DNA of 64,000 nt. Origin: Candidatus Spyradenecus sp. GTDB lineage: Bacteria; Verrucomicrobiota; Verrucomicrobiia; Opitutales; UBA953. This document shows, in pieces, positions 1 to 64,000 of this stretch (positions are counted from its first letter, which is position 1; every line of letters starts with the position of its first letter). The translations under genes and the position numbers were made by a program. The stretch covers positions 96,001-160,000 of the forward strand of contig JAZSKX010000014.1 in the NCBI GenBank assembly GCA_045535075.1, read 5' to 3'. The notes beneath the pieces are model-generated. The model was not told where the DNA came from and ran no database searches. It was given only the letters and a program-made list of their open reading frames with translations.

Positions 1-2
1 TT

Positions 3-1667
3 AAAAATGTTACGATTCTTCCGCGCCCGCCCGTTCCCGCAGGTGCGATTGATCTGGGCGTTATTTCCGAGGAAACTCCGCAATGGACGCTTTCGAGCAC
101 GACGCCGAGGCAGGGCGATCCGGTTTACCTCGACTTAACGCTTGCGGGAAACGCAACGGGGCTTATTCCTCCCGAGCCGAAAATTGACGGATTTCGCACT
201 TATCCGGCGGAAGTTTCGACGCTCGACAATCGTGCAACCCGTGTCCGTATGATGCTCATTCCGCTTGCCGCCGGAGAACAAAAGCTGGCGCTGAACTTTG
301 CGACGCTGAATCCGGCAACACAGCAATACACGATCACGCGGATTGAAAAAACGCTTCAAGTGGAAAAAAATGCAACACTCGCCGCTCCCGCGACGACAGC
401 CGTTGTTCCGCTTGAACCCGAAAATTCGGATTCGGCGGTTTCCGCAGAAAATAACGCACCGCAGACAATCGCTTATATCCGACCGCTCGATGCGAAAATA
501 CTTGAACGCGGGAAAACGCCTCCCGGAAAAAAACTTTGGATTCCGTTTGCCGGTACGGGCGTCATCTTGCTCGCGTGCGCCGGAATTATGATTTTCCGTT
601 CCCGTAAGCATGACGATTCTTCGGAGGCGCTGCGTAAGCGGGCGCGTTCCCGCAAGAATGAACTTCTGAAAAAACTTGCGGCAAGTACGCCCGAAAATTT
701 TGATGCGTTGGTTCGCAGTGAAGTTGCCGATTATCTTGCCGATGCCAATGCCGCGACTTCGCTGGATGCGATTCGCGGTGAAATGAAGAAAAAAAATGCC
801 GCACTTGCCGAAGTTATCGATGCTGCAGAAAACGCAGGATATCGACCGAATGCGCGCTGCGAGCATTTTGAAAAATTCCGGGAAATTGTCGTTAAAGCCG
901 TGAAGCGCGGAGCATTTCTTTTCGTCGCGGGAATTCTTTTTCTTGCACTCCCGCAACGCGCCGAGGCATCCGCCGAGCCCGTTGCCGTCGAACAGAAAAT
1001 CCTCGAAGCGGAAAATGCTTACGCTAACGGGAATTTCGAAAAAGCGCGGGAAGGCTTCGCAGAGCTCAGCAAGCTTGCCCCTTATTCGCCTGACATTTGG
1101 TTCAATCTCGGCAATGCTCTTTACGGGCAAAAACAATTTGCTCCGGCCTTGGCGTGTTATGAGCGCGCGTGGCGACTGGACGTCGGACGTTCCGATATTT
1201 TGGCAAACCTCAACGCCGCCCGCGTAAAACTCAAGCTTCCGCTGGTCAACGAAGTCAAAAATCCCGCAGATTTTTTTGTCGTTTTGCGCGATTCTTTTTC
1301 TCCGTTCATGTGGACGATTTTTGCCTGTACCGCTTTGTCTGCGGGAGCAATCGTCTTCACTCTTATCCGTAAAAAGCGCGCACTTGTTGTCGTGCTTGCC
1401 TTCGGAATTTTCGGGTTCTGCATGGCGAATTTCTTTTCTCAGCAAAAAGTCTTGCGCGATGATTCGGCGGCAATCGTTGTCGCAAACGGCGCGGCGCTTT
1501 ACAGCCTTCCGATTAAAAATGTCGGGACAGCGCGCGAACTTTCTCAAGTTCCCGCGGGAACGGAAGTCTCCGTTTTGGAAGCGCGCGAATCCTGGTTTCT
1601 TGTCCGGCTTGCCGACGGTTTCGAAGGATGGGTGGAAAAAAGCGCAATCACCCGCCTTTGGGAATAA
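3..1667 (+). CDS. BatD-like protein with C-terminal TPR and SH3-like (BatE-like) region; 5'-partial
   Basis: The frame is open from base 3 (KNVTILPRPP...GDPVYLDLTLAGN...FRTYP), upstream of the ORF-track start at 249. It has TM segments, a TPR motif (WFNLGNALYGQKQFAPALACYERA) and an SH3-like end (GTEVSVLEARESWFLVRLADGFEGWV). Confidence 0.7.
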   Translation, partial: KNVTILPRPPVPAGAIDLGVISEETPQWTLSSTTPRQGDPVYLDLTLAGNATGLIPPEPKIDGFRTYPAEVSTLDNRATRVRMMLIPLAAGEQKLALNFATLNPATQQYTITRIEKTLQVEKNATLAAPATTAVVPLEPENSDSAVSAENNAPQTIAYIRPLDAKILERGKTPPGKKLWIPFAGTGVILLACAGIMIFRSRKHDDSSEALRKRARSRKNELLKKLAASTPENFDALVRSEVADYLADANAATSLDAIRGEMKKKNAALAEVIDAAENAGYRPNARCEHFEKFREIVVKAVKRGAFLFVAGILFLALPQRAEASAEPVAVEQKILEAENAYANGNFEKAREGFAELSKLAPYSPDIWFNLGNALYGQKQFAPALACYERAWRLDVGRSDILANLNAARVKLKLPLVNEVKNPADFFVVLRDSFSPFMWTIFACTALSAGAIVFTLIRKKRALVVVLAFGIFGFCMANFFSQQKVLRDDSAAIVVANGAALYSLPIKNVGTARELSQVPAGTEVSVLEARESWFLVRLADGFEGWVEKSAITRLWE

Positions 1668-1703
1668 GCCTCGGTTCCGGATTTTACAATTCGCGGGAAC
1701 GCC

Positions 1704-1772
1704 AAAAAACTCCGAAGCTTTCAATCTTACGGGAGCGCGATGGCTCAAGATTGAAAGCTTCGGAGCTTTTTT
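1704..1772. terminator. Bidirectional terminator-like hairpin between convergent genes
   Basis: 19-bp perfect inverted repeat CTCCGAAGCTTTCAATCTT (1710-1728) / AAGATTGAAAGCTTCGGAG (1747-1765), flanked by A and T tracts. Confidence 0.75.
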
Positions 1773-1815
1773 GTTTATAGGCGTGTAATTGAAGCCGCCT
1801 TTTTAAAAACGACAA

Positions 1816-3264
1816 TTACTTCATCGCGAGCGCCATTTTGTTCGCGGTGATGACGCCGTAATTGATCGTGCCGAGCCAGCCCGACATGATGATGCCGACC
1901 GATCCCGCGTGGTAAAGCCCGCGCACTTTTTCCGGCAATTCCATCGAAATCTTCAAACCCTCGAATTTCGTGCCGAACGAGGTGCCGTCGCGATGGCGCA
2001 CGTAGCGTTTGACGGTGCGCGGCGTCGCGGCTTCCACCCAATCGACCTTGGCGCGGATGTCCGGAATGTATTTTTCAAGCCCGGCAAACGATTCTTCGAT
2101 GATACGTTTTTTCTCCGCTTCGTAGGCTTCGTCGGAAAGATTTTCCCAGTTCGAAAAACGCTGATTAATCGACGTTACAATCGCGTAATGCGGGATTTTG
2201 CGTTGCGGGCGCGTGTCCGGATAGTAAACCGAGTAAGTGCGGGAGCTCGTGTGCAAATCGACGAGGTCGTCGCTGTCGAATTTCGGTGCTTCCGAGGTGA
2301 AAACGAGATCGCCGATGTGCGGGATCGTTTCGCCTTCGCGAATGCCCATGTAAACCTGGCAGGAAGAGGTGTTGACGCGCACGGCTTCGGATTCCGCGAG
2401 AAAATCGGCGGGAACGGTTCCCGGTTCAAGCATCTCTTCCACGGTATTGCGGATATTCGCGTTGGAAAGCACGGATTTGCAGGCGATTTCGACCGTTTCG
2501 CCGAAGCGCATATCGCGGACGCGCACGCCGCGCACTGCGGGAACGCCGTCGGTGCCGGTTTCGGTCAGAATCTTTTCCGCGAGGCAGTTGCGGCGGATGT
2601 CGACACCGTTTTTCTTGAGCTCTTCCGTCATTTTTTGAATGAGCAAATCGGTTCCGCCCTGGAAAATGTAAACGCCGCGGCTCATGAAGTTGGAAAAAAC
2701 AATTCCGTAGGTAATCGCGGGTTCGTTGAGCGTGGAACCGTTCGCGTAGGCGATCGGCTCAAGCAACAGGCGCCAAACGTCGGTGCGTCCGGGGAAAAAT
2801 TCTTCGAAGAGTTCCCGCGTTGTGCGTTTGTCGTTGTCGTAATAATTCATCTGCGCGAGATGCTCGAAAAATCCGTGAACGCGCTCGGCGGGAACGTTGA
2901 ATTTTTCGATGAGAATGCGCGTGAAATCTTCGCGGTCGAATGTCGTTTGAATATTAAATTCCGGATTGATGAAGCGGATGTCTTTGAGCTGGCGAATCGA
3001 ATCCGCGATTTCCTTGCTCCAGTATTTGCGGCAGGACTTAATCATGCCGTGCGGGAAACCGTGCAGGGAGATGTCAAAAATGTGTCCGCCCGGACGCTTA
3101 AAATACGTCGCGAGTCCGCCGAGCTGGTAGTGGTGTTCCAAGAGCAAAACGGAATGTCCCGCCTTGGCGAGATAGTTTGCGCCGGTGAGCCCGGCGAGCC
3201 CGCTGCCGATGACGATGGCGTCGTAAGATTTTTGAATGCCGAAAAGCGGATTGGAAGCTTGCAT
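1816..3264 (-). CDS. Phytoene desaturase-family FAD/NAD(P)-dependent oxidoreductase
   Basis: N-terminal Rossmann motif [13 protein letters not shown]...[12 protein letters not shown]-terminal AATPRT...GLYHAG motif. Confidence 0.8.
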
Positions 3265-3671
3265 CTTATTTGAACTTATAAAAATAGACGAAAATAATGA
3301 ATCATATATTTTTGTTGTTCATTGTGCAACGGAATAAAAGAGTTGTCTTCGGATTTAGCAGTGTCGATGAAAAATTCGCTCCCGGACGGAAAATCACTCG
3401 CGGGAACGCGAATCGCCGAAGAAAATAAACTCCGATTAGCCCGGTTTCTGCTTGGCGAACTTTGCGATCTCTGCGAGAGAAAATTTTTTTGCGGGAACGC
3501 GAATATACAATCGAGAAATCCGCGTTTTCTTCGTGTATTCTGTGGAAAATTTACGCTTCCCCTAAGTCGTACGCCTTTTTGCTTCGCAGGACGGGCGGGA
3601 ATGTTTGTACGTATGCGATTTTTCGCTTATAAAATCTTGCCAGTGTTCCCGTAGAATCGTGAAATGAAAGC

Positions 3672-4298
3672 ATGAATATTTTTAAGAATTTTCAAACCGG
3701 AATTTTGCGCTTTTGTTGCGCGTTGATTTGTCTCTTAGGCTTTGCCGCCTGCTCGGAAATTTCTAATCAAAATACTATGAGTACCAATACAGTAGAAGAA
3801 GTGGCTGTCCTCACGACGAGTGACGGCGAAATGGTCATTAAATTCTGGCCGGAAGTCGCTCCCAAAACCGTCGAAAATTTTAAAAAGCTCGCACGCGAAG
3901 GCTTTTATGACGGAACGGCGTTCCACCGCGTCATCAAAGGCTTTATGATTCAAGGCGGCGACCCGCTTACGAAAGACGAAAGCAAGCGCGGCTTGTGGGG
4001 AACCGGCGGACCGGGCTACAATATCCGTGCCGAATTCAATACGAAGCCGCATGTCCGCGGTGTGATTTCGATGGCGCGTTCGCAGCATCCCGACAGTGCG
4101 GGTTCGCAGTTTTTCATTTGCCATGGCGATGCCCGTTTTCTTGACCGCCAATACACGGCATTCGGCGAATTGATTAAGGGCGACGAAGTGCTCGAAAAAA
4201 TCGCTTCCGTTCCCTGCACGGGGCCGGAGCGCAGTTCTCCGATTGAGCGCAAGGGGCTTGTCAGCGTGAAAATCGTTCCCGCAAGCGAAGTGAAATAA
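3672..4298 (+). CDS. Cyclophilin-type peptidyl-prolyl cis-trans isomerase; possible lipoprotein signal, alternative start at 3777
   Basis: APKTVENF, FHRVIKGFMIQGGDP, SMAR...SAGSQFFI and FLDRQYTAFG motifs. Confidence 0.92.
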   Translation: MNIFKNFQTGILRFCCALICLLGFAACSEISNQNTMSTNTVEEVAVLTTSDGEMVIKFWPEVAPKTVENFKKLAREGFYDGTAFHRVIKGFMIQGGDPLTKDESKRGLWGTGGPGYNIRAEFNTKPHVRGVISMARSQHPDSAGSQFFICHGDARFLDRQYTAFGELIKGDEVLEKIASVPCTGPERSSPIERKGLVSVKIVPASEVK

Positions 4299-4322
4299 CG
4301 TTGCGCATTTGAATTGATTTGC

Positions 4323-4358
4323 AAAAGAAACCGGTCGCCTTACCGGTTTCTTTTTTTA
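4323..4358 (+). terminator. Rho-independent terminator after the cyclophilin gene
   Basis: AAAAGAAACCGGT-cgcctt-ACCGGTTTCTTTT followed by more Ts. Confidence 0.75.
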
Positions 4359-4738
4359 TTTTTACGGGAACGGATGCTACCGGAAACGCCGATGCGCGGA
4401 TCTCCGCGCAAGATAAGCCGGACAATCGCTTCGGCAGTTTCTTCGTAATCCTCACTTTGGGCTCCGAGGCAGAGCCATTTTTTCAAAAAAGAGTGCTGCG
4501 CGAGCGCCGGAAATTCCGCCGAGAGCGACGCATGAAATTCCGGCGAAGTCGGAATCAAAATGCCTTCGCCGTCTTCGTCGCCGGCGGGAACGTAAAGCAA
4601 AACGTTTTTTTCTCCGATGTAAAACGACCAGCACCCGAAAGTGCGCCGCACAAAAAAGCCCTCGCGGGAGCGCAACGGTTCAATCAGCCATTCGCAGGGT
4701 GTTTCGTCACGGGAACGTTTAAACGAAGTAAATCGCAT
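4340..4738 (-). CDS. Hypothetical protein, TfoX N-terminal/YjbR-like fold suspected
   Basis: 132-aa ORF with RRTFGCWSFY...GILIPTS..FHASL..EFP...KWL pattern, recalled from small TfoX_N-like proteins. Confidence 0.55.
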   Translation of the reverse strand: MRFTSFKRSRDETPCEWLIEPLRSREGFFVRRTFGCWSFYIGEKNVLLYVPAGDEDGEGILIPTSPEFHASLSAEFPALAQHSFLKKWLCLGAQSEDYEETAEAIVRLILRGDPRIGVSGSIRSRKNKKRNR

Positions 4739-4947
4739 GGGGAAAAACGTTCTTCCGAACGATAAATGTATTCAGCCCGGGAGTAAACCGGATTCTCTCG
4801 CGGCAAACGTTGTTTAGGTTCGGATTTCCGTAAAACGGCAAAATCAAACGGCGAAGGCAAGCAAGCGTAGCGTGGAGCGATGTTCTTGCGCCCCGAAAAA
4901 ACCGTTCTCATTTCTTTGTAAAACCTCTCTGCTGTAGCTCCCCAATG

Positions 4948-4987
4948 AAAAAAGCGTTCCCGTGAGGAAATTCCGCGGGAACGCTTT
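4948..4987 (-). terminator. Terminator built from an inverted pair of the RCGGGAACG motif (after the aminopeptidase gene)
   Basis: AAAGCGTTCCCGTG-aggaaattc-CGCGGGAACGCTTT; T tract on the minus strand. Confidence 0.8.
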
Positions 4988-5008
4988 GTTGCTTCGAAAC
5001 AGCAAAAG

Positions 5009-6451
5009 CTACTTCGCTTCGAAGAAGGCTTTATACGCCTTGTATGTCATGTAGGTGTCGTGCTTGGAGGCGATTTCCCACGGCGCGTGCATGTTCAGAA
5101 GCGGTGTGCCCATGTCGATGACGTTCATGCCGTAGCGCGACATAAACATCGCAATCGTTCCGCCGCCACCGACGTCGACGCGCCCGAGCTCGCCGACTTG
5201 CCAGACGACGCCTGCCGCGTCGAAAATCTCGCGCAACTCGGCGACAAATTCCGCCGAAGCATCGTTGGCGCCGCCTTTCCCGCGCGCTCCCGTGTATTTA
5301 ATCATGCTCACGCCCGCGTTGAGAGCTGCCATGTTGCCCGGCGAGCTACTGTTCGGGAAGAGCGGATCGTGCGCGGCGCAAACGTCGGCGGAAAGCATTG
5401 AGGAGGCTTCGAGAGCGCGGCGGACGATAATGTCGGAATAATTTTTTTCCTGTCGGAAAATGAGTTCGGCGACGGAATTTTCAAAGAAGGTGGAATCCAT
5501 ACCGGTGGCACCGACGGAGCCGATTTCTTCCTTGTCGCAGAGCAGGACGACGGCGGTTTTCGCGGGAACGCCCTTGATGTCGAGCATTGCCTGAAGCCCG
5601 GCGAAAGCGCAAATGCGGTCGTCATGTCCGTAACCGGCGATGAGTGAGCGGTCCAAGCCCATTTCGCGCGGCATTCCGGCGGGAACGATTTCGAGTTCGG
5701 CGGAAATCAAATCCTGCTCGGTCAGTCCGTATTCTTCTTCGAGAATGCGCAGAACGTGGAGTTTGACTTTTTCCTTAACTTCTGAATCGTCCTTGGCTTC
5801 GGGGCAGGGCGTGGTGGCGATAACGAGGTCGAGATCTTCGCCCGGGAACGCTTCGCTGAGGACCTTGGCGGCTTGTGCCTGTCCGAGGTGCGGAAGGATG
5901 TCCGAAATCATGAAAATCGGGTCGCCCGGCTTGTCTCCGATGGCGATTTCGACTTTCGTGCCGTCCTTTCGGACGACGGTTCCGTAGAGAGCGAGCGGGT
6001 GCGCGACCCACTGGAATTTTTTGATGCCGCCGTAGTAATGTGTATCGAAATAAGCGATACCGTTTTTCTCGCAAAGCGGAACCGGCTTGAGGTCGATGCG
6101 CGGAGCGTCCGTGTGCCCGCCGACGACGCGTACGCCGCCCGAAACGGCGTCTTTCCCGATGACGGCTGCGAAAAGTGTTTTCCCGTGGTAGCCGCGATAA
6201 ACCTTGTCGCCGGGCTTGAGCGTTTTGGCGGACGCGAGCGGTTTGAAGCCTTGTTTTTCGAGCAGGCGAACGGCTTCCGAGTAGGCGCGGCGCTCGGTTT
6301 TCGCGACACTGAGGTAATTCATGTAGGTCGCGATGTAATTGTCGAGCGCTTTGCGTTCGGCGGGAACGAGTTTGTTGACGGAATCCTCGCGCTTGAAAAC
6401 GCCTTTCACGGCGGCGGGGGATTTTTTGTTTTCGGATTTTTTCGTAGCCAT
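5009..6451 (-). CDS. M18 family aminopeptidase (aspartyl aminopeptidase/ApeA-like)
   Basis: GGHTDAPRIDLKP, HYYGGIKKFQW, GHDDRIC, DKEEIGS and MHAPWE motifs; start placed at MATKK. Confidence 0.9.
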   Translation of the reverse strand: MATKKSENKKSPAAVKGVFKREDSVNKLVPAERKALDNYIATYMNYLSVAKTERRAYSEAVRLLEKQGFKPLASAKTLKPGDKVYRGYHGKTLFAAVIGKDAVSGGVRVVGGHTDAPRIDLKPVPLCEKNGIAYFDTHYYGGIKKFQWVAHPLALYGTVVRKDGTKVEIAIGDKPGDPIFMISDILPHLGQAQAAKVLSEAFPGEDLDLVIATTPCPEAKDDSEVKEKVKLHVLRILEEEYGLTEQDLISAELEIVPAGMPREMGLDRSLIAGYGHDDRICAFAGLQAMLDIKGVPAKTAVVLLCDKEEIGSVGATGMDSTFFENSVAELIFRQEKNYSDIIVRRALEASSMLSADVCAAHDPLFPNSSSPGNMAALNAGVSMIKYTGARGKGGANDASAEFVAELREIFDAAGVVWQVGELGRVDVGGGGTIAMFMSRYGMNVIDMGTPLLNMHAPWEIASKHDTYMTYKAYKAFFEAK

Positions 6452-6573
6452 ATTGCGACGAATTTTGGTGTCTAAAAAACGTTTTTTCAAACGCAAATAA
6501 CATCTTCGAATTCTATTCTTTTTCGAATTTTCCCCGAAAATTTAGAGCCCAAGCTGATACGTATTCGCTCACC

Positions 6574-6936
6574 GCTTTGCCTTGATTCCAAAAGTTCTTT
6601 CGGCAAAATTCACAGAACATCACGGGTAGACCAACGTAGCTTTGCCTTGATTCCAAAAGTTCTTTCGGCAAAATGCGCCATTCCAATTAGCCACCGGGCT
6701 TGACGCTTTGCCTTGATTCCAAAAGTTCTTTCGGCAAAATTATTCTTCTCCTTCTTCGATCCCCGAGATTGCTTTGCCTTGATTCCAAAAGTTCTTTCGG
6801 CAAAATTAAGCTCTCAACTCTCCTACGCCATCGGAGCTTTGCCTTGATTCCAAAAGTTCTTTCGGCAAAATCAGCGGAACTGTCGGCGGCGTTTTCATTG
6901 GCTTTGCCTTGATTCCAAAAGTTCTTTCGGCAAAAT
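6574..6936 (+). CRISPR. Type II-C CRISPR array: 6 identical 36-bp repeats, 5 spacers (29, 30, 30, 29, 29 nt)
   Basis: Repeat GCTTTGCCTTGATTCCAAAAGTTCTTTCGGCAAAAT starts at 6574, 6639, 6705, 6771, 6836 and 6901, next to cas2. The strand is inferred from the tracrRNA anti-repeat and the 3' AAAAT end. Confidence 0.97.
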
Positions 6937-7001
6937 AGCAGTCTCCAAACCCGCTTAAATACTTGGGTTGGAGATATGCGTTTTGTCGAAAAACTATTTT
7001 T

Positions 7002-7334
7002 TTACCAAAAAAGCAGCTGCTCCGGGAACGTTTCCGGAGAGTCCGAGTTTGGCGGTCCGTGAACGATATACATACGTTCCCATTGTGCTTGCGTAACGTA
7101 GAGCGCTCGCACATGTCCTTCCGGCGGAATGTTCATTTTCAGGCGACGCATCTGAGTTTGCATCCGGTTGTGACTGACGCAGGCACGCGCGTAAACCGAA
7201 TATTGGATCATCAGATAACCTTGTTCTAAGAGAAATTTTCGAAAATCCGTCGCGCGTTTTCGCTGAGGCGGAGTCATCACAGGCAGATCAAAAACGACTA
7301 ACATCCAGCCCATTTTGAATCGATAGCCATCCAC
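7002..7334 (-). CDS. cas2: CRISPR-associated endonuclease Cas2
   Basis: WMLVVFDLPV...FRKFLLEQGYLMIQYSVY motif; lies downstream of cas1. Confidence 0.95.
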   Translation of the reverse strand: MDGYRFKMGWMLVVFDLPVMTPPQRKRATDFRKFLLEQGYLMIQYSVYARACVSHNRMQTQMRRLKMNIPPEGHVRALYVTQAQWERMYIVHGPPNSDSPETFPEQLLFW

Positions 7335-8215
7335 GGTTCGTAAGCGTTAATATCGTTTTCCAATAGACTTTTTCGGAAAGAGCGGATGCTTTGCTCCATT
7401 ACGGTTTGCGCTTGTTGCAACGTTCCCGCGTAGAGAATTCGAAGCTGCAAAAAAGGAAGCAAATGTTGCTTGAAGGCTTTGTCCAGCTCTTGCGGAAACG
7501 CGTCGTTGATTTTCAGCCACGACATAACGCGGGCATCGACAAGCGGGCGAAACGGTTCCATAAGGTCATAGGCAAGCGGCGTGGAGCGCTCTGCGGTAGC
7601 GTGCCCGATTCCGAACGTCGGATCTAACCCGTAAGCGTAGCAAAGCTGCAACACGCGTGCGAGCAAGACGGAATAGCCGTAATCCAAGAAAGAATTAATA
7701 ATACCTTCTCCGCGGGAACGCAAAAAGGCATCTGCGTCCAAATGCTTACGGAAAACACTCCAAAACAAACGACTTACCGTGCTTTCGCGGGCGCGGTAGC
7801 GGAGAAATTTTTGAGTTTCGATATCGGCAACGGCGGGCGCATTGGGCTCCCAAGTTGAAGCTAAAATGCCTTGGTTGTGGCATTTGGCATCGAGTGTTTT
7901 TTGCCAAAGCTCTTTGATGAATTTTGGATTCGCATGTTCCCAAGTCCGTGTCAATAGAGTGTCCGTGCTACGAATCGCAGGCAGGACGATGCAAACCGGC
8001 TTAAAGGCTTCACAAAGAATGACTCCGATCCCGCGCTTGGCGGCTTCTGTCAGAAGCCGCATCTCGATTTTTGCCGAAAACGAGCAAACGATGATTGCAC
8101 CGACATCGTCGAGCGGGATTTGTTGCGTTCCCGCGTCCGACGTGCAAATAAACTGCCCGCGCGCGCAATTGAGTTCCGCAGTTGGGCTTTCGATCGTGAT
8201 TACATGGTAGGACAA
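7298..8215 (-). CDS. cas1: CRISPR-associated endonuclease Cas1 (type II)
   Basis: IPLDD, NSFLDYGY, GIGH and LAYDLMEPFRPLVD motifs. Confidence 0.95.
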   Translation of the reverse strand: MSYHVITIESPTAELNCARGQFICTSDAGTQQIPLDDVGAIIVCSFSAKIEMRLLTEAAKRGIGVILCEAFKPVCIVLPAIRSTDTLLTRTWEHANPKFIKELWQKTLDAKCHNQGILASTWEPNAPAVADIETQKFLRYRARESTVSRLFWSVFRKHLDADAFLRSRGEGIINSFLDYGYSVLLARVLQLCYAYGLDPTFGIGHATAERSTPLAYDLMEPFRPLVDARVMSWLKINDAFPQELDKAFKQHLLPFLQLRILYAGTLQQAQTVMEQSIRSFRKSLLENDINAYEPWMAIDSKWAGC

Positions 8216-11200
8216 AGCGTTCCCGTGTAGCGAGGTTTGAGGATTTTGATTCCGGATCGGAGAAGCGTGTTTAAAACAACACCTTGCTTCGAATCTGGAG
8301 TGCCATTTTCCAACTTTATTTTATCTAAAGAATTCAGGTCTAACCAAATGCCCCGAATGGTATCTTTAATCGAAACAACGACCCACACACCCTTGTAATT
8401 ACCGGACAAAACTTCAATTTGTTGCCCGCGCCTCAAGATTCTCACCGGATTACCGCCGTTGCGCTCCCGCAGTTCCCGTAGCTTGGGGAAGACTTTAAAA
8501 TGCGGAATAACAACAGGTTCCGGATCAAGCGCGCAACCCCAATTTTCACAAATTTTCATAACGCCTTTGATATTTTTCAGCTTACTCTTTTTCTCTGCGG
8601 GAACGTTGTATCCGAGAAGTAATGACGGCTTTTCCGAGCCGAATTTAACAAAGCGTTTTCCTGAAGAATCAAGGCGTTCTTGCTTCGGTCCGCTTGTATG
8701 CTGCGATAGCGAAACTTTGTTGCCTTCGCCCTCTGTACCCTTGATGCTCCACGTCGTTTGTTCGACGGACATCCCGTGCATTTTTGCGGGAACGTGCTGA
8801 ACAACCCGGCATTCTTTGAGCCGCGCAGAAATCGCGTTTATCAAAGATTCCGGAAGTTCCTTCATCCTGATTTTTCCGCTCTCCGAAAAATCCAGAAGAT
8901 GTTCATACTTTGCATGAAGGATAAGGCGTTCCCGTTCCGTGAGATGGCGTTTCACGAGAAGTTTCCAATCCTCGGTGCGGAAAAAGATTCCGGTCAAGCC
9001 TTGAGTTACCGCGTCCATCGCATGGTGCAAGTGAGAAAGCTCCCGCATTTCCGATTTCGTCAATTTTCGGGAATCGTTGTCCCCGACACGCGCGATGCGT
9101 TGCATGCGCGGGACGGCTGCAACGAGGCACTCGTCAATGTTGAGATTTTTGCGAACGAATCCGGTAATCGCTCCCGCGAGATGGCGCGCGTGGATATTGA
9201 GATTTCTCTTTACGAGGCGAATCGCCATTTTGTTCAAATGCGAAGTCTGCGTAAGGTCGCGTTCGGTAAAATCAGCGTTGCGCTCGTCATATCTTTCAAG
9301 AAGCAAAAGCTCGGCGCGTCGGCGACACCGCGCTTGGTCTTCTTTGGAAAATCCCTTACGCAGTTTTTGCTTTTTGTGTGCGTCCACCCATTCCGTAAAG
9401 TTTTTAAGCGGTTGAATTTGGATGTTTAATCCGGGAACGTTTTTCCCGGCGAATTCCTTCATAAATTGCATTGCCGTACGTTGACCTTTCAAATCGTTTA
9501 CCGCTCGAAAAGTCATCACACACGAACTGAGCGCGTCAGACGGGCGCAACGAACGCGGAATAATGTGTTCAATATCCAAAATTCCGCCAAACAAATGCGG
9601 ATAATCAATCTTTTGCCCCGTGTAAGGACACGTAAAATTCTGGTCTTCAAGCAAGCGAGCCTTACGAATCAGCGAGCCGTTTACAACAATCCCTGCTTCA
9701 TCTGCCGCGTCCTCCAATTTTTTTGACACCAGCGAGAAATTTGCATTCTTCTCGTTGAGTTTTGCGGCAATTTCTTTCGAGTTCATTCCGGAAAATTCCC
9801 TTAAATCCCGAACGACTTCGATGATGACATCGCCGATATTTTCCGCGTTCCCGTCGGCGTATTCTTCGATAATGTCTTCCAACAAGCGGGAAAAGATCAA
9901 AAGACGGTGGCGTACCATGTGGTTGTTCGTCTGAGACGCAATCCACTTTTCGGTTGAATCTGCGGCGATGTCTTGTTCAACCCGTCCGAGCAAACGTTCC
10001 CGAATTTCTTCCGTCTCATACAAACAACCGCCGCTTTGCGTCGAATCCGTTCCCGCGAGAGCCTCCTCGAATGTTTTCCTAAGAATTTCGCGACAATAGC
10101 TTGCGCGCCCGCTCGGGAAATCGGCTTTAAATTTCAGATTTTTCAGATTCCGCCGTTTCCCGGATTTCCTTCTGTTTTCCGCATTTTGTAAAGTTTCAAG
10201 AACGGCGTGAAATTGCGCTTCCGCCTGCCAATTGCCCCACGTATTCATTTGTTCGATACATGCGGAAAGCTTTAATGTTTCTCCGCGCGCGAGCTTTGAC
10301 GCGAAAATCTTTTTCCCGCGATCGGAGAAGTATTTCCATAAATCTTTGATATATGTTTTCTTGGCGAGGAGTTTTTTCACGGGATCGAGAACGAGAGCGT
10401 CCTCCATTTCTTCTGTGAGAAAATAACTTTCCGTGTTGGCGGGTTTACAACCGGAAACTTCCTCAAGCGCGGCATTGATTGATTTTTTATCAAAGAAACC
10501 GACTTCCTGCATTTTCGCATGAAGGGCTTCGCGTTCCCGCGGAAGCAAAACGCGGACGTTCCCGTCAACGCCGAAAACCGTGAGATTATTCATCAAGCGT
10601 CCCCAGCGATACAGCAGATATTCCCGGCAGGATTTTAGCGGTACATTTTTTCCGGTGATGCGGCATTTGCCGATGATGCGGTTATCAAAACGCGGAACGT
10701 ATTGCCCGAAAAGTAATCCGCCTTTATCCGAAAACCTCGCGGGAAGATCTAGCGCGGAAACAACGTTTCCCGGAACCGCTTTCGTTAACGTGTCCATGAC
10801 GGCTTCGTCCAATTCCGGCAAAACGTTGATGTGCATCGAAAGAATTTTGCGCGTTTCCGCTTCCACGACATCGCGCGGGAACGCCGCGTTTTTCTCCTTA
10901 AAATAAACACGAGATGATTTTTTGTCGCCGAGAGGATTTAGTCCGAGGACGGCGCAAAACGTTTCCGCCATGCTTCTCGTTCCGTATTTCTCCATGAGAG
11001 AGCGTGCCGTATTCACTTTTTCAGTGTCTTCGCCGAGTTCTTCTTCCTCATCCAACGAATCGCCCGCCCAGAGCGCGTTCCCGTCGTAGCCGCGATTGTG
11101 TGCATACCAGCGAAGTACCGCCCAAAGCTCCTGCCACGAAAGTTTTTCGGAACCGGCGGACGCCAAAACGCGGGCGGCGAGAAACCACGGATAGCTGTTT

Positions 11201-11463
11201 GCGTTTTCGTTGAGTTGCGCTTTCGTAAGAACGCCCAAGGACTCCAAATAATTTTTCAAATGCGCAACGCGGGAACGCTTCGCCGCAATATTTCTGCGGG
11301 AACGCCGAAGTTCCCGACGCGCCGAAGCAAGACAGGAGTCCTTCGGGAAGAGAATCGTCCCGGCACCGAGCGACTCCGGAAATGTTTCTGAAACACGAAA
11401 AACGGACCAGCCGATAGACGCGTGACCGATGTCGAAAGAAAGAGTCAATTTTTGAGGAGGCAT
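8200..11463 (-). CDS. cas9: Type II-C CRISPR nuclease Cas9, about 1087 aa
   Basis: RuvC-I SFDIGHASIGW, Arg-rich bridge helix, RuvC-II IIEVVRD, HNH DIEHIIPRS and RuvC-III HHAMDA; no csn2 or cas4 in the locus. Start placed at ATG 11463 (MPPQKL). Confidence 0.96.
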   Translation of the reverse strand: MPPQKLTLSFDIGHASIGWSVFRVSETFPESLGAGTILFPKDSCLASARRELRRSRRNIAAKRSRVAHLKNYLESLGVLTKAQLNENANSYPWFLAARVLASAGSEKLSWQELWAVLRWYAHNRGYDGNALWAGDSLDEEEELGEDTEKVNTARSLMEKYGTRSMAETFCAVLGLNPLGDKKSSRVYFKEKNAAFPRDVVEAETRKILSMHINVLPELDEAVMDTLTKAVPGNVVSALDLPARFSDKGGLLFGQYVPRFDNRIIGKCRITGKNVPLKSCREYLLYRWGRLMNNLTVFGVDGNVRVLLPREREALHAKMQEVGFFDKKSINAALEEVSGCKPANTESYFLTEEMEDALVLDPVKKLLAKKTYIKDLWKYFSDRGKKIFASKLARGETLKLSACIEQMNTWGNWQAEAQFHAVLETLQNAENRRKSGKRRNLKNLKFKADFPSGRASYCREILRKTFEEALAGTDSTQSGGCLYETEEIRERLLGRVEQDIAADSTEKWIASQTNNHMVRHRLLIFSRLLEDIIEEYADGNAENIGDVIIEVVRDLREFSGMNSKEIAAKLNEKNANFSLVSKKLEDAADEAGIVVNGSLIRKARLLEDQNFTCPYTGQKIDYPHLFGGILDIEHIIPRSLRPSDALSSCVMTFRAVNDLKGQRTAMQFMKEFAGKNVPGLNIQIQPLKNFTEWVDAHKKQKLRKGFSKEDQARCRRRAELLLLERYDERNADFTERDLTQTSHLNKMAIRLVKRNLNIHARHLAGAITGFVRKNLNIDECLVAAVPRMQRIARVGDNDSRKLTKSEMRELSHLHHAMDAVTQGLTGIFFRTEDWKLLVKRHLTERERLILHAKYEHLLDFSESGKIRMKELPESLINAISARLKECRVVQHVPAKMHGMSVEQTTWSIKGTEGEGNKVSLSQHTSGPKQERLDSSGKRFVKFGSEKPSLLLGYNVPAEKKSKLKNIKGVMKICENWGCALDPEPVVIPHFKVFPKLRELRERNGGNPVRILRRGQQIEVLSGNYKGVWVVVSIKDTIRGIWLDLNSLDKIKLENGTPDSKQGVVLNTLLRSGIKILKPRYTGTLCPTM

Positions 11464-11514
11464 AGGGGCAAAATACAAGAAATTAAACGCATTTGTGATG
11501 ATTGAAAAAATAAC

Positions 11515-11542
11515 TTGCGCTACAAGGAGTTTAAAGCACAAT
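11515..11542 (+). promoter_or_regulatory. Putative tracrRNA promoter
   Basis: TTGCGC-16 nt-CACAAT immediately before the anti-repeat. Confidence 0.45.
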
Positions 11543-11548
11543 TAGTTT

Positions 11549-11663
11549 CGTCTTTTAGGAATCAAGACAAAGTTAATTAAGGCAGTTTGCTTCCCTTTCG
11601 TTCATGACGATACATTCAAATTCTGAAAGCCTTTTAAAAACCGCTCGTAAGGGCGGTTTTTTT
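11549..11663 (+). ncRNA. tracrRNA
   Basis: CTTTTAGGAATCAAGACAAAGT (11552-11573) is near-complementary to the repeat 5' end GCTTTGCCTTGATTCCAAAAG. It is followed by a TAAGGC nexus-like motif and a terminator CCGCTC-GTAA-GGGCGG-T7. Divergent from cas9. Confidence 0.85.
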
Positions 11664-11757
11664 GTGTGGAGAAAATTCGACATGTTTTTCGGCTGATGTC
11701 GGGGCGGTAAAAATTGTTTTCACTTGGCGGGGGGAATTTGAGAGGATAGAACACAAG

Positions 11758-12891
11758 ATGTTTTCTTCTTTTCAAAAAAAGTTGATTGCGGGGGCGGTGA
11801 GCGGGCTTGCGATTGTGGTTTTGTTGGCTCTTGTGGTCGGCTCGATCGGGATGGCGGCAAAGTTTATTGCGGCGTTCAATACGGTTATTTGGCCTTTGGT
11901 GATTGCGTCTCTTCTGGCGTTACTTTTACAGCCGATTTGTGATTTTTTGGAGTTGCGCTTGCGCTTCCCGCGTCCGCTCGCGATTTTCTCGATTTTTGTT
12001 TTATTGGCGTTGGCGGTTGCGGGAATGCTGTTTTGGTTTGTTCCCGTGATTATTCGTCAGGCGACGGAGTTTATTCAGCACATTCCGGTATTATGGGGGC
12101 AGCTTTTGGAAAATTGTCCGGCGTTGGCAGATTGGATTGAAGAACGTTTGGAGGACGGCGGGATTGTTGAGCGGATTCGCGAGAATCGGGAACTCGGAGC
12201 ACATCTTAAGGCGGTGGCTTCGGCTGCGCTTCCGAAGTTACAACAGATTTGGATGAAAGCGGAAGGACTTTTCGCTCAGGTGGTTGCGGCAGCCGTCGTG
12301 CCGATTTATTTTTATTATTTCATCAATGAACGACGTGATTTAATCGGAAAGGTCGAGACGGAGTTTGCCGCGATTATTCCGCGTAATGTTGCCGCAGATA
12401 TGGCATTTTTGATGCGGCAGTTCCGCGACATCGTTATTGCGTTTTTCCGCGGTCAATTCATTGTCGTAACGTGCTACGGGATTATTCTTGCCGTCGGCTT
12501 TTTCTTTTCCGGGCTTCCCGGCGCGATTCTTTTCGGGCTTGGGCTTGGCTATCTGAATATGATTCCGTATTTCGGTACGGTTGTCGGTCTGTGCGTGATT
12601 CTTCCGATTGCGTTTTTTTCCGGCGGGATTTGGATGCTTGCCGCCGTTATCGGTGTTTTCTGTGTTGCCCAGCTTGCTGAAGCCTACTGGCTTACGCCGA
12701 AAATTATGGAGCGCCACACGGGCTTACACCCGATGATAATCATGATTTCAATCTTCTTTTGGGCGATTGCGCTCGACGGAATTCTCGGTATGATTTTGGC
12801 GGTGCCGCTGACGGCATTTTTCGTCGTTTTCTGGCGCTTATTAAAAGAACGTTATCTAACGAAAAAAACGCCTACGCTTTTGCAGGATTAA
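11758..12891 (+). CDS. AI-2E family transporter
   Basis: Multi-TM protein with FFRGQ, MIPYFG, LTPKIM...GLHP and GILGMILAVP motifs. Confidence 0.88.
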   Translation: MFSSFQKKLIAGAVSGLAIVVLLALVVGSIGMAAKFIAAFNTVIWPLVIASLLALLLQPICDFLELRLRFPRPLAIFSIFVLLALAVAGMLFWFVPVIIRQATEFIQHIPVLWGQLLENCPALADWIEERLEDGGIVERIRENRELGAHLKAVASAALPKLQQIWMKAEGLFAQVVAAAVVPIYFYYFINERRDLIGKVETEFAAIIPRNVAADMAFLMRQFRDIVIAFFRGQFIVVTCYGIILAVGFFFSGLPGAILFGLGLGYLNMIPYFGTVVGLCVILPIAFFSGGIWMLAAVIGVFCVAQLAEAYWLTPKIMERHTGLHPMIIMISIFFWAIALDGILGMILAVPLTAFFVVFWRLLKERYLTKKTPTLLQD

Positions 12892-12900
12892 AAATCGATT

Positions 12901-14343
12901 ATGCCGGACTTAGGATTTTCTCAGTTTCAGAAGCTGTCGCAGGAGCAGACGCTTTCGCCGCAGATTATCCGTGCGTTAAATTTGTTGCAGACTCCGTCGC
13001 CGGAGCTCGGGCGCGAGATTTCCGAAGAACTTGCCAAAAACCCGCTTTTGGAGCTTTCCGATGACGGGCGTTCTCCGCTTGCAATGCAGCTTCCCGAAAA
13101 CCCTGAAACTCCGCGTGAGTCGACGACGAGAGAACTTCCCGAAGACGGAGAGGACAATGCCTTGCGGCGCGATGATTGGCGGGAACGCGATGATTTTCCG
13201 AGCTATACGCGCGTTTGGACGCGGGAGGACGATGAGCGTCGCGCGCATCTTTTCAATTCGCTTGTCGAAAAAGATTCGCTTCACGATGTTTTGGACGAAC
13301 AAATCGGTCTTGCCGACGCGGATGCGGGAACGCAGAACATTTTGCGGGCAATTGCCGAACGATTGGACGAGAAGGGCTTTCTTGAAGTTCCCGTCGAAGC
13401 GCTTGCTGAGGAAATCGGCGTTCCCGTGCGAAAAGTCGAGCAGGCGCTTGATATTTTTCAGGGCTTTGAGCCGGCGGGAATCGGAGCGCGTAATCTGCGG
13501 GAGCTTTTTAAAATTCAATTAAAACGCAACGGGCGGGAACGTTCGTTGGCGTATCGCATTGTCGATGAAGCTTATGAGATGTTTCTCGGAAGAAAGTTTC
13601 CGGCGATTGCTGACCGGTTCGGTGTCAGCGATTCGGCTTTGCGCGACGCAATCGAAGAAATTTCGCGCATCAATCGCGTTCCCGCGAAGGATTTTGTAGC
13701 CGACGACAATCGCGAGATTTTCCCGGATTTGACTTTTTTCTTTGATGAAGAAAATGCGGTTTGGTCCGTGAAGTCTAATTTCGACTACGTTCCGAAGTTG
13801 CGAATTTCCCGAGACTACAAGCAAATGCTTGCGACCGGAAAAATTCCGGAAAAAGAACGTGCGTATTTTACGGAAAAATTACGCGACGGAAAATCGTTGA
13901 TTACCGCATTGGAGGAGCGCTGTAAGACGATTGAAAAAATCGGAAAGGTGCTTTTGGAAATCCAAGAAGATTTTCTTGAAAAAGGACCGGCGGCATTGCG
14001 CCCGCTGACGATGGCGGAGGTGGCTTCCTGTATCGAAATGCACGAAACGACGGTTTCCCGTGCAGTCGCCAATAAATACGCCGAAACGCCTTGGGGTATT
14101 TGGGAATTGCGCAAGTTTTTTACCGCCTCGATTCCGACAAATTCGGGCGTGTCGATGTCCAATGCCGGTGTCCGGGAAGTACTCAAGGAAATTCTCGCCG
14201 AGGAGCCGCCGACGGCACCGCTGAGCGACGAAAAAATAGCGGAAGTGCTTGCCGAGCGCGGGATTCAGGTTGCCCGGCGCACAGTTGCCAAATATCGCGG
14301 CATGTTGAATATTCCTCCTGCGCATCTTCGCCGAAAATTTTAA
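12901..14343 (+). CDS. rpoN: RNA polymerase sigma-54 factor
   Basis: Q-rich N-terminus, EPAGIGARNL, MHETTVSRA and RpoN box ARRTVAKYR. Confidence 0.97.
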   Translation: MPDLGFSQFQKLSQEQTLSPQIIRALNLLQTPSPELGREISEELAKNPLLELSDDGRSPLAMQLPENPETPRESTTRELPEDGEDNALRRDDWRERDDFPSYTRVWTREDDERRAHLFNSLVEKDSLHDVLDEQIGLADADAGTQNILRAIAERLDEKGFLEVPVEALAEEIGVPVRKVEQALDIFQGFEPAGIGARNLRELFKIQLKRNGRERSLAYRIVDEAYEMFLGRKFPAIADRFGVSDSALRDAIEEISRINRVPAKDFVADDNREIFPDLTFFFDEENAVWSVKSNFDYVPKLRISRDYKQMLATGKIPEKERAYFTEKLRDGKSLITALEERCKTIEKIGKVLLEIQEDFLEKGPAALRPLTMAEVASCIEMHETTVSRAVANKYAETPWGIWELRKFFTASIPTNSGVSMSNAGVREVLKEILAEEPPTAPLSDEKIAEVLAERGIQVARRTVAKYRGMLNIPPAHLRRKF

Positions 14344-14537
14344 AATTTCCCGGCATCGCGCCGCGAAGCTTTTTGCGAAACGAATCCGCCTCCGTGATTC
14401 GGCTTCCGGTATCACGCAAGATTAGTTGTTTTGCAAAAGTTGTTTTGAGAAACTTAGGTCGTGTGAAAATCTTTGTCGCGTTCTTGCGGGAACGTTGATT
14501 ATAATCGGCGAAAACATTTTTATCCCGCTCCGATTCC

Positions 14538-15710
14538 GTGAAAATTCTCTCTCGCTACATGTTTGTTCAGCTCGCGACCGCCGTGGTGATGTCGCTCGGG
14601 CTTTTCATTTTCGTTTTGGTTACCGGTAATGTGTTGCGGCGCGTTGTCGGCGAATTGGTAAACGGGCGTATTTCGATTCCGATGCTTTTCGAGATTATCG
14701 GCTTGATCTGCGTCAGTGTCGTTCCGTACGCGATGCCGCTGGGAATGCTGACGGGCGTTTTGCTGATTCTCGGGCGCATGTCGTCTTCAAACGAAATTCT
14801 TGCGATGAAGGCTTCGGGAATGAATCTTTGGCGTATCGTTTCGCCGATTTTCTTTATCGCATTTATCGGAGTCTGCGTTTCCGCCTACATCAATTGTTTT
14901 TGGGCACCGAGTGCGACCAATAAATACCGGACCATTCTCAAAAGCACATTTCGCGATTCCCCGACAAAGCTCATCGTCCCGGGAACGCTTTTTACGGAAT
15001 TTCCGGGATATTCGATTTACGCTGAATCGCGGGAAGGCGATGAGTTGAGGAATTTTTGGATTTGGGAACTGGACAAGGCTTCGCGCCCGATTCGAACGAC
15101 TCATGCCGAAAAAGCTTCAATCCGATTCGTCGAAGCGCAAGGCATTGACGACGAAGATTCGTTGAGCATTGAGTTGACAAACGCCGTTACCGAAGAACGT
15201 TCCCGTAAACATCCGGACAAAATTGCGGACGAGCATTTGCGCTTTTCCAACATTGAACGCGTACCGAAAATATCTATTTCGCTCGGCAATATTTTGAGCA
15301 AAGACGTTGTCTCCAAGAAAAAACGAAAGTTGCGCTGGTTTACCTTGCCGGAGCTTTTCGAGTTACGCGAAGAAGGTTGGCGTTGTGATCCGAAAACGGC
15401 TTCGGAAGAAGAACTTTTTGCCGAACGCGTGCAGATTCAGTTCCAAATGCAGAACTACCTGACTTCTGCCGTTGCCTGCTTCTCGCTCGCGATTTTGGGA
15501 ATTCCGCTGGGCATTCGGGTTTCCCGATCGGAGACATTTGTAAACATCGGCATTGCGCTGGCGCTGGCGCTGACATTTTACATGCTGACGACGTTTATTT
15601 CATGGCTGGAAGATCATCCGAGCCTGCGTCCGGATATTCTTGTTTGGATTCCGAACATTCTCTATCAGGTGGTCGGGTTTATTCTTTTGCGAAAAGCTGC
15701 CAAAAATTAA
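14538..15710 (+). CDS. LptF/LptG family LPS export permease
   Basis: KILSRY start, GRMSSSNEILAMKASG motif and 3+3 TM layout. Confidence 0.88.
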   Translation: MKILSRYMFVQLATAVVMSLGLFIFVLVTGNVLRRVVGELVNGRISIPMLFEIIGLICVSVVPYAMPLGMLTGVLLILGRMSSSNEILAMKASGMNLWRIVSPIFFIAFIGVCVSAYINCFWAPSATNKYRTILKSTFRDSPTKLIVPGTLFTEFPGYSIYAESREGDELRNFWIWELDKASRPIRTTHAEKASIRFVEAQGIDDEDSLSIELTNAVTEERSRKHPDKIADEHLRFSNIERVPKISISLGNILSKDVVSKKKRKLRWFTLPELFELREEGWRCDPKTASEEELFAERVQIQFQMQNYLTSAVACFSLAILGIPLGIRVSRSETFVNIGIALALALTFYMLTTFISWLEDHPSLRPDILVWIPNILYQVVGFILLRKAAKN

Positions 15711-15727
15711 CTCTAGCGGGAACGAAA

Positions 15728-16483
15728 ATGGAAAACGCCGAATTAAAAAAACTTTTGAAAATCGCCGAAGATGCGGCACGCGACACGGGCGCAATTTTGC
15801 GTGCCGGCGGCAATCGTAGCGTGTCTTTAAATTCGGCGACCGATGTGAAACTTGCCGCAGACGTCGATTCCGAAAAACTTGTGCGGGAACGCCTTGGAGC
15901 AACCGGACTGCCGATTATCGGTGAAGAACTCGGCGGCGATCCCGCGCTTTATGATACGGCGGGAGCGTTTTACTGGGTCGTCGATCCGCTCGACGGAACG
16001 TTTAATTATCAGCGCGGGCAACCGCTCACCTGCGTCAGCATCGGCCTGATGTGCGGGAGCGAGCCGGTTCTTGGCGTTATTTATAATTTTAATGCCGATG
16101 AAATGTTTTCCGGATTTGTAGGCGAAGGCGTTTTCTTAAACGGAGAAAAAATCGTTCCCGCATGGGCGACGGAGATTTCGCAGGCTTGCCTGATGACCGG
16201 GTTTCCCGCGCTTGCGGACAAATCGCCCGAGGCGCTTGCTCCGTTCATCGCGGAAGTCGGCATGTTTAAAAAGATTCGCATGATCGGGACGGCGGCGCTT
16301 GCCGTTGCATACGTCGCCGCCGGACGCGCCGATGTTTACAGCGAAAAAGGCACGAATCTTTGGGACGTCGCTGCGGGAATGGCGCTTGTCAAAGCTGCCG
16401 GCGGGTTTATCAAAATCGAGACAACCGGAAAACGCGCATTGAATTTTAATTTGCGCTGTGCCGCTCGCGAAGAGTGGCTTTAA
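15728..16483 (+). CDS. Inositol monophosphatase family protein (SuhB-like)
   Basis: GEE, WVVDPLDGTFNY and WDVAAG motifs. Confidence 0.9.
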   Translation: MENAELKKLLKIAEDAARDTGAILRAGGNRSVSLNSATDVKLAADVDSEKLVRERLGATGLPIIGEELGGDPALYDTAGAFYWVVDPLDGTFNYQRGQPLTCVSIGLMCGSEPVLGVIYNFNADEMFSGFVGEGVFLNGEKIVPAWATEISQACLMTGFPALADKSPEALAPFIAEVGMFKKIRMIGTAALAVAYVAAGRADVYSEKGTNLWDVAAGMALVKAAGGFIKIETTGKRALNFNLRCAAREEWL

Positions 16484-16594
16484 ACCTGCGGGAACGCGCT
16501 TTTTTGCCGACAGATTTTACGCGCCGACTTTGCTCGCGTCTCGCTTCGCGGGAACGCAAGGCGGAGCCTTTTCCGTCGGATAAATTTCTCGTTG

Positions 16595-16623
16595 TTGCGC
16601 GGGAAAGGGTTTTTCTTTTTAAT
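16595..16623 (+). promoter_or_regulatory. Putative sigma70 promoter of lepA
   Basis: TTGCGC-17 nt-TTTAAT upstream of ATG 16644. Confidence 0.5.
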
Positions 16624-16643
16624 TAACCCTTAATTTTAAAGTT

Positions 16644-18446
16644 ATGCCGGATATTTCGCTCATTCGTAATTTTTGCATTATCGCGCACGTTGACCACGGG
16701 AAGACGACGCTTTCCGACCGTTTGCTCGAACAGACACAGACGGTTGAGTTGCGCCAGATGAAAAACCAGCTGCTCGACGCGATGGACTTGGAACGCGAGA
16801 AGGGCATCACGATTAAGAGCCATCCGGTTTCGATGAATTACACCGCGAAAGACGGGAAAACATACCTGCTTAACCTGATTGATACGCCCGGCCACGTCGA
16901 TTTTTCCTACGAAGTTTCCCGCTCGCTCGCGTCTTGCGAGGGGGCGTGTTTGCTCATCGACGCGTCGCAGGGCGTGGAAGCGCAGACGGTTGCCAATGCG
17001 ACGCTCGCCATGCAGCAGAATCTCGAAATCATTCCGGTGATTAACAAAGTCGATTTGCCGAGCGCGCAGCCCGATCACGCCAAAAAACAGGTGGAAGACG
17101 TTTTAGCGATTCCCGCCGACGATGCGGTTTTGGCATCGGGAAAATCCGGAATCGGAATTACCGAAATTCTCGAAGCTGTCGTTACGCGCGTTCCCGCGCC
17201 GCGCTGGTCGGATTATCCGTCGCCGCGGGCTTTGATTTTCGACTCTAAATTCGATACTTACAAGGGCGTGATTTCCTACGTTCGCGTGTTTTCGGGAACA
17301 TTTAAGGCGGGTGATACCATTTCGCTGATGGCGACGGGTGCAAAAAGTCAGATCAAGGAAGTCGGCATTTTTTCTCCGAAAATGAAGCAGGCGGATGCTC
17401 TTGAACCCGGCATGGTCGGCTACATCGTTACGAATATTCGCGATGTTTCGGAGGTAAAAATCGGCGATACGATGACACATGCAAACGTTCCCGCGAAAGA
17501 TCCGGTTCCGGGATTTAAAGAAGTGCGCCCGATGGTTTTCAGCGGTATTTATCCCTTGGATACAACGGATTACGAAAAACTCAAGGCCGGAATCGCCAAG
17601 CTCGCGATTAATGACGCGGCGCTGACCTACGTCGCCGAAAGTTCCGTCGCACTCGGATTCGGTTTCCGTTGCGGATTCCTCGGCTTGCTTCACATGGAAA
17701 TCATTCAGGAACGCCTGCGCCGCGAGTATGATTTAGACATTCTTTCAACGTATCCGAGTGTTATTTACAAAGTCTATTCCAACGGAGGAAAACTCACTCA
17801 CGTTGATAACCCGACGCTCATGCCGGATGCGGCGGAAATCGAACGCATGGAAGAACCGACGATTCGTGCGCACATTCATATCCCGGGAACGAGCATCGGC
17901 GATATGCTGACGCTCATTCAGGAAAAGCGCGGAATTTGCGATCACATCGATACGATTGACGAACAGCGCGTCATGCTCTCCTGTGTGCTCCCGCTCAATG
18001 AAATTCTCGTCGATTTTAACGACCGCATGAAATCCATTACGCGCGGCTACGGCTCGATGGATTACGAACTCGGCGATTACGTCGAAAGCAAACTCGTCAA
18101 ACTTGATATCCTCGTCAACGGCGAACCGGTTGATGCGTTTTCGAGTATTGTTCACGAATCGAAGGCGGAATCCAACGGACGCAAACTCTGCGAACGCCTC
18201 AAGGACTTGCTCCCGCGCCAGCTTTTCAAAGTCGCCATTCAGGCCGCCGTCGGCGGGAAAATTATTGCCCGGGAAACACTCGGGTCGGTCGGGAAAGACG
18301 TTTTGGCAAAATGTTACGGCGGTGATATTACGCGCAAACGTAAACTTCTCGATAAACAAAAAGAAGGTAAAAAACGCATGAAGCAAATCGGCAAAGTGTC
18401 GATCCCGCAAGATGCGTTTATTAAAATTCTGAAAAACGAAGGCTAA
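16644..18446 (+). CDS. lepA: Translation elongation factor 4
   Basis: IRNFCIIAHVDHGKTTL, DTPGHVDF, GFRCGFLGLLH and KCYGGDITRKRKLL motifs. Confidence 0.98.
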   Translation: MPDISLIRNFCIIAHVDHGKTTLSDRLLEQTQTVELRQMKNQLLDAMDLEREKGITIKSHPVSMNYTAKDGKTYLLNLIDTPGHVDFSYEVSRSLASCEGACLLIDASQGVEAQTVANATLAMQQNLEIIPVINKVDLPSAQPDHAKKQVEDVLAIPADDAVLASGKSGIGITEILEAVVTRVPAPRWSDYPSPRALIFDSKFDTYKGVISYVRVFSGTFKAGDTISLMATGAKSQIKEVGIFSPKMKQADALEPGMVGYIVTNIRDVSEVKIGDTMTHANVPAKDPVPGFKEVRPMVFSGIYPLDTTDYEKLKAGIAKLAINDAALTYVAESSVALGFGFRCGFLGLLHMEIIQERLRREYDLDILSTYPSVIYKVYSNGGKLTHVDNPTLMPDAAEIERMEEPTIRAHIHIPGTSIGDMLTLIQEKRGICDHIDTIDEQRVMLSCVLPLNEILVDFNDRMKSITRGYGSMDYELGDYVESKLVKLDILVNGEPVDAFSSIVHESKAESNGRKLCERLKDLLPRQLFKVAIQAAVGGKIIARETLGSVGKDVLAKCYGGDITRKRKLLDKQKEGKKRMKQIGKVSIPQDAFIKILKNEG

Positions 18447-18480
18447 CGCAATCGCGGTAACGCCCCACGGAAATTTCCTG

Positions 18481-18509
18481 TTGCACGGATTCTGCCGGCG
18501 CGATAGGAT
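18481..18509 (+). promoter_or_regulatory. Putative sigma70 promoter of guaB
   Basis: TTGCAC-17 nt-TAGGAT. Confidence 0.5.
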
Positions 18510-18530
18510 ACGACGGCAACAAGGTTACTT

Positions 18531-20105
18531 ATGGCAATGCACATCGACGATCAATTCTATAAACACTCTGACGACTTTTTCGCCGCGAACGCGGGAACGG
18601 GACTGACTTACGACGACGTCTCGCTCGCGACATGCTTCTCTGACGTGCTCCCGCGCATGACGCGCCTCGACACGACAATTTCCGACAAAATTTCGCTCTC
18701 GCTTCCGATTATGTCCGCCGACATGGACACCGTTACGGAATCGACGATGGCAATCGCCATGGCTCTTCACGGCGGGATCGGCATGATTCACTACAACATG
18801 TCGAACGCCGACCAAATTGAAAAAGTCCGCCGCGTCAAAAGCTACATTCACGGCATGATTGATCGCCCGGCGACCGTTCCCGCAGACATCACCGTCGGCG
18901 ACGTGCTCGCGATGATTGAAGCGAACGATTACAATTTTTCCACGTTCCCGGTGGTCGATAAAAACGGCGTTTTGCTCGGCTTGCTCCGCGGCGGCGTCGT
19001 CAAAAGCCGCCACGCCGCGCACAAAGTTGCCGACGTGATGATCCCGCGCGAACAGGTTTTGACGATTCAGGAAAAAGATCTCGGCGGCGACCCGATTGCG
19101 ACTGCCGACCGCATTTTCCTTGAACACATCGGCACGAACAAACTTCTCGTCGTCAACGAAAAAGGTCAGCTTCGCGGTTTGTTCACGCTTTCGGACATTG
19201 AGCGCATTCGCGACGAAGCGGGAACGGATGCGATTCGCCCGTCGCGCGACGAAAATTTCCGCCTGCGTTGCGGAGCCTCCGTTGCCGTGCCGCGCTTTCC
19301 GGACGGACGCGTGAATTACGACGCGCTCAACGAACACGTTTCCAATCTCGTCGCCGTCGGCGTTGACGCGGTTATCATTTCCACGGCGCACGGTCATTCG
19401 GCGGGCGTCGGCGAATGCGTGCGTTTTGTGCGCGACCATTTTCCGGAACTGACGATTATTGCCGGGAACGTGACGAGCGGCGAAGGCGTGGAGTTTTTGG
19501 CGGACGCTGGAGCGGATTCCGTTAAAATCGGGCAGGGTCCGGGTTCGATTTGCTCAACGCGCATCGTTGCCGGCGTCGGGATCCCGCAGCTTACGGCACT
19601 TTACGTTTCCGCGCAGGCGGCAAAGAAAAAAGGCGTGCGCATTATCGCGGACGGCGGCATCACGAAGTCCGGAGACATTGTGAAAGCTTTGACGCAGGCG
19701 GATTGCGTGATGCTCGGCGGCATGCTTGCGGGTTGCAAGGAAGCGCCGGGGAAGATCATGGAAATCAACGGCAAACTTTACAAAGAATACCGCGGCATGG
19801 GCTCGCTTGAAGCGATGCGCCACGGCTCGGCGGCACGCTACGGGCACGACCTGCGCAACAGCAAAATCACGAAGGTTGCTGCAGAAGGCGTGGAAGCGCT
19901 CAAGGAAGTTTCCGGAAGCGTGGATCAGATTCTGATTACGCTCGCGGGCGGCGTCCAAAGCGGTTTGGGCTATCTCGGCGCTCCGGATTTGAAAACCCTG
20001 CGGGAACGCGCGCGCTTCATTCGCGTTACGCCGGCGGGACAACGTGAATCTGCGCCGCACGACATCGTCGAAATCAAAACCGCACCGGGAACACCGCGCC
20101 GGTAA
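18531..20105 (+). CDS. guaB: IMP dehydrogenase (with CBS pair)
   Basis: [24 protein letters not shown] and YRGMGS motifs. Confidence 0.95.
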
Positions 20106-20120
20106 GCTTAAAATTAGGCT

Positions 20121-20172
20121 AATAAAAATCCCGAATTCCGTACGAATGATGGCGGAATTCGGGATTTTTATT
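20121..20172. terminator. Bidirectional terminator between guaB and the ABC1 kinase gene
   Basis: AATAAAAATCCCGAATTCCG ... CGGAATTCGGGATTTTTATT inverted repeat. Confidence 0.8.
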
Positions 20173-20195
20173 AGTCTGAGCTCGCGGGAACGGCC

Positions 20196-21839
20196 TTAAT
20201 TCCTGCGCCAGACGATGATAAAGAAAAGCCATGTCGTAAGCATCGCGGCGATGACGAATCCGGTGATTCCCAAGTGCTTGGCGAAACCGAGTCCGTCTCC
20301 GATACTCGCGGCGCAAACTAAAAGCGAGCTGGCGACCAAGAGCGCCGAAATAATCATCGCGAGCGCGATTCGGTTCGCAGAGCGATCCAGCGTCAGGCGT
20401 GTTGCGTTCAAGCCTTCGTGGTCAATATTCATACGCAAATCGCCGCTTTCGAGCTTCCAGAAAATGCGTTGGACAGACTCCGGAATTTCTTTGATATAGG
20501 CGAGTTGTCGTTCCGCCTGCCAATAGAAATCGCGTCCGAGGGTTACGGGATTTCGGCGTTGGGCGTAGAGATTTTTCAGGGCAACTGTCGCAAATGCCGT
20601 GAGGTCGAAATCCGGATTGAGCGCGCGTCCGGATTCTTCCATAACGGTAACGGACTTTGCGAGCAGCGCGTAATCGCGCGGGAGCGGCAATTGGTTTTGA
20701 GCGAACACGCGTAGCATGTCGAAAATAATCCGCCCGACGGCGCCTGCGTCTGTTTCGAAATTTGCGTGTTTGCGGAGGACTATCGCGATTTCAGTTTCTA
20801 ATTTCGCTTTGTTGATATGTTCCCGCGGCGGATTAATACAAAGGGCGATTTGGAGAACTTTTTCCGGATTAAGCTCTGCGACGGCGGCAAAAATATCTGC
20901 CAGGAAATAGCGCATTTTTCGCGAAAGCGTTCCCGCGCATCCCCAGTCGAGGAAGCAAAGTCGAGCGTCTTTTGTTATCAGGATATTTCCCGGATGCGGA
21001 TCTGCGTGAAAAAATCCGAAAGAGAAAATCTGGCGGAAAACGGATTCTCCGCCGGCGATGCTGAGTTCCCGTGCGACCGCTTTCGGAATGTGCTTGTCGC
21101 CGGGTGTCATGCCGTCAACCCATTCCGTCACCAAGAGCCGGGCAGAGGAAAGTTGCGGATAAACGCGCGGAGCAAAAATGCGCGGATCGTCATTAATTTT
21201 CTCGAAGTGCTGAGCATTCTTGGCTTCAAAGGTGAAATCGATTTCCCGCAAGACGCCGTCGCGGATTTCGTTGAGAATTCCCGCGAAATCGTAGGCTGCG
21301 AGCTCGGGGATATTTTCCGTCGCCTGATTGACAATCCACTCCAAAATTTCGAAATCCGCCTTCATGGCCTTTCCCGCGCCGGGGCGACGAACCTTTACCG
21401 CGACGCATTCGCCGGTTTTGAGAACGGCTTTGTAAACCTGACCGACGGAGCCGCAGGCGAACGGCTCCCGATTAAAACTTTCAAAATTACTTTCGATCCC
21501 GCCTTTGAGTTCTCCCGCAATCACGGGCTCAACGGCTTCCCAATTGACCGGCGCGACGTGATCCCGCAACTTTTTAAACTCCTCCAAAAGCGGCGGCGGC
21601 AAAATATCTTCGCGTGTGCTGACGATTTGGGCGAATTTTACAAAAGTGGGACCCAATTCTTCGCAGGTAACGCGAATGCGTTGCCACAGTGAAAGGTCGG
21701 ACGACTCCGGAAGAATTTTATTCAGCAAAAAGCCGTGCGGACGCAATTTCCCCGCAAGCTCGGCAAAACCGTTGCGAAGCAGGACAAGCGCGATTTCCTT
21801 TGCGCGTATGCTGTTGCGCAGAAAAGAAATTGTGCGCAT
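20196..21839 (-). CDS. AarF/UbiB/ABC1 family kinase-like protein
   Basis: ELGPTFVKFAQ, VAVKVRRP, FFHADPHPGN and LDWG motifs; C-terminal TM helices. Confidence 0.9.
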   Translation of the reverse strand: MRTISFLRNSIRAKEIALVLLRNGFAELAGKLRPHGFLLNKILPESSDLSLWQRIRVTCEELGPTFVKFAQIVSTREDILPPPLLEEFKKLRDHVAPVNWEAVEPVIAGELKGGIESNFESFNREPFACGSVGQVYKAVLKTGECVAVKVRRPGAGKAMKADFEILEWIVNQATENIPELAAYDFAGILNEIRDGVLREIDFTFEAKNAQHFEKINDDPRIFAPRVYPQLSSARLLVTEWVDGMTPGDKHIPKAVARELSIAGGESVFRQIFSFGFFHADPHPGNILITKDARLCFLDWGCAGTLSRKMRYFLADIFAAVAELNPEKVLQIALCINPPREHINKAKLETEIAIVLRKHANFETDAGAVGRIIFDMLRVFAQNQLPLPRDYALLAKSVTVMEESGRALNPDFDLTAFATVALKNLYAQRRNPVTLGRDFYWQAERQLAYIKEIPESVQRIFWKLESGDLRMNIDHEGLNATRLTLDRSANRIALAMIISALLVASSLLVCAASIGDGLGFAKHLGITGFVIAAMLTTWLFFIIVWRRN

Positions 21840-21935
21840 CGGGGACGAATGACTGACCGGTCGGGAGGGCACGGATTCCGAAAATTAAAAATCGGCGTTC
21901 CCGCCAAGGACTTGACGGGAACGCAAAAAACAAAA

Positions 21936-22310
21936 CTAGTCAACGACTTCGGCGTCGCTTGCGGGAACGGCTTCTTCCGCCTTTTCCTTATCGCAACAGC
22001 AATCGCATTCCGTCGCGATTCCGAGTTTTTCTTCAATCGCCTTGAGGCGCTTGTTGATTTTGCAAACTTGTTCCCGCGTGGCAAACGGCCACTTTTTCCC
22101 GAGTTCTTCGGTCTTTTCCGAGAAATCGCAACGCGCCTTTTCCCAATTTTCTTCTCCGATTTTTGCCGCTTTAGAGAAAAATTCCTTAGCGTCGTTTTGG
22201 GAAATTTTCCCTTTCGCCACCCAGTCGTTGAGGACTTTTTCGATGGCTTCCTTCGAAAGCGTTGCTGCTCCGAGCCCGGCGTAGAGTGTTTTCTTCAGTG
22301 TTTCAAACAT
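21936..22310 (-). CDS. Phasin-like (PhaF-related) small helical protein
   Basis: LKKTLYAGLGA...LSKE...KGKIS pattern; lies upstream of the ABC1 kinase gene. Confidence 0.65.
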   Translation of the reverse strand: MFETLKKTLYAGLGAATLSKEAIEKVLNDWVAKGKISQNDAKEFFSKAAKIGEENWEKARCDFSEKTEELGKKWPFATREQVCKINKRLKAIEEKLGIATECDCCCDKEKAEEAVPASDAEVVD

Positions 22311-22361
22311 GTTTTTCCTTTCCTTGTCTTGGTTAAATTTTACTAAAAGCGTCGCGTGTTA

Positions 22362-23150
22362 TTATTTTTTGTTTACGTCCTGGCGTTCGATTTCCGTCGC
22401 GACGGTGTCCGGAGTTCCCAGTGTAAAAAGCAATCCGCTGAGCCCGCTGACAACGATGCGTTCCGAGTCGCGAACGACATCATTGGATTTTGCCGCGTCT
22501 GCCCAATCTCCCGAAGGCGGCGGAATTTTCACGCCGATGAAGTTTTTTTCGTTGATAATTTTGGAGCTTCCCGAGGCGATAGAGCCGCTGTAGCGATAAT
22601 CCTTTCGGTCCCGCAGGTAATAGATGTTGAAAAGCTTGTAAAATTCTTCGATTTCGGCGGCATCGGGAAGCCGGAATTCAATCGTCTTGGCGTGTGTCGA
22701 GTGCGGGTAGGTTTTGACGACGAGATATTCCGCGATGTCGGCGGCATTGGATTTTGTCGCTTTGTTAATCGTTGTTTTAAGGCGCGCCTTGGCGTTCCCG
22801 TATTGCGGAATTTTTTGAGCGATGCGAATCGGGTCGAATTCTTCCATGGCGTAGATGCGGATTTGCCCGGGCGTTCCTTCGAAATCAATGGTCATTTCCG
22901 TGACATATTGCGGCGGCGTGCTGACGCGGGAACTCTCCGTCGCTTGCGCGGAAATATATTTTTGCAAAGAAACATGCACTACTTTTCGGGCGTCTCGGCA
23001 GTAAAAGCTTTGGTAAGGCTCCTTAATTTCAATGCCGAATGCATTTTGCGGCAACTTGGGGGTAGAGACCGTTACGCCTTGGGCGGCAAGCGGTAAGAGC
23101 GTTCCCGCGAAGACGAGAAGCGGGAGATCGGGGCGTCGCAAGTTTCTCAT
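22362..23150 (-). CDS. Hypothetical exported protein
   Basis: 262-aa ORF with a signal-peptide-like N-terminus (LLVFAGTLLPLAAQG). Confidence 0.6.
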   Translation of the reverse strand: MRNLRRPDLPLLVFAGTLLPLAAQGVTVSTPKLPQNAFGIEIKEPYQSFYCRDARKVVHVSLQKYISAQATESSRVSTPPQYVTEMTIDFEGTPGQIRIYAMEEFDPIRIAQKIPQYGNAKARLKTTINKATKSNAADIAEYLVVKTYPHSTHAKTIEFRLPDAAEIEEFYKLFNIYYLRDRKDYRYSGSIASGSSKIINEKNFIGVKIPPPSGDWADAAKSNDVVRDSERIVVSGLSGLLFTLGTPDTVATEIERQDVNKK

Positions 23151-23258
23151 ACGCGGGCGATTTTGTTGGAAAGTTTTTCCGAGTGCAATTATGAATTTTC
23201 CGCTCGCCGGGAAAGTCTCCCGTTGCGTTGAAATCGCGTCTTGTCTAATCTCCCGAGA

Positions 23259-25268
23259 ATGCGCTTTTCCCCACGAAATTTAATTTTTCCGTTTTTTTGC
23301 TTTCTTGCTGTCGGCTTAAGTGCGCAGGAGGAAGACGGCGAGCCGAACGCAGAGCAGGGCGCAACGGAATTTGTTTCCAAATGCGCAAAGGCGGAACGTA
23401 TCATTCGCGGGCGTAAGGAAAGCGAAATCGCCGAGCGTCTCAACGAAGTGGTCCCGACGCCGGAAAATCCTTTTCCTGCAGGCATCACGCCGGAACGGCC
23501 GGCAAAGCACAAAATGATTGTTCCGCGTATTTCGGAAACCGAGAAGCGCCGCATTGACAAGGAAGCCGCCGCCAAGCGCCGCAAAGAACTTCAGGAAGAG
23601 AAAAAACGCCTTGCCGAGGAACGCCGAGCCGAGCGTCAGGCGCGTTCGTGGATGCTTTTTGACGAGCGCGAAAAAGAAGATGCCAAGCGCCGCGCCGAGC
23701 AAAAAAAACTCAAGGAAGAAGCGGAAGAAAAGAATCAGCTTCAGGAAGATTTCGAGCAGTTTAAATCGCTTCCCGCAGAGGAAGTCTTTAAGCACGCGGC
23801 AGCAAAAATTTTTCCTGGCGATGTCCCCGAAACGATTCAGCGCGTAAACAAAGCTTTTAAAACCGACAACGAAATCCGCGAATGGCAGTTTACCGGGCTT
23901 TATGCGCCGCCCGGCGAAATTATTCGCGTACACGTCTCGACGGCGGGAATCAACAGCGGCTACCGCATTCGCATCGGAACGCACGAAGACGATCTTCTCG
24001 AAGGACGAAAAAAAGATTATTGGCATCGCTTCCCGACGATTGTTCGGGAATTCGGCATAAATAATTCCACCGTCGAGATCGCCAATCCGTTCGGCGGAAT
24101 GATTTACGTGAAAACGCCGCCGCCGCCCGCCCGCAGCAAAGTTTCTTCGTCTTCGCAACGCCGCGTCCCGCGCTACGCCCGCTTCCAATTCATCGGCGTC
24201 GTCGAAGCTCCGAATTTTGAACTCGGCGAAACCAAGCCGGCGGAATGGATGCACCTGCGTAACGCTCCCGCACCGTGGGCGCAACTCGCGGGAAAGTATT
24301 TTATCGCGACCGTGCCGTCCGAGGCCGTACGCAAAATCGACAAACCGCAGGAAATCGTCGAGTTTTGGGATAAAATCCTCGAAGGATTGGACAAGCTTTC
24401 CGGACGTGAAGAACGCGCAAAAAACGCGCCGCGGGAATGCATCGTCTTTGACGCGGATTCGACCGGATTTGCGGGGCATGACGGCGACACCGTCGTTTTC
24501 CCCGTCGAACTCGTAAATACGTTTCTTGATTTGGATTATATCCGAAAAAACGGTTCGTGGGGGCTGTTTTTCTACCTCGCAAAAAATCGCGTGCGCCGCG
24601 AATGGACGCTCAACGGGAACGCCGATGCGCCCGCCGCTCTGCTCGCGCTCTACTGCATGGAGCGGGCAACGGAACGAAAAGCACACACGTTTTTTGACGC
24701 GAAGGCGCTTCATTCGTTTGCGTTAACTCATCCCGCCGACGCGGGAACGCCGGAAATCATCGGATCGTATCTTCCGCTGCTCGAAGCATTCGGCTGGGAA
24801 CCGCTTTTCAAAGCGTTTGACGTTTACAACAATAAAAAACCGCCGCTAAGCGCCACCGAACTCGACAAAGCGGAAAGTTTCGTTACCGTCTGGTCGCGTG
24901 CCGCAAAAAGCAATTTCGGACCGTATTTTGAAAATTTCGGAATCGAATATTCGCCGAAACTTAAAATGCGCCTCGAAAAGCTTCGGAAGTTCGCTCCGAA
25001 GCAGTTCCCGCCGCCCATCGGCTTGGAAAAACCGAGCGAGGATTGCTTCCTCGGCGACGCTCCGCTCGGAAGTATTTCCATTTTCTTTAGCGATTATTTC
25101 CCGCCGGAAGGCGATGAAGAAACTTTCATCAATCTTGAGGACACGGAAGAAACAAACGAGGCCGACGAAGAACCCGAATCTGAAGAAGAGGTTCTCGAAG
25201 AAGATGCCGCCGATACGGATGCCGGCGGGCCCGCATCGGAAGTTTTCGGAGAAAAAATTCGCGTATGA
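23259..25268 (+). CDS. Secreted M60-like (enhancin-related) peptidase homolog with a degenerate zinc motif
   Basis: Signal peptide, charged coiled coil, M60-type TGLYAPPGE and ANPFGGMIYV motifs, APWAQL; WGLFFYLAKN at the expected HEXXH position; acidic tail. Confidence 0.75.
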   Translation: MRFSPRNLIFPFFCFLAVGLSAQEEDGEPNAEQGATEFVSKCAKAERIIRGRKESEIAERLNEVVPTPENPFPAGITPERPAKHKMIVPRISETEKRRIDKEAAAKRRKELQEEKKRLAEERRAERQARSWMLFDEREKEDAKRRAEQKKLKEEAEEKNQLQEDFEQFKSLPAEEVFKHAAAKIFPGDVPETIQRVNKAFKTDNEIREWQFTGLYAPPGEIIRVHVSTAGINSGYRIRIGTHEDDLLEGRKKDYWHRFPTIVREFGINNSTVEIANPFGGMIYVKTPPPPARSKVSSSSQRRVPRYARFQFIGVVEAPNFELGETKPAEWMHLRNAPAPWAQLAGKYFIATVPSEAVRKIDKPQEIVEFWDKILEGLDKLSGREERAKNAPRECIVFDADSTGFAGHDGDTVVFPVELVNTFLDLDYIRKNGSWGLFFYLAKNRVRREWTLNGNADAPAALLALYCMERATERKAHTFFDAKALHSFALTHPADAGTPEIIGSYLPLLEAFGWEPLFKAFDVYNNKKPPLSATELDKAESFVTVWSRAAKSNFGPYFENFGIEYSPKLKMRLEKLRKFAPKQFPPPIGLEKPSEDCFLGDAPLGSISIFFSDYFPPEGDEETFINLEDTEETNEADEEPESEEEVLEEDAADTDAGGPASEVFGEKIRV

Positions 25269-26020
25269 ACCGGCAAAATCCCGAACATAAAAACGCGTGC
25301 GCCGTCTTTCTCGCCGGCGGCTCCGGAAGCCGGATGCGCGGCGCGGTCGACGATAAAATTTTTGCGCAGTTGGCGGGAACGCCCGTTATCGCGCACGTCA
25401 TTCGCCGATTTCTCGCGTGCGGCATTACGGAAACTGCCGTTTTTGTCTGTCGGGACGATGCGCAGGAAGCCGATTTGCGCCGCGTGCTTGCGGGATTTCC
25501 CGCTTCGGAGCTTTTCCCGAAAATTGTGTTTTGCCGCGGAGGCAAAGAACGTCGCGACTCCGTTTTAAACGGTTTGCGGGCTGCGCAACTCGCGGGAACG
25601 GCGCCGGATGCGATTACGCTGATTCACGATGCCGCGCGACCGCTCGTTTCGCCGGACGCGTTGCGCGAAGTTTACGCTGTCGCGTTGCGCGAAGGCGCGT
25701 CCGTGCTTGCGCATCGTTGCGTGAACACGATTAAACGCGTGCCTGCGGGAACGGCGCCGGGAAAAGCCTGCATGGCGGAAGATTTGGACCGCGGGCGACT
25801 TTGGGAAATGGAGACGCCGCAGGCGTTCCCGTTGGAGAAAATCCTTGCTGCCTACGAGCGCGTAACGCGTGAAAATCTCACGATCACCGATGATGTTTCG
25901 GCGTTCGTCGCTGCATTCGGCGGAACCGTCGCGCTTGTCGAAAATCTGTCGCCGAATCTTAAAATCACCGCTCCCGCGGATATTTTTATCGCCGAAGCGA
26001 TTTTGAATGCGGAAAAATAA
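25265..26020 (+). CDS. ispD: 2-C-methyl-D-erythritol 4-phosphate cytidylyltransferase
   Basis: LAGGSGSRM, GGKERRDSV, IHDAARP, ETPQAF and NLKIT motifs. Confidence 0.93.
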   Translation: MNRQNPEHKNACAVFLAGGSGSRMRGAVDDKIFAQLAGTPVIAHVIRRFLACGITETAVFVCRDDAQEADLRRVLAGFPASELFPKIVFCRGGKERRDSVLNGLRAAQLAGTAPDAITLIHDAARPLVSPDALREVYAVALREGASVLAHRCVNTIKRVPAGTAPGKACMAEDLDRGRLWEMETPQAFPLEKILAAYERVTRENLTITDDVSAFVAAFGGTVALVENLSPNLKITAPADIFIAEAILNAEK

Positions 26021-26028
26021 TTTTACCG

Positions 26029-26610
26029 ATGGGAAAAATTAATCTTGTTGCCCAAGCTCATGCATTTGCGCGGGAACGCTTGCACGGCGACGGCTTGCGC
26101 GCAGTCGACGCAACGGCGGGAAACGGGAATGACACGCTTTTTCTCGCGCAAATTACGGGAAAGGATGCACGCATCGCCGCGTTTGACGTACAAGCGGAAG
26201 CAATTAGCGCAACGCGTTCCCGCCTCGAAAAAAACACCTGCAGCGACAAAGTCGAATTGTTTCTTTGCGGACATGAAAAAATGGCGGAAATCCTCGGCGG
26301 AAGTTGGCGCGGAAAGACAAATGCCGTTTTCTTCAATCTCGGCTATCTCCCGAAAAGCGATCACGCCGTAACCACTTCCGCCGAAACGACGCTTCCCGCG
26401 CTTGATGCCGCATGGGAATTGCTCGCGCCCGGAGGATTTATTTCGCTGACGGTTTACACGCGCCATGCCGGCGGATTTGATGAGTCCGGGCGCGTCGCGG
26501 CATGGCTCGAAAAGATGCGTTCCCGCGCCGAAATCGTTACCTGCGGCGAGCACAATCCCGTTGAACCTTGGTGGGCGGGAATCGTGAAAAAATCCGAATT
26601 GCGCACGTAA
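26029..26610 (+). CDS. Class I SAM-dependent methyltransferase (YtqB/MnmM-like)
   Basis: VDATAGNGNDT, FDVQ and FNLGYLP motifs. Confidence 0.85.
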   Translation: MGKINLVAQAHAFARERLHGDGLRAVDATAGNGNDTLFLAQITGKDARIAAFDVQAEAISATRSRLEKNTCSDKVELFLCGHEKMAEILGGSWRGKTNAVFFNLGYLPKSDHAVTTSAETTLPALDAAWELLAPGGFISLTVYTRHAGGFDESGRVAAWLEKMRSRAEIVTCGEHNPVEPWWAGIVKKSELRT

Positions 26611-26716
26611 AAATACTCGACGTCGTGTTTTTAATCGGATTTCCTATTGCGAAACTATTTTATTCATTTGCGGTGTTAGAGGTTAGTGTCCCGCAAAATC
26701 AAACTGCTTATTACCC

Positions 26717-26742
26717 GGGAGCCGAAAGGCTCCCTTTTTTTT
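26717..26742 (+). terminator. Rho-independent terminator
   Basis: GGGAGCC-GAAA-GGCTCCC followed by T8. Confidence 0.85.
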
Positions 26743-26789
26743 GTTTGTCCGAATTCCGGGCGTGGGTTCGCGTCGGCGCTCGGCGCGTT

Positions 26790-27545
26790 TTAAAGCACTT
26801 TGGAGAGAAAATCCCGAATGCGCGGCGACGGCATTTCGCCGAAAAACCGCTGCGGCGAGCTGTCGCTGATGATTTTTCCGTGATCCATGAAAAGAATTCG
26901 CGAGGCCACTTCCCGCGCAAACGCAATTTCATGCGTAACGACAATCATCGTCAGCCCGCCTTGCGCGAGGTCTTTCATCAGCGCAAGCACTTCGCCGACC
27001 ATTTCCGGATCGAGCGCGGAAGTCGGCTCGTCAAAAAGAATAACATCGGGATTCATTACCAACGAACGCACAATCGCGATGCGTTGCTTTTGCCCGCCGG
27101 AAAGTTGTTGCGGGAACGCCAACCGTTTCTCGTACAAGCCGATGCGCTTGAGCAGGCGTTCCGCTTCGGCAACCGCTTCCGCTTTGCTTAAGCGCCCGGT
27201 TTTCACGGGAGCGAGCGTAATGTTGTCCAAAACATTCAGATGCGGGAAAAGATTGAAATGCTGAAAAACCATGCCGACTCGGGCGCGGAAGGCGTTGACG
27301 TCCGTGCGGCGGACATCGTTCCCGCGAAAAAGAATTTCCCCGGCGTCCGGCATTTCCAAGAGATTCAGGCAACGCAAAAACGTGCTCTTCCCCGAGCCGC
27401 TCGGCCCGAGTACAAATACGGCTTCACCGCGGCGAATTTCCGCAGAAACACCGTCAACGGCAACGTGGTTCCCGAAGACTTTTTTCAAATCGGAAATGCG
27501 AAAGAGCGTTTCGGCATCTCCGTTCCCGCCGGACGTTTTGCTCAT
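26790..27545 (-). CDS. Polar amino acid ABC transporter ATP-binding protein (GlnQ-like)
   Basis: GPSGSGKST, MVFQHFNLFPH, LSGGQKQR and DEPTSALDPE motifs. Confidence 0.92.
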   Translation of the reverse strand: MSKTSGGNGDAETLFRISDLKKVFGNHVAVDGVSAEIRRGEAVFVLGPSGSGKSTFLRCLNLLEMPDAGEILFRGNDVRRTDVNAFRARVGMVFQHFNLFPHLNVLDNITLAPVKTGRLSKAEAVAEAERLLKRIGLYEKRLAFPQQLSGGQKQRIAIVRSLVMNPDVILFDEPTSALDPEMVGEVLALMKDLAQGGLTMIVVTHEIAFAREVASRILFMDHGKIISDSSPQRFFGEMPSPRIRDFLSKVL

Positions 27546-27546
27546 C

Positions 27547-28149
27547 TTAGACACGCATTTTTGCCGCCGCGTAAATTGCGCGAATGCGGGCAAAGTCCGA
27601 TTCGCGATCGCCGGAAACGAGGCAGTAATCGTACTCGCTCCAGCGCTTCATCTCATCAAGCGCAACGCACATGCGGCGCTCGATTTCGTCCGGCGCGTCC
27701 GTGCCGCGTCCCGTCAGGCGGGAACGCAATTCTTCAACCGAAGGCGGCATGATAAATACCGAAATCAACGCTTCCCGGATGCGGGTATTCGTCGCGGCAA
27801 GCTTGCGGACCGTTGCCGCGCCTTGGACATCAAGGTTGAGCAAAACATTTTTTCCGGTGGCAAGAATCGATTCCACTTGCGCGTGGCGTACACCGTAGCG
27901 ATTCGAATGCACCTGCGCGTGCTCAAGAAAATCGCCGTTTTGAACGCCCGCCTCAAACGCTTCGTGCGTGAGAAAAAAATAGTCGACTCCGTCTTGCTCG
28001 TTCCCGCGCGGCGCACGCGTCGTGCAGGTTACGGCGCGCGAAATCTCCTGCGGGAACGCCTCCAGCATACGGTCGCAAAGCGTCGTCTTCCCGCAACCGG
28101 CAGGGCCGGATACAAGCAATAAAATCGGCTTCGAGGAAAATGTATTCAT
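27547..28149 (-). CDS. gmk: Guanylate kinase
   Basis: SGPAGCGKTT, TTRAPR..E.DGVDYFF and DVQGA motifs; start placed at MNTFSS. Confidence 0.93.
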   Translation of the reverse strand: MNTFSSKPILLLVSGPAGCGKTTLCDRMLEAFPQEISRAVTCTTRAPRGNEQDGVDYFFLTHEAFEAGVQNGDFLEHAQVHSNRYGVRHAQVESILATGKNVLLNLDVQGAATVRKLAATNTRIREALISVFIMPPSVEELRSRLTGRGTDAPDEIERRMCVALDEMKRWSEYDYCLVSGDRESDFARIRAIYAAAKMRV

Positions 28150-28151
28150 AA

Positions 28152-28691
28152 TTATTTTACAAAAAAGACTGCGACAAGGTTCGCGATTCCGATGAGGAAA
28201 ATGCCGCCGCCGACAAGGCGCGCGCGCGTCGTGTTGTCCGTGGAAAACGTAATCGCGTTGCGAAGCACGTAAGGCGCTGCTCCCGCCCAAAGTGCACCGA
28301 TAATCAGCAAATAAGCCGTTCCCGCAAGGACGCAGGAATACGGCGTGTGCCCGAAGCCGATTTTTAAAAGCTCGTTGCAAATAAAAAGCGCCAGCACCGC
28401 AAGCGCACGCAACGGCAATAAATCGGCGAGAAATTTGAACGCCAAAATCCCGGCTCCGCCGAAGAGCGCAAAAAACGACCAACGCGGAAAGCCCGCCAAG
28501 TCAACTTCGCTAATCGTCGTAAGGTGATAAAAAAACCAGGTCAACGCCGCCGACCACAGCAGAACGCCCGCCAAGTACGAACGCGGGAACGCGCGAAGCT
28601 GCGGCGCAAAACGTGCGCCGAACAAAAAGAACAGCGCTCCCGCAAGTGCGAAAACACCGCCGACGCAAAGGTATGCAGAGGACAAATCCAT
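28152..28691 (-). CDS. Hypothetical membrane protein
   Basis: 179-aa hydrophobic ORF ending 2 nt before the gmk start. Confidence 0.7.
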   Translation of the reverse strand: MDLSSAYLCVGGVFALAGALFFLFGARFAPQLRAFPRSYLAGVLLWSAALTWFFYHLTTISEVDLAGFPRWSFFALFGGAGILAFKFLADLLPLRALAVLALFICNELLKIGFGHTPYSCVLAGTAYLLIIGALWAGAAPYVLRNAITFSTDNTTRARLVGGGIFLIGIANLVAVFFVK

Positions 28692-28767
28692 AAAACCGCA
28701 ACACTACAAAAAGCCTTTCGCCGAGTGAAGCGAGAAATTGAATTCGCATTAGAGCAATGAAAGATTA

Positions 28768-29041
28768 CTCGGCTTTCAGCCGAATCTAATTCACGGGAAC
28801 GCGCGGATTCGCCAAATTTTGTTCGTCGACGAAAGCGCGGATAAAATGGCAAAACGTTCCCGTGGACGTAATCCTCGGCTGGAATCCGGACGAAATTTAA
28901 TCCGGTGTGCAAGCCATTGTCCGCACGTGACGCAATCCTCGGCTGAAAGCCGGACGGATGCTAGCCCAACGGCAAGTTCGCGGAGCGAACGCCGCCTTGG
29001 GTCCGAAATATTATAATCACCCGCGCCCTGAAAGGGCAAAA
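28768..29041 (+). repeat. REP/REPIN-like palindromic element, copy A (partial, with an internal duplication)
   Basis: GGCTTTCAGCC...GGCTGAAAGCC-AGCCCAACGGCAAGTTCGCGGAGCGAACGCCGCCTTGGG-GCCCTGAAAGGGC; colinear with 34698-34908. Confidence 0.85.
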
Positions 29042-29241
29042 GAAACAAACGGCGATGCCCATTCCGCCGTTCCCGCAAAATCGTTCCCGTGAAAGAAATT
29101 TTTCCGCGATGCAATAATAAAAACTTGCAAAAGTATTTTTTTTGTCCAAAAATTGCCCAAAATTCATTTTCGGCACTTCACTTTCACCCCGGAAATGAAC
29201 TCTCACTTCACATATTTACAGTCTTAACTTCATTAATCCTC

Positions 29242-32200
29242 ATGAACTCAGCAAAATTCCTGTTTTCAACCCTCATTGCTGCTGCCGCAATGACCGCTCC
29301 TGCGTATGCGGAGAATTATACAATCGGGACGAGTAATAACAATGATCCTAGACTTACTTCTGCAACAAGTGAGGATACGATTACATTTGAAAAAGAGAGT
29401 GGATTTCTTACCGCAGGAGGAGGAACGGTTAATGCGAATGTCGTGATTAATTCTTTGAAACTTACCGATGGTTATTCCAACGTAACGTACACGTTTAACG
29501 GGACGGTTACGGGAAGCGGCGAGTTTTCTTTTAACCCGACGACTAGCGCAAATAATCAGAACTACGTTTTCAATGGAGACGTAAGCGGTTATTCCGGAAA
29601 CATGATTATTAATGCGAACAAATACGGGAGTTTCACATTTAATAACAATGCGACCGGAACGGGGGCAATTACTGCGACAAGTGCGTGGTGTGCCGTGAAT
29701 TTTAATGGCGCGACGATTAACAATTCCGAAGTCAACGCCGCGACAATCAATATCAGCGGAACAACGTCTTTCGTCGCAAACACAAGCTTAATCGGCAAAG
29801 TCGTCGTTGCGTCCGGTGCAGAGACTTCCAATACGGGAACGCTTAATCTTTCGGGTGCGAAAGTTTCGTTGAATGGAGGTGCGCTTGTCAACACGGGAAC
29901 GGTGTCGGTTGGTTCCGAAACGATTTTTGATCTTACGAGCGTTGATGGAGCGCAAACGCTCATCTCCGGAGGGGCGATTACGGGATGGAACACGTTGGGG
30001 GTATCTAATTTTACTGTCAATGGAAAGGTTCTTGCTGGGCGTTCGACCGTGGAACTTTCTAATGCCGGGCAGGTCTCCATCACGGAGGTTGTTGCAACCT
30101 TGGTTTGGAATGGCGGTGAGCAGGGAACGTGGGATGTGGAATCTTCGGAAAATTGGTTGAACAACGGACAAGCCGATAAGTTCTACGTGCTCGACAGTGT
30201 TGAATTTACCGATAGCACTACTAACGGAACAATTGACGTTGCCTCAGCTGCTACCGTTACGGATTTTACTGTTCGCTCCGGGATCCATACCCTTACTCGT
30301 AGCAACGGTGGGTATGTTGCAATTGCGGGTAGTGCGACAATTGAAGATGGCGCAACGTTGATTTTGGGAACGGAAACCGGAGCCACGGGCTTGCTTCGCG
30401 GAGCCATTACAGTAAAAAATGGCGGAACGCTTCAATTTAACGCTAAGGATGTTACCGGTTATAATGGTGGCGCAAATTCTCTTCAGACGATTACCGTTGA
30501 TGAAGGCGGTTCTTTGGTTATGAATGTTGATGGGAACGAAACCTTTGCGGGAACGTTAAACTTGGGCGGAACTATTGCAAAAGGTGATAATGCAGGCAAC
30601 ACAACTGCTTGGGATATTTGGGGAAATTCTTCCATTAATGTAAAATCTGCAACAGCTAAGATAGCGACTAATATTCGTATAGGGCGTCAAAATGCGGTTA
30701 TTACCTTAGACGACGGCTCTATGCTTACCGTTTCCGGAAATATTGTGCTTCGCGATAGCGGTTCGGATACGTTGAAGGTTGACGGGGGGAATGGAAGCGG
30801 AAGCTTTGTGTTTACAGGAACATCCGGAACAATTGGAAGTGGAGTAAAACTGGGAAATGGGGCTTTGACCGTTGGCGATGGTGAAAATGCATCGTTTTTA
30901 ACTGTCGGGCGTATCGAGATTGGAGATAACGGATCCGGAAACGGAGAGGAGAATTCGGCTGTAAGTCGTCTTAACATTGAAAAAAACTCAACACTTAAAG
31001 TAACAGGAGCAACAAATACATGGAGTTCGACGACTGATTACAAGCAGAACTCCGTAGTATTGGGAGAATGGAGTAACACCACTCATGCTTCCATCAAAGG
31101 GACACTCCTTGCGAAAGATGCGGAAATCGGAATGGGTGATTGGGGGGCTCTCATTACGGTTGACGGCTTGCTTGTGGCGAAAGGACTGGGGCAAGCCGTA
31201 AAAAATGCGGGAGATTTTGCGGTGACGTTAAATGATGGCGGAAAAATTCTCGTTGGAGAGAGCGGGATTTCTGATAAGCGTAGTGCTCAAGGAAATATTA
31301 CTCTTAATGCGGGAACAGTTGGAACTTACTCCGATACGACTACGCTTGCATTGGGTATGACTTTGAACAGCGACGACGGAACGATATTTGATACGCAGAA
31401 ATACGTTTTTGCAGAAGACGGGAACTCCGTTTCTCAAGGTAGTGATGGCGGAGAGATTTCCGTAACGGGAAAACTCTCCAGCACAGGTAAACTCATTAAA
31501 TCCGGGGCAGGAACGCTTACGCTTTCGGGAGATAACACCTATTCCGGCGGCACGACGGTTTCCGCGGGGACGTTGGTTGCGGCGCATCAGAATGCGCTTG
31601 GATCGGGACCGCTCAAACTCAACGGCGGGACCTTCGGAACATCTTTGGACGCGTTTAGTGTCGCGGGAGCGGTCGAGCTCGGCGAAGGCACGACATCGAC
31701 GATTAATCTTGGTAAATACACCAACGGAGCGTTTGATACGAGCGTAGTCGCCAGAATTACGATTGACAACGAGATTTCCGGATCCGGATCGCTTGCGGTT
31801 GTCGGTAGAACAGACGCAGATGACGTTACCAATCCGAATGACCGTGAACAAAGATTGACTCTTTCCGGAAACAATTCTTACACGGGTGGGACGACGCTTA
31901 ACGGTGCGCGTGTTATTGCGAAGAGTGCAAGCGCTTTGGGGGCGGGCAATCTTTCTATGGACGGCGCTGAAGTTCAGATTGATACGGGATCTCTTACCGT
32001 TAAAAATTTGAACGGAAGCGGAACAATCATGCTCGGTGGGAATACGACGAGTTCTGTTTTGACGATTGAATCGACGGATGACACGACGTTTGCAGGGGAT
32101 TTGACGTCGGGAGTGACTAACGGCAGTAAAACGCTTGACCTCGTCAAAACCGGCGCGGGAACGTTGGTTCTCAGCGGGTCGAATGTTCTCAATGCCGTAA

Positions 32201-32691
32201 CTGTTTCCGAGGGGGCGCTGTCGGTAGAAGGATCTCTATCACCTATAGTGAAACCATATTCGTCAATTGCGGTTGCTTCCGATGCACAACTTACGGTTTC
32301 TCAGATGGTAAAGTATGACGAAGCAACGTACTACGGAATCTTTCTTAATACACTCAATCTTGCAACAGACTCGAAGCTTGTTGTTGATTTGGAGGGAGTT
32401 CAAGCGGCAGGCGAAACGATCACACTCAATATTGTTTCGGCGACAGCAGCGATTAACTTGGGTGCGAGCGTGGAAGGTGTGGCTCTAGCTACGGCAGATG
32501 TTCCCGCGATTGAAGATTTTGTTTCGATTACGGGTAATGCACTCCTCAGCGATTACGTCAAGCAGACGTGGACTCTGAGCGATAACACGCTTTCGTTGAC
32601 GCTTGCGATTCCGGAGCCGTCGTTGTTCGGCTTGTTGGCGGGCTTGGGTGCGTTGACCTTGGTCGGCACGCGCCGCCGCAAGAAAGCTTAA
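29242..32691 (+). CDS. Large surface protein with autotransporter-associated beta-strand (PATR) repeats and a PEP-CTERM anchor
   Basis: Signal peptide MNSAKFLF...PAYA; LIKSGAGTLTLSGDNTYSGGTTV-type repeats; C-terminus IPEPSLFGLLAGLGALTLVGTRRRKKA. Confidence 0.9.
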   Translation: MNSAKFLFSTLIAAAAMTAPAYAENYTIGTSNNNDPRLTSATSEDTITFEKESGFLTAGGGTVNANVVINSLKLTDGYSNVTYTFNGTVTGSGEFSFNPTTSANNQNYVFNGDVSGYSGNMIINANKYGSFTFNNNATGTGAITATSAWCAVNFNGATINNSEVNAATINISGTTSFVANTSLIGKVVVASGAETSNTGTLNLSGAKVSLNGGALVNTGTVSVGSETIFDLTSVDGAQTLISGGAITGWNTLGVSNFTVNGKVLAGRSTVELSNAGQVSITEVVATLVWNGGEQGTWDVESSENWLNNGQADKFYVLDSVEFTDSTTNGTIDVASAATVTDFTVRSGIHTLTRSNGGYVAIAGSATIEDGATLILGTETGATGLLRGAITVKNGGTLQFNAKDVTGYNGGANSLQTITVDEGGSLVMNVDGNETFAGTLNLGGTIAKGDNAGNTTAWDIWGNSSINVKSATAKIATNIRIGRQNAVITLDDGSMLTVSGNIVLRDSGSDTLKVDGGNGSGSFVFTGTSGTIGSGVKLGNGALTVGDGENASFLTVGRIEIGDNGSGNGEENSAVSRLNIEKNSTLKVTGATNTWSSTTDYKQNSVVLGEWSNTTHASIKGTLLAKDAEIGMGDWGALITVDGLLVAKGLGQAVKNAGDFAVTLNDGGKILVGESGISDKRSAQGNITLNAGTVGTYSDTTTLALGMTLNSDDGTIFDTQKYVFAEDGNSVSQGSDGGEISVTGKLSSTGKLIKSGAGTLTLSGDNTYSGGTTVSAGTLVAAHQNALGSGPLKLNGGTFGTSLDAFSVAGAVELGEGTTSTINLGKYTNGAFDTSVVARITIDNEISGSGSLAVVGRTDADDVTNPNDREQRLTLSGNNSYTGGTTLNGARVIAKSASALGAGNLSMDGAEVQIDTGSLTVKNLNGSGTIMLGGNTTSSVLTIESTDDTTFAGDLTSGVTNGSKTLDLVKTGAGTLVLSGSNVLNAVTVSEGALSVEGSLSPIVKPYSSIAVASDAQLTVSQMVKYDEATYYGIFLNTLNLATDSKLVVDLEGVQAAGETITLNIVSATAAINLGASVEGVALATADVPAIEDFVSITGNALLSDYVKQTWTLSDNTLSLTLAIPEPSLFGLLAGLGALTLVGTRRRKKA

Positions 32692-32715
32692 AGATTAATG
32701 CTTAGAGCTTAAAGG

Positions 32716-32754
32716 AACGTTCCCGCGGAGTGAATTCGCGGGAACGTTTTTTTT
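32716..32754 (+). terminator. Terminator built from an inverted pair of the RCGGGAACG motif
   Basis: AACGTTCCCGCG-gagtgaatt-CGCGGGAACGTT followed by a T tract, 25 nt after the stop codon. Confidence 0.85.
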
Positions 32755-33321
32755 GTGAATTTATAAGAATTGCGGGCAGAATATTTCTTTTGCCCTTTCA
32801 GGGCGTGGGTGATTTTTGGATTTTGTACCCAAGGTGTCGTTCGCGTTGCGAACTTGCCGTTGGGCTGAACTCCGATCGGCTTTCAGCCGAACCTCGGCGC
32901 GTTCCCGTGGAATGATTTGCGGGAACGTTTTGTGAATTTTATCCGCGTTTTCGTCGACGAAGTGATTTGAGAATTCGCACGTTCCCGGCAAATTAAATTC
33001 GGCTGAAAGCCGCTTGGAATTTCAGCCCGAGGCAAAATGAGCGCAGCGAATGTCGCCTCGGGTTTTTGTATAAAAATATTCGCCCTGAAAGGGCAAAAGA
33101 ACGTTCCCGCGAAAATGTTTTGTGAATTTATGAAAAATTGCGGGCAGAATATTTCTTTTGCCCTTTCAGGGCGCGGGTGATTTTGGATTTCGTTCCCAAG
33201 GCGTCGTTCGCGTTGCGAACTTGCCGTTGGGCTGGACTCCGTTCGGCTTCCAGCCGAAACCCCGGCGCGTTCCCGTGGAATGATTAGCGGGAACGTTTTC
33301 ACATTTCCCGGCTGAAAGCCG
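32751..33321 (-). repeat. REP/REPIN-like element cluster: full inverted copy B (32788-33098) plus a duplicated arm (33118-33299)
   Basis: GCCCTTTCAGGGC...CCCAAGG.GTCGTTCGCGTTGCGAACTTGCCGTTGGGCT occurs twice. AGCCCGAGGCAAAATGAGCGCAGCGAATGTCGCCTCGGG...GCCCTGAAAGGGC is a near reverse complement of 34613-34690. Confidence 0.85.
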
Positions 33322-33350
33322 AAGAGAATTTTGCCTCCGGGCTTCTTGAT

Positions 33351-34508
33351 TTACTCGGCTTGGAGAATCAGGCCTTTAAGGTAATGGCTTTCCGGGAAAT
33401 TCAAAAGCGAAGGATGGTCCGCCGGTTGTCCGGTGATTTCGAGCAAGCGCACGTCGCGCTTTGCATCTCGTGCCGCCGAGGAAACAACGTCGATGTAGCG
33501 CTCAAGTCCGATGCGTTGCGAGCAGGAATACGTTGCGAGGATTCCGCCCGGAGTCAGCATTTTCAGCGCCCTCAGATTCAGTTCCTTGTAGCCGCGCAGG
33601 GCGCCGTCGAGCGCTGATTTCGAGCGGGCGAACGGCGGCGGATCCAACACAATCAAATCAAAGCGCTTGTCGCGATTATTTCCGAACCAATCAAAAAGGT
33701 TGGCGACCTCAAAATCCGCATTTGCGATTCCGTTGCGTTCACAATTTTTTCGGGAAGCTTCGATTGCCGCCGCTGAAATATCGATGCCCAAGACGCTTGA
33801 GGCGCCGTGGCGGGAACATTGCATGGAAAAACCGCCTTGGTTGCAGCAGGCGTCCAAAACATTGCGCCCGGCGGCATAACGCGCCGCGATGTGCGAATGC
33901 TGTTCCCGTTGGTCGAGGTAGAATCCGGTTTTTTGTCCGTTTGCCAAGTCGAGAAAATATTCCAAGCCGTCGATTTTAAACCACCGCGGCGTGTGTGCTT
34001 TTTCCTTGTAAAAACGGATTCCGAGGTCGAGCCCTTCAAATTTTCGGCTTGGAGCGTCGTTGCGGAAAATGATTTCCGACGGCGATAATTTTCGCTCCAG
34101 CCAATCTGCGATAAACGGCAATTGTCTGTCAGCTCCGACCGTCAACGCTTGAACAACGAGCGTGTCTTCAAATTTATCGACGACGAGCCCGGGAAGTGAA
34201 TCCGCTTCCGACCAAACCAAGCGGCAACACGGCAACGCGTTCCCGCGGCGGGCAACGGATTTTTCCAAGGCTGCGGACAGGAATTCGCCGTCCCATTCCC
34301 GAACAATTCGCGAGAAACGCCGCCAAACGATTTGCGATTTTCCGCTCCAAATTCCTGCTCCGAGCGAGTTCCCGCGCGCGTCTAGTAGCTCAGCAGCAAC
34401 GCCGTCTTCGATCTTCGGCGGCGTTTCGATTTCTCCGGCAAAAACCCAAGGATGCCCGTGGAGAATACGTGCCGGACGCTTGGCGAGCTTGAGACGAATT
34501 TGTTTCAT
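33351..34508 (-). CDS. RlmI-family class I SAM-dependent rRNA methyltransferase
   Basis: PUA-like GHPWVF, EADSLPGLVVD, GQKTGFYLDQR and LDPPPF motifs. Confidence 0.9.
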   Translation of the reverse strand: MKQIRLKLAKRPARILHGHPWVFAGEIETPPKIEDGVAAELLDARGNSLGAGIWSGKSQIVWRRFSRIVREWDGEFLSAALEKSVARRGNALPCCRLVWSEADSLPGLVVDKFEDTLVVQALTVGADRQLPFIADWLERKLSPSEIIFRNDAPSRKFEGLDLGIRFYKEKAHTPRWFKIDGLEYFLDLANGQKTGFYLDQREQHSHIAARYAAGRNVLDACCNQGGFSMQCSRHGASSVLGIDISAAAIEASRKNCERNGIANADFEVANLFDWFGNNRDKRFDLIVLDPPPFARSKSALDGALRGYKELNLRALKMLTPGGILATYSCSQRIGLERYIDVVSSAARDAKRDVRLLEITGQPADHPSLLNFPESHYLKGLILQAE

Positions 34509-34612
34509 GCCGAAAATCCTAAATCGAATTTCCCGCAACAGCAAGCACGCGAAGAAAACCCCGGAAGTCGTTTCCGCGAAAACGATGCGAATAAAAACGG
34601 GGCGCGGTTCTG

Positions 34613-34908
34613 TTGCCCTTGCAGGGCGAATGTTTTTTTTGTGTGAAATCCCGAGGCGACATTCGCTTTGCTCATTTTGCCTCGGGCTAAAACTCCGCTC
34701 GGCTTTCAGCCGGATTTTTAATTCGCGGGAACGGGCGTATTCGCAAATCCCGTTTGTCGATGAAAGCGCGGATAAAATCGCAAAACGTTCCCGTAGGCGT
34801 AATTTTCGGCCGAAAGCCGGACGAAGTCTAGCCCAACGGCAAGTTCGCGGAGCGAACGTCGCCTTGGGTCCGGAACATTAAAATCCCCCGCGCCCTGAAA
34901 GGGCAAAA
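34613..34908 (+). repeat. REP/REPIN-like palindromic element, copy C (full)
   Basis: Left arm GCCCTTGCAGGGC-CCCGAGGCGACATTCGC...GCCTCGGGCT-GGCTTTCAGCC; spacer containing a motif pair; right arm as in copy A. Confidence 0.85.
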
Positions 34909-34962
34909 AGAAGCGAATCAGGACTCCGTCGTTCCCGTGAAAACAAAACCGGCGACGGTTTC

Positions 34963-36039
34963 TTAATCTTCGTCGACGAAATTGAGCGCCATTTCTTCGT
35001 CGGTGCGTTCCCGCTTGAGATTGATGAGCGGAACGAGCGCCGCCATCAGTACGAGCGTTACAATCATGGCTCCCCAGCCGATGACATCGTGCACGGTGCC
35101 GAGGGTGAAATCGGGGCTTTCGGCCGCGTTGCCGAAGAAGTCTAATTCGAGAGCTCCGGAGCCGTTGAATGAGGCCCAAAGCGTGAGAAAGCTGGAGCGC
35201 ATGACATTGAGCAAAAGAGCAAAAACAATCGAAAGCGCGACGAAGAAAACTTTTTTCTTCAAGCTGTGCATAAACACGGCTGCAAGAAAAGAGCCAGTGA
35301 AAAGGCATGCCGTGAGCGAGCGGACGCCGGAGCAGGCGTCTTCGACGCCGACGCGGTCGCCGCCGGGAAGCAGAATCGTGTTGGCTTCTTGCGTGAGGTC
35401 GAAGCCGAGGAAATTCATCAGATGAACGACGGTCGATGTAACGTTGGAGAGCAAGAGCGTTTTGATTTGTCGATCGACGAGAAACGTGAACGGGCCGGAA
35501 ATCATCCACACGCAAATCGGGAAGACGAGGAGGAGTAACAGGCGAATGCGCGCGCGCAAGTCCTGCGGTGTTCCCGTGAGGGTTTCGGAAGCGGAAAACC
35601 ACGCCAGCCCGAAGCAGAGCCCGACGAATCCGGCGGTGTTTTGGTAGGTGGTGAATGCGTCGAATCCGTAGATTGCGGAACCGATGGCTCCCGAAGCGAA
35701 GAGCAGGGCGGAAAAGAGCGTTCCCGCGAAGAAAATCAGGTTGAGCCATACGGGAACGGCGGTCCCGGGCTTGACCGCCCAGGCGGGAAGCTGAAATTCG
35801 TCGTTGGCGTCTTCTTCATCCGGCGTTCCCGTGAAAATGCGTTTGATTTTGTGCCAGCGTTCTTTGATGACGAAGGCGCTGAAGAGCGGAACGAGGTAGC
35901 CGAAAAGGTAATCGTCCTTGGCGTTCCAGCATTGAACCTGATCAAAAAGGAGTACCGCACAGGCAAGCAACGCGATGCCGACGTACCAAAGCGGGGAAAG
36001 CGTTTTCGAGTGTTGGGCGGATGTTTTTGAAATTTCCAT
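34963..36039 (-). CDS. Exosortase/archaeosortase family protein
   Basis: Multi-TM protein with VEDACSGVRS (Cys), NVMR (Arg) and VHD (His); start uncertain. Confidence 0.88.
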   Translation of the reverse strand: MEISKTSAQHSKTLSPLWYVGIALLACAVLLFDQVQCWNAKDDYLFGYLVPLFSAFVIKERWHKIKRIFTGTPDEEDANDEFQLPAWAVKPGTAVPVWLNLIFFAGTLFSALLFASGAIGSAIYGFDAFTTYQNTAGFVGLCFGLAWFSASETLTGTPQDLRARIRLLLLLVFPICVWMISGPFTFLVDRQIKTLLLSNVTSTVVHLMNFLGFDLTQEANTILLPGGDRVGVEDACSGVRSLTACLFTGSFLAAVFMHSLKKKVFFVALSIVFALLLNVMRSSFLTLWASFNGSGALELDFFGNAAESPDFTLGTVHDVIGWGAMIVTLVLMAALVPLINLKRERTDEEMALNFVDED

Positions 36040-36210
36040 AAACTTTGAATTAAACATCAAATGTTCGTCTGCGGAAATCTTATTCTGCGGCTCAAATTGT
36101 AAAAACGTTTCTTTGTGTTTTCCGCTGCAAAACGCTTCCCGTGAAACGCGGAATAAATTATTTGATTCGCGGGAACGGCTCCGATAAAATCCGATTTTCA
36201 ATTTTTCACT

Positions 36211-37299
36211 ATGGACTATCTATTCGAATACGCAGTACGTCCTTTGATTTTCCGCTTGTGGAAAGACGCTGAAACTGCTCACGACAGAACGCTTCAAGGC
36301 TTGAGTCTTTTCAGTAAAATGAAGCCGATTATTTCGCTTTTGGAGCGCTTTAATATGCACAACGGGCGCTTGCCGGAGCAAAAACCGATTGAGCTTTTCG
36401 GGCTGAAGTTCCCGAATATTGTCGGCGTCGCGGCAGGATTTGATAAACAGGCGCGCGCATGGACGTCGCTCGGCGCCTTCGGTTTCGGACACGTTGAAAT
36501 CGGCACAATCACGAATCTTGCTCAAAGCGGTAACGAAAAACCGCGCCTTTTCCGTTATCCGAAATTTGAAGCGGCGGTCAACAGCTTCGGTTTCCCGAAT
36601 GACGGAGCCGACGAAATCGCCAAGCGCATTGCGAAAGGTCCGAAAAAAGGTAAGCGCGCGTTCCCGCTCGGCATCAATATCGGCAAGTCCAAGGTTTGTC
36701 CGATTGAAAACGCCGTCGAAGATTATCTCGGTTCGTTCCGCAAGCTTGCCGGCTTGGCGGACTATGTTGCCGTCAATATCAGCTCGCCGAACACGCCGAA
36801 CCTGCGGGAACTCCACGATAAAAAGCACCTCGTTACGCTTTTGAGCGAATTGCAAAAGGAAAACCGCGCGTATGCGCTGCGCAACAAGGAAAAACCGTTG
36901 CCGTTGCTTTTGAAAATCGCGCCGGATCTTTCTTACAATCAGGTGGACGACGTTTTGTCCGTTGTCGAAGAAACCGAATTCAACGGCATTATCGCGACGA
37001 ATACGACGGTTACGCGGCCGGAATTCATGGGCAATGTCGTTACCAAGGGCGGGCTTTCGGGCGCGCCGCTGATGCGCAAGTCGCTCGACATGGTGCGCTA
37101 CATCGTCAAGCGCACGGAAGGCCATCTTCCCGTTATCGGCTCTGGCGGTATTTGTACGGCGGATGATGCGGATCGTTTCCTCGCGGTCGGTGCTTCGCTG
37201 ATTCAGATTTATACGTCAATGATTTATCGCGGACCGTTCTTTGCCCGTGAACTTGCCAAAGCTTACGCTTGGCGGCAAACGGAATGGCCGATGAAATAA
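36211..37299 (+). CDS. pyrD: Quinone-dependent dihydroorotate dehydrogenase
   Basis: AAGFDK, GNEKPRLFR, NISSPNTPNLR, KIAPD and GGLSG motifs. Confidence 0.95.
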   Translation: MDYLFEYAVRPLIFRLWKDAETAHDRTLQGLSLFSKMKPIISLLERFNMHNGRLPEQKPIELFGLKFPNIVGVAAGFDKQARAWTSLGAFGFGHVEIGTITNLAQSGNEKPRLFRYPKFEAAVNSFGFPNDGADEIAKRIAKGPKKGKRAFPLGINIGKSKVCPIENAVEDYLGSFRKLAGLADYVAVNISSPNTPNLRELHDKKHLVTLLSELQKENRAYALRNKEKPLPLLLKIAPDLSYNQVDDVLSVVEETEFNGIIATNTTVTRPEFMGNVVTKGGLSGAPLMRKSLDMVRYIVKRTEGHLPVIGSGGICTADDADRFLAVGASLIQIYTSMIYRGPFFARELAKAYAWRQTEWPMK

Positions 37300-37308
37300 A
37301 GCGTTCCC

Positions 37309-38640
37309 GTGAGCGACCATAAAAAAGAATTAACACACCCGGAGAGCGGCGTTCCCGCATCTTCGGGTGCTTTGCGTTGGGTCATTTACGATTTGGGGCA
37401 TACCGGCTTTACGATGATCGTGATGGCGGTGCTTTTCCCGATTCTTTTTCAGGATTTTTGGGCGGGAACGCTTCCCGAACACCTGAAGACATCGCGCTAC
37501 GGGTTGACGCTCGGCATCGCGAGCGTGTTTGTCGCGTTGATGTCGCCCGTGCTCGCGACCATCGCCCAAGCCGGCGGCTTGCGCACGATTCTTTTTCGCG
37601 TACTTTGCTCCGTCGGTATCGTGGGAACGGCGCTTCTTACCTTCGTGGAAAAAGACTGCTGGCAAATCGCGTCGCTGGTTTACATCGTCGCCGCCATCGG
37701 ATTTTTCGGCGCCAATCTTTTTTATGATTCGCTTTTGATTGATGTTTCGACGGAGAAAAACCGCGACGCCGTCAGCGGGGCGGCGTTTTCCGTCGGCTAT
37801 GTGGGAGGCGTGCTTTTGCTCGGAACAATCGCCGTTTGGACACAGCATTGGACGCTCCTCGGCTTTGAAACAATGCCGGATCCGCGCTGGCTCTTTGCGC
37901 TCGGTTCCGTCTGGTGGCTTGTTTTCGCGCTTCCGCTTCTTTTCAGGAAAAAGAAACATGTCGGGCCGTCCGGCTTGAGCCTGCGTACGAGTTTCCGCGA
38001 ACTCGGCGAAACCTGCCTTGCATTTTGGCGCACGAAAAATGTCCGTTGGTTTATGCTCGCCTACTTTTGCTATATCGACGGCGTTCACACGATTATTACC
38101 TCGGCGGTGCGCTACGGGAACGCGCTCGGATTTTCGCAGAGCGATTTGTTTATCGCGCTTTTTATCGTGCAAGTTTTCGGCGTGCCGTGTGCTTTGCTTT
38201 TCGGCGTTTTGGGGAAATGCTTCGGTGCGCGCCCGGTGCTTTTTGCCGCCATTGCGATTTATATCGGCGTCGCGTTTTACGGTGCTTTGATGCCGGTTGA
38301 GCCGCTTGTGATTTTCGGAAAAGCGATTTCGCCGATGTTCGTGCTCGCCGCCTTAATCGGCATGGTGCAGGGCGGCGTTCAGGCGCTTTCCCGATCGTAT
38401 TTTGCAACGATTATTCCCGCGGGAAGAGAAGTTTCTTTCTTCGGATTTTACAGCATGATCGGACGCTGTTCGACCGTGCTCGGACCGGTTTTACTCAGCG
38501 TTATCGCCGTCGTGATGCACCGCGAAGACGCGCCGCTTTATTCGACGCGCGCCGGAATCGCGGGTATTTCAATTCTCTTTGTCATCGGAGCAATTTTCCT
38601 CGCTTTCGCAGGAAAACAGAAAAATTTCCGCGCAAACTAA
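37309..38640 (+). CDS. MFS transporter (UMF1/Atg22-like)
   Basis: WVIYD, FYDSLL, GYVGG, YIDGV and QALSRS motifs; about 12 TM segments. Confidence 0.85.
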   Translation: MSDHKKELTHPESGVPASSGALRWVIYDLGHTGFTMIVMAVLFPILFQDFWAGTLPEHLKTSRYGLTLGIASVFVALMSPVLATIAQAGGLRTILFRVLCSVGIVGTALLTFVEKDCWQIASLVYIVAAIGFFGANLFYDSLLIDVSTEKNRDAVSGAAFSVGYVGGVLLLGTIAVWTQHWTLLGFETMPDPRWLFALGSVWWLVFALPLLFRKKKHVGPSGLSLRTSFRELGETCLAFWRTKNVRWFMLAYFCYIDGVHTIITSAVRYGNALGFSQSDLFIALFIVQVFGVPCALLFGVLGKCFGARPVLFAAIAIYIGVAFYGALMPVEPLVIFGKAISPMFVLAALIGMVQGGVQALSRSYFATIIPAGREVSFFGFYSMIGRCSTVLGPVLLSVIAVVMHREDAPLYSTRAGIAGISILFVIGAIFLAFAGKQKNFRAN

Positions 38641-38699
38641 ATCTGAATAACAATTCACCCGCGGACGCTTTTTTGTGGGAAGACTTCGTTTGATGGAGT

Positions 38700-41063
38700 T
38701 TAAAAGCGGAGGACGCGTTTTTCTCCTGCGGAGGAGAACGCGATGTCGCGGGAACGCCCGTTGCAGAGAATCGTGAAGCGTCCCGGGCGCGTCGATGTCA
38801 GCGTGGCGGCGACTTCGTTCCCGTCCCAGCTTATGTCAACTTTCAAGCCGCCGCGTGCGACCAAACCTTTTGCCGCGCCTTTTTTCCACGCATCCGCACG
38901 CGCGGGAAGCAGTTGCACGACACGCCGCCCGTTGCGCTCAATGCCGCTTTGAATCAGGCATTGCGCCACGCCGGAAGTGAAGCCGAAATTTCCGTCGATT
39001 TGAAACGGCGGGTGAATGTCGAACAAATTCGGATTGATGTAGCGAGCGAGCATGCGGTTCATCAGCGCGTGCGCGGCGTTCCCGTCGCCGAGCGTCGCGT
39101 AAAGATTAATCCACCACGCTTCACTCCAGCCGGGGTGCAGAGTTTTGTGTTTTTCTTGGTCTGTGCGACGTTTGTCGAGCGATTTTTTCACGGCGGCGGC
39201 ATAATCCGGCGTGTTGAGCACGTCCCATTCGTTTCCGGGAAAAAGCCCGTAAAGGTGGCTTACGTGGCGATGTCCGGGCTGGCGTTCTTCGAAATCTTCT
39301 CGCCATTCGAGCACGCGTCCGTCGGTGCTGAGTTTCGGCGCGGGAATTTGCGGGAGCGCTTTTTTTGCGGCGGCGTAAGTTTTTCCGTTGCGTTTCCCGA
39401 GTTCGTCGCAGGCGAAAATGTAATTGCGCAACGCTTCGCGCCCGAGCAATTGGTCGTGCGCCGTTCCCGTGGAAATGTAAGCCGCGTGGCGCGTTCCCGC
39501 CGCGTCCGTGTAGAAAAATCCCGTCTCCGGCGAAACGGCGGGGCCGGCGACGAGTTCACCCAGATTTTTCGGATCCGGCTTAAACCACGACAAAATAAAT
39601 TTCGCGTTCGATTCCAGAAGCGGGAGCGCGGTGGCGAGGCGTGTTTTGTCATTATCAAATCGATACGCGTCAACGAGATGTGCGCAAATCCACGCGCCGT
39701 TCATCAGGCTTGCCGCCCATTCGGGGTGATTTCCCGCAAAATACGTTTCGCCGAAGCAATCCGCGTAATGCCCGAAACAAAATCCCTCGTGCCCGATTTT
39801 CTCCGCAAAAGCTTCTCCGCTCGGTTTGAGCTTCAAAATAAAATCCGTGAACGCGCGGTGAAACTCGCCCAAGCCGGTCGGGGCCGCGCACCAATAATTC
39901 ATCTCGCAATTAATATTGAAAAAATAACAACCCATCCACGCCGCGTTCAGATGCGGATTCCACAAACCCTGTAAGCCGCACGGGAGCGCGCCAGGGCGCG
40001 AATTCGAAATCAGGCAAAAGCGCCCGAACTGGAAAAGCTGTTCGAGCAAATCGGGATCGCGCGCGTCGGGATTTTGCTTCATGCGCGCAACGCGTTCCCG
40101 CGTAGTCATTTTTTGAACTTCCGGCGCGGAATCGCCCAAATCGACGACGCAACGATTCATGCGCTCGGAAAAATATTTGCGCGTCGCGTCGCGCAGTTTT
40201 TCCCGATCCGAAATTCCGGAAACGGATTCGAGTGCACTCGTTGCCGGAGTCCAGAGACACTTGCGTTGCGCGGGAATGGCGATGTAGTCGTAATCGGTCG
40301 CCGTCGAGGAAACCAGCAGAATTTTCTTGGCACCGCGCACGGAAACCTTCGTTCCCGCGACGGTAATTTTCCCGCCTTCGGCAAAAAAACGCAGGTAGTT
40401 TTCAAAACGCGTTCCGCCGTTTCCGCCCTGTCCGTAAATACAAAAAACGGTTTCGCCCAAGGATTTGATTTTCGTGTTTTTGTCGGGATGGCGAAGCGTA
40501 AAATCCGCATCGATACCGGCGGGAACGTCGCTTTCCGCGAAATACGCGACGAGATCCGGCTCCGGACACGCGAACAGTTCCGCACGTAATTTTTTCCCGT
40601 TTTCAAAAACGATTTCCGTACTCGCGACGCCGTGCTCCAAATCCAGTTCGCGACGGTAATTTTTCTGCGCGGGAACGTTTAAAAATTCGATGTCAACCAA
40701 GCCGCCTTGCTGGTAATTTCCGGCGATGGAGCCGTTTGTCAGAATTTTTTCGCGAAAAATGGCATCGGCTCGGGCGAAGTCTCCGGCTTCGCAGGCGCGG
40801 CGGGCTTCTTCGAGCGCGGCGGGAACGTCCGCCGGAATGTGGATTGCCTTGCGTTCGAAAATCGAAGCTTCGTTTAGAACGAGCAGATCTTTCGGGAAAC
40901 CGCCGAACGTGAGCGCGCCGAGCCGCCCGTTGCCGACGCCGTAGCCTTCGTCCCACTTCGGCGCGGGAACGCAGTCGGAAAGGATGAAAGACGTTCCCGC
41001 CTGCGCGGAAATTCCGCAAAATGCCGCACATAAAGCCCACAAAATCGCCCGGAATAATTTCAT
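38700..41063 (-). CDS. Glycoside hydrolase family 95 (alpha-1,2-L-fucosidase-like), secreted
   Basis: VGNGRLGA, FQFGRF.LI, LQGLWN, NINCEMNYW, SPE, HRHVSHLYGL and HPPFQIDGNFG motifs. Confidence 0.92.
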   Translation of the reverse strand: MKLFRAILWALCAAFCGISAQAGTSFILSDCVPAPKWDEGYGVGNGRLGALTFGGFPKDLLVLNEASIFERKAIHIPADVPAALEEARRACEAGDFARADAIFREKILTNGSIAGNYQQGGLVDIEFLNVPAQKNYRRELDLEHGVASTEIVFENGKKLRAELFACPEPDLVAYFAESDVPAGIDADFTLRHPDKNTKIKSLGETVFCIYGQGGNGGTRFENYLRFFAEGGKITVAGTKVSVRGAKKILLVSSTATDYDYIAIPAQRKCLWTPATSALESVSGISDREKLRDATRKYFSERMNRCVVDLGDSAPEVQKMTTRERVARMKQNPDARDPDLLEQLFQFGRFCLISNSRPGALPCGLQGLWNPHLNAAWMGCYFFNINCEMNYWCAAPTGLGEFHRAFTDFILKLKPSGEAFAEKIGHEGFCFGHYADCFGETYFAGNHPEWAASLMNGAWICAHLVDAYRFDNDKTRLATALPLLESNAKFILSWFKPDPKNLGELVAGPAVSPETGFFYTDAAGTRHAAYISTGTAHDQLLGREALRNYIFACDELGKRNGKTYAAAKKALPQIPAPKLSTDGRVLEWREDFEERQPGHRHVSHLYGLFPGNEWDVLNTPDYAAAVKKSLDKRRTDQEKHKTLHPGWSEAWWINLYATLGDGNAAHALMNRMLARYINPNLFDIHPPFQIDGNFGFTSGVAQCLIQSGIERNGRRVVQLLPARADAWKKGAAKGLVARGGLKVDISWDGNEVAATLTSTRPGRFTILCNGRSRDIAFSSAGEKRVLRF

Positions 41064-41185
41064 GCGTTTATTTAGTCAGAATTTTTCTCCGAGGAAAACA
41101 GTTTAAAACGTTTTCCGGAAGCGAATTTCGAGCGGGGAAGAACGCAATCGCCGCCGCGTTTTTGCGGGAGAGAAATCCCTTTTTT

Positions 41186-41217
41186 ATTGCGGGAAAAAGG
41201 TTATAATTTCCCGCAAT
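41186..41217 (+). promoter_or_regulatory. 11-bp inverted repeat around a TATAAT box and overlapping the trkA-family start codon
   Basis: ATTGCGGGAAA-aaggttataa-TTTCCCGCAAT(G). Confidence 0.5.
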
Positions 41218-41974
41218 GAAATACTGTGTCATCGGGCTCGGCGTGTTTGGTCGCCACTTGTGTTATCATCTTTCGCTGATGGGAGCGGAAGTGCTTGCCA
41301 TTGATTGTCGGGAAGAAAATGTCGCGGCGGTTAAGGACTATGTCGATGCGGCGATTGAAATCGATTACACCGATCCCGCGCCCTTTGCGCATTACCCGAT
41401 TGCGGACATGGACGCTGTTTTTATTGCGATCGGAGATAATTTTGAAGCGTCGATGATGCTTACCATGCGCATGCAGGAGCTGGGAGCCAAAAAAATTGTC
41501 GCGCGCGTGCTCTCGGGAATGCATGAGCGGCTTTTGAAAATGTTGCGTCCGAAAATCCATCGCTACGTTGTTCCCGAGGAATTTGCGGCGCGCGGGCTTG
41601 CGCATTCCATGATGATGCGCGGCGTTGTTGACGGCTATGACCTTGGCGACGGGCACGTTGTCATCGAAGTTGCGGCTCCGCGCGGGCTTGTCGGCAAGAC
41701 CTTGCAGGAGGCTTCCGATAAATTTCGCGAGTATCGGATCTTGCTCGTTACGGTGAAGCGTCTTAATTCGACGGTTTTCGGAAAAGAATTGGAAAAAGCC
41801 TTGGGAGCGCGCGACGAGTTGCGCGACGACCAGGATCGCACGACGCTCGGCGTGCCGAAGCTCGATATTGAATTTCAAAAAAGAGACGTGCTGGTGCTTT
41901 TCGGCGCCGAGAAAAAATTAAGGAAATTCCTTGAAGATGTTTCCGGGGATTCTCCGTTTGACGGAAAAAAATAA
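41216..41974 (+). CDS. TrkA/KtrA family potassium uptake regulatory subunit
   Basis: VIGLGVFG Rossmann RCK_N domain plus an RCK_C-like region. Confidence 0.88.
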   Translation: MKYCVIGLGVFGRHLCYHLSLMGAEVLAIDCREENVAAVKDYVDAAIEIDYTDPAPFAHYPIADMDAVFIAIGDNFEASMMLTMRMQELGAKKIVARVLSGMHERLLKMLRPKIHRYVVPEEFAARGLAHSMMMRGVVDGYDLGDGHVVIEVAAPRGLVGKTLQEASDKFREYRILLVTVKRLNSTVFGKELEKALGARDELRDDQDRTTLGVPKLDIEFQKRDVLVLFGAEKKLRKFLEDVSGDSPFDGKK

Positions 41975-41987
41975 ACCCCATTTTACA

Positions 41988-43508
41988 ATGCCCCAAAATC
42001 TCGCTAGCCCGACACAACCCGAAAAAAAATCCGCTATTTCCGCTTTAATCGCGCGCGGAAAAACCCTTTGGGACTCTCTTTACGAAAAGGTTTGGACGCC
42101 GCGTGAAGTTTCTTATCACACGCTTCCGATGCGCATTTTTACAACGATTTGGCGCATCGTCGAAATTACGATTAACGGAACGATTACGAACAATATTCCG
42201 ATGCACGCCGCGGCGCTGACGTACTATGCGCTCATGGCGCTTGCGCCGTTTGTCATGCTTGTCCTTACGATTTTCGGAATCGTGATGAACGTGCAGGGCG
42301 AGGAAGCCGTGCGCATCATGCAGGAACGCTTGGCGGAAACGATGCAACTGGTGCTTCCCGCGCCGTCCGATACCGTTCCCGTGATCGGAACACCCGTCGA
42401 CGCGGAAGCTATCGGAACGCTTGCGCCGCAGCTGGAGGAATTTTCCGGAATGTTGCTGAAAAATACGATGGCGAATTCGGGTTCCACGGGAACGATCGGG
42501 ACGTTGATTTTAGTCGTGCTTGCCGTTTTCATGATTGCGCGTATCGAAGATGCGTACAATTTGATTTGGAATGTAAAAGAACGCCGGAGCTGGGCGCGTC
42601 GATTCGGGGTTTATTTTCTGTTCCTTGTGCTCGGCGGTGCGTTTTCCGCGATTACGATGTCGGTTCTCTCCGTTTCCGCGATTTTTAAAAGATTGGCGCA
42701 AAGCACAAGCGAGGTCTCCGTTTACGCTTCCGCTGTTCCCGGCGGGGAAGTTTTTTTCAATTTGATGACTTCGATTGTTCCGCTTCTGGTTGCGTTTTCG
42801 ATTATGACGCTTCTCTTCGCTTGTCTGAATCGGTATTTGCCGAACGTCGGCGTGAGTTGGCGACCGGCGCTTTTAGGCGGCGCGATTGTCGCAATCTCTT
42901 TCATCGGTTGCGGAAAGCTGGCGACACTTTTCGTCTCGAAAATTTCGGAGTTCAATTCCATTTACGGGAACTTGAGCGTGATTTTCATTCTGATGTTCGG
43001 ACTTTATCTTTCGTGGATGTTTTTGCTTATCGGCGGGCAAATTTCTTATGCCGCGCAAAACGCCGGATTCTTCAAAAATATTAATCGCAAGTGGACGGAG
43101 CTGAGCCCGCGAGCCAAGCAGGAGGCGTTTTTCGCCTGTCTTTTTGCAATTTACGAGCGTTGTTCCCGCACAAGCCAAGGGCTGACGCTTAAGGAACTCG
43201 GTAACGCGCTTTGCATTCCCGCCAACCTTATTTCCGAATGCACCGCAACGCTGATTGACTTGGAACTCGTCGTCGTGTTGGCGCCGGAAATGGATGAAGC
43301 CGGGCGCACACGATACAATGCGGCGGGAACGGTCGGAAAGCTTACAATCGCGGAATTACGCCGCAAGCTTGACAACTTGCGAGTGCCGATTGAGCTGGGC
43401 GGCGATACTCGGCTTCAGGCTGCGTTGGCGCGCTTTACGGCGTCGTTTGAGGTTTGTACGGACAGTACGACTTTCGAGAATTTGCTGGATGCGCGTCCCG
43501 CTGATTAA
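41988..43508 (+). CDS. YihY/BrkB family membrane protein with a C-terminal HTH-like extension
   Basis: AAALTYY.LMALAP, IEDAYNLIW and IYGNLS...LYLSW.FLLIGG motifs. Confidence 0.85.
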   Translation: MPQNLASPTQPEKKSAISALIARGKTLWDSLYEKVWTPREVSYHTLPMRIFTTIWRIVEITINGTITNNIPMHAAALTYYALMALAPFVMLVLTIFGIVMNVQGEEAVRIMQERLAETMQLVLPAPSDTVPVIGTPVDAEAIGTLAPQLEEFSGMLLKNTMANSGSTGTIGTLILVVLAVFMIARIEDAYNLIWNVKERRSWARRFGVYFLFLVLGGAFSAITMSVLSVSAIFKRLAQSTSEVSVYASAVPGGEVFFNLMTSIVPLLVAFSIMTLLFACLNRYLPNVGVSWRPALLGGAIVAISFIGCGKLATLFVSKISEFNSIYGNLSVIFILMFGLYLSWMFLLIGGQISYAAQNAGFFKNINRKWTELSPRAKQEAFFACLFAIYERCSRTSQGLTLKELGNALCIPANLISECTATLIDLELVVVLAPEMDEAGRTRYNAAGTVGKLTIAELRRKLDNLRVPIELGGDTRLQAALARFTASFEVCTDSTTFENLLDARPAD

Positions 43509-43556
43509 TTTCCGCCTCGCGTGCGTCGGGGAATGAGTTCAAAATCTCCGGCACTT

Positions 43557-44021
43557 ATGAGCATTGAAGAAAAAATTGCAGCACTCGGTTTAACGCTTCC
43601 TCAGCCTCCGGCTCCCGCAGGCGCTTACGTTCCCGCTGTTCAGAGCGGAAATTTGCTTTTTCTCTCGGGAACGCTCCCGATGGCAGACGGAAAAATGACG
43701 CATTCCGGCATGATCGGATCGTCGCCGGAAAAAGATATTGCTTACGGCTACGCAGCGGCGCGCCAGTGCGCCTTGGCGGCGCTTGCTAACGCTAAAGCTT
43801 ATCTCGGTTCGCTTGAGCGCATCAAACGCATTGTCAATGTAAACGGTTTTGTTTACGCACCCGAAGGCTTTGCCGACGCTCCGAAAGTGATTAACGGCGC
43901 TTCCGAGCTTTTCCTCGAACTCTTCGGTGAAAACGGGAAGCATGCCCGCGCCGCGGTTGCGCTCGGGGGTGTGCCGCTACACGCGACGGCGGAAGTGCAG
44001 GTCGTTTTGGAAATTGCCTAA
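43557..44021 (+). CDS. RidA/YjgF family protein
   Basis: PAPAGAYVP, VINGASEL and GKHARAAV motifs; alternative start at 43533. Confidence 0.9.
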   Translation: MSIEEKIAALGLTLPQPPAPAGAYVPAVQSGNLLFLSGTLPMADGKMTHSGMIGSSPEKDIAYGYAAARQCALAALANAKAYLGSLERIKRIVNVNGFVYAPEGFADAPKVINGASELFLELFGENGKHARAAVALGGVPLHATAEVQVVLEIA

Positions 44022-44042
44022 CCGTTCCCGCGAGGAAAAATC

Positions 44043-44525
44043 GTGAGCCGTTTGGTTTCTGCTTTGGATGCGTTGGTCGCCGATATCGAGCGTCCGTCAT
44101 GGGATGCTTACTTTATGGCGATGGCGGTTTTGATTGCGTCGCGCTCAGCCTGCGAACGCTTGCACGTCGGGTGCGTACTCGTTTCTGCGGGAACGCATCC
44201 GAATCGAGTGATTGCCGCCGGATACAACGGATTTCTTCCCGGAGCTCCGCATTGTTCCTGCGTGCGGGAAGGGCACGAGCAGGCGACCGTTCACGCCGAG
44301 CAAAATGCGATTGCCGATGCCGCCAAGCGCGGGGTTTCCGTGATGGGCGCCACGGTTTACGTCACGCATTTTCCGTGCATTAATTGTGCGAAGATTTTGG
44401 CATCTGCCGGAGTCGGGACAATCAAGTATTTGCACGACTATCACAACGATCCGCTCGTGGAGAATCTGCTTTCCGAAGCGAAAATTCGTATTGAAAAATT
44501 GAATTTGTCCGAGCCTTCCTGCTGA
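44043..44525 (+). CDS. dCMP deaminase family protein
   Basis: RPSWDAYFM, GYNG, HAEQNA and PCINC motifs. Confidence 0.92.
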   Translation: MSRLVSALDALVADIERPSWDAYFMAMAVLIASRSACERLHVGCVLVSAGTHPNRVIAAGYNGFLPGAPHCSCVREGHEQATVHAEQNAIADAAKRGVSVMGATVYVTHFPCINCAKILASAGVGTIKYLHDYHNDPLVENLLSEAKIRIEKLNLSEPSC

Positions 44526-45091
44526 TGAGTTCGAATACGTCCGATGCCGTTTATGAAAAAGTGCGCGGGAACTTCCTGCTCGCACGGCTCAACGTGCGCG
44601 GAATTTTTGAGCGTTCGGTGGTTTGGATTTCACGTTTTTCGCGGGAAGAAGGTGCGGTGGGTCTGATTTTGAACGCGCCCATGGGAAAAACCTTGGGCGA
44701 GTGCTCCCCGACATTTGCGGGAACGCCGTTTGCGCGAATTCCGATGCACGTCGGTGGCCCGGTCGATGAAATGCGGCTTTCCGTTTTGGCGTGTATTAAA
44801 AATTTAATTACGGGAGATCGAATGATTCAACTCGGATTGCCGCCGGACAAAATTCGTGATTTCGCGAATGACTCCGCCGCGCAGCTTTTCGCGTTTGCGG
44901 GAATGGCATCGTGGGCACCGAAACAACTCGAAGACGAATTGGCGGCGGGAACATGGCTTGTCGTACGGGCGGACTTTCCCGCTTGGGAAAACAACGCAGG
45001 GCGCGGGCTTTGGAAAGATCTTTTAAAAAAGAACAAGAAGCTTGATGCCCAGTTGATGTTACGCGCGCCGCTTTGCCTCGATGATAACTAA
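44525..45091 (+). CDS. YqgE/AlgH family protein
   Basis: FERSVV, GAVGLILN, GGPV and W...QLEDE motifs. Confidence 0.85.
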   Translation: MSSNTSDAVYEKVRGNFLLARLNVRGIFERSVVWISRFSREEGAVGLILNAPMGKTLGECSPTFAGTPFARIPMHVGGPVDEMRLSVLACIKNLITGDRMIQLGLPPDKIRDFANDSAAQLFAFAGMASWAPKQLEDELAAGTWLVVRADFPAWENNAGRGLWKDLLKKNKKLDAQLMLRAPLCLDDN

Positions 45092-45119
45092 GTTTGTCCG
45101 CGCGTGAGAATTCACAAAT

Positions 45120-45157
45120 AAAAAACGTTCCCGCAGATTTCACGGGAACGTTTTTTT
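45120..45157. terminator. Bidirectional terminator built from an inverted pair of the motif
   Basis: AAAAAACGTTCCCG-cagatttca-CGGGAACGTTTTTTT between convergent genes. Confidence 0.85.
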
Positions 45158-45185
45158 GTCGAGTCGATACGGTCTTTCGTGGTTT

Positions 45186-46097
45186 TTAGATGATGACAAA
45201 TTTGACCATGCAGTAGCCGACGGGAGCGACGAGGACGAGGCTGTCGAGCAAGTCGAGTGCGCCGCCCATTCCCGGGATGGTTGCGCCGGAATCTTTTTCG
45301 GCGGCTTGGCGCTTAATAACGCTTTCAATAAGGTCGGAAACGACGCTCATTGCGGCAAACGGAATTGCGCAGAGCGCTCCGGTAAGCGGCGAGAACGCAA
45401 AATCCGCAGGCAAAACGGTTTTTCCGCTACCGAGCGAGCCGAGTTCCCAAACGCCGAGCGCGTTCAATCCCCAAACCGTTCCCGCGCCGACAAGCATCGA
45501 AAGCAACACGCCGCCGACAACGCCTTCCCAGGTTTTTCCTGCAGAAACATTCGGGGCAAGTTTGTGCTTTCCGAAAAATTTTCCGCCGAGCAAGCCGCCG
45601 ACATCCGTGAATTTGGTCGAAAGCAGAATCCAAAGACAAAAGAAAACGCCGTTCATTTCATTTTCAAATTGCCCGATGAGTAGTGCGAAGAAGCTGATCA
45701 TGAACGGCAGGTAAAGCACGCCGAGTCCGGTGGAAAGTTGAGCGATGGTTGCCGGAAGGCGCCAGGCGGGATTTCGTTGGAGGCGGATAACGGAATAAAT
45801 GCTGAACAGGATCACGATTCCCGCGGGAATGAGCATGGCGGTTTCGGTTCCGGAAGTTACTTCTCCCTGCGAGGCTCCGTAGTAAATTGCGGGAATAATC
45901 AACGCGCCGCCGACCAAGCCGACGATTTTACGCGGAGAGCCGCCGAATTCCGGCTTGGCGACCAAACGGTAAAACTCAAAAAGCGCTAGCGTGGATACAA
46001 GCGTTGCGAGCCCGATGACTCCGTAAATTCTGCCGAAATAAACAGTGCAGAAAAGAATTGTAAGTAGGAGGAATGTGCTGAATGTTCGTTTAAGCAT
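45186..46097 (-). CDS. cdsA: Phosphatidate cytidylyltransferase
   Basis: FGKHKLAP.VS.GKTWEG and DLIES.IKR...KDSG..IPG.GG.LD..DS motifs. Confidence 0.93.
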   Translation of the reverse strand: MLKRTFSTFLLLTILFCTVYFGRIYGVIGLATLVSTLALFEFYRLVAKPEFGGSPRKIVGLVGGALIIPAIYYGASQGEVTSGTETAMLIPAGIVILFSIYSVIRLQRNPAWRLPATIAQLSTGLGVLYLPFMISFFALLIGQFENEMNGVFFCLWILLSTKFTDVGGLLGGKFFGKHKLAPNVSAGKTWEGVVGGVLLSMLVGAGTVWGLNALGVWELGSLGSGKTVLPADFAFSPLTGALCAIPFAAMSVVSDLIESVIKRQAAEKDSGATIPGMGGALDLLDSLVLVAPVGYCMVKFVII

Positions 46098-46110
46098 GGG
46101 AAATTTTTAT

Positions 46111-46857
46111 TTATTGTTGGGATTCTTGGAGCTGAGCGGAAGTTTTTCCGAAGCGGCGTTCCCGTGAAGCATAGAAATCAAGCGCTTTGTTCAATTCGTC
46201 TTTGTCAAAATCGGGCCACAGAACATGGGTGAAATAGAGCTCCGCGTAGGCTGCCTGAAGAAGCAGAAAATTACTCAGACGAATTTCTCCCGAGGTGCGA
46301 ACGATTAGATCCGGATCGGGAATGCCTGCAGTCCAAAGATAATTTGAAAATTCGTCCCAGGCGGGAACGGAGTCGCCGGGAATTTTTCCGCTTTGAACAT
46401 CGGCGGCATAATTGCGAACGGCGCGCAGTACTTCGTCGCGCGCCCCGTAGTTGAGCGCGACAGAGACGGTGTGCTCTTCGAAATTTTCCGTTGCTGATTT
46501 TACGTGTTCAACGGCGTCGCGAATTTCCTGCGGGAACGGAGACAAGTCTCCGATGGTTCGCAGGCGAATTTTATTTTTTATGAAAAGCGATTGCTGGTCT
46601 GCCAAAAAGCGTAGCATCAAACTCATCAACGCTTGAATTTCCTCTGCGGGGCGATTCCAGTTTTCGGAAGAAAACGCGTAAAGCGTAACGAATTTTACAC
46701 CCGCGCGAAATGCATTTTCGACGGTGCGGATAACGGCTTGCGTTCCCGCCAAGTGCCCTTCCGAACGTGCTTTGCCGCGAGATTCCGCCCAGCGACCGTT
46801 GCCGTCCATAATGAATGCAACATGTCGGGGAATTCGCTGTTGAGAAAGCTCGTTCAT
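46111..46857 (-). CDS. uppS: Undecaprenyl diphosphate synthase (isoprenyl transferase)
   Basis: HVAFIMDGNGRWA, YAFSSENWNRP and RTSGEIRLSNFLL motifs. Confidence 0.96.
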   Translation of the reverse strand: MNELSQQRIPRHVAFIMDGNGRWAESRGKARSEGHLAGTQAVIRTVENAFRAGVKFVTLYAFSSENWNRPAEEIQALMSLMLRFLADQQSLFIKNKIRLRTIGDLSPFPQEIRDAVEHVKSATENFEEHTVSVALNYGARDEVLRAVRNYAADVQSGKIPGDSVPAWDEFSNYLWTAGIPDPDLIVRTSGEIRLSNFLLLQAAYAELYFTHVLWPDFDKDELNKALDFYASRERRFGKTSAQLQESQQ

Positions 46858-46991
46858 AACTTTCCTATCAAACGACAAACAGGCGACGGAAGCAATTTGA
46901 AAATCTGCTCCCGCCTTGCGAAAATCTGCGTCAAACTCCCGAACTCGCTACGTTTTTCACCTGCGGAAACCCGAATTCCCGGTTGTGTAGC

Positions 46992-47020
46992 TTGCTTAAA
47001 TTATACTGTTTTTATATATT
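46992..47020 (+). promoter_or_regulatory. Putative sigma70 promoter of the small PEP-CTERM gene
   Basis: TTGCTT-17 nt-TATATT in an AT-rich intergenic region. Confidence 0.45.
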
Positions 47021-47119
47021 TTGTGGTTGTGTTATTTCCCTGAGCGGGATTTTTTATAGCGCGTTTTTTTTGGCGAGATGTCGAAGAAAACGCTCAAAAC
47101 TAAAATAGAAATTAAAAAT

Positions 47120-47914
47120 ATGATAAATAAACTGACAATCGGAACAACGTTGTTCCTGCTTGCTGCGGGAACGGCAAACGCTGAAGAAACTTGGGTAAGA
47201 TCCGGTGGCATTCAGCGTTTCTTTTTTGGTACGACGCTGGCTACGAACGGCGGTTTTTTCGATACGACGGAGAAGACTGCAAATTTTTCCGTTAATTTCG
47301 GAGAAGATGCGCGCTATGTCTTCGGTTTTTCGGCAAATTACGGAGGAAATTCCTTCACGAACAATACGGCGGAAGTCATGTTCGGGCTTAACGGGAAGGA
47401 TTATTCCTTGGTTATCGGGAAATCGGCAACGGCGCATTTGTGCGTTTCGGAAGTGAAGGGCGAGTTTTTTGCGTCTTCTTCGGTTTATGCTTCAAATTAT
47501 GCATTTACAGCGGAGCCGCTTACAAAGCTTCCCAATGTTACGGTTTTGGAATCGAAGCTTCCGAAAGCCGGGAGTTATACCTATGAAATTACTCTGACGA
47601 CTTCATCTTCCGGCAAGGGTAATGTTACGGTGTTCGTTCCCGAGCTGAGTAAAACGTACTCATACGATCTTAAGTTGACGGAAGGGATTGTTTCGTCGCT
47701 TACGAAACAGGCTACGACATCGCTTATCGGGTTGCGGTTTTTCGGCGCTTCTGCGACGGGAGATGTTACGGAGAAATACAGAGCGGCATCCGTCGGAAGC
47801 GGGATTTCTGTTCAAAAGTATGTTTTGAAGGGGATTCCGGAACCGTCGGCGTTCGGATTACTGTCCGGAATTGCGGGAATTTCACTTGTTGCTTCGCGGC
47901 GCAGGCGAAAATAA
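47120..47914 (+). CDS. PEP-CTERM sorting domain protein
   Basis: Signal peptide MINKLTIG...ANA; C-terminus IPEPSAFGLLSGIAGISLVASRRRRK. Confidence 0.85.
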   Translation: MINKLTIGTTLFLLAAGTANAEETWVRSGGIQRFFFGTTLATNGGFFDTTEKTANFSVNFGEDARYVFGFSANYGGNSFTNNTAEVMFGLNGKDYSLVIGKSATAHLCVSEVKGEFFASSSVYASNYAFTAEPLTKLPNVTVLESKLPKAGSYTYEITLTTSSSGKGNVTVFVPELSKTYSYDLKLTEGIVSSLTKQATTSLIGLRFFGASATGDVTEKYRAASVGSGISVQKYVLKGIPEPSAFGLLSGIAGISLVASRRRRK

Positions 47915-47941
47915 TGCTTCCCGGATTTTTTCGTACGGACT

Positions 47942-47975
47942 GCGTTCCCGCGATTTGCGTTGCGGGAACGCTTTT
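47942..47975 (+). terminator. Terminator built from an inverted pair of the motif
   Basis: GCGTTCCCGC-gatttgcgtt-GCGGGAACGC-TTTT. Confidence 0.75.
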
Positions 47976-48054
47976 GTCATTTTAACAGGCTTTTCGGCGC
48001 TTGCGCCTTTTCTCAGAAAGGATTACAGTTCCCCTTTTCAACACATTTTCTATC

Positions 48055-49905
48055 ATGAGCCAAGATTCCGATAAACCGACTTTCATCAAAACGAGCTCCA
48101 TTCCTGAAGGAACGCCGATGCGCGGCGCGGACGTTGTTGTACGTTGCCTCGAAAAATTGGGTGTTGATACGGTTTTTGCGTATCCGGGAGGCTCGGCGAT
48201 TGAGCTTAATCAGGCTTTAACGCGCTCTTCGAAGATTCGTACAATTCTCCCGCGGCATGAGCAGGGCGGCGGGTTTATGGCGGGCGGCTATGCCCGCTCG
48301 ACCGGAAAGCCCGGCGTTTGCTTTGCAACTTCCGGCCCCGGCGCAACAAACCTCGTAACGACGATTGCCGATGCTTTTATGGACAGCATTCCCGTCGTCT
48401 TTATTACGGGACAGGTTTTTTCTCAGTTCATCGGAAAACAGGCGTTTCAGGAAACGGACTTTTTCGGGATGACGCTTCCCGTCGTCAAACACAGTTTCCT
48501 TGTTCTCAAGGCGGAGGATCTTCCGCGTATTATTTTCCGCGCGTTTAAAATCGCGACGAGCGGCCGCCCGGGACCGGTGGTTATCGACATTCCGAAGGAT
48601 GTTCAGCAGGCGCTTTTCGTGCCGAAATTCCCGACAACAAGCGACGATCTTGCTCCGCGTATTCCGGGAAAACTTCATGCGATGGACGACGAATTGAAGC
48701 TCGTTCTGGACCTTATTTCCTCTGCAAAAAAACCGGTACTTTACATCGGCGGCGGCGTGATTTCCTCGGAATCCTCCGAGCTGCTTCGCGAATTCGCGCA
48801 TTTGACCGGCATTCCCGTGGCTTCGACGCTCATGGGGCTGGGCGCGTTCCCGGCGGACGATCCGCTTTCGCTCTACTGGTTCGGGATGCACGGAACCGTT
48901 GTCGGAAATTGGGCGGTTTATTATTCCGATCTGCTCATCGCGATGGGGGCGCGCTTTGACGACCGCATCACGGGAACGGTGGACAAATTTGCTCCGAATG
49001 CGACGATCGTTCATTTCGATATCGATCGTTCCGAGCACAACAAAAACAAAAAAGTTCAGTTCCCGATTGAAGGCGAATTGCACGACGCGCTTGTCCGCCT
49101 CATCGACCTTGTTAAACGTACCGGATTCAAAAAGCCCGACTTGTCCGCTTGGTACGAAACCATCGACGCTTGGAAAAAGGAACACGGATTTCCGTTCAAG
49201 TACGATCGCGGCGATTGCCCGCACATTCTCCCGCAGGAAGCCGTCGAAACGCTTTACGAAGAAACGAAAGGCGATGCAATCGTCTGCACGGGTGTCGGTC
49301 AGCACCAAATGTGGACGCCGCAATATTTCAAATTTAACAAGCCGCGCACCTTCATTTCTTCGCTCGGCGCGGGAACGATGGGCTTCGGGTTTGCAGCGGC
49401 TTGCGGTGTCGCGGCGGCGCATCCGGACAAAACCGTCATCAATGTTGACGGCGACGGTTCCGTGCTCATGAACATTCAGGAACTCGGCGCCATGGCGATT
49501 GAAAAACTCGCCGTTAAAACGATGATTTTGAACAATCAACACCTCGGCATGGTGGCGCAATGGGAAGACTGTTTCTACGGCTCGAATCGCGGACAGACTT
49601 TGCTCGGCGACGTTCAGAATGTCGGTTCGCCCGATAATCCGGGCGGGCTGTACCCGGATTTTGTAACAATCGCAAAAGGCTTCGGAGTCAAAGGTCGTCG
49701 AGTCATGAAGCGGGAAGAGCTTCGCGATGCAATCCGCGAAATGCTTGATACGCCGGGACCGTTTGTGCTTGATGTCGTTGTTCCTTACGGGCCGCACGTT
49801 CTGCCGTTCATTCCGCAAAAATGCTCGGCTTTGGACATTATGACGACGCAAACGGTTGACGCGTGCAAGCAATGCGGGCGTTGTCCGTGGCAAATTAAAG
49901 ATTAG
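48055..49905 (+). CDS. ilvB: Acetolactate synthase large subunit (biosynthetic)
   Basis: [31 protein letters not shown] and GDGS...NN motifs. Confidence 0.95.
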
Positions 49906-49920
49906 TTCTTTGCTTTACGA

Positions 49921-49955
49921 AAAAATCCTGCGGGGAGACTCGCAGGATTTTTTTT
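49921..49955 (+). terminator. Rho-independent terminator after ilvB
   Basis: AAAAATCCTGCG...CGCAGGATTTTT followed by more Ts. Confidence 0.8.
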
Positions 49956-50015
49956 AGATCGTGTAAATTCAACATGATTTACACGCACCAATCTGTTCTT
50001 TTGTCGGGTTCAGAT

Positions 50016-50052
50016 AAAAAGCGTTCCCGTGAAAACCCGCGGGAACGCTTTT
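50016..50052 (-). terminator. Terminator built from an inverted pair of the motif
   Basis: AAAAGCGTTCCCGTG-aaaacc-CGCGGGAACGCTTTT. Confidence 0.8.
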
Positions 50053-50100
50053 ACTTTTCGGCGTGCATCAAAGCATTGCCGATATTCGATTGATGCGCTT

Positions 50101-51267
50101 TTAGTAAACGTCTTTTTGGTAGCGCCCTTCAGCTTTAAGCGCCTTGAGCTTTGCTGCCGCATCTTCCGGGGAAAGCCCGCCGTGTTGCTGGAAAATATCG
50201 AGCAGAGCCGCTTCAACGTCTTTTGCCATACGCTTGGCATCGCCGCAGATAAAGAAGTAGCCGCCTTCGTCGTTGAGCCATTTCCAAACTTCGGCGCCGG
50301 CTTCGCGGATTTTGTCCTGGACGTAAATTTTGTATTCCTGGTCGCGGGACCATGCGCATTCGAGGCGTGTCAGCAAGCCGCTTGCGAGGGCGTCTTCCCA
50401 TTCTTTTTGGTAAAGGAAGTCTGTTTTTACGCGTTGATCGCCGAAGAAGAGCCAGTTTTTACCCTTGGCTCCCTGCGCGGCGCGGTCTTGGACAAAGCTA
50501 CGGAACGGAGCGATTCCCGTTCCCGGGCCGACCATAATCATCGGGGCATTCAAATCCGCCGGCGGGCCGAAGTGTGAATTGGCGACGAAGACCGGAAGCG
50601 CGGGTTCGCCAACCGGGGCGTATTCGCCGAGGAAAGTCGAGCAAACGCCGTCACGGGAACGCCCGTTGGTTTCGTAGCGGACGACGGCGACCGTCAGATG
50701 GACTTTGTCTTTGCCGACGAAGCGCGGCGACGATGAAATCGAGTAAAGGCGCGGAGCGAGTTTGCGAAGCTGTTCGATGAAGCTTTGCGCGGATACTTTA
50801 ATCGAGGAAAATTCTTCGCCGATGTCGAGAACGTGGCGCGCATCAATCCAAGCTTTTTGAGCTACGGGATCGGCGTTGGCGAGCACTTCGGCGAGCTTTG
50901 CCTTGTCGCAATCGCAAGCCGCATTGTCATGGGCGAATTGGACAAATTTCTTCGTGATGGCGCCGAGGGAAAGTTCCGTCGTCAGCGCATCGCGCAGTTT
51001 GATTTGTTCCGTCGCTTTCGGGAGCGTGACGCATTCGTCTCCGGAAAGTTTATAAGCTTTCAGGACTGCATCGACGAGTTTGTCCGTATTGCGCGGGAAC
51101 ACGCCGAGGGAATCGCCGGATTTATAAACAAGTCCGCTGTCGCCGAGGTCAATTTCGAGGTGAACCGTTTCTTTTTGCGATTCGGGAGCGTTTGCGCGGG
51201 AACGCACGTCCAGCTTCGCGAGATACGGATTCGTTTTGGAATAAGGGCAGGTGTTTTCTTCAGCCAT
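50101..51267 (-). CDS. CysJ-like NADPH flavoprotein reductase (FAD/NADPH module only)
   Basis: RLYSISS, GVCS, MVGPGTGIAPFR, WLFFG, CGDAKRMA and RYQKDVY motifs; no N-terminal flavodoxin domain. Confidence 0.88.
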   Translation of the reverse strand: MAEENTCPYSKTNPYLAKLDVRSRANAPESQKETVHLEIDLGDSGLVYKSGDSLGVFPRNTDKLVDAVLKAYKLSGDECVTLPKATEQIKLRDALTTELSLGAITKKFVQFAHDNAACDCDKAKLAEVLANADPVAQKAWIDARHVLDIGEEFSSIKVSAQSFIEQLRKLAPRLYSISSSPRFVGKDKVHLTVAVVRYETNGRSRDGVCSTFLGEYAPVGEPALPVFVANSHFGPPADLNAPMIMVGPGTGIAPFRSFVQDRAAQGAKGKNWLFFGDQRVKTDFLYQKEWEDALASGLLTRLECAWSRDQEYKIYVQDKIREAGAEVWKWLNDEGGYFFICGDAKRMAKDVEAALLDIFQQHGGLSPEDAAAKLKALKAEGRYQKDVY

Positions 51268-51294
51268 GTTTTGAGATTATGAATTAAAATTAAA

Positions 51295-51813
51295 TTATGC
51301 GGCGTTCCCGTTTGCCGGCGGCGTGTAAACGCGGGAGCCGGCTTCGGCGTCAAGCATTAGTAATCCTTGACCTTCGCCGTTGACGAGCTTGAGGCGGTCA
51401 ATGATGTTTTTGACGCTTTCTTCTTCTTCGATTTGCTCCGTAACAAACCATTGCAGGAAAATGTCCGTTGCGAAATCATGTTCGTCTTTGGCAAGGTGAA
51501 CGAGTTCGTTGATGCGGCGTGTTACTTCCGCTTCATGCGCCGCCGCCATTTTGAATGCGTCAAGCGCGTTTGCCCATTGTGAGGGCGGTTCGTCGATTGC
51601 GGAAAGTTTGGCGGCTCCGCCGCGGGAAAGGACGAAGTCATAAAACTTCAGTGCGTGATCGGTTTCTTCTCGGTATTGGATGCGCATCCAGTTCGCAAAT
51701 CCCGGCAACCCGACATCCGAAAAGTAGGCGGACATCGCAAGATACAGATTTGCCGAATACATTTCCCATTTCAATTGTTCGTTGAGGGCTGAGGTAATTT
51801 TTTCGCTAATCAT
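51295..51813 (-). CDS. ftn: Non-heme ferritin
   Basis: LNEQLKWEMYSANLYL, EE..HA and FLQWFVTEQIEEE motifs. Confidence 0.93.
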   Translation of the reverse strand: MISEKITSALNEQLKWEMYSANLYLAMSAYFSDVGLPGFANWMRIQYREETDHALKFYDFVLSRGGAAKLSAIDEPPSQWANALDAFKMAAAHEAEVTRRINELVHLAKDEHDFATDIFLQWFVTEQIEEEESVKNIIDRLKLVNGEGQGLLMLDAEAGSRVYTPPANGNAA

Positions 51814-51847
51814 AACACTATAATTTTCTACGGGTTTTCTCAGAAAA

Positions 51848-52699
51848 TCAAGAAATCAAATGCGCAATAAAGCGGTCTCCGGCAACGGAAATCGGCTTCG
51901 AAATTCCGGCGGCGACGTAGTCGACGGCACGGGAAACGGCAACGGCGAGATTTTTCTTTGTATCGGAAGAAATCGGCGTTCCCGCCAGATTTGCGGCAAT
52001 GGCGGCGGAAAGCGTGCAGCCGCTTCCGTGTGTATTTGTTTTTTCAATACGCGGATGTTTCAGGAAAGAATCAAATCCGCCTTGCTGTTTCGGAAATGCG
52101 AGAGCGTCGTAAACGTCGTCTCCGTTGCCGTGACCGCCCTTGAGCAAAGCGGGAACGCCGAGCGATTCGGCGAGTTCTTCCGCCGATTTCGAGATGTTTT
52201 CGAATTCGGTTTTTGCGTTTTTACGCCATGCGAATTTTTCCCCGAGTAAAACTTCCGCTTCGTCCAAATTGGGAGTGACGACGCTTGCGAGCGGAATCAG
52301 GCGTTCCCGCAGGGTTGCGATCGCCGCGTCGTCGATGAGTTTTGCGCCGCTGGTTGCAATCATCACGGGATCGACGACGAGTTTGATGTCGCGGTGGGCT
52401 TCAAAGAAATCCGCCACGGCGTTGATAATTTCGGCGTTGGCGAGCATGCCGGTTTTGGCGGCACCGATTTTGAAAAAACGTGCGACTTGCTCTGCCTGTT
52501 CGCGAACGAAAGTTGCGGGAACGGGATGCACGGCGGAAACGCCGTCGGGATTTTGTGCCGTGAGTGCAGTAATTGCCGTTGTCCCGAAAACGCCGTGCGC
52601 GGCAAAACTCAGTAAATCCGCCTGAATGCCGGCACCGCCGCCGGAATCGGAGCCGGCGATCGAAAGCGCTACGGGAAGTTCGTTTTCAAAATTTTCCAT
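51848..52699 (-). CDS. thiD: Hydroxymethylpyrimidine/phosphomethylpyrimidine kinase
   Basis: IAGSDSGGGAGIQAD, KTGML, DPVM, TPN..E and HGSGC motifs. Confidence 0.95.
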   Translation of the reverse strand: MENFENELPVALSIAGSDSGGGAGIQADLLSFAAHGVFGTTAITALTAQNPDGVSAVHPVPATFVREQAEQVARFFKIGAAKTGMLANAEIINAVADFFEAHRDIKLVVDPVMIATSGAKLIDDAAIATLRERLIPLASVVTPNLDEAEVLLGEKFAWRKNAKTEFENISKSAEELAESLGVPALLKGGHGNGDDVYDALAFPKQQGGFDSFLKHPRIEKTNTHGSGCTLSAAIAANLAGTPISSDTKKNLAVAVSRAVDYVAAGISKPISVAGDRFIAHLIS

Positions 52700-52787
52700 G
52701 GAAAAAGCTTAAATTGTCGAGTCGTTGCGGGGGAAGCGAAAACGTTTTCCGTTTGTAAAAATCGGCGGGAACGCTTTTTGTGTTCGC

Positions 52788-54131
52788 ATGGACAATACGG
52801 TTTCTTTCGACGCGAAAAATCTTCCCAAAGCGAATCACCTTGTTTGGATTGACTGCGCTCGTTGGGTGGCGATGTTTCTCGTAGTTGTTTGTCATGCGTG
52901 CGATCCGTTTAATTGCTCGCCGGAATCGACAAGCAATCCGGAGTTTCTGCGCTGGGGCGCGTTCTGGGGCTCGTTGCTACGCCCGAGCGTGCCGCTTTTC
53001 GTGATGATTACCGGAGCGCTTTTACTTCCCGTACGCGAGACTTCGCTCGGCGGATTTTACAAAAAACGCATTCCGCGCGTACTGATTCCGTTTCTGATTT
53101 GGTCCGTCGTTTATTCGCTGTTCCCGTGGGTTGCGAGTTTGTTGACGGCGACGCCGGAAGCCGCGAAGGAATTAGTGCTCACCTTCTTTCCGTACGCAGG
53201 ATTTATGAACGGCGGGAACGGTCCGGAAACGACGCTTGGCGCCGCGCTCGGAACCGTTGCGACAATCCCGTTTTCGTTCAATTATTTCACCGTTCACATG
53301 TGGTATATCTACATGTTGATCGGGCTTTATCTCTATCTGCCGGTTTTTTCGGCATGGGTGGAAAAAGTTTCGATAAAAACTAAGTGCGCATTTCTCGCAA
53401 TTTGGGGCGTAACGTTGTTCATTCCTTACGCCGATGTTTTTCTGACTCCGCATTTGCCTTTCGGCGAAGGTTACCTTTTCGGAACCTGTTCGTGGAACGC
53501 GTTCGGTACATTCTACGCGTTTGCCGGGTTTAACGGCTATTTGTTGCTCGGGCATGTGCTTGCTCAGCTTTCGCGGGAACTCAATTTGAAAAAAACGCTC
53601 GCAATCGGCTTGCCGATTTTGTGCGCGGGAACGTTCCTGACGTATCTCGGATTCCTTTGGGTGCGCTTGACGGGAAGCCTCGACAATCCGGCGGTTTTTA
53701 ATGCGCTTGCCGATATCGGAATTGTTTCAAAAACACTTGCCGATGCCGCGCAAGCGCTCGCGGGAACGTCGCCGGAAGCTGTCGCCGCCACGGCAAAAAT
53801 GTTCCAAGCCGAACCGATGGTGGAGCTTTTTTGGACGTATTGTTCGTTTAACGTCGTACTTTCGAGTGCCGCGCTGTTTTTGCTGATTTCAAAAATCGAA
53901 ATTGCTCCCGGAAGGCTTACCCGCTTTCTCGCGACGCTCGGAAAAATCGGTTTCGGCGTTTATCTTGTTCACTATTTCTTTGTCGGCCCGTGCTATGTAC
54001 TTGCCGTTAAAATCGGGATTCCGCTTTCACTGCAAATTCCGGTTTCGGCACTTTTTGCTTTCGCGGCGACTTACGTTGCCGTGCGCGCGCTTTACGCAAT
54101 CCTTCCGAAACCGAAAATTTTCTTGGGATAG
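52788..54131 (+). CDS. Acyltransferase-3 family membrane protein
   Basis: WID..R..AMFLVV..H, VPLFVMITG, HMWYIY and FGVYLVH motifs. Confidence 0.88.
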   Translation: MDNTVSFDAKNLPKANHLVWIDCARWVAMFLVVVCHACDPFNCSPESTSNPEFLRWGAFWGSLLRPSVPLFVMITGALLLPVRETSLGGFYKKRIPRVLIPFLIWSVVYSLFPWVASLLTATPEAAKELVLTFFPYAGFMNGGNGPETTLGAALGTVATIPFSFNYFTVHMWYIYMLIGLYLYLPVFSAWVEKVSIKTKCAFLAIWGVTLFIPYADVFLTPHLPFGEGYLFGTCSWNAFGTFYAFAGFNGYLLLGHVLAQLSRELNLKKTLAIGLPILCAGTFLTYLGFLWVRLTGSLDNPAVFNALADIGIVSKTLADAAQALAGTSPEAVAATAKMFQAEPMVELFWTYCSFNVVLSSAALFLLISKIEIAPGRLTRFLATLGKIGFGVYLVHYFFVGPCYVLAVKIGIPLSLQIPVSALFAFAATYVAVRALYAILPKPKIFLG

Positions 54132-54140
54132 GAGCGTAGC

Positions 54141-55055
54141 TTATTTTTTGACCTCGAGGTGAATCGTCGCGTCGATGGCGAGTTCCCGGAAAATGGCTTT
54201 TTCGATTTTGTCGGCGTAGGAGTGTGCGTCCCGCAACGGCATATCGCCGTCAAAGCGAATGTGAAATGTAATTTCCGTGTGCATACCGTATTCGTGGCAA
54301 TGCAGATGGTGTACGTCGAGGTCGTTGCGTCCGCTGACGGTTTCGCAGATTTTGCGAATTTGGTCTTCGGTTTCGCGGGAAACGCCGGAACCCAGAAGCT
54401 TGGAGGCGGCGTTTTGAAGAACATTCCAGGCGAGCCTGAAAAGAAGGATGCCGACGACGCACGAGAGCGCGCCGTCCATCCACCAGAGCGCGTTCCCGCA
54501 GAACTTGGCGATTAGCATACCAACAAGGAGTATGGCGGAGCTGAGCGTGTCGCTCCGGTGATGATAGGCATCGGCGCGGAGCGAATTGATTTTGGTTTTT
54601 CGCGCTGCCCAGAATGCGTACTGAGCCATGGATTCCTTGATGATAATAGTCGCAAGCATTGCGGCGAAGGCAAGCCAACCGAAGTCGACGCTTTCTCCGG
54701 CGAGGATTTTTTCGATTCCGCCTTTTACAAAAGTGAAGCCGACTCCGGCGAGCATCATGGCAATCGCGAGCGAAGCAATCAGCTCGGCGCGCCCGTGCCC
54801 GAAAGGATGTTCGGGATCTGCCGGCTTTTCCGAAATTTTAATTCCGATGAGAAGTACGCCCGAAGAAAGGCAGTCTGAAAGTGTTTCCCATGCGTCGGCA
54901 ATAACGGCGAGCGAGCCTGTAAAGTGCCCGGCCCAAAGCTTGAACACGCCGAGCAGGGCGTTCCCGCAAATTGCGATATAGCCTTCGCTTTTGGCGATTT
55001 TTAAATTGCGCTTTCGTAATTGTTCGCGCTTCTCGGAGTAGCTTGAATCCGGCAT
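54141..55055 (-). CDS. Cation diffusion facilitator family transporter
   Basis: SLAVIADA, HPFGHGRAE and ADAYHHRSD motifs. Confidence 0.92.
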   Translation of the reverse strand: MPDSSYSEKREQLRKRNLKIAKSEGYIAICGNALLGVFKLWAGHFTGSLAVIADAWETLSDCLSSGVLLIGIKISEKPADPEHPFGHGRAELIASLAIAMMLAGVGFTFVKGGIEKILAGESVDFGWLAFAAMLATIIIKESMAQYAFWAARKTKINSLRADAYHHRSDTLSSAILLVGMLIAKFCGNALWWMDGALSCVVGILLFRLAWNVLQNAASKLLGSGVSRETEDQIRKICETVSGRNDLDVHHLHCHEYGMHTEITFHIRFDGDMPLRDAHSYADKIEKAIFRELAIDATIHLEVKK

Positions 55056-55091
55056 AAAATAAAGCCGTTCCCGCGGGAACGGCATTAGACG

Positions 55092-55613
55092 TTAATTGAT
55101 GTCGCCGAGGTAATCCGTCGGAATTTCAAGTTCGTTTTTATCATTCAAAAACGTTTTAAAAAGCGACGGGAAGAAGCGGGCTTCGCGGAGTTCTTCGAGC
55201 GGAATCCACTTGTAGCCGACTTGGCGCGTGTCCTGCTCGGAACCGTGTCCGATATTGCCTTCTTCAAGCAAATCGCAAGCGAAAACAACTTCGACCTGAT
55301 GAAAGTGTTTGTGGCGTGCGGCGAAATCGTGGTTTTTCCCGATGTACTCGCGCACGTAGAGCATTTTGTAAGGCTCGACGGAAATCCCGAGTTCTTCGGC
55401 GCATTCGCGGCGAACCGTATTGTAGAGCTCTTCGCCGTGCTTTTGTCCGCCGCCCGGAAGAACGTAAAACGGTCCCGTCTGGTCACGCAAAATAACGGCG
55501 AGCAATTTATTGTCCCGCACGACGACCGCACGCGCCGCGACGCGAATGGGATTGCTTGCCTGAAACGGTTTCGGGCGGCGGGGGCGGTTATTGTTTTGCG
55601 GATGAGAATTCAT
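55092..55613 (-). CDS. NUDIX hydrolase
   Basis: Nudix box PGGGQKHGEE...RRECAEELG. Confidence 0.9.
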   Translation of the reverse strand: MNSHPQNNNRPRRPKPFQASNPIRVAARAVVVRDNKLLAVILRDQTGPFYVLPGGGQKHGEELYNTVRRECAEELGISVEPYKMLYVREYIGKNHDFAARHKHFHQVEVVFACDLLEEGNIGHGSEQDTRQVGYKWIPLEELREARFFPSLFKTFLNDKNELEIPTDYLGDIN

Positions 55614-55694
55614 AAAAGCTAGCGATTTTTAAATGCAAACGGCAGACTGCGGGAACGCCGCCTGCCGTTTGCTGAGTTGAAAAGTCCGTCAGAC

Positions 55695-56435
55695 TTAGTC
55701 CAACAAGCCGTCGGCGATGTCTTCGTTCGAGTGAACCGCCTTGACGTCGTCGAGGTCTTCGAGCGCGTCAATGAGCTTTTGAATCTTCTTGGCTGTTTCC
55801 GCGTCGGAGATCGGAACCGTGACGTTGGGCAGGTAAACAAGGTCGGATTCCGCCGGCTTGATGCCTTTGTCTTCAAGCGCCTTGGCGACGTTGTCGTAGT
55901 CGGCAATCGCCGTGATGATTTCGAAGTGGTCGCCGTTATTTTTAAAATCTTCAGCTCCGGCTTCGAGGGCGAGTTCCATCAGTTCGTCTTCGTTCATGCC
56001 TTCCGCGGAAATAAGGATTTGTCCCTTGCGGTTGAAGTTAAAGGCAACGGACCCGGAGCTGCCCATGTTCCCGCCGTTTTTGGAAAATGTCGAACGCACT
56101 TCGCCGACGGCGCGGTTTTTGTTGTCGGTCGTTACTTCGACAACGAGGCTAACGCCCGCAGGCGCATAACCTTCATAAACCATTTCTTCGTAGACAACGC
56201 CCGGAATTTCGCCCGTACCTTTTTTAATGGCGCGGTCAATGTTGTCGTTCGGCATATTTGCCGCACGTGCGCGCAGGAGAATGGAGCGCAGGCGCATGTT
56301 CGTGCTCGGGTCGCCGCCGCTTTCGCGCGCCGCAAGCGTAATTTCTTTGGCAAGATTGCTGAAAATCTTCCCGCGTTTTGCGTCAACCAAACCTTTATGA
56401 CGCTTCGTCGTAGCCCATTTGCTGTGTCCGGACAT
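55695..56435 (-). CDS. yebC: YebC/PmpR family protein
   Basis: MSGHSKW, YEGY.P.G, TDNKNR and EDLDDV motifs. Confidence 0.95.
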   Translation of the reverse strand: MSGHSKWATTKRHKGLVDAKRGKIFSNLAKEITLAARESGGDPSTNMRLRSILLRARAANMPNDNIDRAIKKGTGEIPGVVYEEMVYEGYAPAGVSLVVEVTTDNKNRAVGEVRSTFSKNGGNMGSSGSVAFNFNRKGQILISAEGMNEDELMELALEAGAEDFKNNGDHFEIITAIADYDNVAKALEDKGIKPAESDLVYLPNVTVPISDAETAKKIQKLIDALEDLDDVKAVHSNEDIADGLLD

Positions 56436-56585
56436 AATCTTTTTATTAAGGAGTTAAATTTCGGAAAAGCATATCTTTAATGCGTTCCCGCGTAAAGGAA
56501 AAGCTTCGTAACGGGAATTTTTCGGTAGCCGTCGGGTGCTGGCTGCGCTTGCGTTTCGCGGGAAAGGAGCGTATTTTCTTCGCTC

Positions 56586-58115
56586 ATGTCTGCACTTTGT
56601 GAAGAAGTTTTTGATGCCATTTTGATGGCACGGCAACGCGTTTATGCGGTTGCGAATCCCACGCCGCTCGAAGAGCTCGTCGGAAGCAATTTGCCGTTTC
56701 GCCTTTTTGTTAAACGCGAAGATCTCGGTCCGATTAAAGCTTATAAATGGCGCGGCGCGTATAATCGCATGGCGCTTTTGACGCCGGAAGAGCGTTCCCG
56801 CGGGATTGTCGCGGCATCGGCGGGAAACCATGCACAAGGCGTTGCGCTTGCAGCGAAGTTGCTTGGCATTCATGCGAAAATTTTTATGCCGCGTTCGACG
56901 CCGGATGTGAAACAGGCGGCGGTGAAGCGTTTCGGCGGAGAATTTGTCGAAATCGTTTTGCACGGCGATTCATATGATGTCGCGGGAGAAGCGGCAAAAA
57001 AGGCGGCAAAGGACGAAGGTCTTACCTTTGTTCATCCCTACGATGACATCGGAACGATGGGCGGGCAGGGCACGCTCGCCGACGAAGTGGTGATGTCGGG
57101 AAAGGGGCCGTTTGACGTGGCGTTTTTGCAAATCGGCGGCGGCGGCATGGCGGCGGCGTGCGCGGTTTGGTTGCGCCGTCAGTATCCGGGAATTAAAATC
57201 TACGGGGTTGAGGGAGCGAATCAGGCTTCGATGAAAGCGGCGTTGGAGGCGGGAACGCCCACGGACATCGGCAAGGTGGATATTTTCTGCGACGGTACGG
57301 CGGTGCGTAAGGCGGGAACGCTTACATTTGATATTTGCAAAGAAGTGCTCGACGGCGTCGTTACCGTTACGAACGAAGATATTTGCTGGGCGATTCAGAA
57401 GCTTTGGGAAACGAATCGGATTATTCCGGAGACTTCCGGCGCAATGGGCGTTGCCGCAGCGATTAAATATGCAGATAAGCTCGCGGGAACGAAAGTCCTC
57501 GCGGTCATTTCCGGGGCGAATGTGGATTTCGGACAATTGGGATTCATTACGCGCAATTCCCAGGTTAACGGCGCAAAGCGGCATTGTTTGCGCGTGCGTA
57601 TTCCGGAGCGTCCGGGCGCATTTTTGGAGGTCTTCGGCAAAGCGTTTTCCAAAAGCAGTATCACGGAATTCCAATACGGAAAAACCAGTGAGACGGAGGC
57701 TTGTCCGATTATCGGCGTCGCCGTCTCGGATGAGCAACTTGCCGAAATTACGGGAACGCTTGATGCCTGTAATGTGCCATGGGAAGACGTTACGAACGAT
57801 GCGGATACGCTTTTCCGCGTGATTCCGTTTGAGCGCGGTCTGCTTAAAAATCCGCTCTTTATCCGTCTTGATTTCTATGAGCGCCCCGGAGCTTTGCACG
57901 ACTTCCTTTCTCGCGACTTGGGAGAGAACGACAATATCTGCTACTTCAATTACCTTTATACGGGCGAACGTGTCGGGCGGGCGCTTTTGGGATTTGAATT
58001 CGCTGAAGAAGCGGACCGGAAAGCATTTTTAGATAAACTTTCCGGAGAACTGAGCGGAGCCGTTCGTTCCCGTGAAATCATCAGCGGGGCGGTTGCCGAG
58101 CGCTTAGGCGCCTAG
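56586..58115 (+). CDS. ilvA: Threonine ammonia-lyase, biosynthetic
   Basis: KREDL, YKWRGA, SAGNHAQG, GGGG and C-terminal PERPGA regulatory repeats. Confidence 0.93.
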   Translation: MSALCEEVFDAILMARQRVYAVANPTPLEELVGSNLPFRLFVKREDLGPIKAYKWRGAYNRMALLTPEERSRGIVAASAGNHAQGVALAAKLLGIHAKIFMPRSTPDVKQAAVKRFGGEFVEIVLHGDSYDVAGEAAKKAAKDEGLTFVHPYDDIGTMGGQGTLADEVVMSGKGPFDVAFLQIGGGGMAAACAVWLRRQYPGIKIYGVEGANQASMKAALEAGTPTDIGKVDIFCDGTAVRKAGTLTFDICKEVLDGVVTVTNEDICWAIQKLWETNRIIPETSGAMGVAAAIKYADKLAGTKVLAVISGANVDFGQLGFITRNSQVNGAKRHCLRVRIPERPGAFLEVFGKAFSKSSITEFQYGKTSETEACPIIGVAVSDEQLAEITGTLDACNVPWEDVTNDADTLFRVIPFERGLLKNPLFIRLDFYERPGALHDFLSRDLGENDNICYFNYLYTGERVGRALLGFEFAEEADRKAFLDKLSGELSGAVRSREIISGAVAERLGA

Positions 58116-58154
58116 CGCGGGAATACGGTCATTTGATTTTTTAATGCGTTTATT

Positions 58155-59537
58155 ATGCTCACCGTCGGAATTGTTTCTTTAGGTTGTCCCAAAAATCAAT
58201 CGGACTCGGAGGTGCTCATCGGGCACATGCTCGAAGCCGGAATGACGCTTACCGCTGATCCGCGCGAGGCGGACGCCGTCGTCGTCAACACCTGCTCGTT
58301 CATTCTCGACGCACGTAAGGAAAGCTTGGACGCGATTTCCGAAATGGCGAAAGAAGCCAAACGCCGCCGCAAAAGCGCCAAACCGCTTAAAATCGTCGTC
58401 GCCGGCTGTATGCCGCAACGCTACGGCGAAAAAATCCGCGAAATGATTCCGCAGGCGGACGCATTTATCGGTATTGATGAGCTGGAAAAAATTTCGCCGC
58501 TCATCGAAAAACTTTGCGGGAACGCCGGGAAGCCTCTCGCGAAAGACGGACGCGTTCCCGTCGCCGTTTCCAAGCGCCCGCGCTACATTCCGGATTATTC
58601 CACGCCGCGCGCGCGCCTTACGCTCCCGCACATCGCCAACGTCAAAATCGCCGAAGGCTGTAATCACGGTTGCGCGTTTTGTGCGATTCCCGGCATTCGC
58701 GGCAAACACCGTTCCCGCGCGATTGCCGATATTGTCGCCGAAGTAAAAACGCTTGTCCAAGTCAACGGCGTAAAGGAAATCAACCTGATTTCTCAGGATA
58801 CGACTTATTTCGGCATGGACACGTGGCAAAAAACAAAGGTCGGCAAAACCACGAAAGTTTCTTCCGAAGAAGGCGAATCGCTCGCCGTGCTTTTGCGCGC
58901 GCTCAACCGCATTCGCGGCGATTTCTGGATCCGCGTTTTTTACACGCACCCTGCGCATTGGAGCGACGAGCTGATTTCCGTTTTCGCCAAATGCAAAAAA
59001 GTCGTTCCCTACATTGATATTCCGCTTCAGCATATTTCCGACAACATGTTGGCTGCGATGAAGCGGGAAACCGACGGAAAGTATATCCGCGATTTAATTA
59101 CAAAAATCCGCAAGGGCATTCCCGGCGCCGTCATTCGCTCGACGTTCATTGTCGGCTTCCCCGGCGAAACCAAGGAAGATTTTGAGGAGCTTTCCGCATT
59201 TTTAGGCGAAGCAAAATTTGATCGCGTCGGCGTTTTCCAATATTCCAAGGAAGAAAACACACGTGCGGCGCTGATGCCGGACCAAGTTGCTCCCGCAGAA
59301 AAAGTGCGGCGTTGGAACGCGACGATGGTCCAACTTCAAAAAATTTCGCGGGAACGCATGCGATCCCGCGTCGGCGAAAAAATCCGCGTTCTCGTGGACG
59401 AGCCCGGAATCGCGCGCTCTGCCGGCGACGGCTTCGACGTGGACGGCTTGGTTTTCGTGCCGAAAAGCCTGCCCGTCGGAGAATTTGCGGAGGTAACCGT
59501 TACCGGCTACAAGGCTTACGATTTGATCGCGAAGTAA
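58155..59537 (+). CDS. rimO: Ribosomal protein S12 methylthiotransferase
   Basis: SLGCPKN, NTCSFI, KIAEGCNHGCAFCAIP and a C-terminal TRAM domain. Confidence 0.95.
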   Translation: MLTVGIVSLGCPKNQSDSEVLIGHMLEAGMTLTADPREADAVVVNTCSFILDARKESLDAISEMAKEAKRRRKSAKPLKIVVAGCMPQRYGEKIREMIPQADAFIGIDELEKISPLIEKLCGNAGKPLAKDGRVPVAVSKRPRYIPDYSTPRARLTLPHIANVKIAEGCNHGCAFCAIPGIRGKHRSRAIADIVAEVKTLVQVNGVKEINLISQDTTYFGMDTWQKTKVGKTTKVSSEEGESLAVLLRALNRIRGDFWIRVFYTHPAHWSDELISVFAKCKKVVPYIDIPLQHISDNMLAAMKRETDGKYIRDLITKIRKGIPGAVIRSTFIVGFPGETKEDFEELSAFLGEAKFDRVGVFQYSKEENTRAALMPDQVAPAEKVRRWNATMVQLQKISRERMRSRVGEKIRVLVDEPGIARSAGDGFDVDGLVFVPKSLPVGEFAEVTVTGYKAYDLIAK

Positions 59538-59563
59538 GTACGTTTTTCTCCGATTTTCGGAAT

Positions 59564-59605
59564 AAACAAAGCCGTTCCCGCAGGTGCGTGAACGGCTTTG
59601 TTTTT
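59564..59605. terminator. Bidirectional terminator containing one motif copy and one variant copy
   Basis: AAACAAAGCCGTTCCCGC-aggt-GCGTGAACGGCTTTGTTT. Confidence 0.75.
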
Positions 59606-59621
59606 AAAAGAAAATGACGTG

Positions 59622-60167
59622 TTAGATTGCGATGTATTTTCCGGCGGGAACATTGCAGACCGGGCATTTTTCCGGAGTGTCATTGTCGCCGAAAGTGTCG
59701 CCGCAGGTCGGGCAAACGTAATATTTTTTCGGGAGGGCGGAAACCGTTCCCGCGTTGATGGCGTCGATTGCGTTTTGGTAGAGCTGAGCGTGGATTTTTT
59801 CGACTTCGAGCGCTTGAGTGAAGCTCACGATAGCGGCTTTTTGTCCTTCGGCTTCGGCGTCTTTGAGGAAGTTCGGATACATTTCCGAGAATTCGTAAAC
59901 TTCGCCGGCTTTGGCGTGTGCGAGATTTTCGAGCGTCGTTCCTACTTCGATTTCAATTTTGAATTTCGGAAGTTCGCCTCCGAGTTTTTTTAGTACGCGG
60001 GCGTGGTTTGCGGCGTGAATGCTTTCTGCCTTGGAGGTGGCTTCAAACATTTTTTGAATTTCCGGATAGCCTTCGCGGGCGGCTTGCGCGGCAAATGCGG
60101 CATAGGTTGCGCCTGCGGTGGATTCTCCGATGATCCCGTCGATAAGATTTTTGATAGTGTTTTGCAT
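59622..60167 (-). CDS. Rubrerythrin family protein
   Basis: GES.A...Y, E..HA, GEVYE, EKIH and C-terminal CPTC...CPVC rubredoxin-like site; start placed at MQNTIK. Confidence 0.92.
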   Translation of the reverse strand: MQNTIKNLIDGIIGESTAGATYAAFAAQAAREGYPEIQKMFEATSKAESIHAANHARVLKKLGGELPKFKIEIEVGTTLENLAHAKAGEVYEFSEMYPNFLKDAEAEGQKAAIVSFTQALEVEKIHAQLYQNAIDAINAGTVSALPKKYYVCPTCGDTFGDNDTPEKCPVCNVPAGKYIAI

Positions 60168-60225
60168 AGCGTTGAAGATTTTCTCCTTTCTTCGAAAAAT
60201 AACAAGAACTCTTTTACGGGAACGC

Positions 60226-61062
60226 TCAGATAACGGCGAGTGTGAAGCCCATAAGCAACATTCCCGTGATAATTCCGTAAATCGAAAGATGGTGGAATCC
60301 CCAGCGTTCCGCCATCGGAAGTAATTCGTCGAAGGCGACGAAAACCATCGTTCCCGCGACCGAAGCGAAAAGAATTGAAAGCAGCGTTTCCGACAGGAAC
60401 GGGTACAGGACGAGCATTGCAATTCCGGCGCCAATCGGTTCCGCCAAGCCCGAAAGCATGGAGTATTTAAAGGCTTTTTTTCGGGAACCCGTTGCGTGAT
60501 AAATCGGAACGGAAACCGTGATTCCTTCCGGAATATTGTGCAGTGCAACTGCGATCGCAATCGGGATTCCGAGTGTGAGCGAGTTGATGCCCGCCGCAAA
60601 AGTCGCCATGCCTTCCGGAAAATTGTGTACGCCGATGGCGAGCGCAAAAAGAATCCCGGAACGCCGCATTTTCGAAGTTTCCGAAGCATTGTTTTCGGCA
60701 ACTTGAACGGGTAGGTGAAGTTCTTCAGGGTCGTGGGCTTCGTGCGGGTTCTCGTTTTCGGGAATGAGGCGGTCAATAAGCATTGCGATCAGCATTCCGC
60801 CGAAAAACGAGACTAGCCCGACAAGGTGTCCGTTAAATTTTCCGTAAGTTCCCGCGAGATTTTCCTGCGCAGATGCAAGCAGCTCGACAAAGCTGATATA
60901 AACCATGACACCCGCCGAAAGCCCGAGTAAAAATGTCAATAAACGTATGTTTGTTTTCTTTACAAAAAAACCGATGGCGCCGCCGACGCCGGTTGCAAGA
61001 CCTGCGAACGTCGTCAACGCGAGTACGGCGAGCATATTTTGCCAAGAGATTTCTTCAATCAT
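60226..61062 (-). CDS. zupT: ZIP family zinc transporter
   Basis: SAGVMVYISFVE, HNFPEG, HNIPEG, SGLAEP and DELLP motifs. Confidence 0.92.
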   Translation of the reverse strand: MIEEISWQNMLAVLALTTFAGLATGVGGAIGFFVKKTNIRLLTFLLGLSAGVMVYISFVELLASAQENLAGTYGKFNGHLVGLVSFFGGMLIAMLIDRLIPENENPHEAHDPEELHLPVQVAENNASETSKMRRSGILFALAIGVHNFPEGMATFAAGINSLTLGIPIAIAVALHNIPEGITVSVPIYHATGSRKKAFKYSMLSGLAEPIGAGIAMLVLYPFLSETLLSILFASVAGTMVFVAFDELLPMAERWGFHHLSIYGIITGMLLMGFTLAVI

Positions 61063-61257
61063 TGCGGGAACGCTATTTCATCGCCTTATGTGAGGCAATT
61101 ATTTTTAGGGCATGAGAAAACGAGTTTTCGGAATTTTCCCCGGAATTGTGTATTCCGACAGATAAAAGACTTGCATTCGGTTTTAAAATTTAAATCATTA
61201 CAAAATAATACAGGTTCAATATATTCGAAACGGGAATTCTCAAAAATTGTTTTACAG

Positions 61258-61674
61258 ATGACTACGAAAGATTATACGAAAATTTTGCGGCAACACGGAA
61301 TTCGTCCTTCCGTACAAAGGCTTGCCGTTTACGATTACCTTTGGAAAAACCGCACGCATCCGACGGCGGAAGAGATCTTTACGGCGTTGTCGCCTTCGAT
61401 TGCGACGCTTTCCCGAACGACGATTTATAACACCTTGCGCCTTTTTACGGAAAAAGGAGCTGCTCAGATGATTACCATCGAAGAAAAGGAAATGCGCTTT
61501 GACGTGCTGACCGAAATTCACGGGCATTTCAAATGTTCTTCCTGCGGGATGGTCTCGGATTTCGAGTTGGACGGCGATTCTATCCGCAAGCATCTTCCGA
61601 AAAATGCGCGAGGCGAAACTTTTCAGGTCCATGTTCACGGAACTTGTGCAAAGTGCGCCGGAAAGGAAAACTAG
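61258..61674 (+). CDS. Fur family transcriptional regulator (PerR-like)
   Basis: HPTAEEI, TIYNTL, HGHFKCSSCG and CAKC motifs. Confidence 0.9.
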   Translation: MTTKDYTKILRQHGIRPSVQRLAVYDYLWKNRTHPTAEEIFTALSPSIATLSRTTIYNTLRLFTEKGAAQMITIEEKEMRFDVLTEIHGHFKCSSCGMVSDFELDGDSIRKHLPKNARGETFQVHVHGTCAKCAGKEN

Positions 61675-61802
61675 CCCTAAAAGCAGATTTTAAATTTCCG
61701 CAAAGAGATCGATTGAAGAATCGGTCTCTTTTTTACGTTTACCGGGCTTAAATGCGCTATTTCCTTGCTGTTAAAAGCCGTGAAAATTAGATTGAACCTC
61801 TT

Positions 61803-64000
61803 ATGAAAGCACCGATTATTCTAATCAGTTCATTGGTCGTTTTGCCGTTTATGACCGCATGCGGAGACAATTGTTGTAAGCCGGTTCCCGCGGAGAATGC
61901 CGTTGTCGCGGAAGCTGTCGTTCCCGCAGAAAAAATTCAAAATCCGTTTCTTCAGGAGGGATATGCGATTCGCTGGTCGGCGCTGACTCCGGAAAATATT
62001 GTTCCCGATACGCAGATTGCAATTGCCCGTGCTCAAAAGGCAATTGATAAAATTTGTGCGCTTACGCCGGAGCAATTGACCTATGACAATGTCGTGGGCG
62101 TTTATTGGAACGAATTCATGGCGCCGTTTGATTTTTTCTCCAGCTTGCTTGCGCACGTGAAGGATGTTTGCATGACGGAGGAATACAATGCCGAGTACGA
62201 AAAGGCGCTTCCGCTTATCGCCGAATTTGGTACGAGTGTCGATCTCAACCCCAAGCTTTGGGAAATATTCAAGGCCTACGCGGGAACGGAAGACGCTAAA
62301 AACCTTTCGCCGCAGAAAAAGCGTTATTTGGATAAAATTATCAACGGTTTCCGCGACGGCGGGGCGGATCTTCCCGCAGATAAAAAGGAAGAACTTAAGG
62401 AAATCAGCAAAGAGTTGACGACTCTCCGTCAGAAATTCTCACGCAACGTTCTTGATTCCATCAATGCATACTCGCTTCTGGTAACCGATCCCGCCCGGCT
62501 TGCAGGCTTGCCCGAAACCGAGCGAGCCGCCGCTTTGGAAGAGGCAAAGAAAGCGGGGAAAGCGAGCGACGAAAAGCCGGCTTGGATGTTCACCCTGCGC
62601 GCTCCGTCTTACTCGCCTGCGGTGAAATATTTGGATGATGCGGCGCTACGCAAAGAACTTTGGGCTGCGGCGAATGCGCAGTGCATCGGCGGAGAATTTG
62701 ATAATACGAAAATTACGCGCCGTATTCTTGAACTGCGCCAAAAGCGGGCTGAGATTCTCGGCGAGAAGAATTTCTCGGATCTGATTTTGAAACGCCGCAT
62801 GGCGAAAAACGGCGAAACCGCCTACAATTTCGTCCTTGAGCTTCAAGGCAAAACCAAGGCGGCGTTCTTGCGCGAATACGAAGAACTGAAGGCATTTCGC
62901 AAATCTCAGGATGCTGCGTATGACGGCGGCAATTTTGAGCCTTGGGACGTGGCATATTGGTCCGAAAAAATGCGCAAGGCCAAATACGATTTCGATTCCA
63001 ATTCCGTGAAACCGTATTTCTCGATGGAAAACGTTATGGACGGCATGTTCCGCTTCTTTGAAGAACTGCACGGATTGCGTATTCGTGAAGTCCCGTCCGC
63101 ATTCGTCGAGCTCGGTTCCGGAAAAAGCGTTCCGGCGGGAACGGTCGAAGTTTGGCATCCGGAAGTCAAATTCTATGAGCTTTTCGATGCGGAAACGAAC
63201 GCTCGAATCGGCGTTTTTTATACGGACTGGTATCCGCGCGCGTCCAAACGATCCGGAGCATGGATGCATCCGCTTGCCGTCGGCGATCGTAAAGCCGGAA
63301 TTCCGAATTTCGGACTTGTTTGCGGGAACATGACGGCTCCGGTCGGGAACGAACCGGCTTTGCTCACGCACTACGATGTCGAAACCATCTATCACGAATT
63401 CGGACACTTGCTTCACCACCTGCTCGGCAATACGGAAGTTCCCGCGCTTAACGGTACCAGCGTGGCTTGGGACTTTGTCGAGTTCCCGTCGCAACTTAAC
63501 GAAAATTGGACTTGGGAGCCGAGCGTTTTGAAGCGCTTCGCGAAACATTATAAAACCGGAGAAGTCATTTCGCAGTCGATCATCGACGGAATGTTGCGTG
63601 CCCGCAATTTCCAGGCGGCGTATGCACAAATGCGCCAGCTGAGCTTCGCGGGAAGCGATCTTTACATCCATCGCAACGCAAAGGCAATCGCCGGTCGCGA
63701 AGTCAACGATGTAGGAATGGAACTTGCGCGGGATTATTCCTGGCCGATGAAAACGCAGTCGAATACGATTTTGAATCGCCTTACGCACATTTTCTCGGGC
63801 GGATATTCTTCCGGTTATTATTCCTACAAGTGGGCGGAAGCGCTTGAAGCCGACGCTTACCTGAGCTTTAAAAATCCGGACGGTTCCATTAACTTCGAGA
63901 AAGGAAAAGAATACCGCAAAAAAATTCTGGAACGCGGCGACACGGTTGACGCGAACGAACTCTTCCGCGACTTCGTCGGGCGCGAGCCGGATTGGAACGC
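61803..64000 (+). CDS. M3 family oligopeptidase (PrlC/Dcp-like), lipoprotein; 3'-partial, absent from the ORF track
   Basis: ATG 61803 begins MKAPIILISSLVVLPFMTAC. In-frame HEFGH at 63393, then WDFVEFPSQ and GYYSYKWAE. Upstream TTGCTG-17-TAGATT. Confidence 0.92.
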   Translation, partial: MKAPIILISSLVVLPFMTACGDNCCKPVPAENAVVAEAVVPAEKIQNPFLQEGYAIRWSALTPENIVPDTQIAIARAQKAIDKICALTPEQLTYDNVVGVYWNEFMAPFDFFSSLLAHVKDVCMTEEYNAEYEKALPLIAEFGTSVDLNPKLWEIFKAYAGTEDAKNLSPQKKRYLDKIINGFRDGGADLPADKKEELKEISKELTTLRQKFSRNVLDSINAYSLLVTDPARLAGLPETERAAALEEAKKAGKASDEKPAWMFTLRAPSYSPAVKYLDDAALRKELWAAANAQCIGGEFDNTKITRRILELRQKRAEILGEKNFSDLILKRRMAKNGETAYNFVLELQGKTKAAFLREYEELKAFRKSQDAAYDGGNFEPWDVAYWSEKMRKAKYDFDSNSVKPYFSMENVMDGMFRFFEELHGLRIREVPSAFVELGSGKSVPAGTVEVWHPEVKFYELFDAETNARIGVFYTDWYPRASKRSGAWMHPLAVGDRKAGIPNFGLVCGNMTAPVGNEPALLTHYDVETIYHEFGHLLHHLLGNTEVPALNGTSVAWDFVEFPSQLNENWTWEPSVLKRFAKHYKTGEVISQSIIDGMLRARNFQAAYAQMRQLSFAGSDLYIHRNAKAIAGREVNDVGMELARDYSWPMKTQSNTILNRLTHIFSGGYSSGYYSYKWAEALEADAYLSFKNPDGSINFEKGKEYRKKILERGDTVDANELFRDFVGREPDWN

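Follow-up and report, generated by a model that had tools for sequence, protein, structure and literature searches.

Results

A dispersed octamer in the window

The window, a stretch of 64,000 nt of contig JAZSKX010000014.1 (positions 96,001 to 160,000, forward strand), belongs to the genome GCA_045535075.1 (1,949,087 bases in 18 contigs; completeness 99.45%). Scattered along it is the octamer CGGGAACG. The features needed first are listed here, with identities to the related genomes G016 and G007 where these are high.

32..63488, both strands: dispersed word span, 187 CGGGAACG (102 plus, 85 minus) and 233 CGGGAAC cores
8200..11541, minus strand: Cas9-like gene (HNH, RuvC_III), 14 CGGGAACG, 4.19/kb, which is native density
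11305..13179, no strand: longest 8-mer-free stretch of the window, 1.9 kb
18471..20107, plus strand: IMP dehydrogenase (IMPDH) gene and short upstream stretch, 99% identity to G016, 97% to G007
38720..41100, minus strand: GH95 gene, 97% identity to G016 and G007, 12 words, 5.04/kb
58155..59536, plus strand: 460-aa gene, 99% identity to G016, 97% to G007, 4 words, 2.89/kb

The 7-mer cores run from position 33 to position 63488, first to last. In 100 dinucleotide-preserving shuffles of the window, CGGGAACG occurs 6.30 times on average (sd 2.37, largest 13), and 0 of 100 shuffles reach the observed 187. A preliminary description had claimed a window-wide excess, which these shuffles bear out; its counts for bases 1-11500, namely 44 CGGGAAC/GTTCCCG cores (23 plus, 21 minus), 38 CGGGAACG and 34 RCGGGAACG, were reproduced exactly. 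Genome-wide, CGGGAACG is the commonest 8-mer, with 5,159 copies (2,527 plus, 2,632 minus) at 2.65/kb or about 1 per 380 bases; the runner-up unrelated 8-mer has 1,228 copies and the word read backwards, our control, has 77. The observation of a hyper-abundant CGGGAACG is confirmed.

The word is non-palindromic, its reverse complement being CGTTCCCG, and the logo of its sites confines the information to -3..+8, about 11 positions with the consensus Y-R-CGGGAAC-G-C and nothing further out. Gaps between copies are near exponential (CV 1.09). One-mismatch variants of the word are also abundant.

The word was first described as lacking strand bias. Strong polarity is indeed absent, but there is a slight excess, the leading strand carrying 54.9% of all copies and 53.1% of the intergenic ones. 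Strand counts in windows of opposite GC skew are 1,122/952 and 899/1,150, measured against a polarity ruler that the G-rich CGGGAACG itself feeds. Part of the excess arises because 58% of genes are co-oriented and the word has a sense bias of 60%. A polar signal for chromosome maintenance, as Chi or KOPS/FtsK sites are, would fit a G-rich 8-mer that is slightly commoner on the strand with positive GC skew, and strong replichore polarity would favour it, but the observed polarity is weak (55:45) and the density is more than 10 times that of Chi; the strand counts effectively refute this explanation, to which we give almost no weight.

The word is written into genes at silent positions

About 82% of the copies (4,222/5,159) lie wholly within called genes. 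The 1,429 self-trained gene calls hold 4,228 CGGGAACG against a mean of 465 in 20 runs in which synonymous codons were permuted within each gene, a 9-fold excess (shuffle maxima: 333 sense, 189 antisense). Enrichment thus persists in the codon- and amino-acid-preserving shuffle that the preliminary description had named as a refuting test. Its claim that the word sits in genes in several frames and on both strands also holds, with all six frames in use (sense: 385, 1,455 and 704; antisense: 260, 273 and 1,151). Overall, CGGGAACG encodes 60-80% of the peptide contexts able to carry it: 1,455 of 1,990 for [SPTA]GT, 385 of 486 for RER, 260 of 324 for RSR, 273 of 452 for [SPTA]FP, 704 of 1,175 for xGN-G and 1,151 of 1,647 for xVP-G. 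Seven of the 503 genes of at least 1,200 bp lack the 7-mer core.

Could the word result from codon usage, peptide repeats or base composition, or belong to a small mobile repeat (REP/MITE)? Three giant [AST]GT-rich genes do carry it only, or nearly only, in the sense direction (61/0, 47/0, 37/1), and a look-alike word in a sister genus, CGGGTACG, is an artefact of one giant gene. This explanation is nevertheless refuted by the codon shuffles, by the use of both strands and all six frames, by the dominance of CGGGAACG across 46.5% to 64.5% GC, by flanks that are not conserved past 11 nt, and by the conservation of silent positions with no extra conservation of protein-coding ones; we regard it as having a negligible chance of being right. 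A dispersed repeat of REP/MITE type was likewise rejected on the narrow extent of the information and on the location of the copies, which are not mainly intergenic.

Inverted pairs form terminators

Within 40 nt of each other, inverted copies occur 203 times genome-wide in the order CGTTCCCG...CGGGAACG and 49 times with the arms swapped; 154 pairs of the first kind adjoin a gene 3' end. The pairs considered in the window are as follows.

4955..4983, no strand: inverted pair CGTTCCCG-N13-CGGGAACG, A-run before and T-run after, terminator hairpin, -24.6 kcal/mol
21896..21923, no strand: inverted pair between two gene ends
32718..32746, no strand: inverted-pair terminator hairpin after a 1,200-aa PATR-repeat gene, -27.0 kcal/mol
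32900..32927, no strand: inverted pair closing copy 1 of a duplicated 368-nt intergenic unit
33268..33295, no strand: inverted pair closing copy 2 of the same unit
45126..45150, no strand: inverted-pair terminator hairpin, convergent genes either side, -17.9 kcal/mol
47943..47970, no strand: inverted-pair terminator hairpin, top of a simple terminator scan, -24.8 kcal/mol
50022..50047, no strand: inverted-pair terminator hairpin, convergent genes either side, -25.6 kcal/mol

All five pairs that were folded give stable hairpins followed by U-runs (-17.9 to -27.0 kcal/mol, z -4.5 to -6.9). Inverted CGGGAACG pairs form intrinsic terminators. Only about 400 of the 5,159 copies sit in hairpin pairs; for DUS and USS, one preprint puts the share of copies in terminators at about half (10.1101/2025.10.24.684340).

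One genus holds the word, and four of its species are losing it

All 19 genomes of one Opitutales-like genus (GC 46-65%) are enriched, with 552-7,777 copies of CGGGAACG against 74-159 of the reversed word, and densities in these relatives reach 4.5/kb. In 102 genomes of four sister genera, and likewise in 12 further families of the order, its count does not rise above background. Ten relatives spanning 46.5% to 64.5% GC were sampled, and the word is the top 8-mer in 9 of them, the exception being word-poor G014. No dialects turned up in the genus or its family, the flanks not differing among these ten relatives; CGGGTACG, from the sister-genus genome G031, was rejected as a dialect word on account of its origin in a single gene. 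Y-R-CGGGAAC-G-C is a signal of double-stranded DNA that is specific to this genus.

The genus splits into 15 word-rich and four word-poor species (G001, G002, G013 and G014). In eight word-rich relatives, third-codon-position identity is 0.69-0.91 inside words and 0.50-0.63 outside, and at first and second positions seven of these relatives have inside and outside values within 0.05 of each other; the exception is G009, the smallest sample, with 0.75 inside words and 0.89 outside. Among word-poor genomes, the corresponding third-position values are 0.62 (n=6,476) and 0.59 in G013, 0.62 and 0.63 in G001, and 0.51 and 0.50 in G014. G001 itself has 27 words in the aligned DNA, of which 26 lie at sites that bear the word in the present genome. 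The sites decay neutrally in the four word-poor species, and the maintaining force has therefore been lost in those lineages. Elsewhere in the genus, a directional force working on the DNA rather than on the encoded proteins keeps the density near saturation.

Foreign DNA and gene flow

Stretches of more than 2.5 kb lacking CGGGAACG turn out to be islands of low GC that carry restriction-modification genes and prophage-like blocks; foreign islands are without the word. This scarcity would also be expected if CGGGAACG were a self mark that switches off or redirects a DNA-degrading enzyme of a nuclease or defence system in either orientation. Chi acts in this way on RecBCD/AddAB and is strongly polar. 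A prophage end from a related genome, at about 1.9 CGGGAACG/kb, fits adaptation of a phage to such a host. However, no candidate enzyme was identified, the word lacks the polarity of the known cases, and among 80 long viral loci seeded on the hairpin a single one is rich in it; we consider a self mark quite improbable.

Several gene-sized segments in this genome are 97-99% identical to distant word-rich species. The IMPDH segment, which holds 6 words (3.67/kb), is flanked by DNA of 67-82% identity and is a recent allele replacement. The GH95 gene and the 460-aa gene are 73-74% and 83-84% identical, respectively, to the sister clade. Across eight word-rich genomes, identity is at least 95% over 20.5 kb of 174 kb aligned, in segments that cover core genes (the pst and atp operons, IMPDH, GH95). 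For the word-poor sister G013, alignment to these loci covers 106.9 kb and contains 0 bp at or above 90%, and alignment to this genome covers 957 kb, of which only 640 bp reach at least 95%. The contrast sets one word-rich genome against one word-poor genome, and two of the sampled loci were chosen around a high-identity match. We show here that recent, gene-sized allele replacement has taken place between distant word-rich species across 20-30% divergence. The contrast with the word-poor genome could be explained by shared habitat.

Competence genes

A search for competence genes, as proposed in the preliminary description, shows that this genome carries ComEC (without a C-terminal lactamase-type domain), DprA, a secretin, three T2SSE-type (PilB/PilT-type) ATPases and seven pilin-like ORFs, but no canonical ComEA was found in it, nor any over the cut-off in 61 family genomes. 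The best HHH_3 and TIGR00426 matches are an open frame of ~800 aa, which from its first residues we take to be a Tex-like protein, and a 1,334-aa frame, on the same basis presumably DnaE. Of the full competence route (type IV pilus, secretin, ComEA, ComEC and DprA), all but ComEA were found. The four word-poor species all retain intact ComEC, DprA, ATPases, a four-gene pilin cluster and a small pilin, so that these genes do not discriminate: none of the competence genes checked there tracks loss of CGGGAACG, and every pilin-like gene checked as a word-tracking receptor is also present in word-poor species.

Discussion

What maintains the word

The main alternative to biased uptake is a chromosomal word of the HIP1 kind, with sites maintained by some intracellular process unrelated to uptake. 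Sequence-directed or methylation-dependent mismatch repair could restore CGGGAACG, or selection could act on the sites of an abundant nucleoid protein. The second option of the preliminary description, a different genome-wide signal for protein binding or methylation, is thus still plausible. The scale of the word is nearer to HIP1 than to DUS/USS, 60-80% of silent opportunities are saturated, silent sites are conserved between species, and the loss of the word is not tracked by competence genes. HIP1 is described as over-represented 15- to 300-fold and as conserved within and between ORFs (PMC5861425), a methylation-dependent repair model has been put forward for it (PMC4390886), and lineages that lost it are on record (PMC5861425, PMC4390886).

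Against a HIP1-like origin, CGGGAACG is not a palindrome, and the methylases checked do not follow it. C5 methyltransferases occur in only 10 of the 19 genus genomes; 8 word-rich genomes lack them and 3 of the 4 word-poor genomes have them, and this distribution led us to reject them as readers. A PF01555 methylase was not found in this genome, and its remaining methylases are either located in or next to word-free islands or shared with the word-poor sister. The sole native-looking methylase, an MmeI-family enzyme, was rejected because its predicted site is N-[A/C]-C-G-A-C, and Dnd was rejected because DndC was not found. Repair alone also leaves unexplained both the preference in terminator arm order and the difference in gene flow. 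We therefore view a purely HIP1-like word as unlikely, though a serious contender. HIP1 has itself now been proposed to act in DNA uptake, its function being debated among repair, nucleoid structure and uptake (PMC13756078), and the two readings may therefore converge.

Our best reading, with a probability of roughly 40%, is that CGGGAACG is under a drive like that of DNA uptake sequences. The word is non-palindromic, with thousands of copies on both strands, in excess of what codon usage gives and paired into terminators. The uptake signal proposed in the preliminary description gains from these terminators, from the absence of the word in foreign islands, from its restriction to one genus and from silent-site conservation. 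Loss of the word in four species, the presence of pilus and import genes and the allele exchange among word-rich species also speak for it, but the competence genes are equally intact in word-poor species and do not discriminate, and canonical ComEA was not found. Density and silent-site saturation far above those of DUS/USS, and closer to HIP1, also weigh against it, as do the missing lactamase-type domain of ComEC, the high share of copies in genes and the low share in hairpin pairs.

We infer that biased uptake is the force and that the reader lies within the pilus/competence apparatus. A component of type IV pilus, ComEC and DprA import would preferentially bind fragments with the word, and word-bearing imported alleles would therefore replace word-less alleles more often than the reverse. 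The word would thereby spread to every silent position able to hold it and then stay fixed, and inverted pairs could be reused as terminator stems. Newly acquired foreign DNA would arrive without the word, and loss of the reader's specificity would be expected to let the word disappear by neutral decay.

To our knowledge, sequence-specific DNA uptake has been established in only two proteobacterial families. A genome-wide word of the uptake-sequence or HIP1 kind is now found in another phylum, at a density above that of DUS/USS. Within one genus the word is actively held in 15 species and decays neutrally in 4, a contrast that the classical cases lack and that turns the question of reader and maintainer into a problem of comparative genomics. 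If the uptake system is real, the receptor would emerge from a comparison of G001, G002, G013 and G014 with their 15 word-rich sister species, and the word would be both barrier and bridge, channelling gene-sized allele exchange across 20-30% sequence difference. The density of CGGGAACG also provides a practical marker of native versus recently acquired DNA in these genomes. More tentatively, and with the odds somewhat against it, the word may represent a third, independently evolved DNA-uptake-sequence system, the first in Verrucomicrobiota, the densest known and independent of ComEA.

Comparison with known systems

Chi and KOPS are, like CGGGAACG, G-rich octamers over-represented in the host chromosome, but they are strongly strand-polar and far rarer. 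HIP1 (GCGATCGC, cyanobacteria) is also a hyper-abundant octamer, present several times per kb, that is conserved in orthologous positions both inside ORFs and between them and has been lost in some lineages; it is palindromic and tied to orphan methyltransferases, whereas CGGGAACG is asymmetric and tracked by no methyltransferase among those checked.

The DUS of Neisseriaceae is 10-12 nt long, occurs at about 1/kb and has the minor pilin ComP as its receptor; the USS of Pasteurellaceae has a 9-mer core with AT-rich flanks. We know of no proof of a USS receptor. ComN has been proposed for this role in a preprint (10.1101/2025.06.16.659825). Compared with the USS, CGGGAACG has no extended AT-rich flank, is far denser, saturates more silent sites and occurs where no ComEA was found. 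Both have a short asymmetric core with weakly informative neighbouring positions, frame preferences in genes, abundant one-mismatch variants and a use in terminators. Compared with the DUS, CGGGAACG is a different word in a different phylum, at 2.6-4.5/kb and about 82% coding, with no dialects found in the genus or family and neither ComEA nor a ComP-like receptor identified. Like the DUS, it is a short, non-palindromic word on both strands and in several frames of genes, forms terminators as inverted pairs, is common to related species and scarce in foreign DNA, and belongs to a host that has type IV pilus, ComEC and DprA genes and exchanges gene-sized alleles between species.

Abundance and coding context

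The hand counts of the preliminary description were exact: bases 1-11500 of the window hold 44 CGGGAAC/GTTCCCG cores (23 plus, 21 minus), 38 copies of the 8-mer CGGGAACG (here the word) and 34 of RCGGGAACG. Over the full window there are 187 words against a mean of 6.30 (sd 2.37, maximum 13) in 100 dinucleotide-preserving shuffles. Across the genome (G000, where the window is contig 1, 96001-160000; 1,949,087 bases in 18 contigs, rated 99.45% complete) the word is by far the top 8-mer, occurring 5,159 times (2.65/kb); the 7-mer core is found 6,528 times, the commonest unrelated 8-mer 1,228 times and the word read backwards 77 times. Because a logo of 6,527 cores carries information at positions -3 to +8 only (Y, R, CGGGAAC, G, C), the word is no piece of a longer repeat. 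One-mismatch variants are also plentiful, chiefly transitions (CGGGAGCG 857, CGGGAACA 800, CGGAAACG 608).

The excess that had been reported survives a codon- and amino-acid-preserving shuffle. In the gene set used for the codon tests (1,429 self-trained calls, agreeing with Pfam matches) there are 4,228 copies, 2,544 sense and 1,684 antisense and using all six frames, whereas 20 synonymous-codon shuffles within genes gave a mean of 465 (maxima 333 sense and 189 antisense). This control is conservative, because the codon usage it retains is already distorted by the word; a codon-order shuffle on cruder longest-ORF calls, some antisense ORFs among them, gave 158. Genes carry the word at 2.52/kb and non-genic DNA at 3.40/kb. 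Among the coding contexts of G000 genes, the word is used in 1,455 of 1,990 [SPTA]GT, 385 of 486 RER, 260 of 324 RSR, 273 of 452 [SPTA]FP, 704 of 1,175 xGN-G and 1,151 of 1,647 xVP-G, and only 7 of the 503 genes of at least 1,200 bp are missing the core. Coding opportunities for the word are thus near saturation, although CGG makes up only 12% of all arginine codons, and a coding or composition effect does not account for it.

Strand, spacing and word-poor DNA

Among 20-kb bins, those whose GC skew exceeds 0.02 hold 1,122 plus-strand and 952 minus-strand words, and those below -0.02 hold 899 and 1,150. With the leading strand approximated from the sign of GC skew, a ruler itself fed by the G-rich word, 54.9% of all copies and 53.1% of intergenic copies lie on it; 58% of genes are co-oriented, and the sense orientation accounts for 60% of the copies in genes. 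The strong replichore polarity that the preliminary description had named as favouring Chi or KOPS is therefore not seen, and the weak polarity of the word is far from either. Two bins are strongly one-sided because giant [AST]GT-rich genes bear the word in sense orientation only.

Giant genes with x-G-T tripeptides (word copies sense/antisense)
G000 contig 5, 125845-140217: 4,790 aa, 61/0
G000 contig 8, 185333-198142: 4,269 aa, 47/0
G000 contig 9, 13798-25875: 4,025 aa, 37/1

Gaps between words in G000 are distributed near exponentially (CV 1.09), which leaves no conspicuous regularity of spacing. Long deserts are in excess, with 28 gaps above 2 kb against 7.5 expected. Those above 2.5 kb are mostly of low GC (0.39-0.44) and either include or lie beside restriction-modification genes and prophage-like blocks. 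By gene GC, word density climbs from 0.59/kb below 42% to 3.56/kb above 58%. The Cas9-like gene of the window is at native word density and is therefore a long resident.

Prophage-like blocks and the Cas9-like gene
G000 contig 8, 22.8-35 kb: prophage-like block
G000 contig 16, 183-210 kb: prophage-like block
Window 8200-11541, minus strand: Cas9-like gene, 1,113 aa (HNH_4, RuvC_III), 14 words, 4.19/kb

A hairpin-seeded scan of viral contigs returned 120 loci, 80 of them long, of which one is word-rich. This 15-kb IMG/VR contig (L283) is one end of a prophage and encodes terminase, portal, tail and baseplate proteins; its host flank is 81% identical to G000, and its phage part carries about 1.9 words/kb. 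An unrelated 636-nt IMG/VR contig (L341) holds a dense GCGGGAACCGT-like iteron array, a different word and a chance match.

Terminator hairpins

Neighbouring copies at most 40 nt apart form 203 inverted pairs of the order CGTTCCCG...CGGGAACG, against 49 of the reverse order and 89 and 100 of the direct orders, and the inverted pairs peak at a start-to-start distance of 20. At least one gene 3' end adjoins 154 of the 203, and 45 lie inside called genes. All five window pairs that were folded form hairpins, with energies between -17.9 and -27.0 kcal/mol and z between -4.5 and -6.9; a U-run comes after each, and an A-run often before. Inverted pairs take up only about 400 of the 5,159 copies. A simple terminator scan was overall no richer than shuffles (48 versus 43.8), because its loop limit misses most word pairs.

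A 368-nt intergenic unit is tandem-duplicated at window 32765-33300 (copies 92-96% identical), with a word hairpin closing each copy, and kin 79-94% identical lie at 242.3-243.5 kb of G000 contig 8. The unit may represent a small RNA gene present in several copies. Rfam gave no match in the window or in locus L136.

Distribution among relatives

The organism is an Opitutales-like member of Verrucomicrobiota: its LepA shares 80% identity with that of MAGs labelled as uncultured Opitutae and 69-70% with that of Puniceicoccaceae and Opitutaceae MAGs, and the window genes include PATR repeats, GH95, an M60 peptidase and the Cas9-like gene. In each of the genus's 19 genomes the 10-mer form GCGGGAACGC occurs 138-3,301 times, where its control occurs 8-35 times; across 12 other families of the order the counts are 0-49 and, for the control, 0-55. 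Among 121 family genomes surveyed, the 8-mer is present at 552-7,777 copies (0.29-4.5/kb) in the 19 of the genus, whereas in the 102 of four sister genera it never departs from the reversed-word control by more than about 2.4-fold. Nine of ten sampled relatives, ranging from 46.5% GC (G009) to 64.5% GC (G004), have the word as top 8-mer, the exception being the word-poor G014; in the sampled stretches both the word and its flanks are identical.

We rejected CGGGTACG as a dialect of a sister genus. Although it ranks first among 8-mers in 80 kb sampled from one genome of that genus (G031), every copy there sits in a single giant gene, always on the same strand and with period-3 flanks, and genome-wide it counts 163 against a control of 141. 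The minus-strand giant gene on G031 contig 2, 1-50000, is T-G-T-rich as ACGGG[TC]ACG, a local mimic of a related word.

Conservation and loss of word sites

In blastn alignments, G000 words are kept at their sites in word-rich relatives well above the any-8-mer baseline: 47 of 58 in G003 (baseline 26%), 40 of 56 in G018 (17%), 30 of 42 in G015 (18%) and 36 of 64 in G004 (21%). Retention in word-poor genomes is 26 of 128 in G001 (26%) and 10 of 113 in G014 (11%). With alignments of at least 94% identity dropped, third-codon-position identity in eight word-rich relatives is 0.69-0.91 inside words versus 0.50-0.63 outside, and first and second positions are about equal inside and outside in seven of the eight; the smallest sample, G009, is lower inside words (0.75 versus 0.89). 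The corresponding third-position values in word-poor genomes are 0.62 (n=6,476) versus 0.59 (n=287,073) for G013, 0.62 versus 0.63 for G001 and 0.51 versus 0.50 for G014. Position by position, the flanks show period-3 dips; within the word these are levelled out in word-rich relatives but not in G013.

G000 is nearest to the word-poor G001/G002/G013 clade by several genes (LepA 86-87% versus 80-82%, with similar margins elsewhere). Since its word sites are common to distant word-rich species although its nearest kin are word-poor, it follows that the word was ancestral in the genus and that the G001 clade has lost whatever upholds it. G001's own words coincide with G000 words in 26 of 27 cases. 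For G014, the most divergent member of the genus, a similar loss is suggested by an excess that is still 5.7-fold and by the sharing of 10 of 18 sites.

Gene flow between species

Three single core genes between 14.5 and 62 kb of the window are 97-99% identical to the word-rich G016 and G007, where neighbouring genes reach 67-82% and background identity to G000 is about 70-80%; the sister clade never exceeds 90% at these genes.

High-identity tracts to G016/G007
Window 18471-20107: IMPDH
Window 38720-41100: GH95
Window 58155-59536: 460-aa gene

The IMPDH tract covers the gene plus about 35-60 bases upstream, with non-homologous flanks in G016. Such tracts stop at the ends of genes, since the adjoining genes are not the same in the genomes compared. 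IMPDH identities to G000 are graded (G016 99, G007 97, G010 92, G011 91, G017 90 and sister clade 87-88%), which suggests that G000 was the recipient of the allele. A further 10.6-kb block (G000 contig 16, 40599-51249) is 97-98% identical to G016 and has no rRNA inside; from the first residues of its proteins, we take it to contain the pst and atp operons. These tracts are recent inter-species allele replacements.

At sampled loci, two of which were chosen around the IMPDH match, 20.5 of 174 kb aligned from eight word-rich genomes is at least 95% identical to G000. In G013, 0 bp reaches 90% over 106.9 kb aligned to those same loci, and only 640 bp reaches 95% across 957 kb aligned to G000, a contrast that compares one genome of each kind with habitat sharing uncontrolled.

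Competence and pilus machinery

The preliminary description had called for a search for competence genes; comEC, dprA and pilin-like genes are present, and comEA was not found. The G000 ComEC has the Competence domain and a weak DUF4131 match, without a lactamase-type domain. A DprA is encoded, as are a 984-aa secretin (preceded by three genes that, from position alone, are presumably PilM/N/O-like), two PilB-like ATPases and one PilT-like ATPase whose neighbour, again by position alone, we take to be PilC-like. Pilin-like ORFs comprise one four-gene cluster and three more. None of 61 family genomes has a ComEA above the TIGR00426 cut-off. The sole HHH_3/TIGR00426 matches in G000 are frames of about 800 and 1,334 aa, presumably Tex-like and DnaE from their first residues. 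Except for a single 357-aa frame where a contig ends, matching frames across the 61 genomes are about 800 aa or more, and we take them all to be Tex-like proteins.

Lost competence genes were rejected as the cause of word loss: ComEC, DprA, T2SSE ATPases and N_methyl pilin-like ORFs, and a 141-aa pilin besides, are intact in all 19 genus genomes, the four word-poor species included. The loss is not explained by any known competence gene. Identities between G000 and G013 are 80-89% for pilins, 90% for the secretin, 77% for DprA and 63% for ComEC; across 744 orthologues the median is 86.6%. Among syntenic proteins, those that diverge fastest are for the most part secreted proteins or membrane proteins, and ComEC is one of them. 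At the ComEC locus (G000 contig 11, 3775-5487) the next gene is 98% identical in G013. Comparing gene content with 1.34 of about 2.1 Mb of G013 gave a syntenic-deletion list of 67 unannotated genes and no candidate.

An extra GspE-type ATPase is found in G001, G002, G013, G014, G004 and G018. Four extra pseudopilin-like ORFs occur in these six and in G012 (82% complete, no extra ATPase seen), seven genomes in all. Examples of this set lie at G013 contig 39, 13528-14703, and contig 19, 73028-74499. Absent from G000 and eleven other genus genomes, the set does not track the word and was dropped as a word-linked candidate.

Methylation and other candidate readers

C5 methylation with VSP-type repair was ruled out, as C5 methylases are sporadic in the genus: 10 of 19 genomes have them, with eight word-rich genomes lacking them and three of four word-poor ones possessing them. 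PF01555 is absent from G000, and phosphorothioation at GAAC was ruled out, DndC not being found there. Of three type I HsdM genes, one is common to G013 (93%) and the others lie beside word-free islands. A full-length MmeI-family type IIL restriction-modification enzyme (G000 contig 2, 15779-18766) sits at native word density; its homologues form 11 close clusters at 75-87% and then drop to about 62% across many phyla, and no copy turned up in the 64% of G013 examined. Aligned to MmeI (5HR4), it has I642, K645, E751, N773, L774, E806, R808 and R810 at the published contact positions. From the contacts set out in PMC4833311, the predicted target is N-[A/C]-C-G-A-C, not CGGGAAC; the enzyme was rejected as word reader.

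Interpretation and comparison with known systems

The data show a directional force acting at the DNA level in one genus only, which fills most silent opportunities and is off in some lineages. We tentatively propose, with a probability of about 0.4, that uptake bias maintains the word. We favour this reading because it accounts for more features at once than any other: symmetry, terminator use, poverty of foreign DNA, clade restriction, the abundant one-off variants and gene-sized exchange. It is weakened by the missing ComEA, by the finding that no competence gene tracks the loss and by a HIP1-like density.

That density counts in favour of an internal mechanism like that of HIP1, either repair or selection on binding sites, which we regard as somewhat less likely than uptake bias. 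A non-polar mark of self for a nuclease is improbable. We give almost no credence to a Chi/KOPS signal, with 54.9% of copies on the leading strand, and as little to an artefact or mobile repeat, given a logo without information outside -3 to +8 and 4,228 genic copies versus 465 shuffled.

Our literature search found no description of CGGGAACG or of uptake sequences in Verrucomicrobia, and the raw-word matches listed were primer-type and irrelevant. The literature on uptake sequences and HIP1 that it returned concerns Neisseriaceae, Pasteurellaceae and cyanobacteria only. Among these systems, the word density of this genus is closer to that of cyanobacterial HIP1, for which a role in DNA uptake has now been proposed as well (PMC13756078; 10.1101/2024.09.10.611283).
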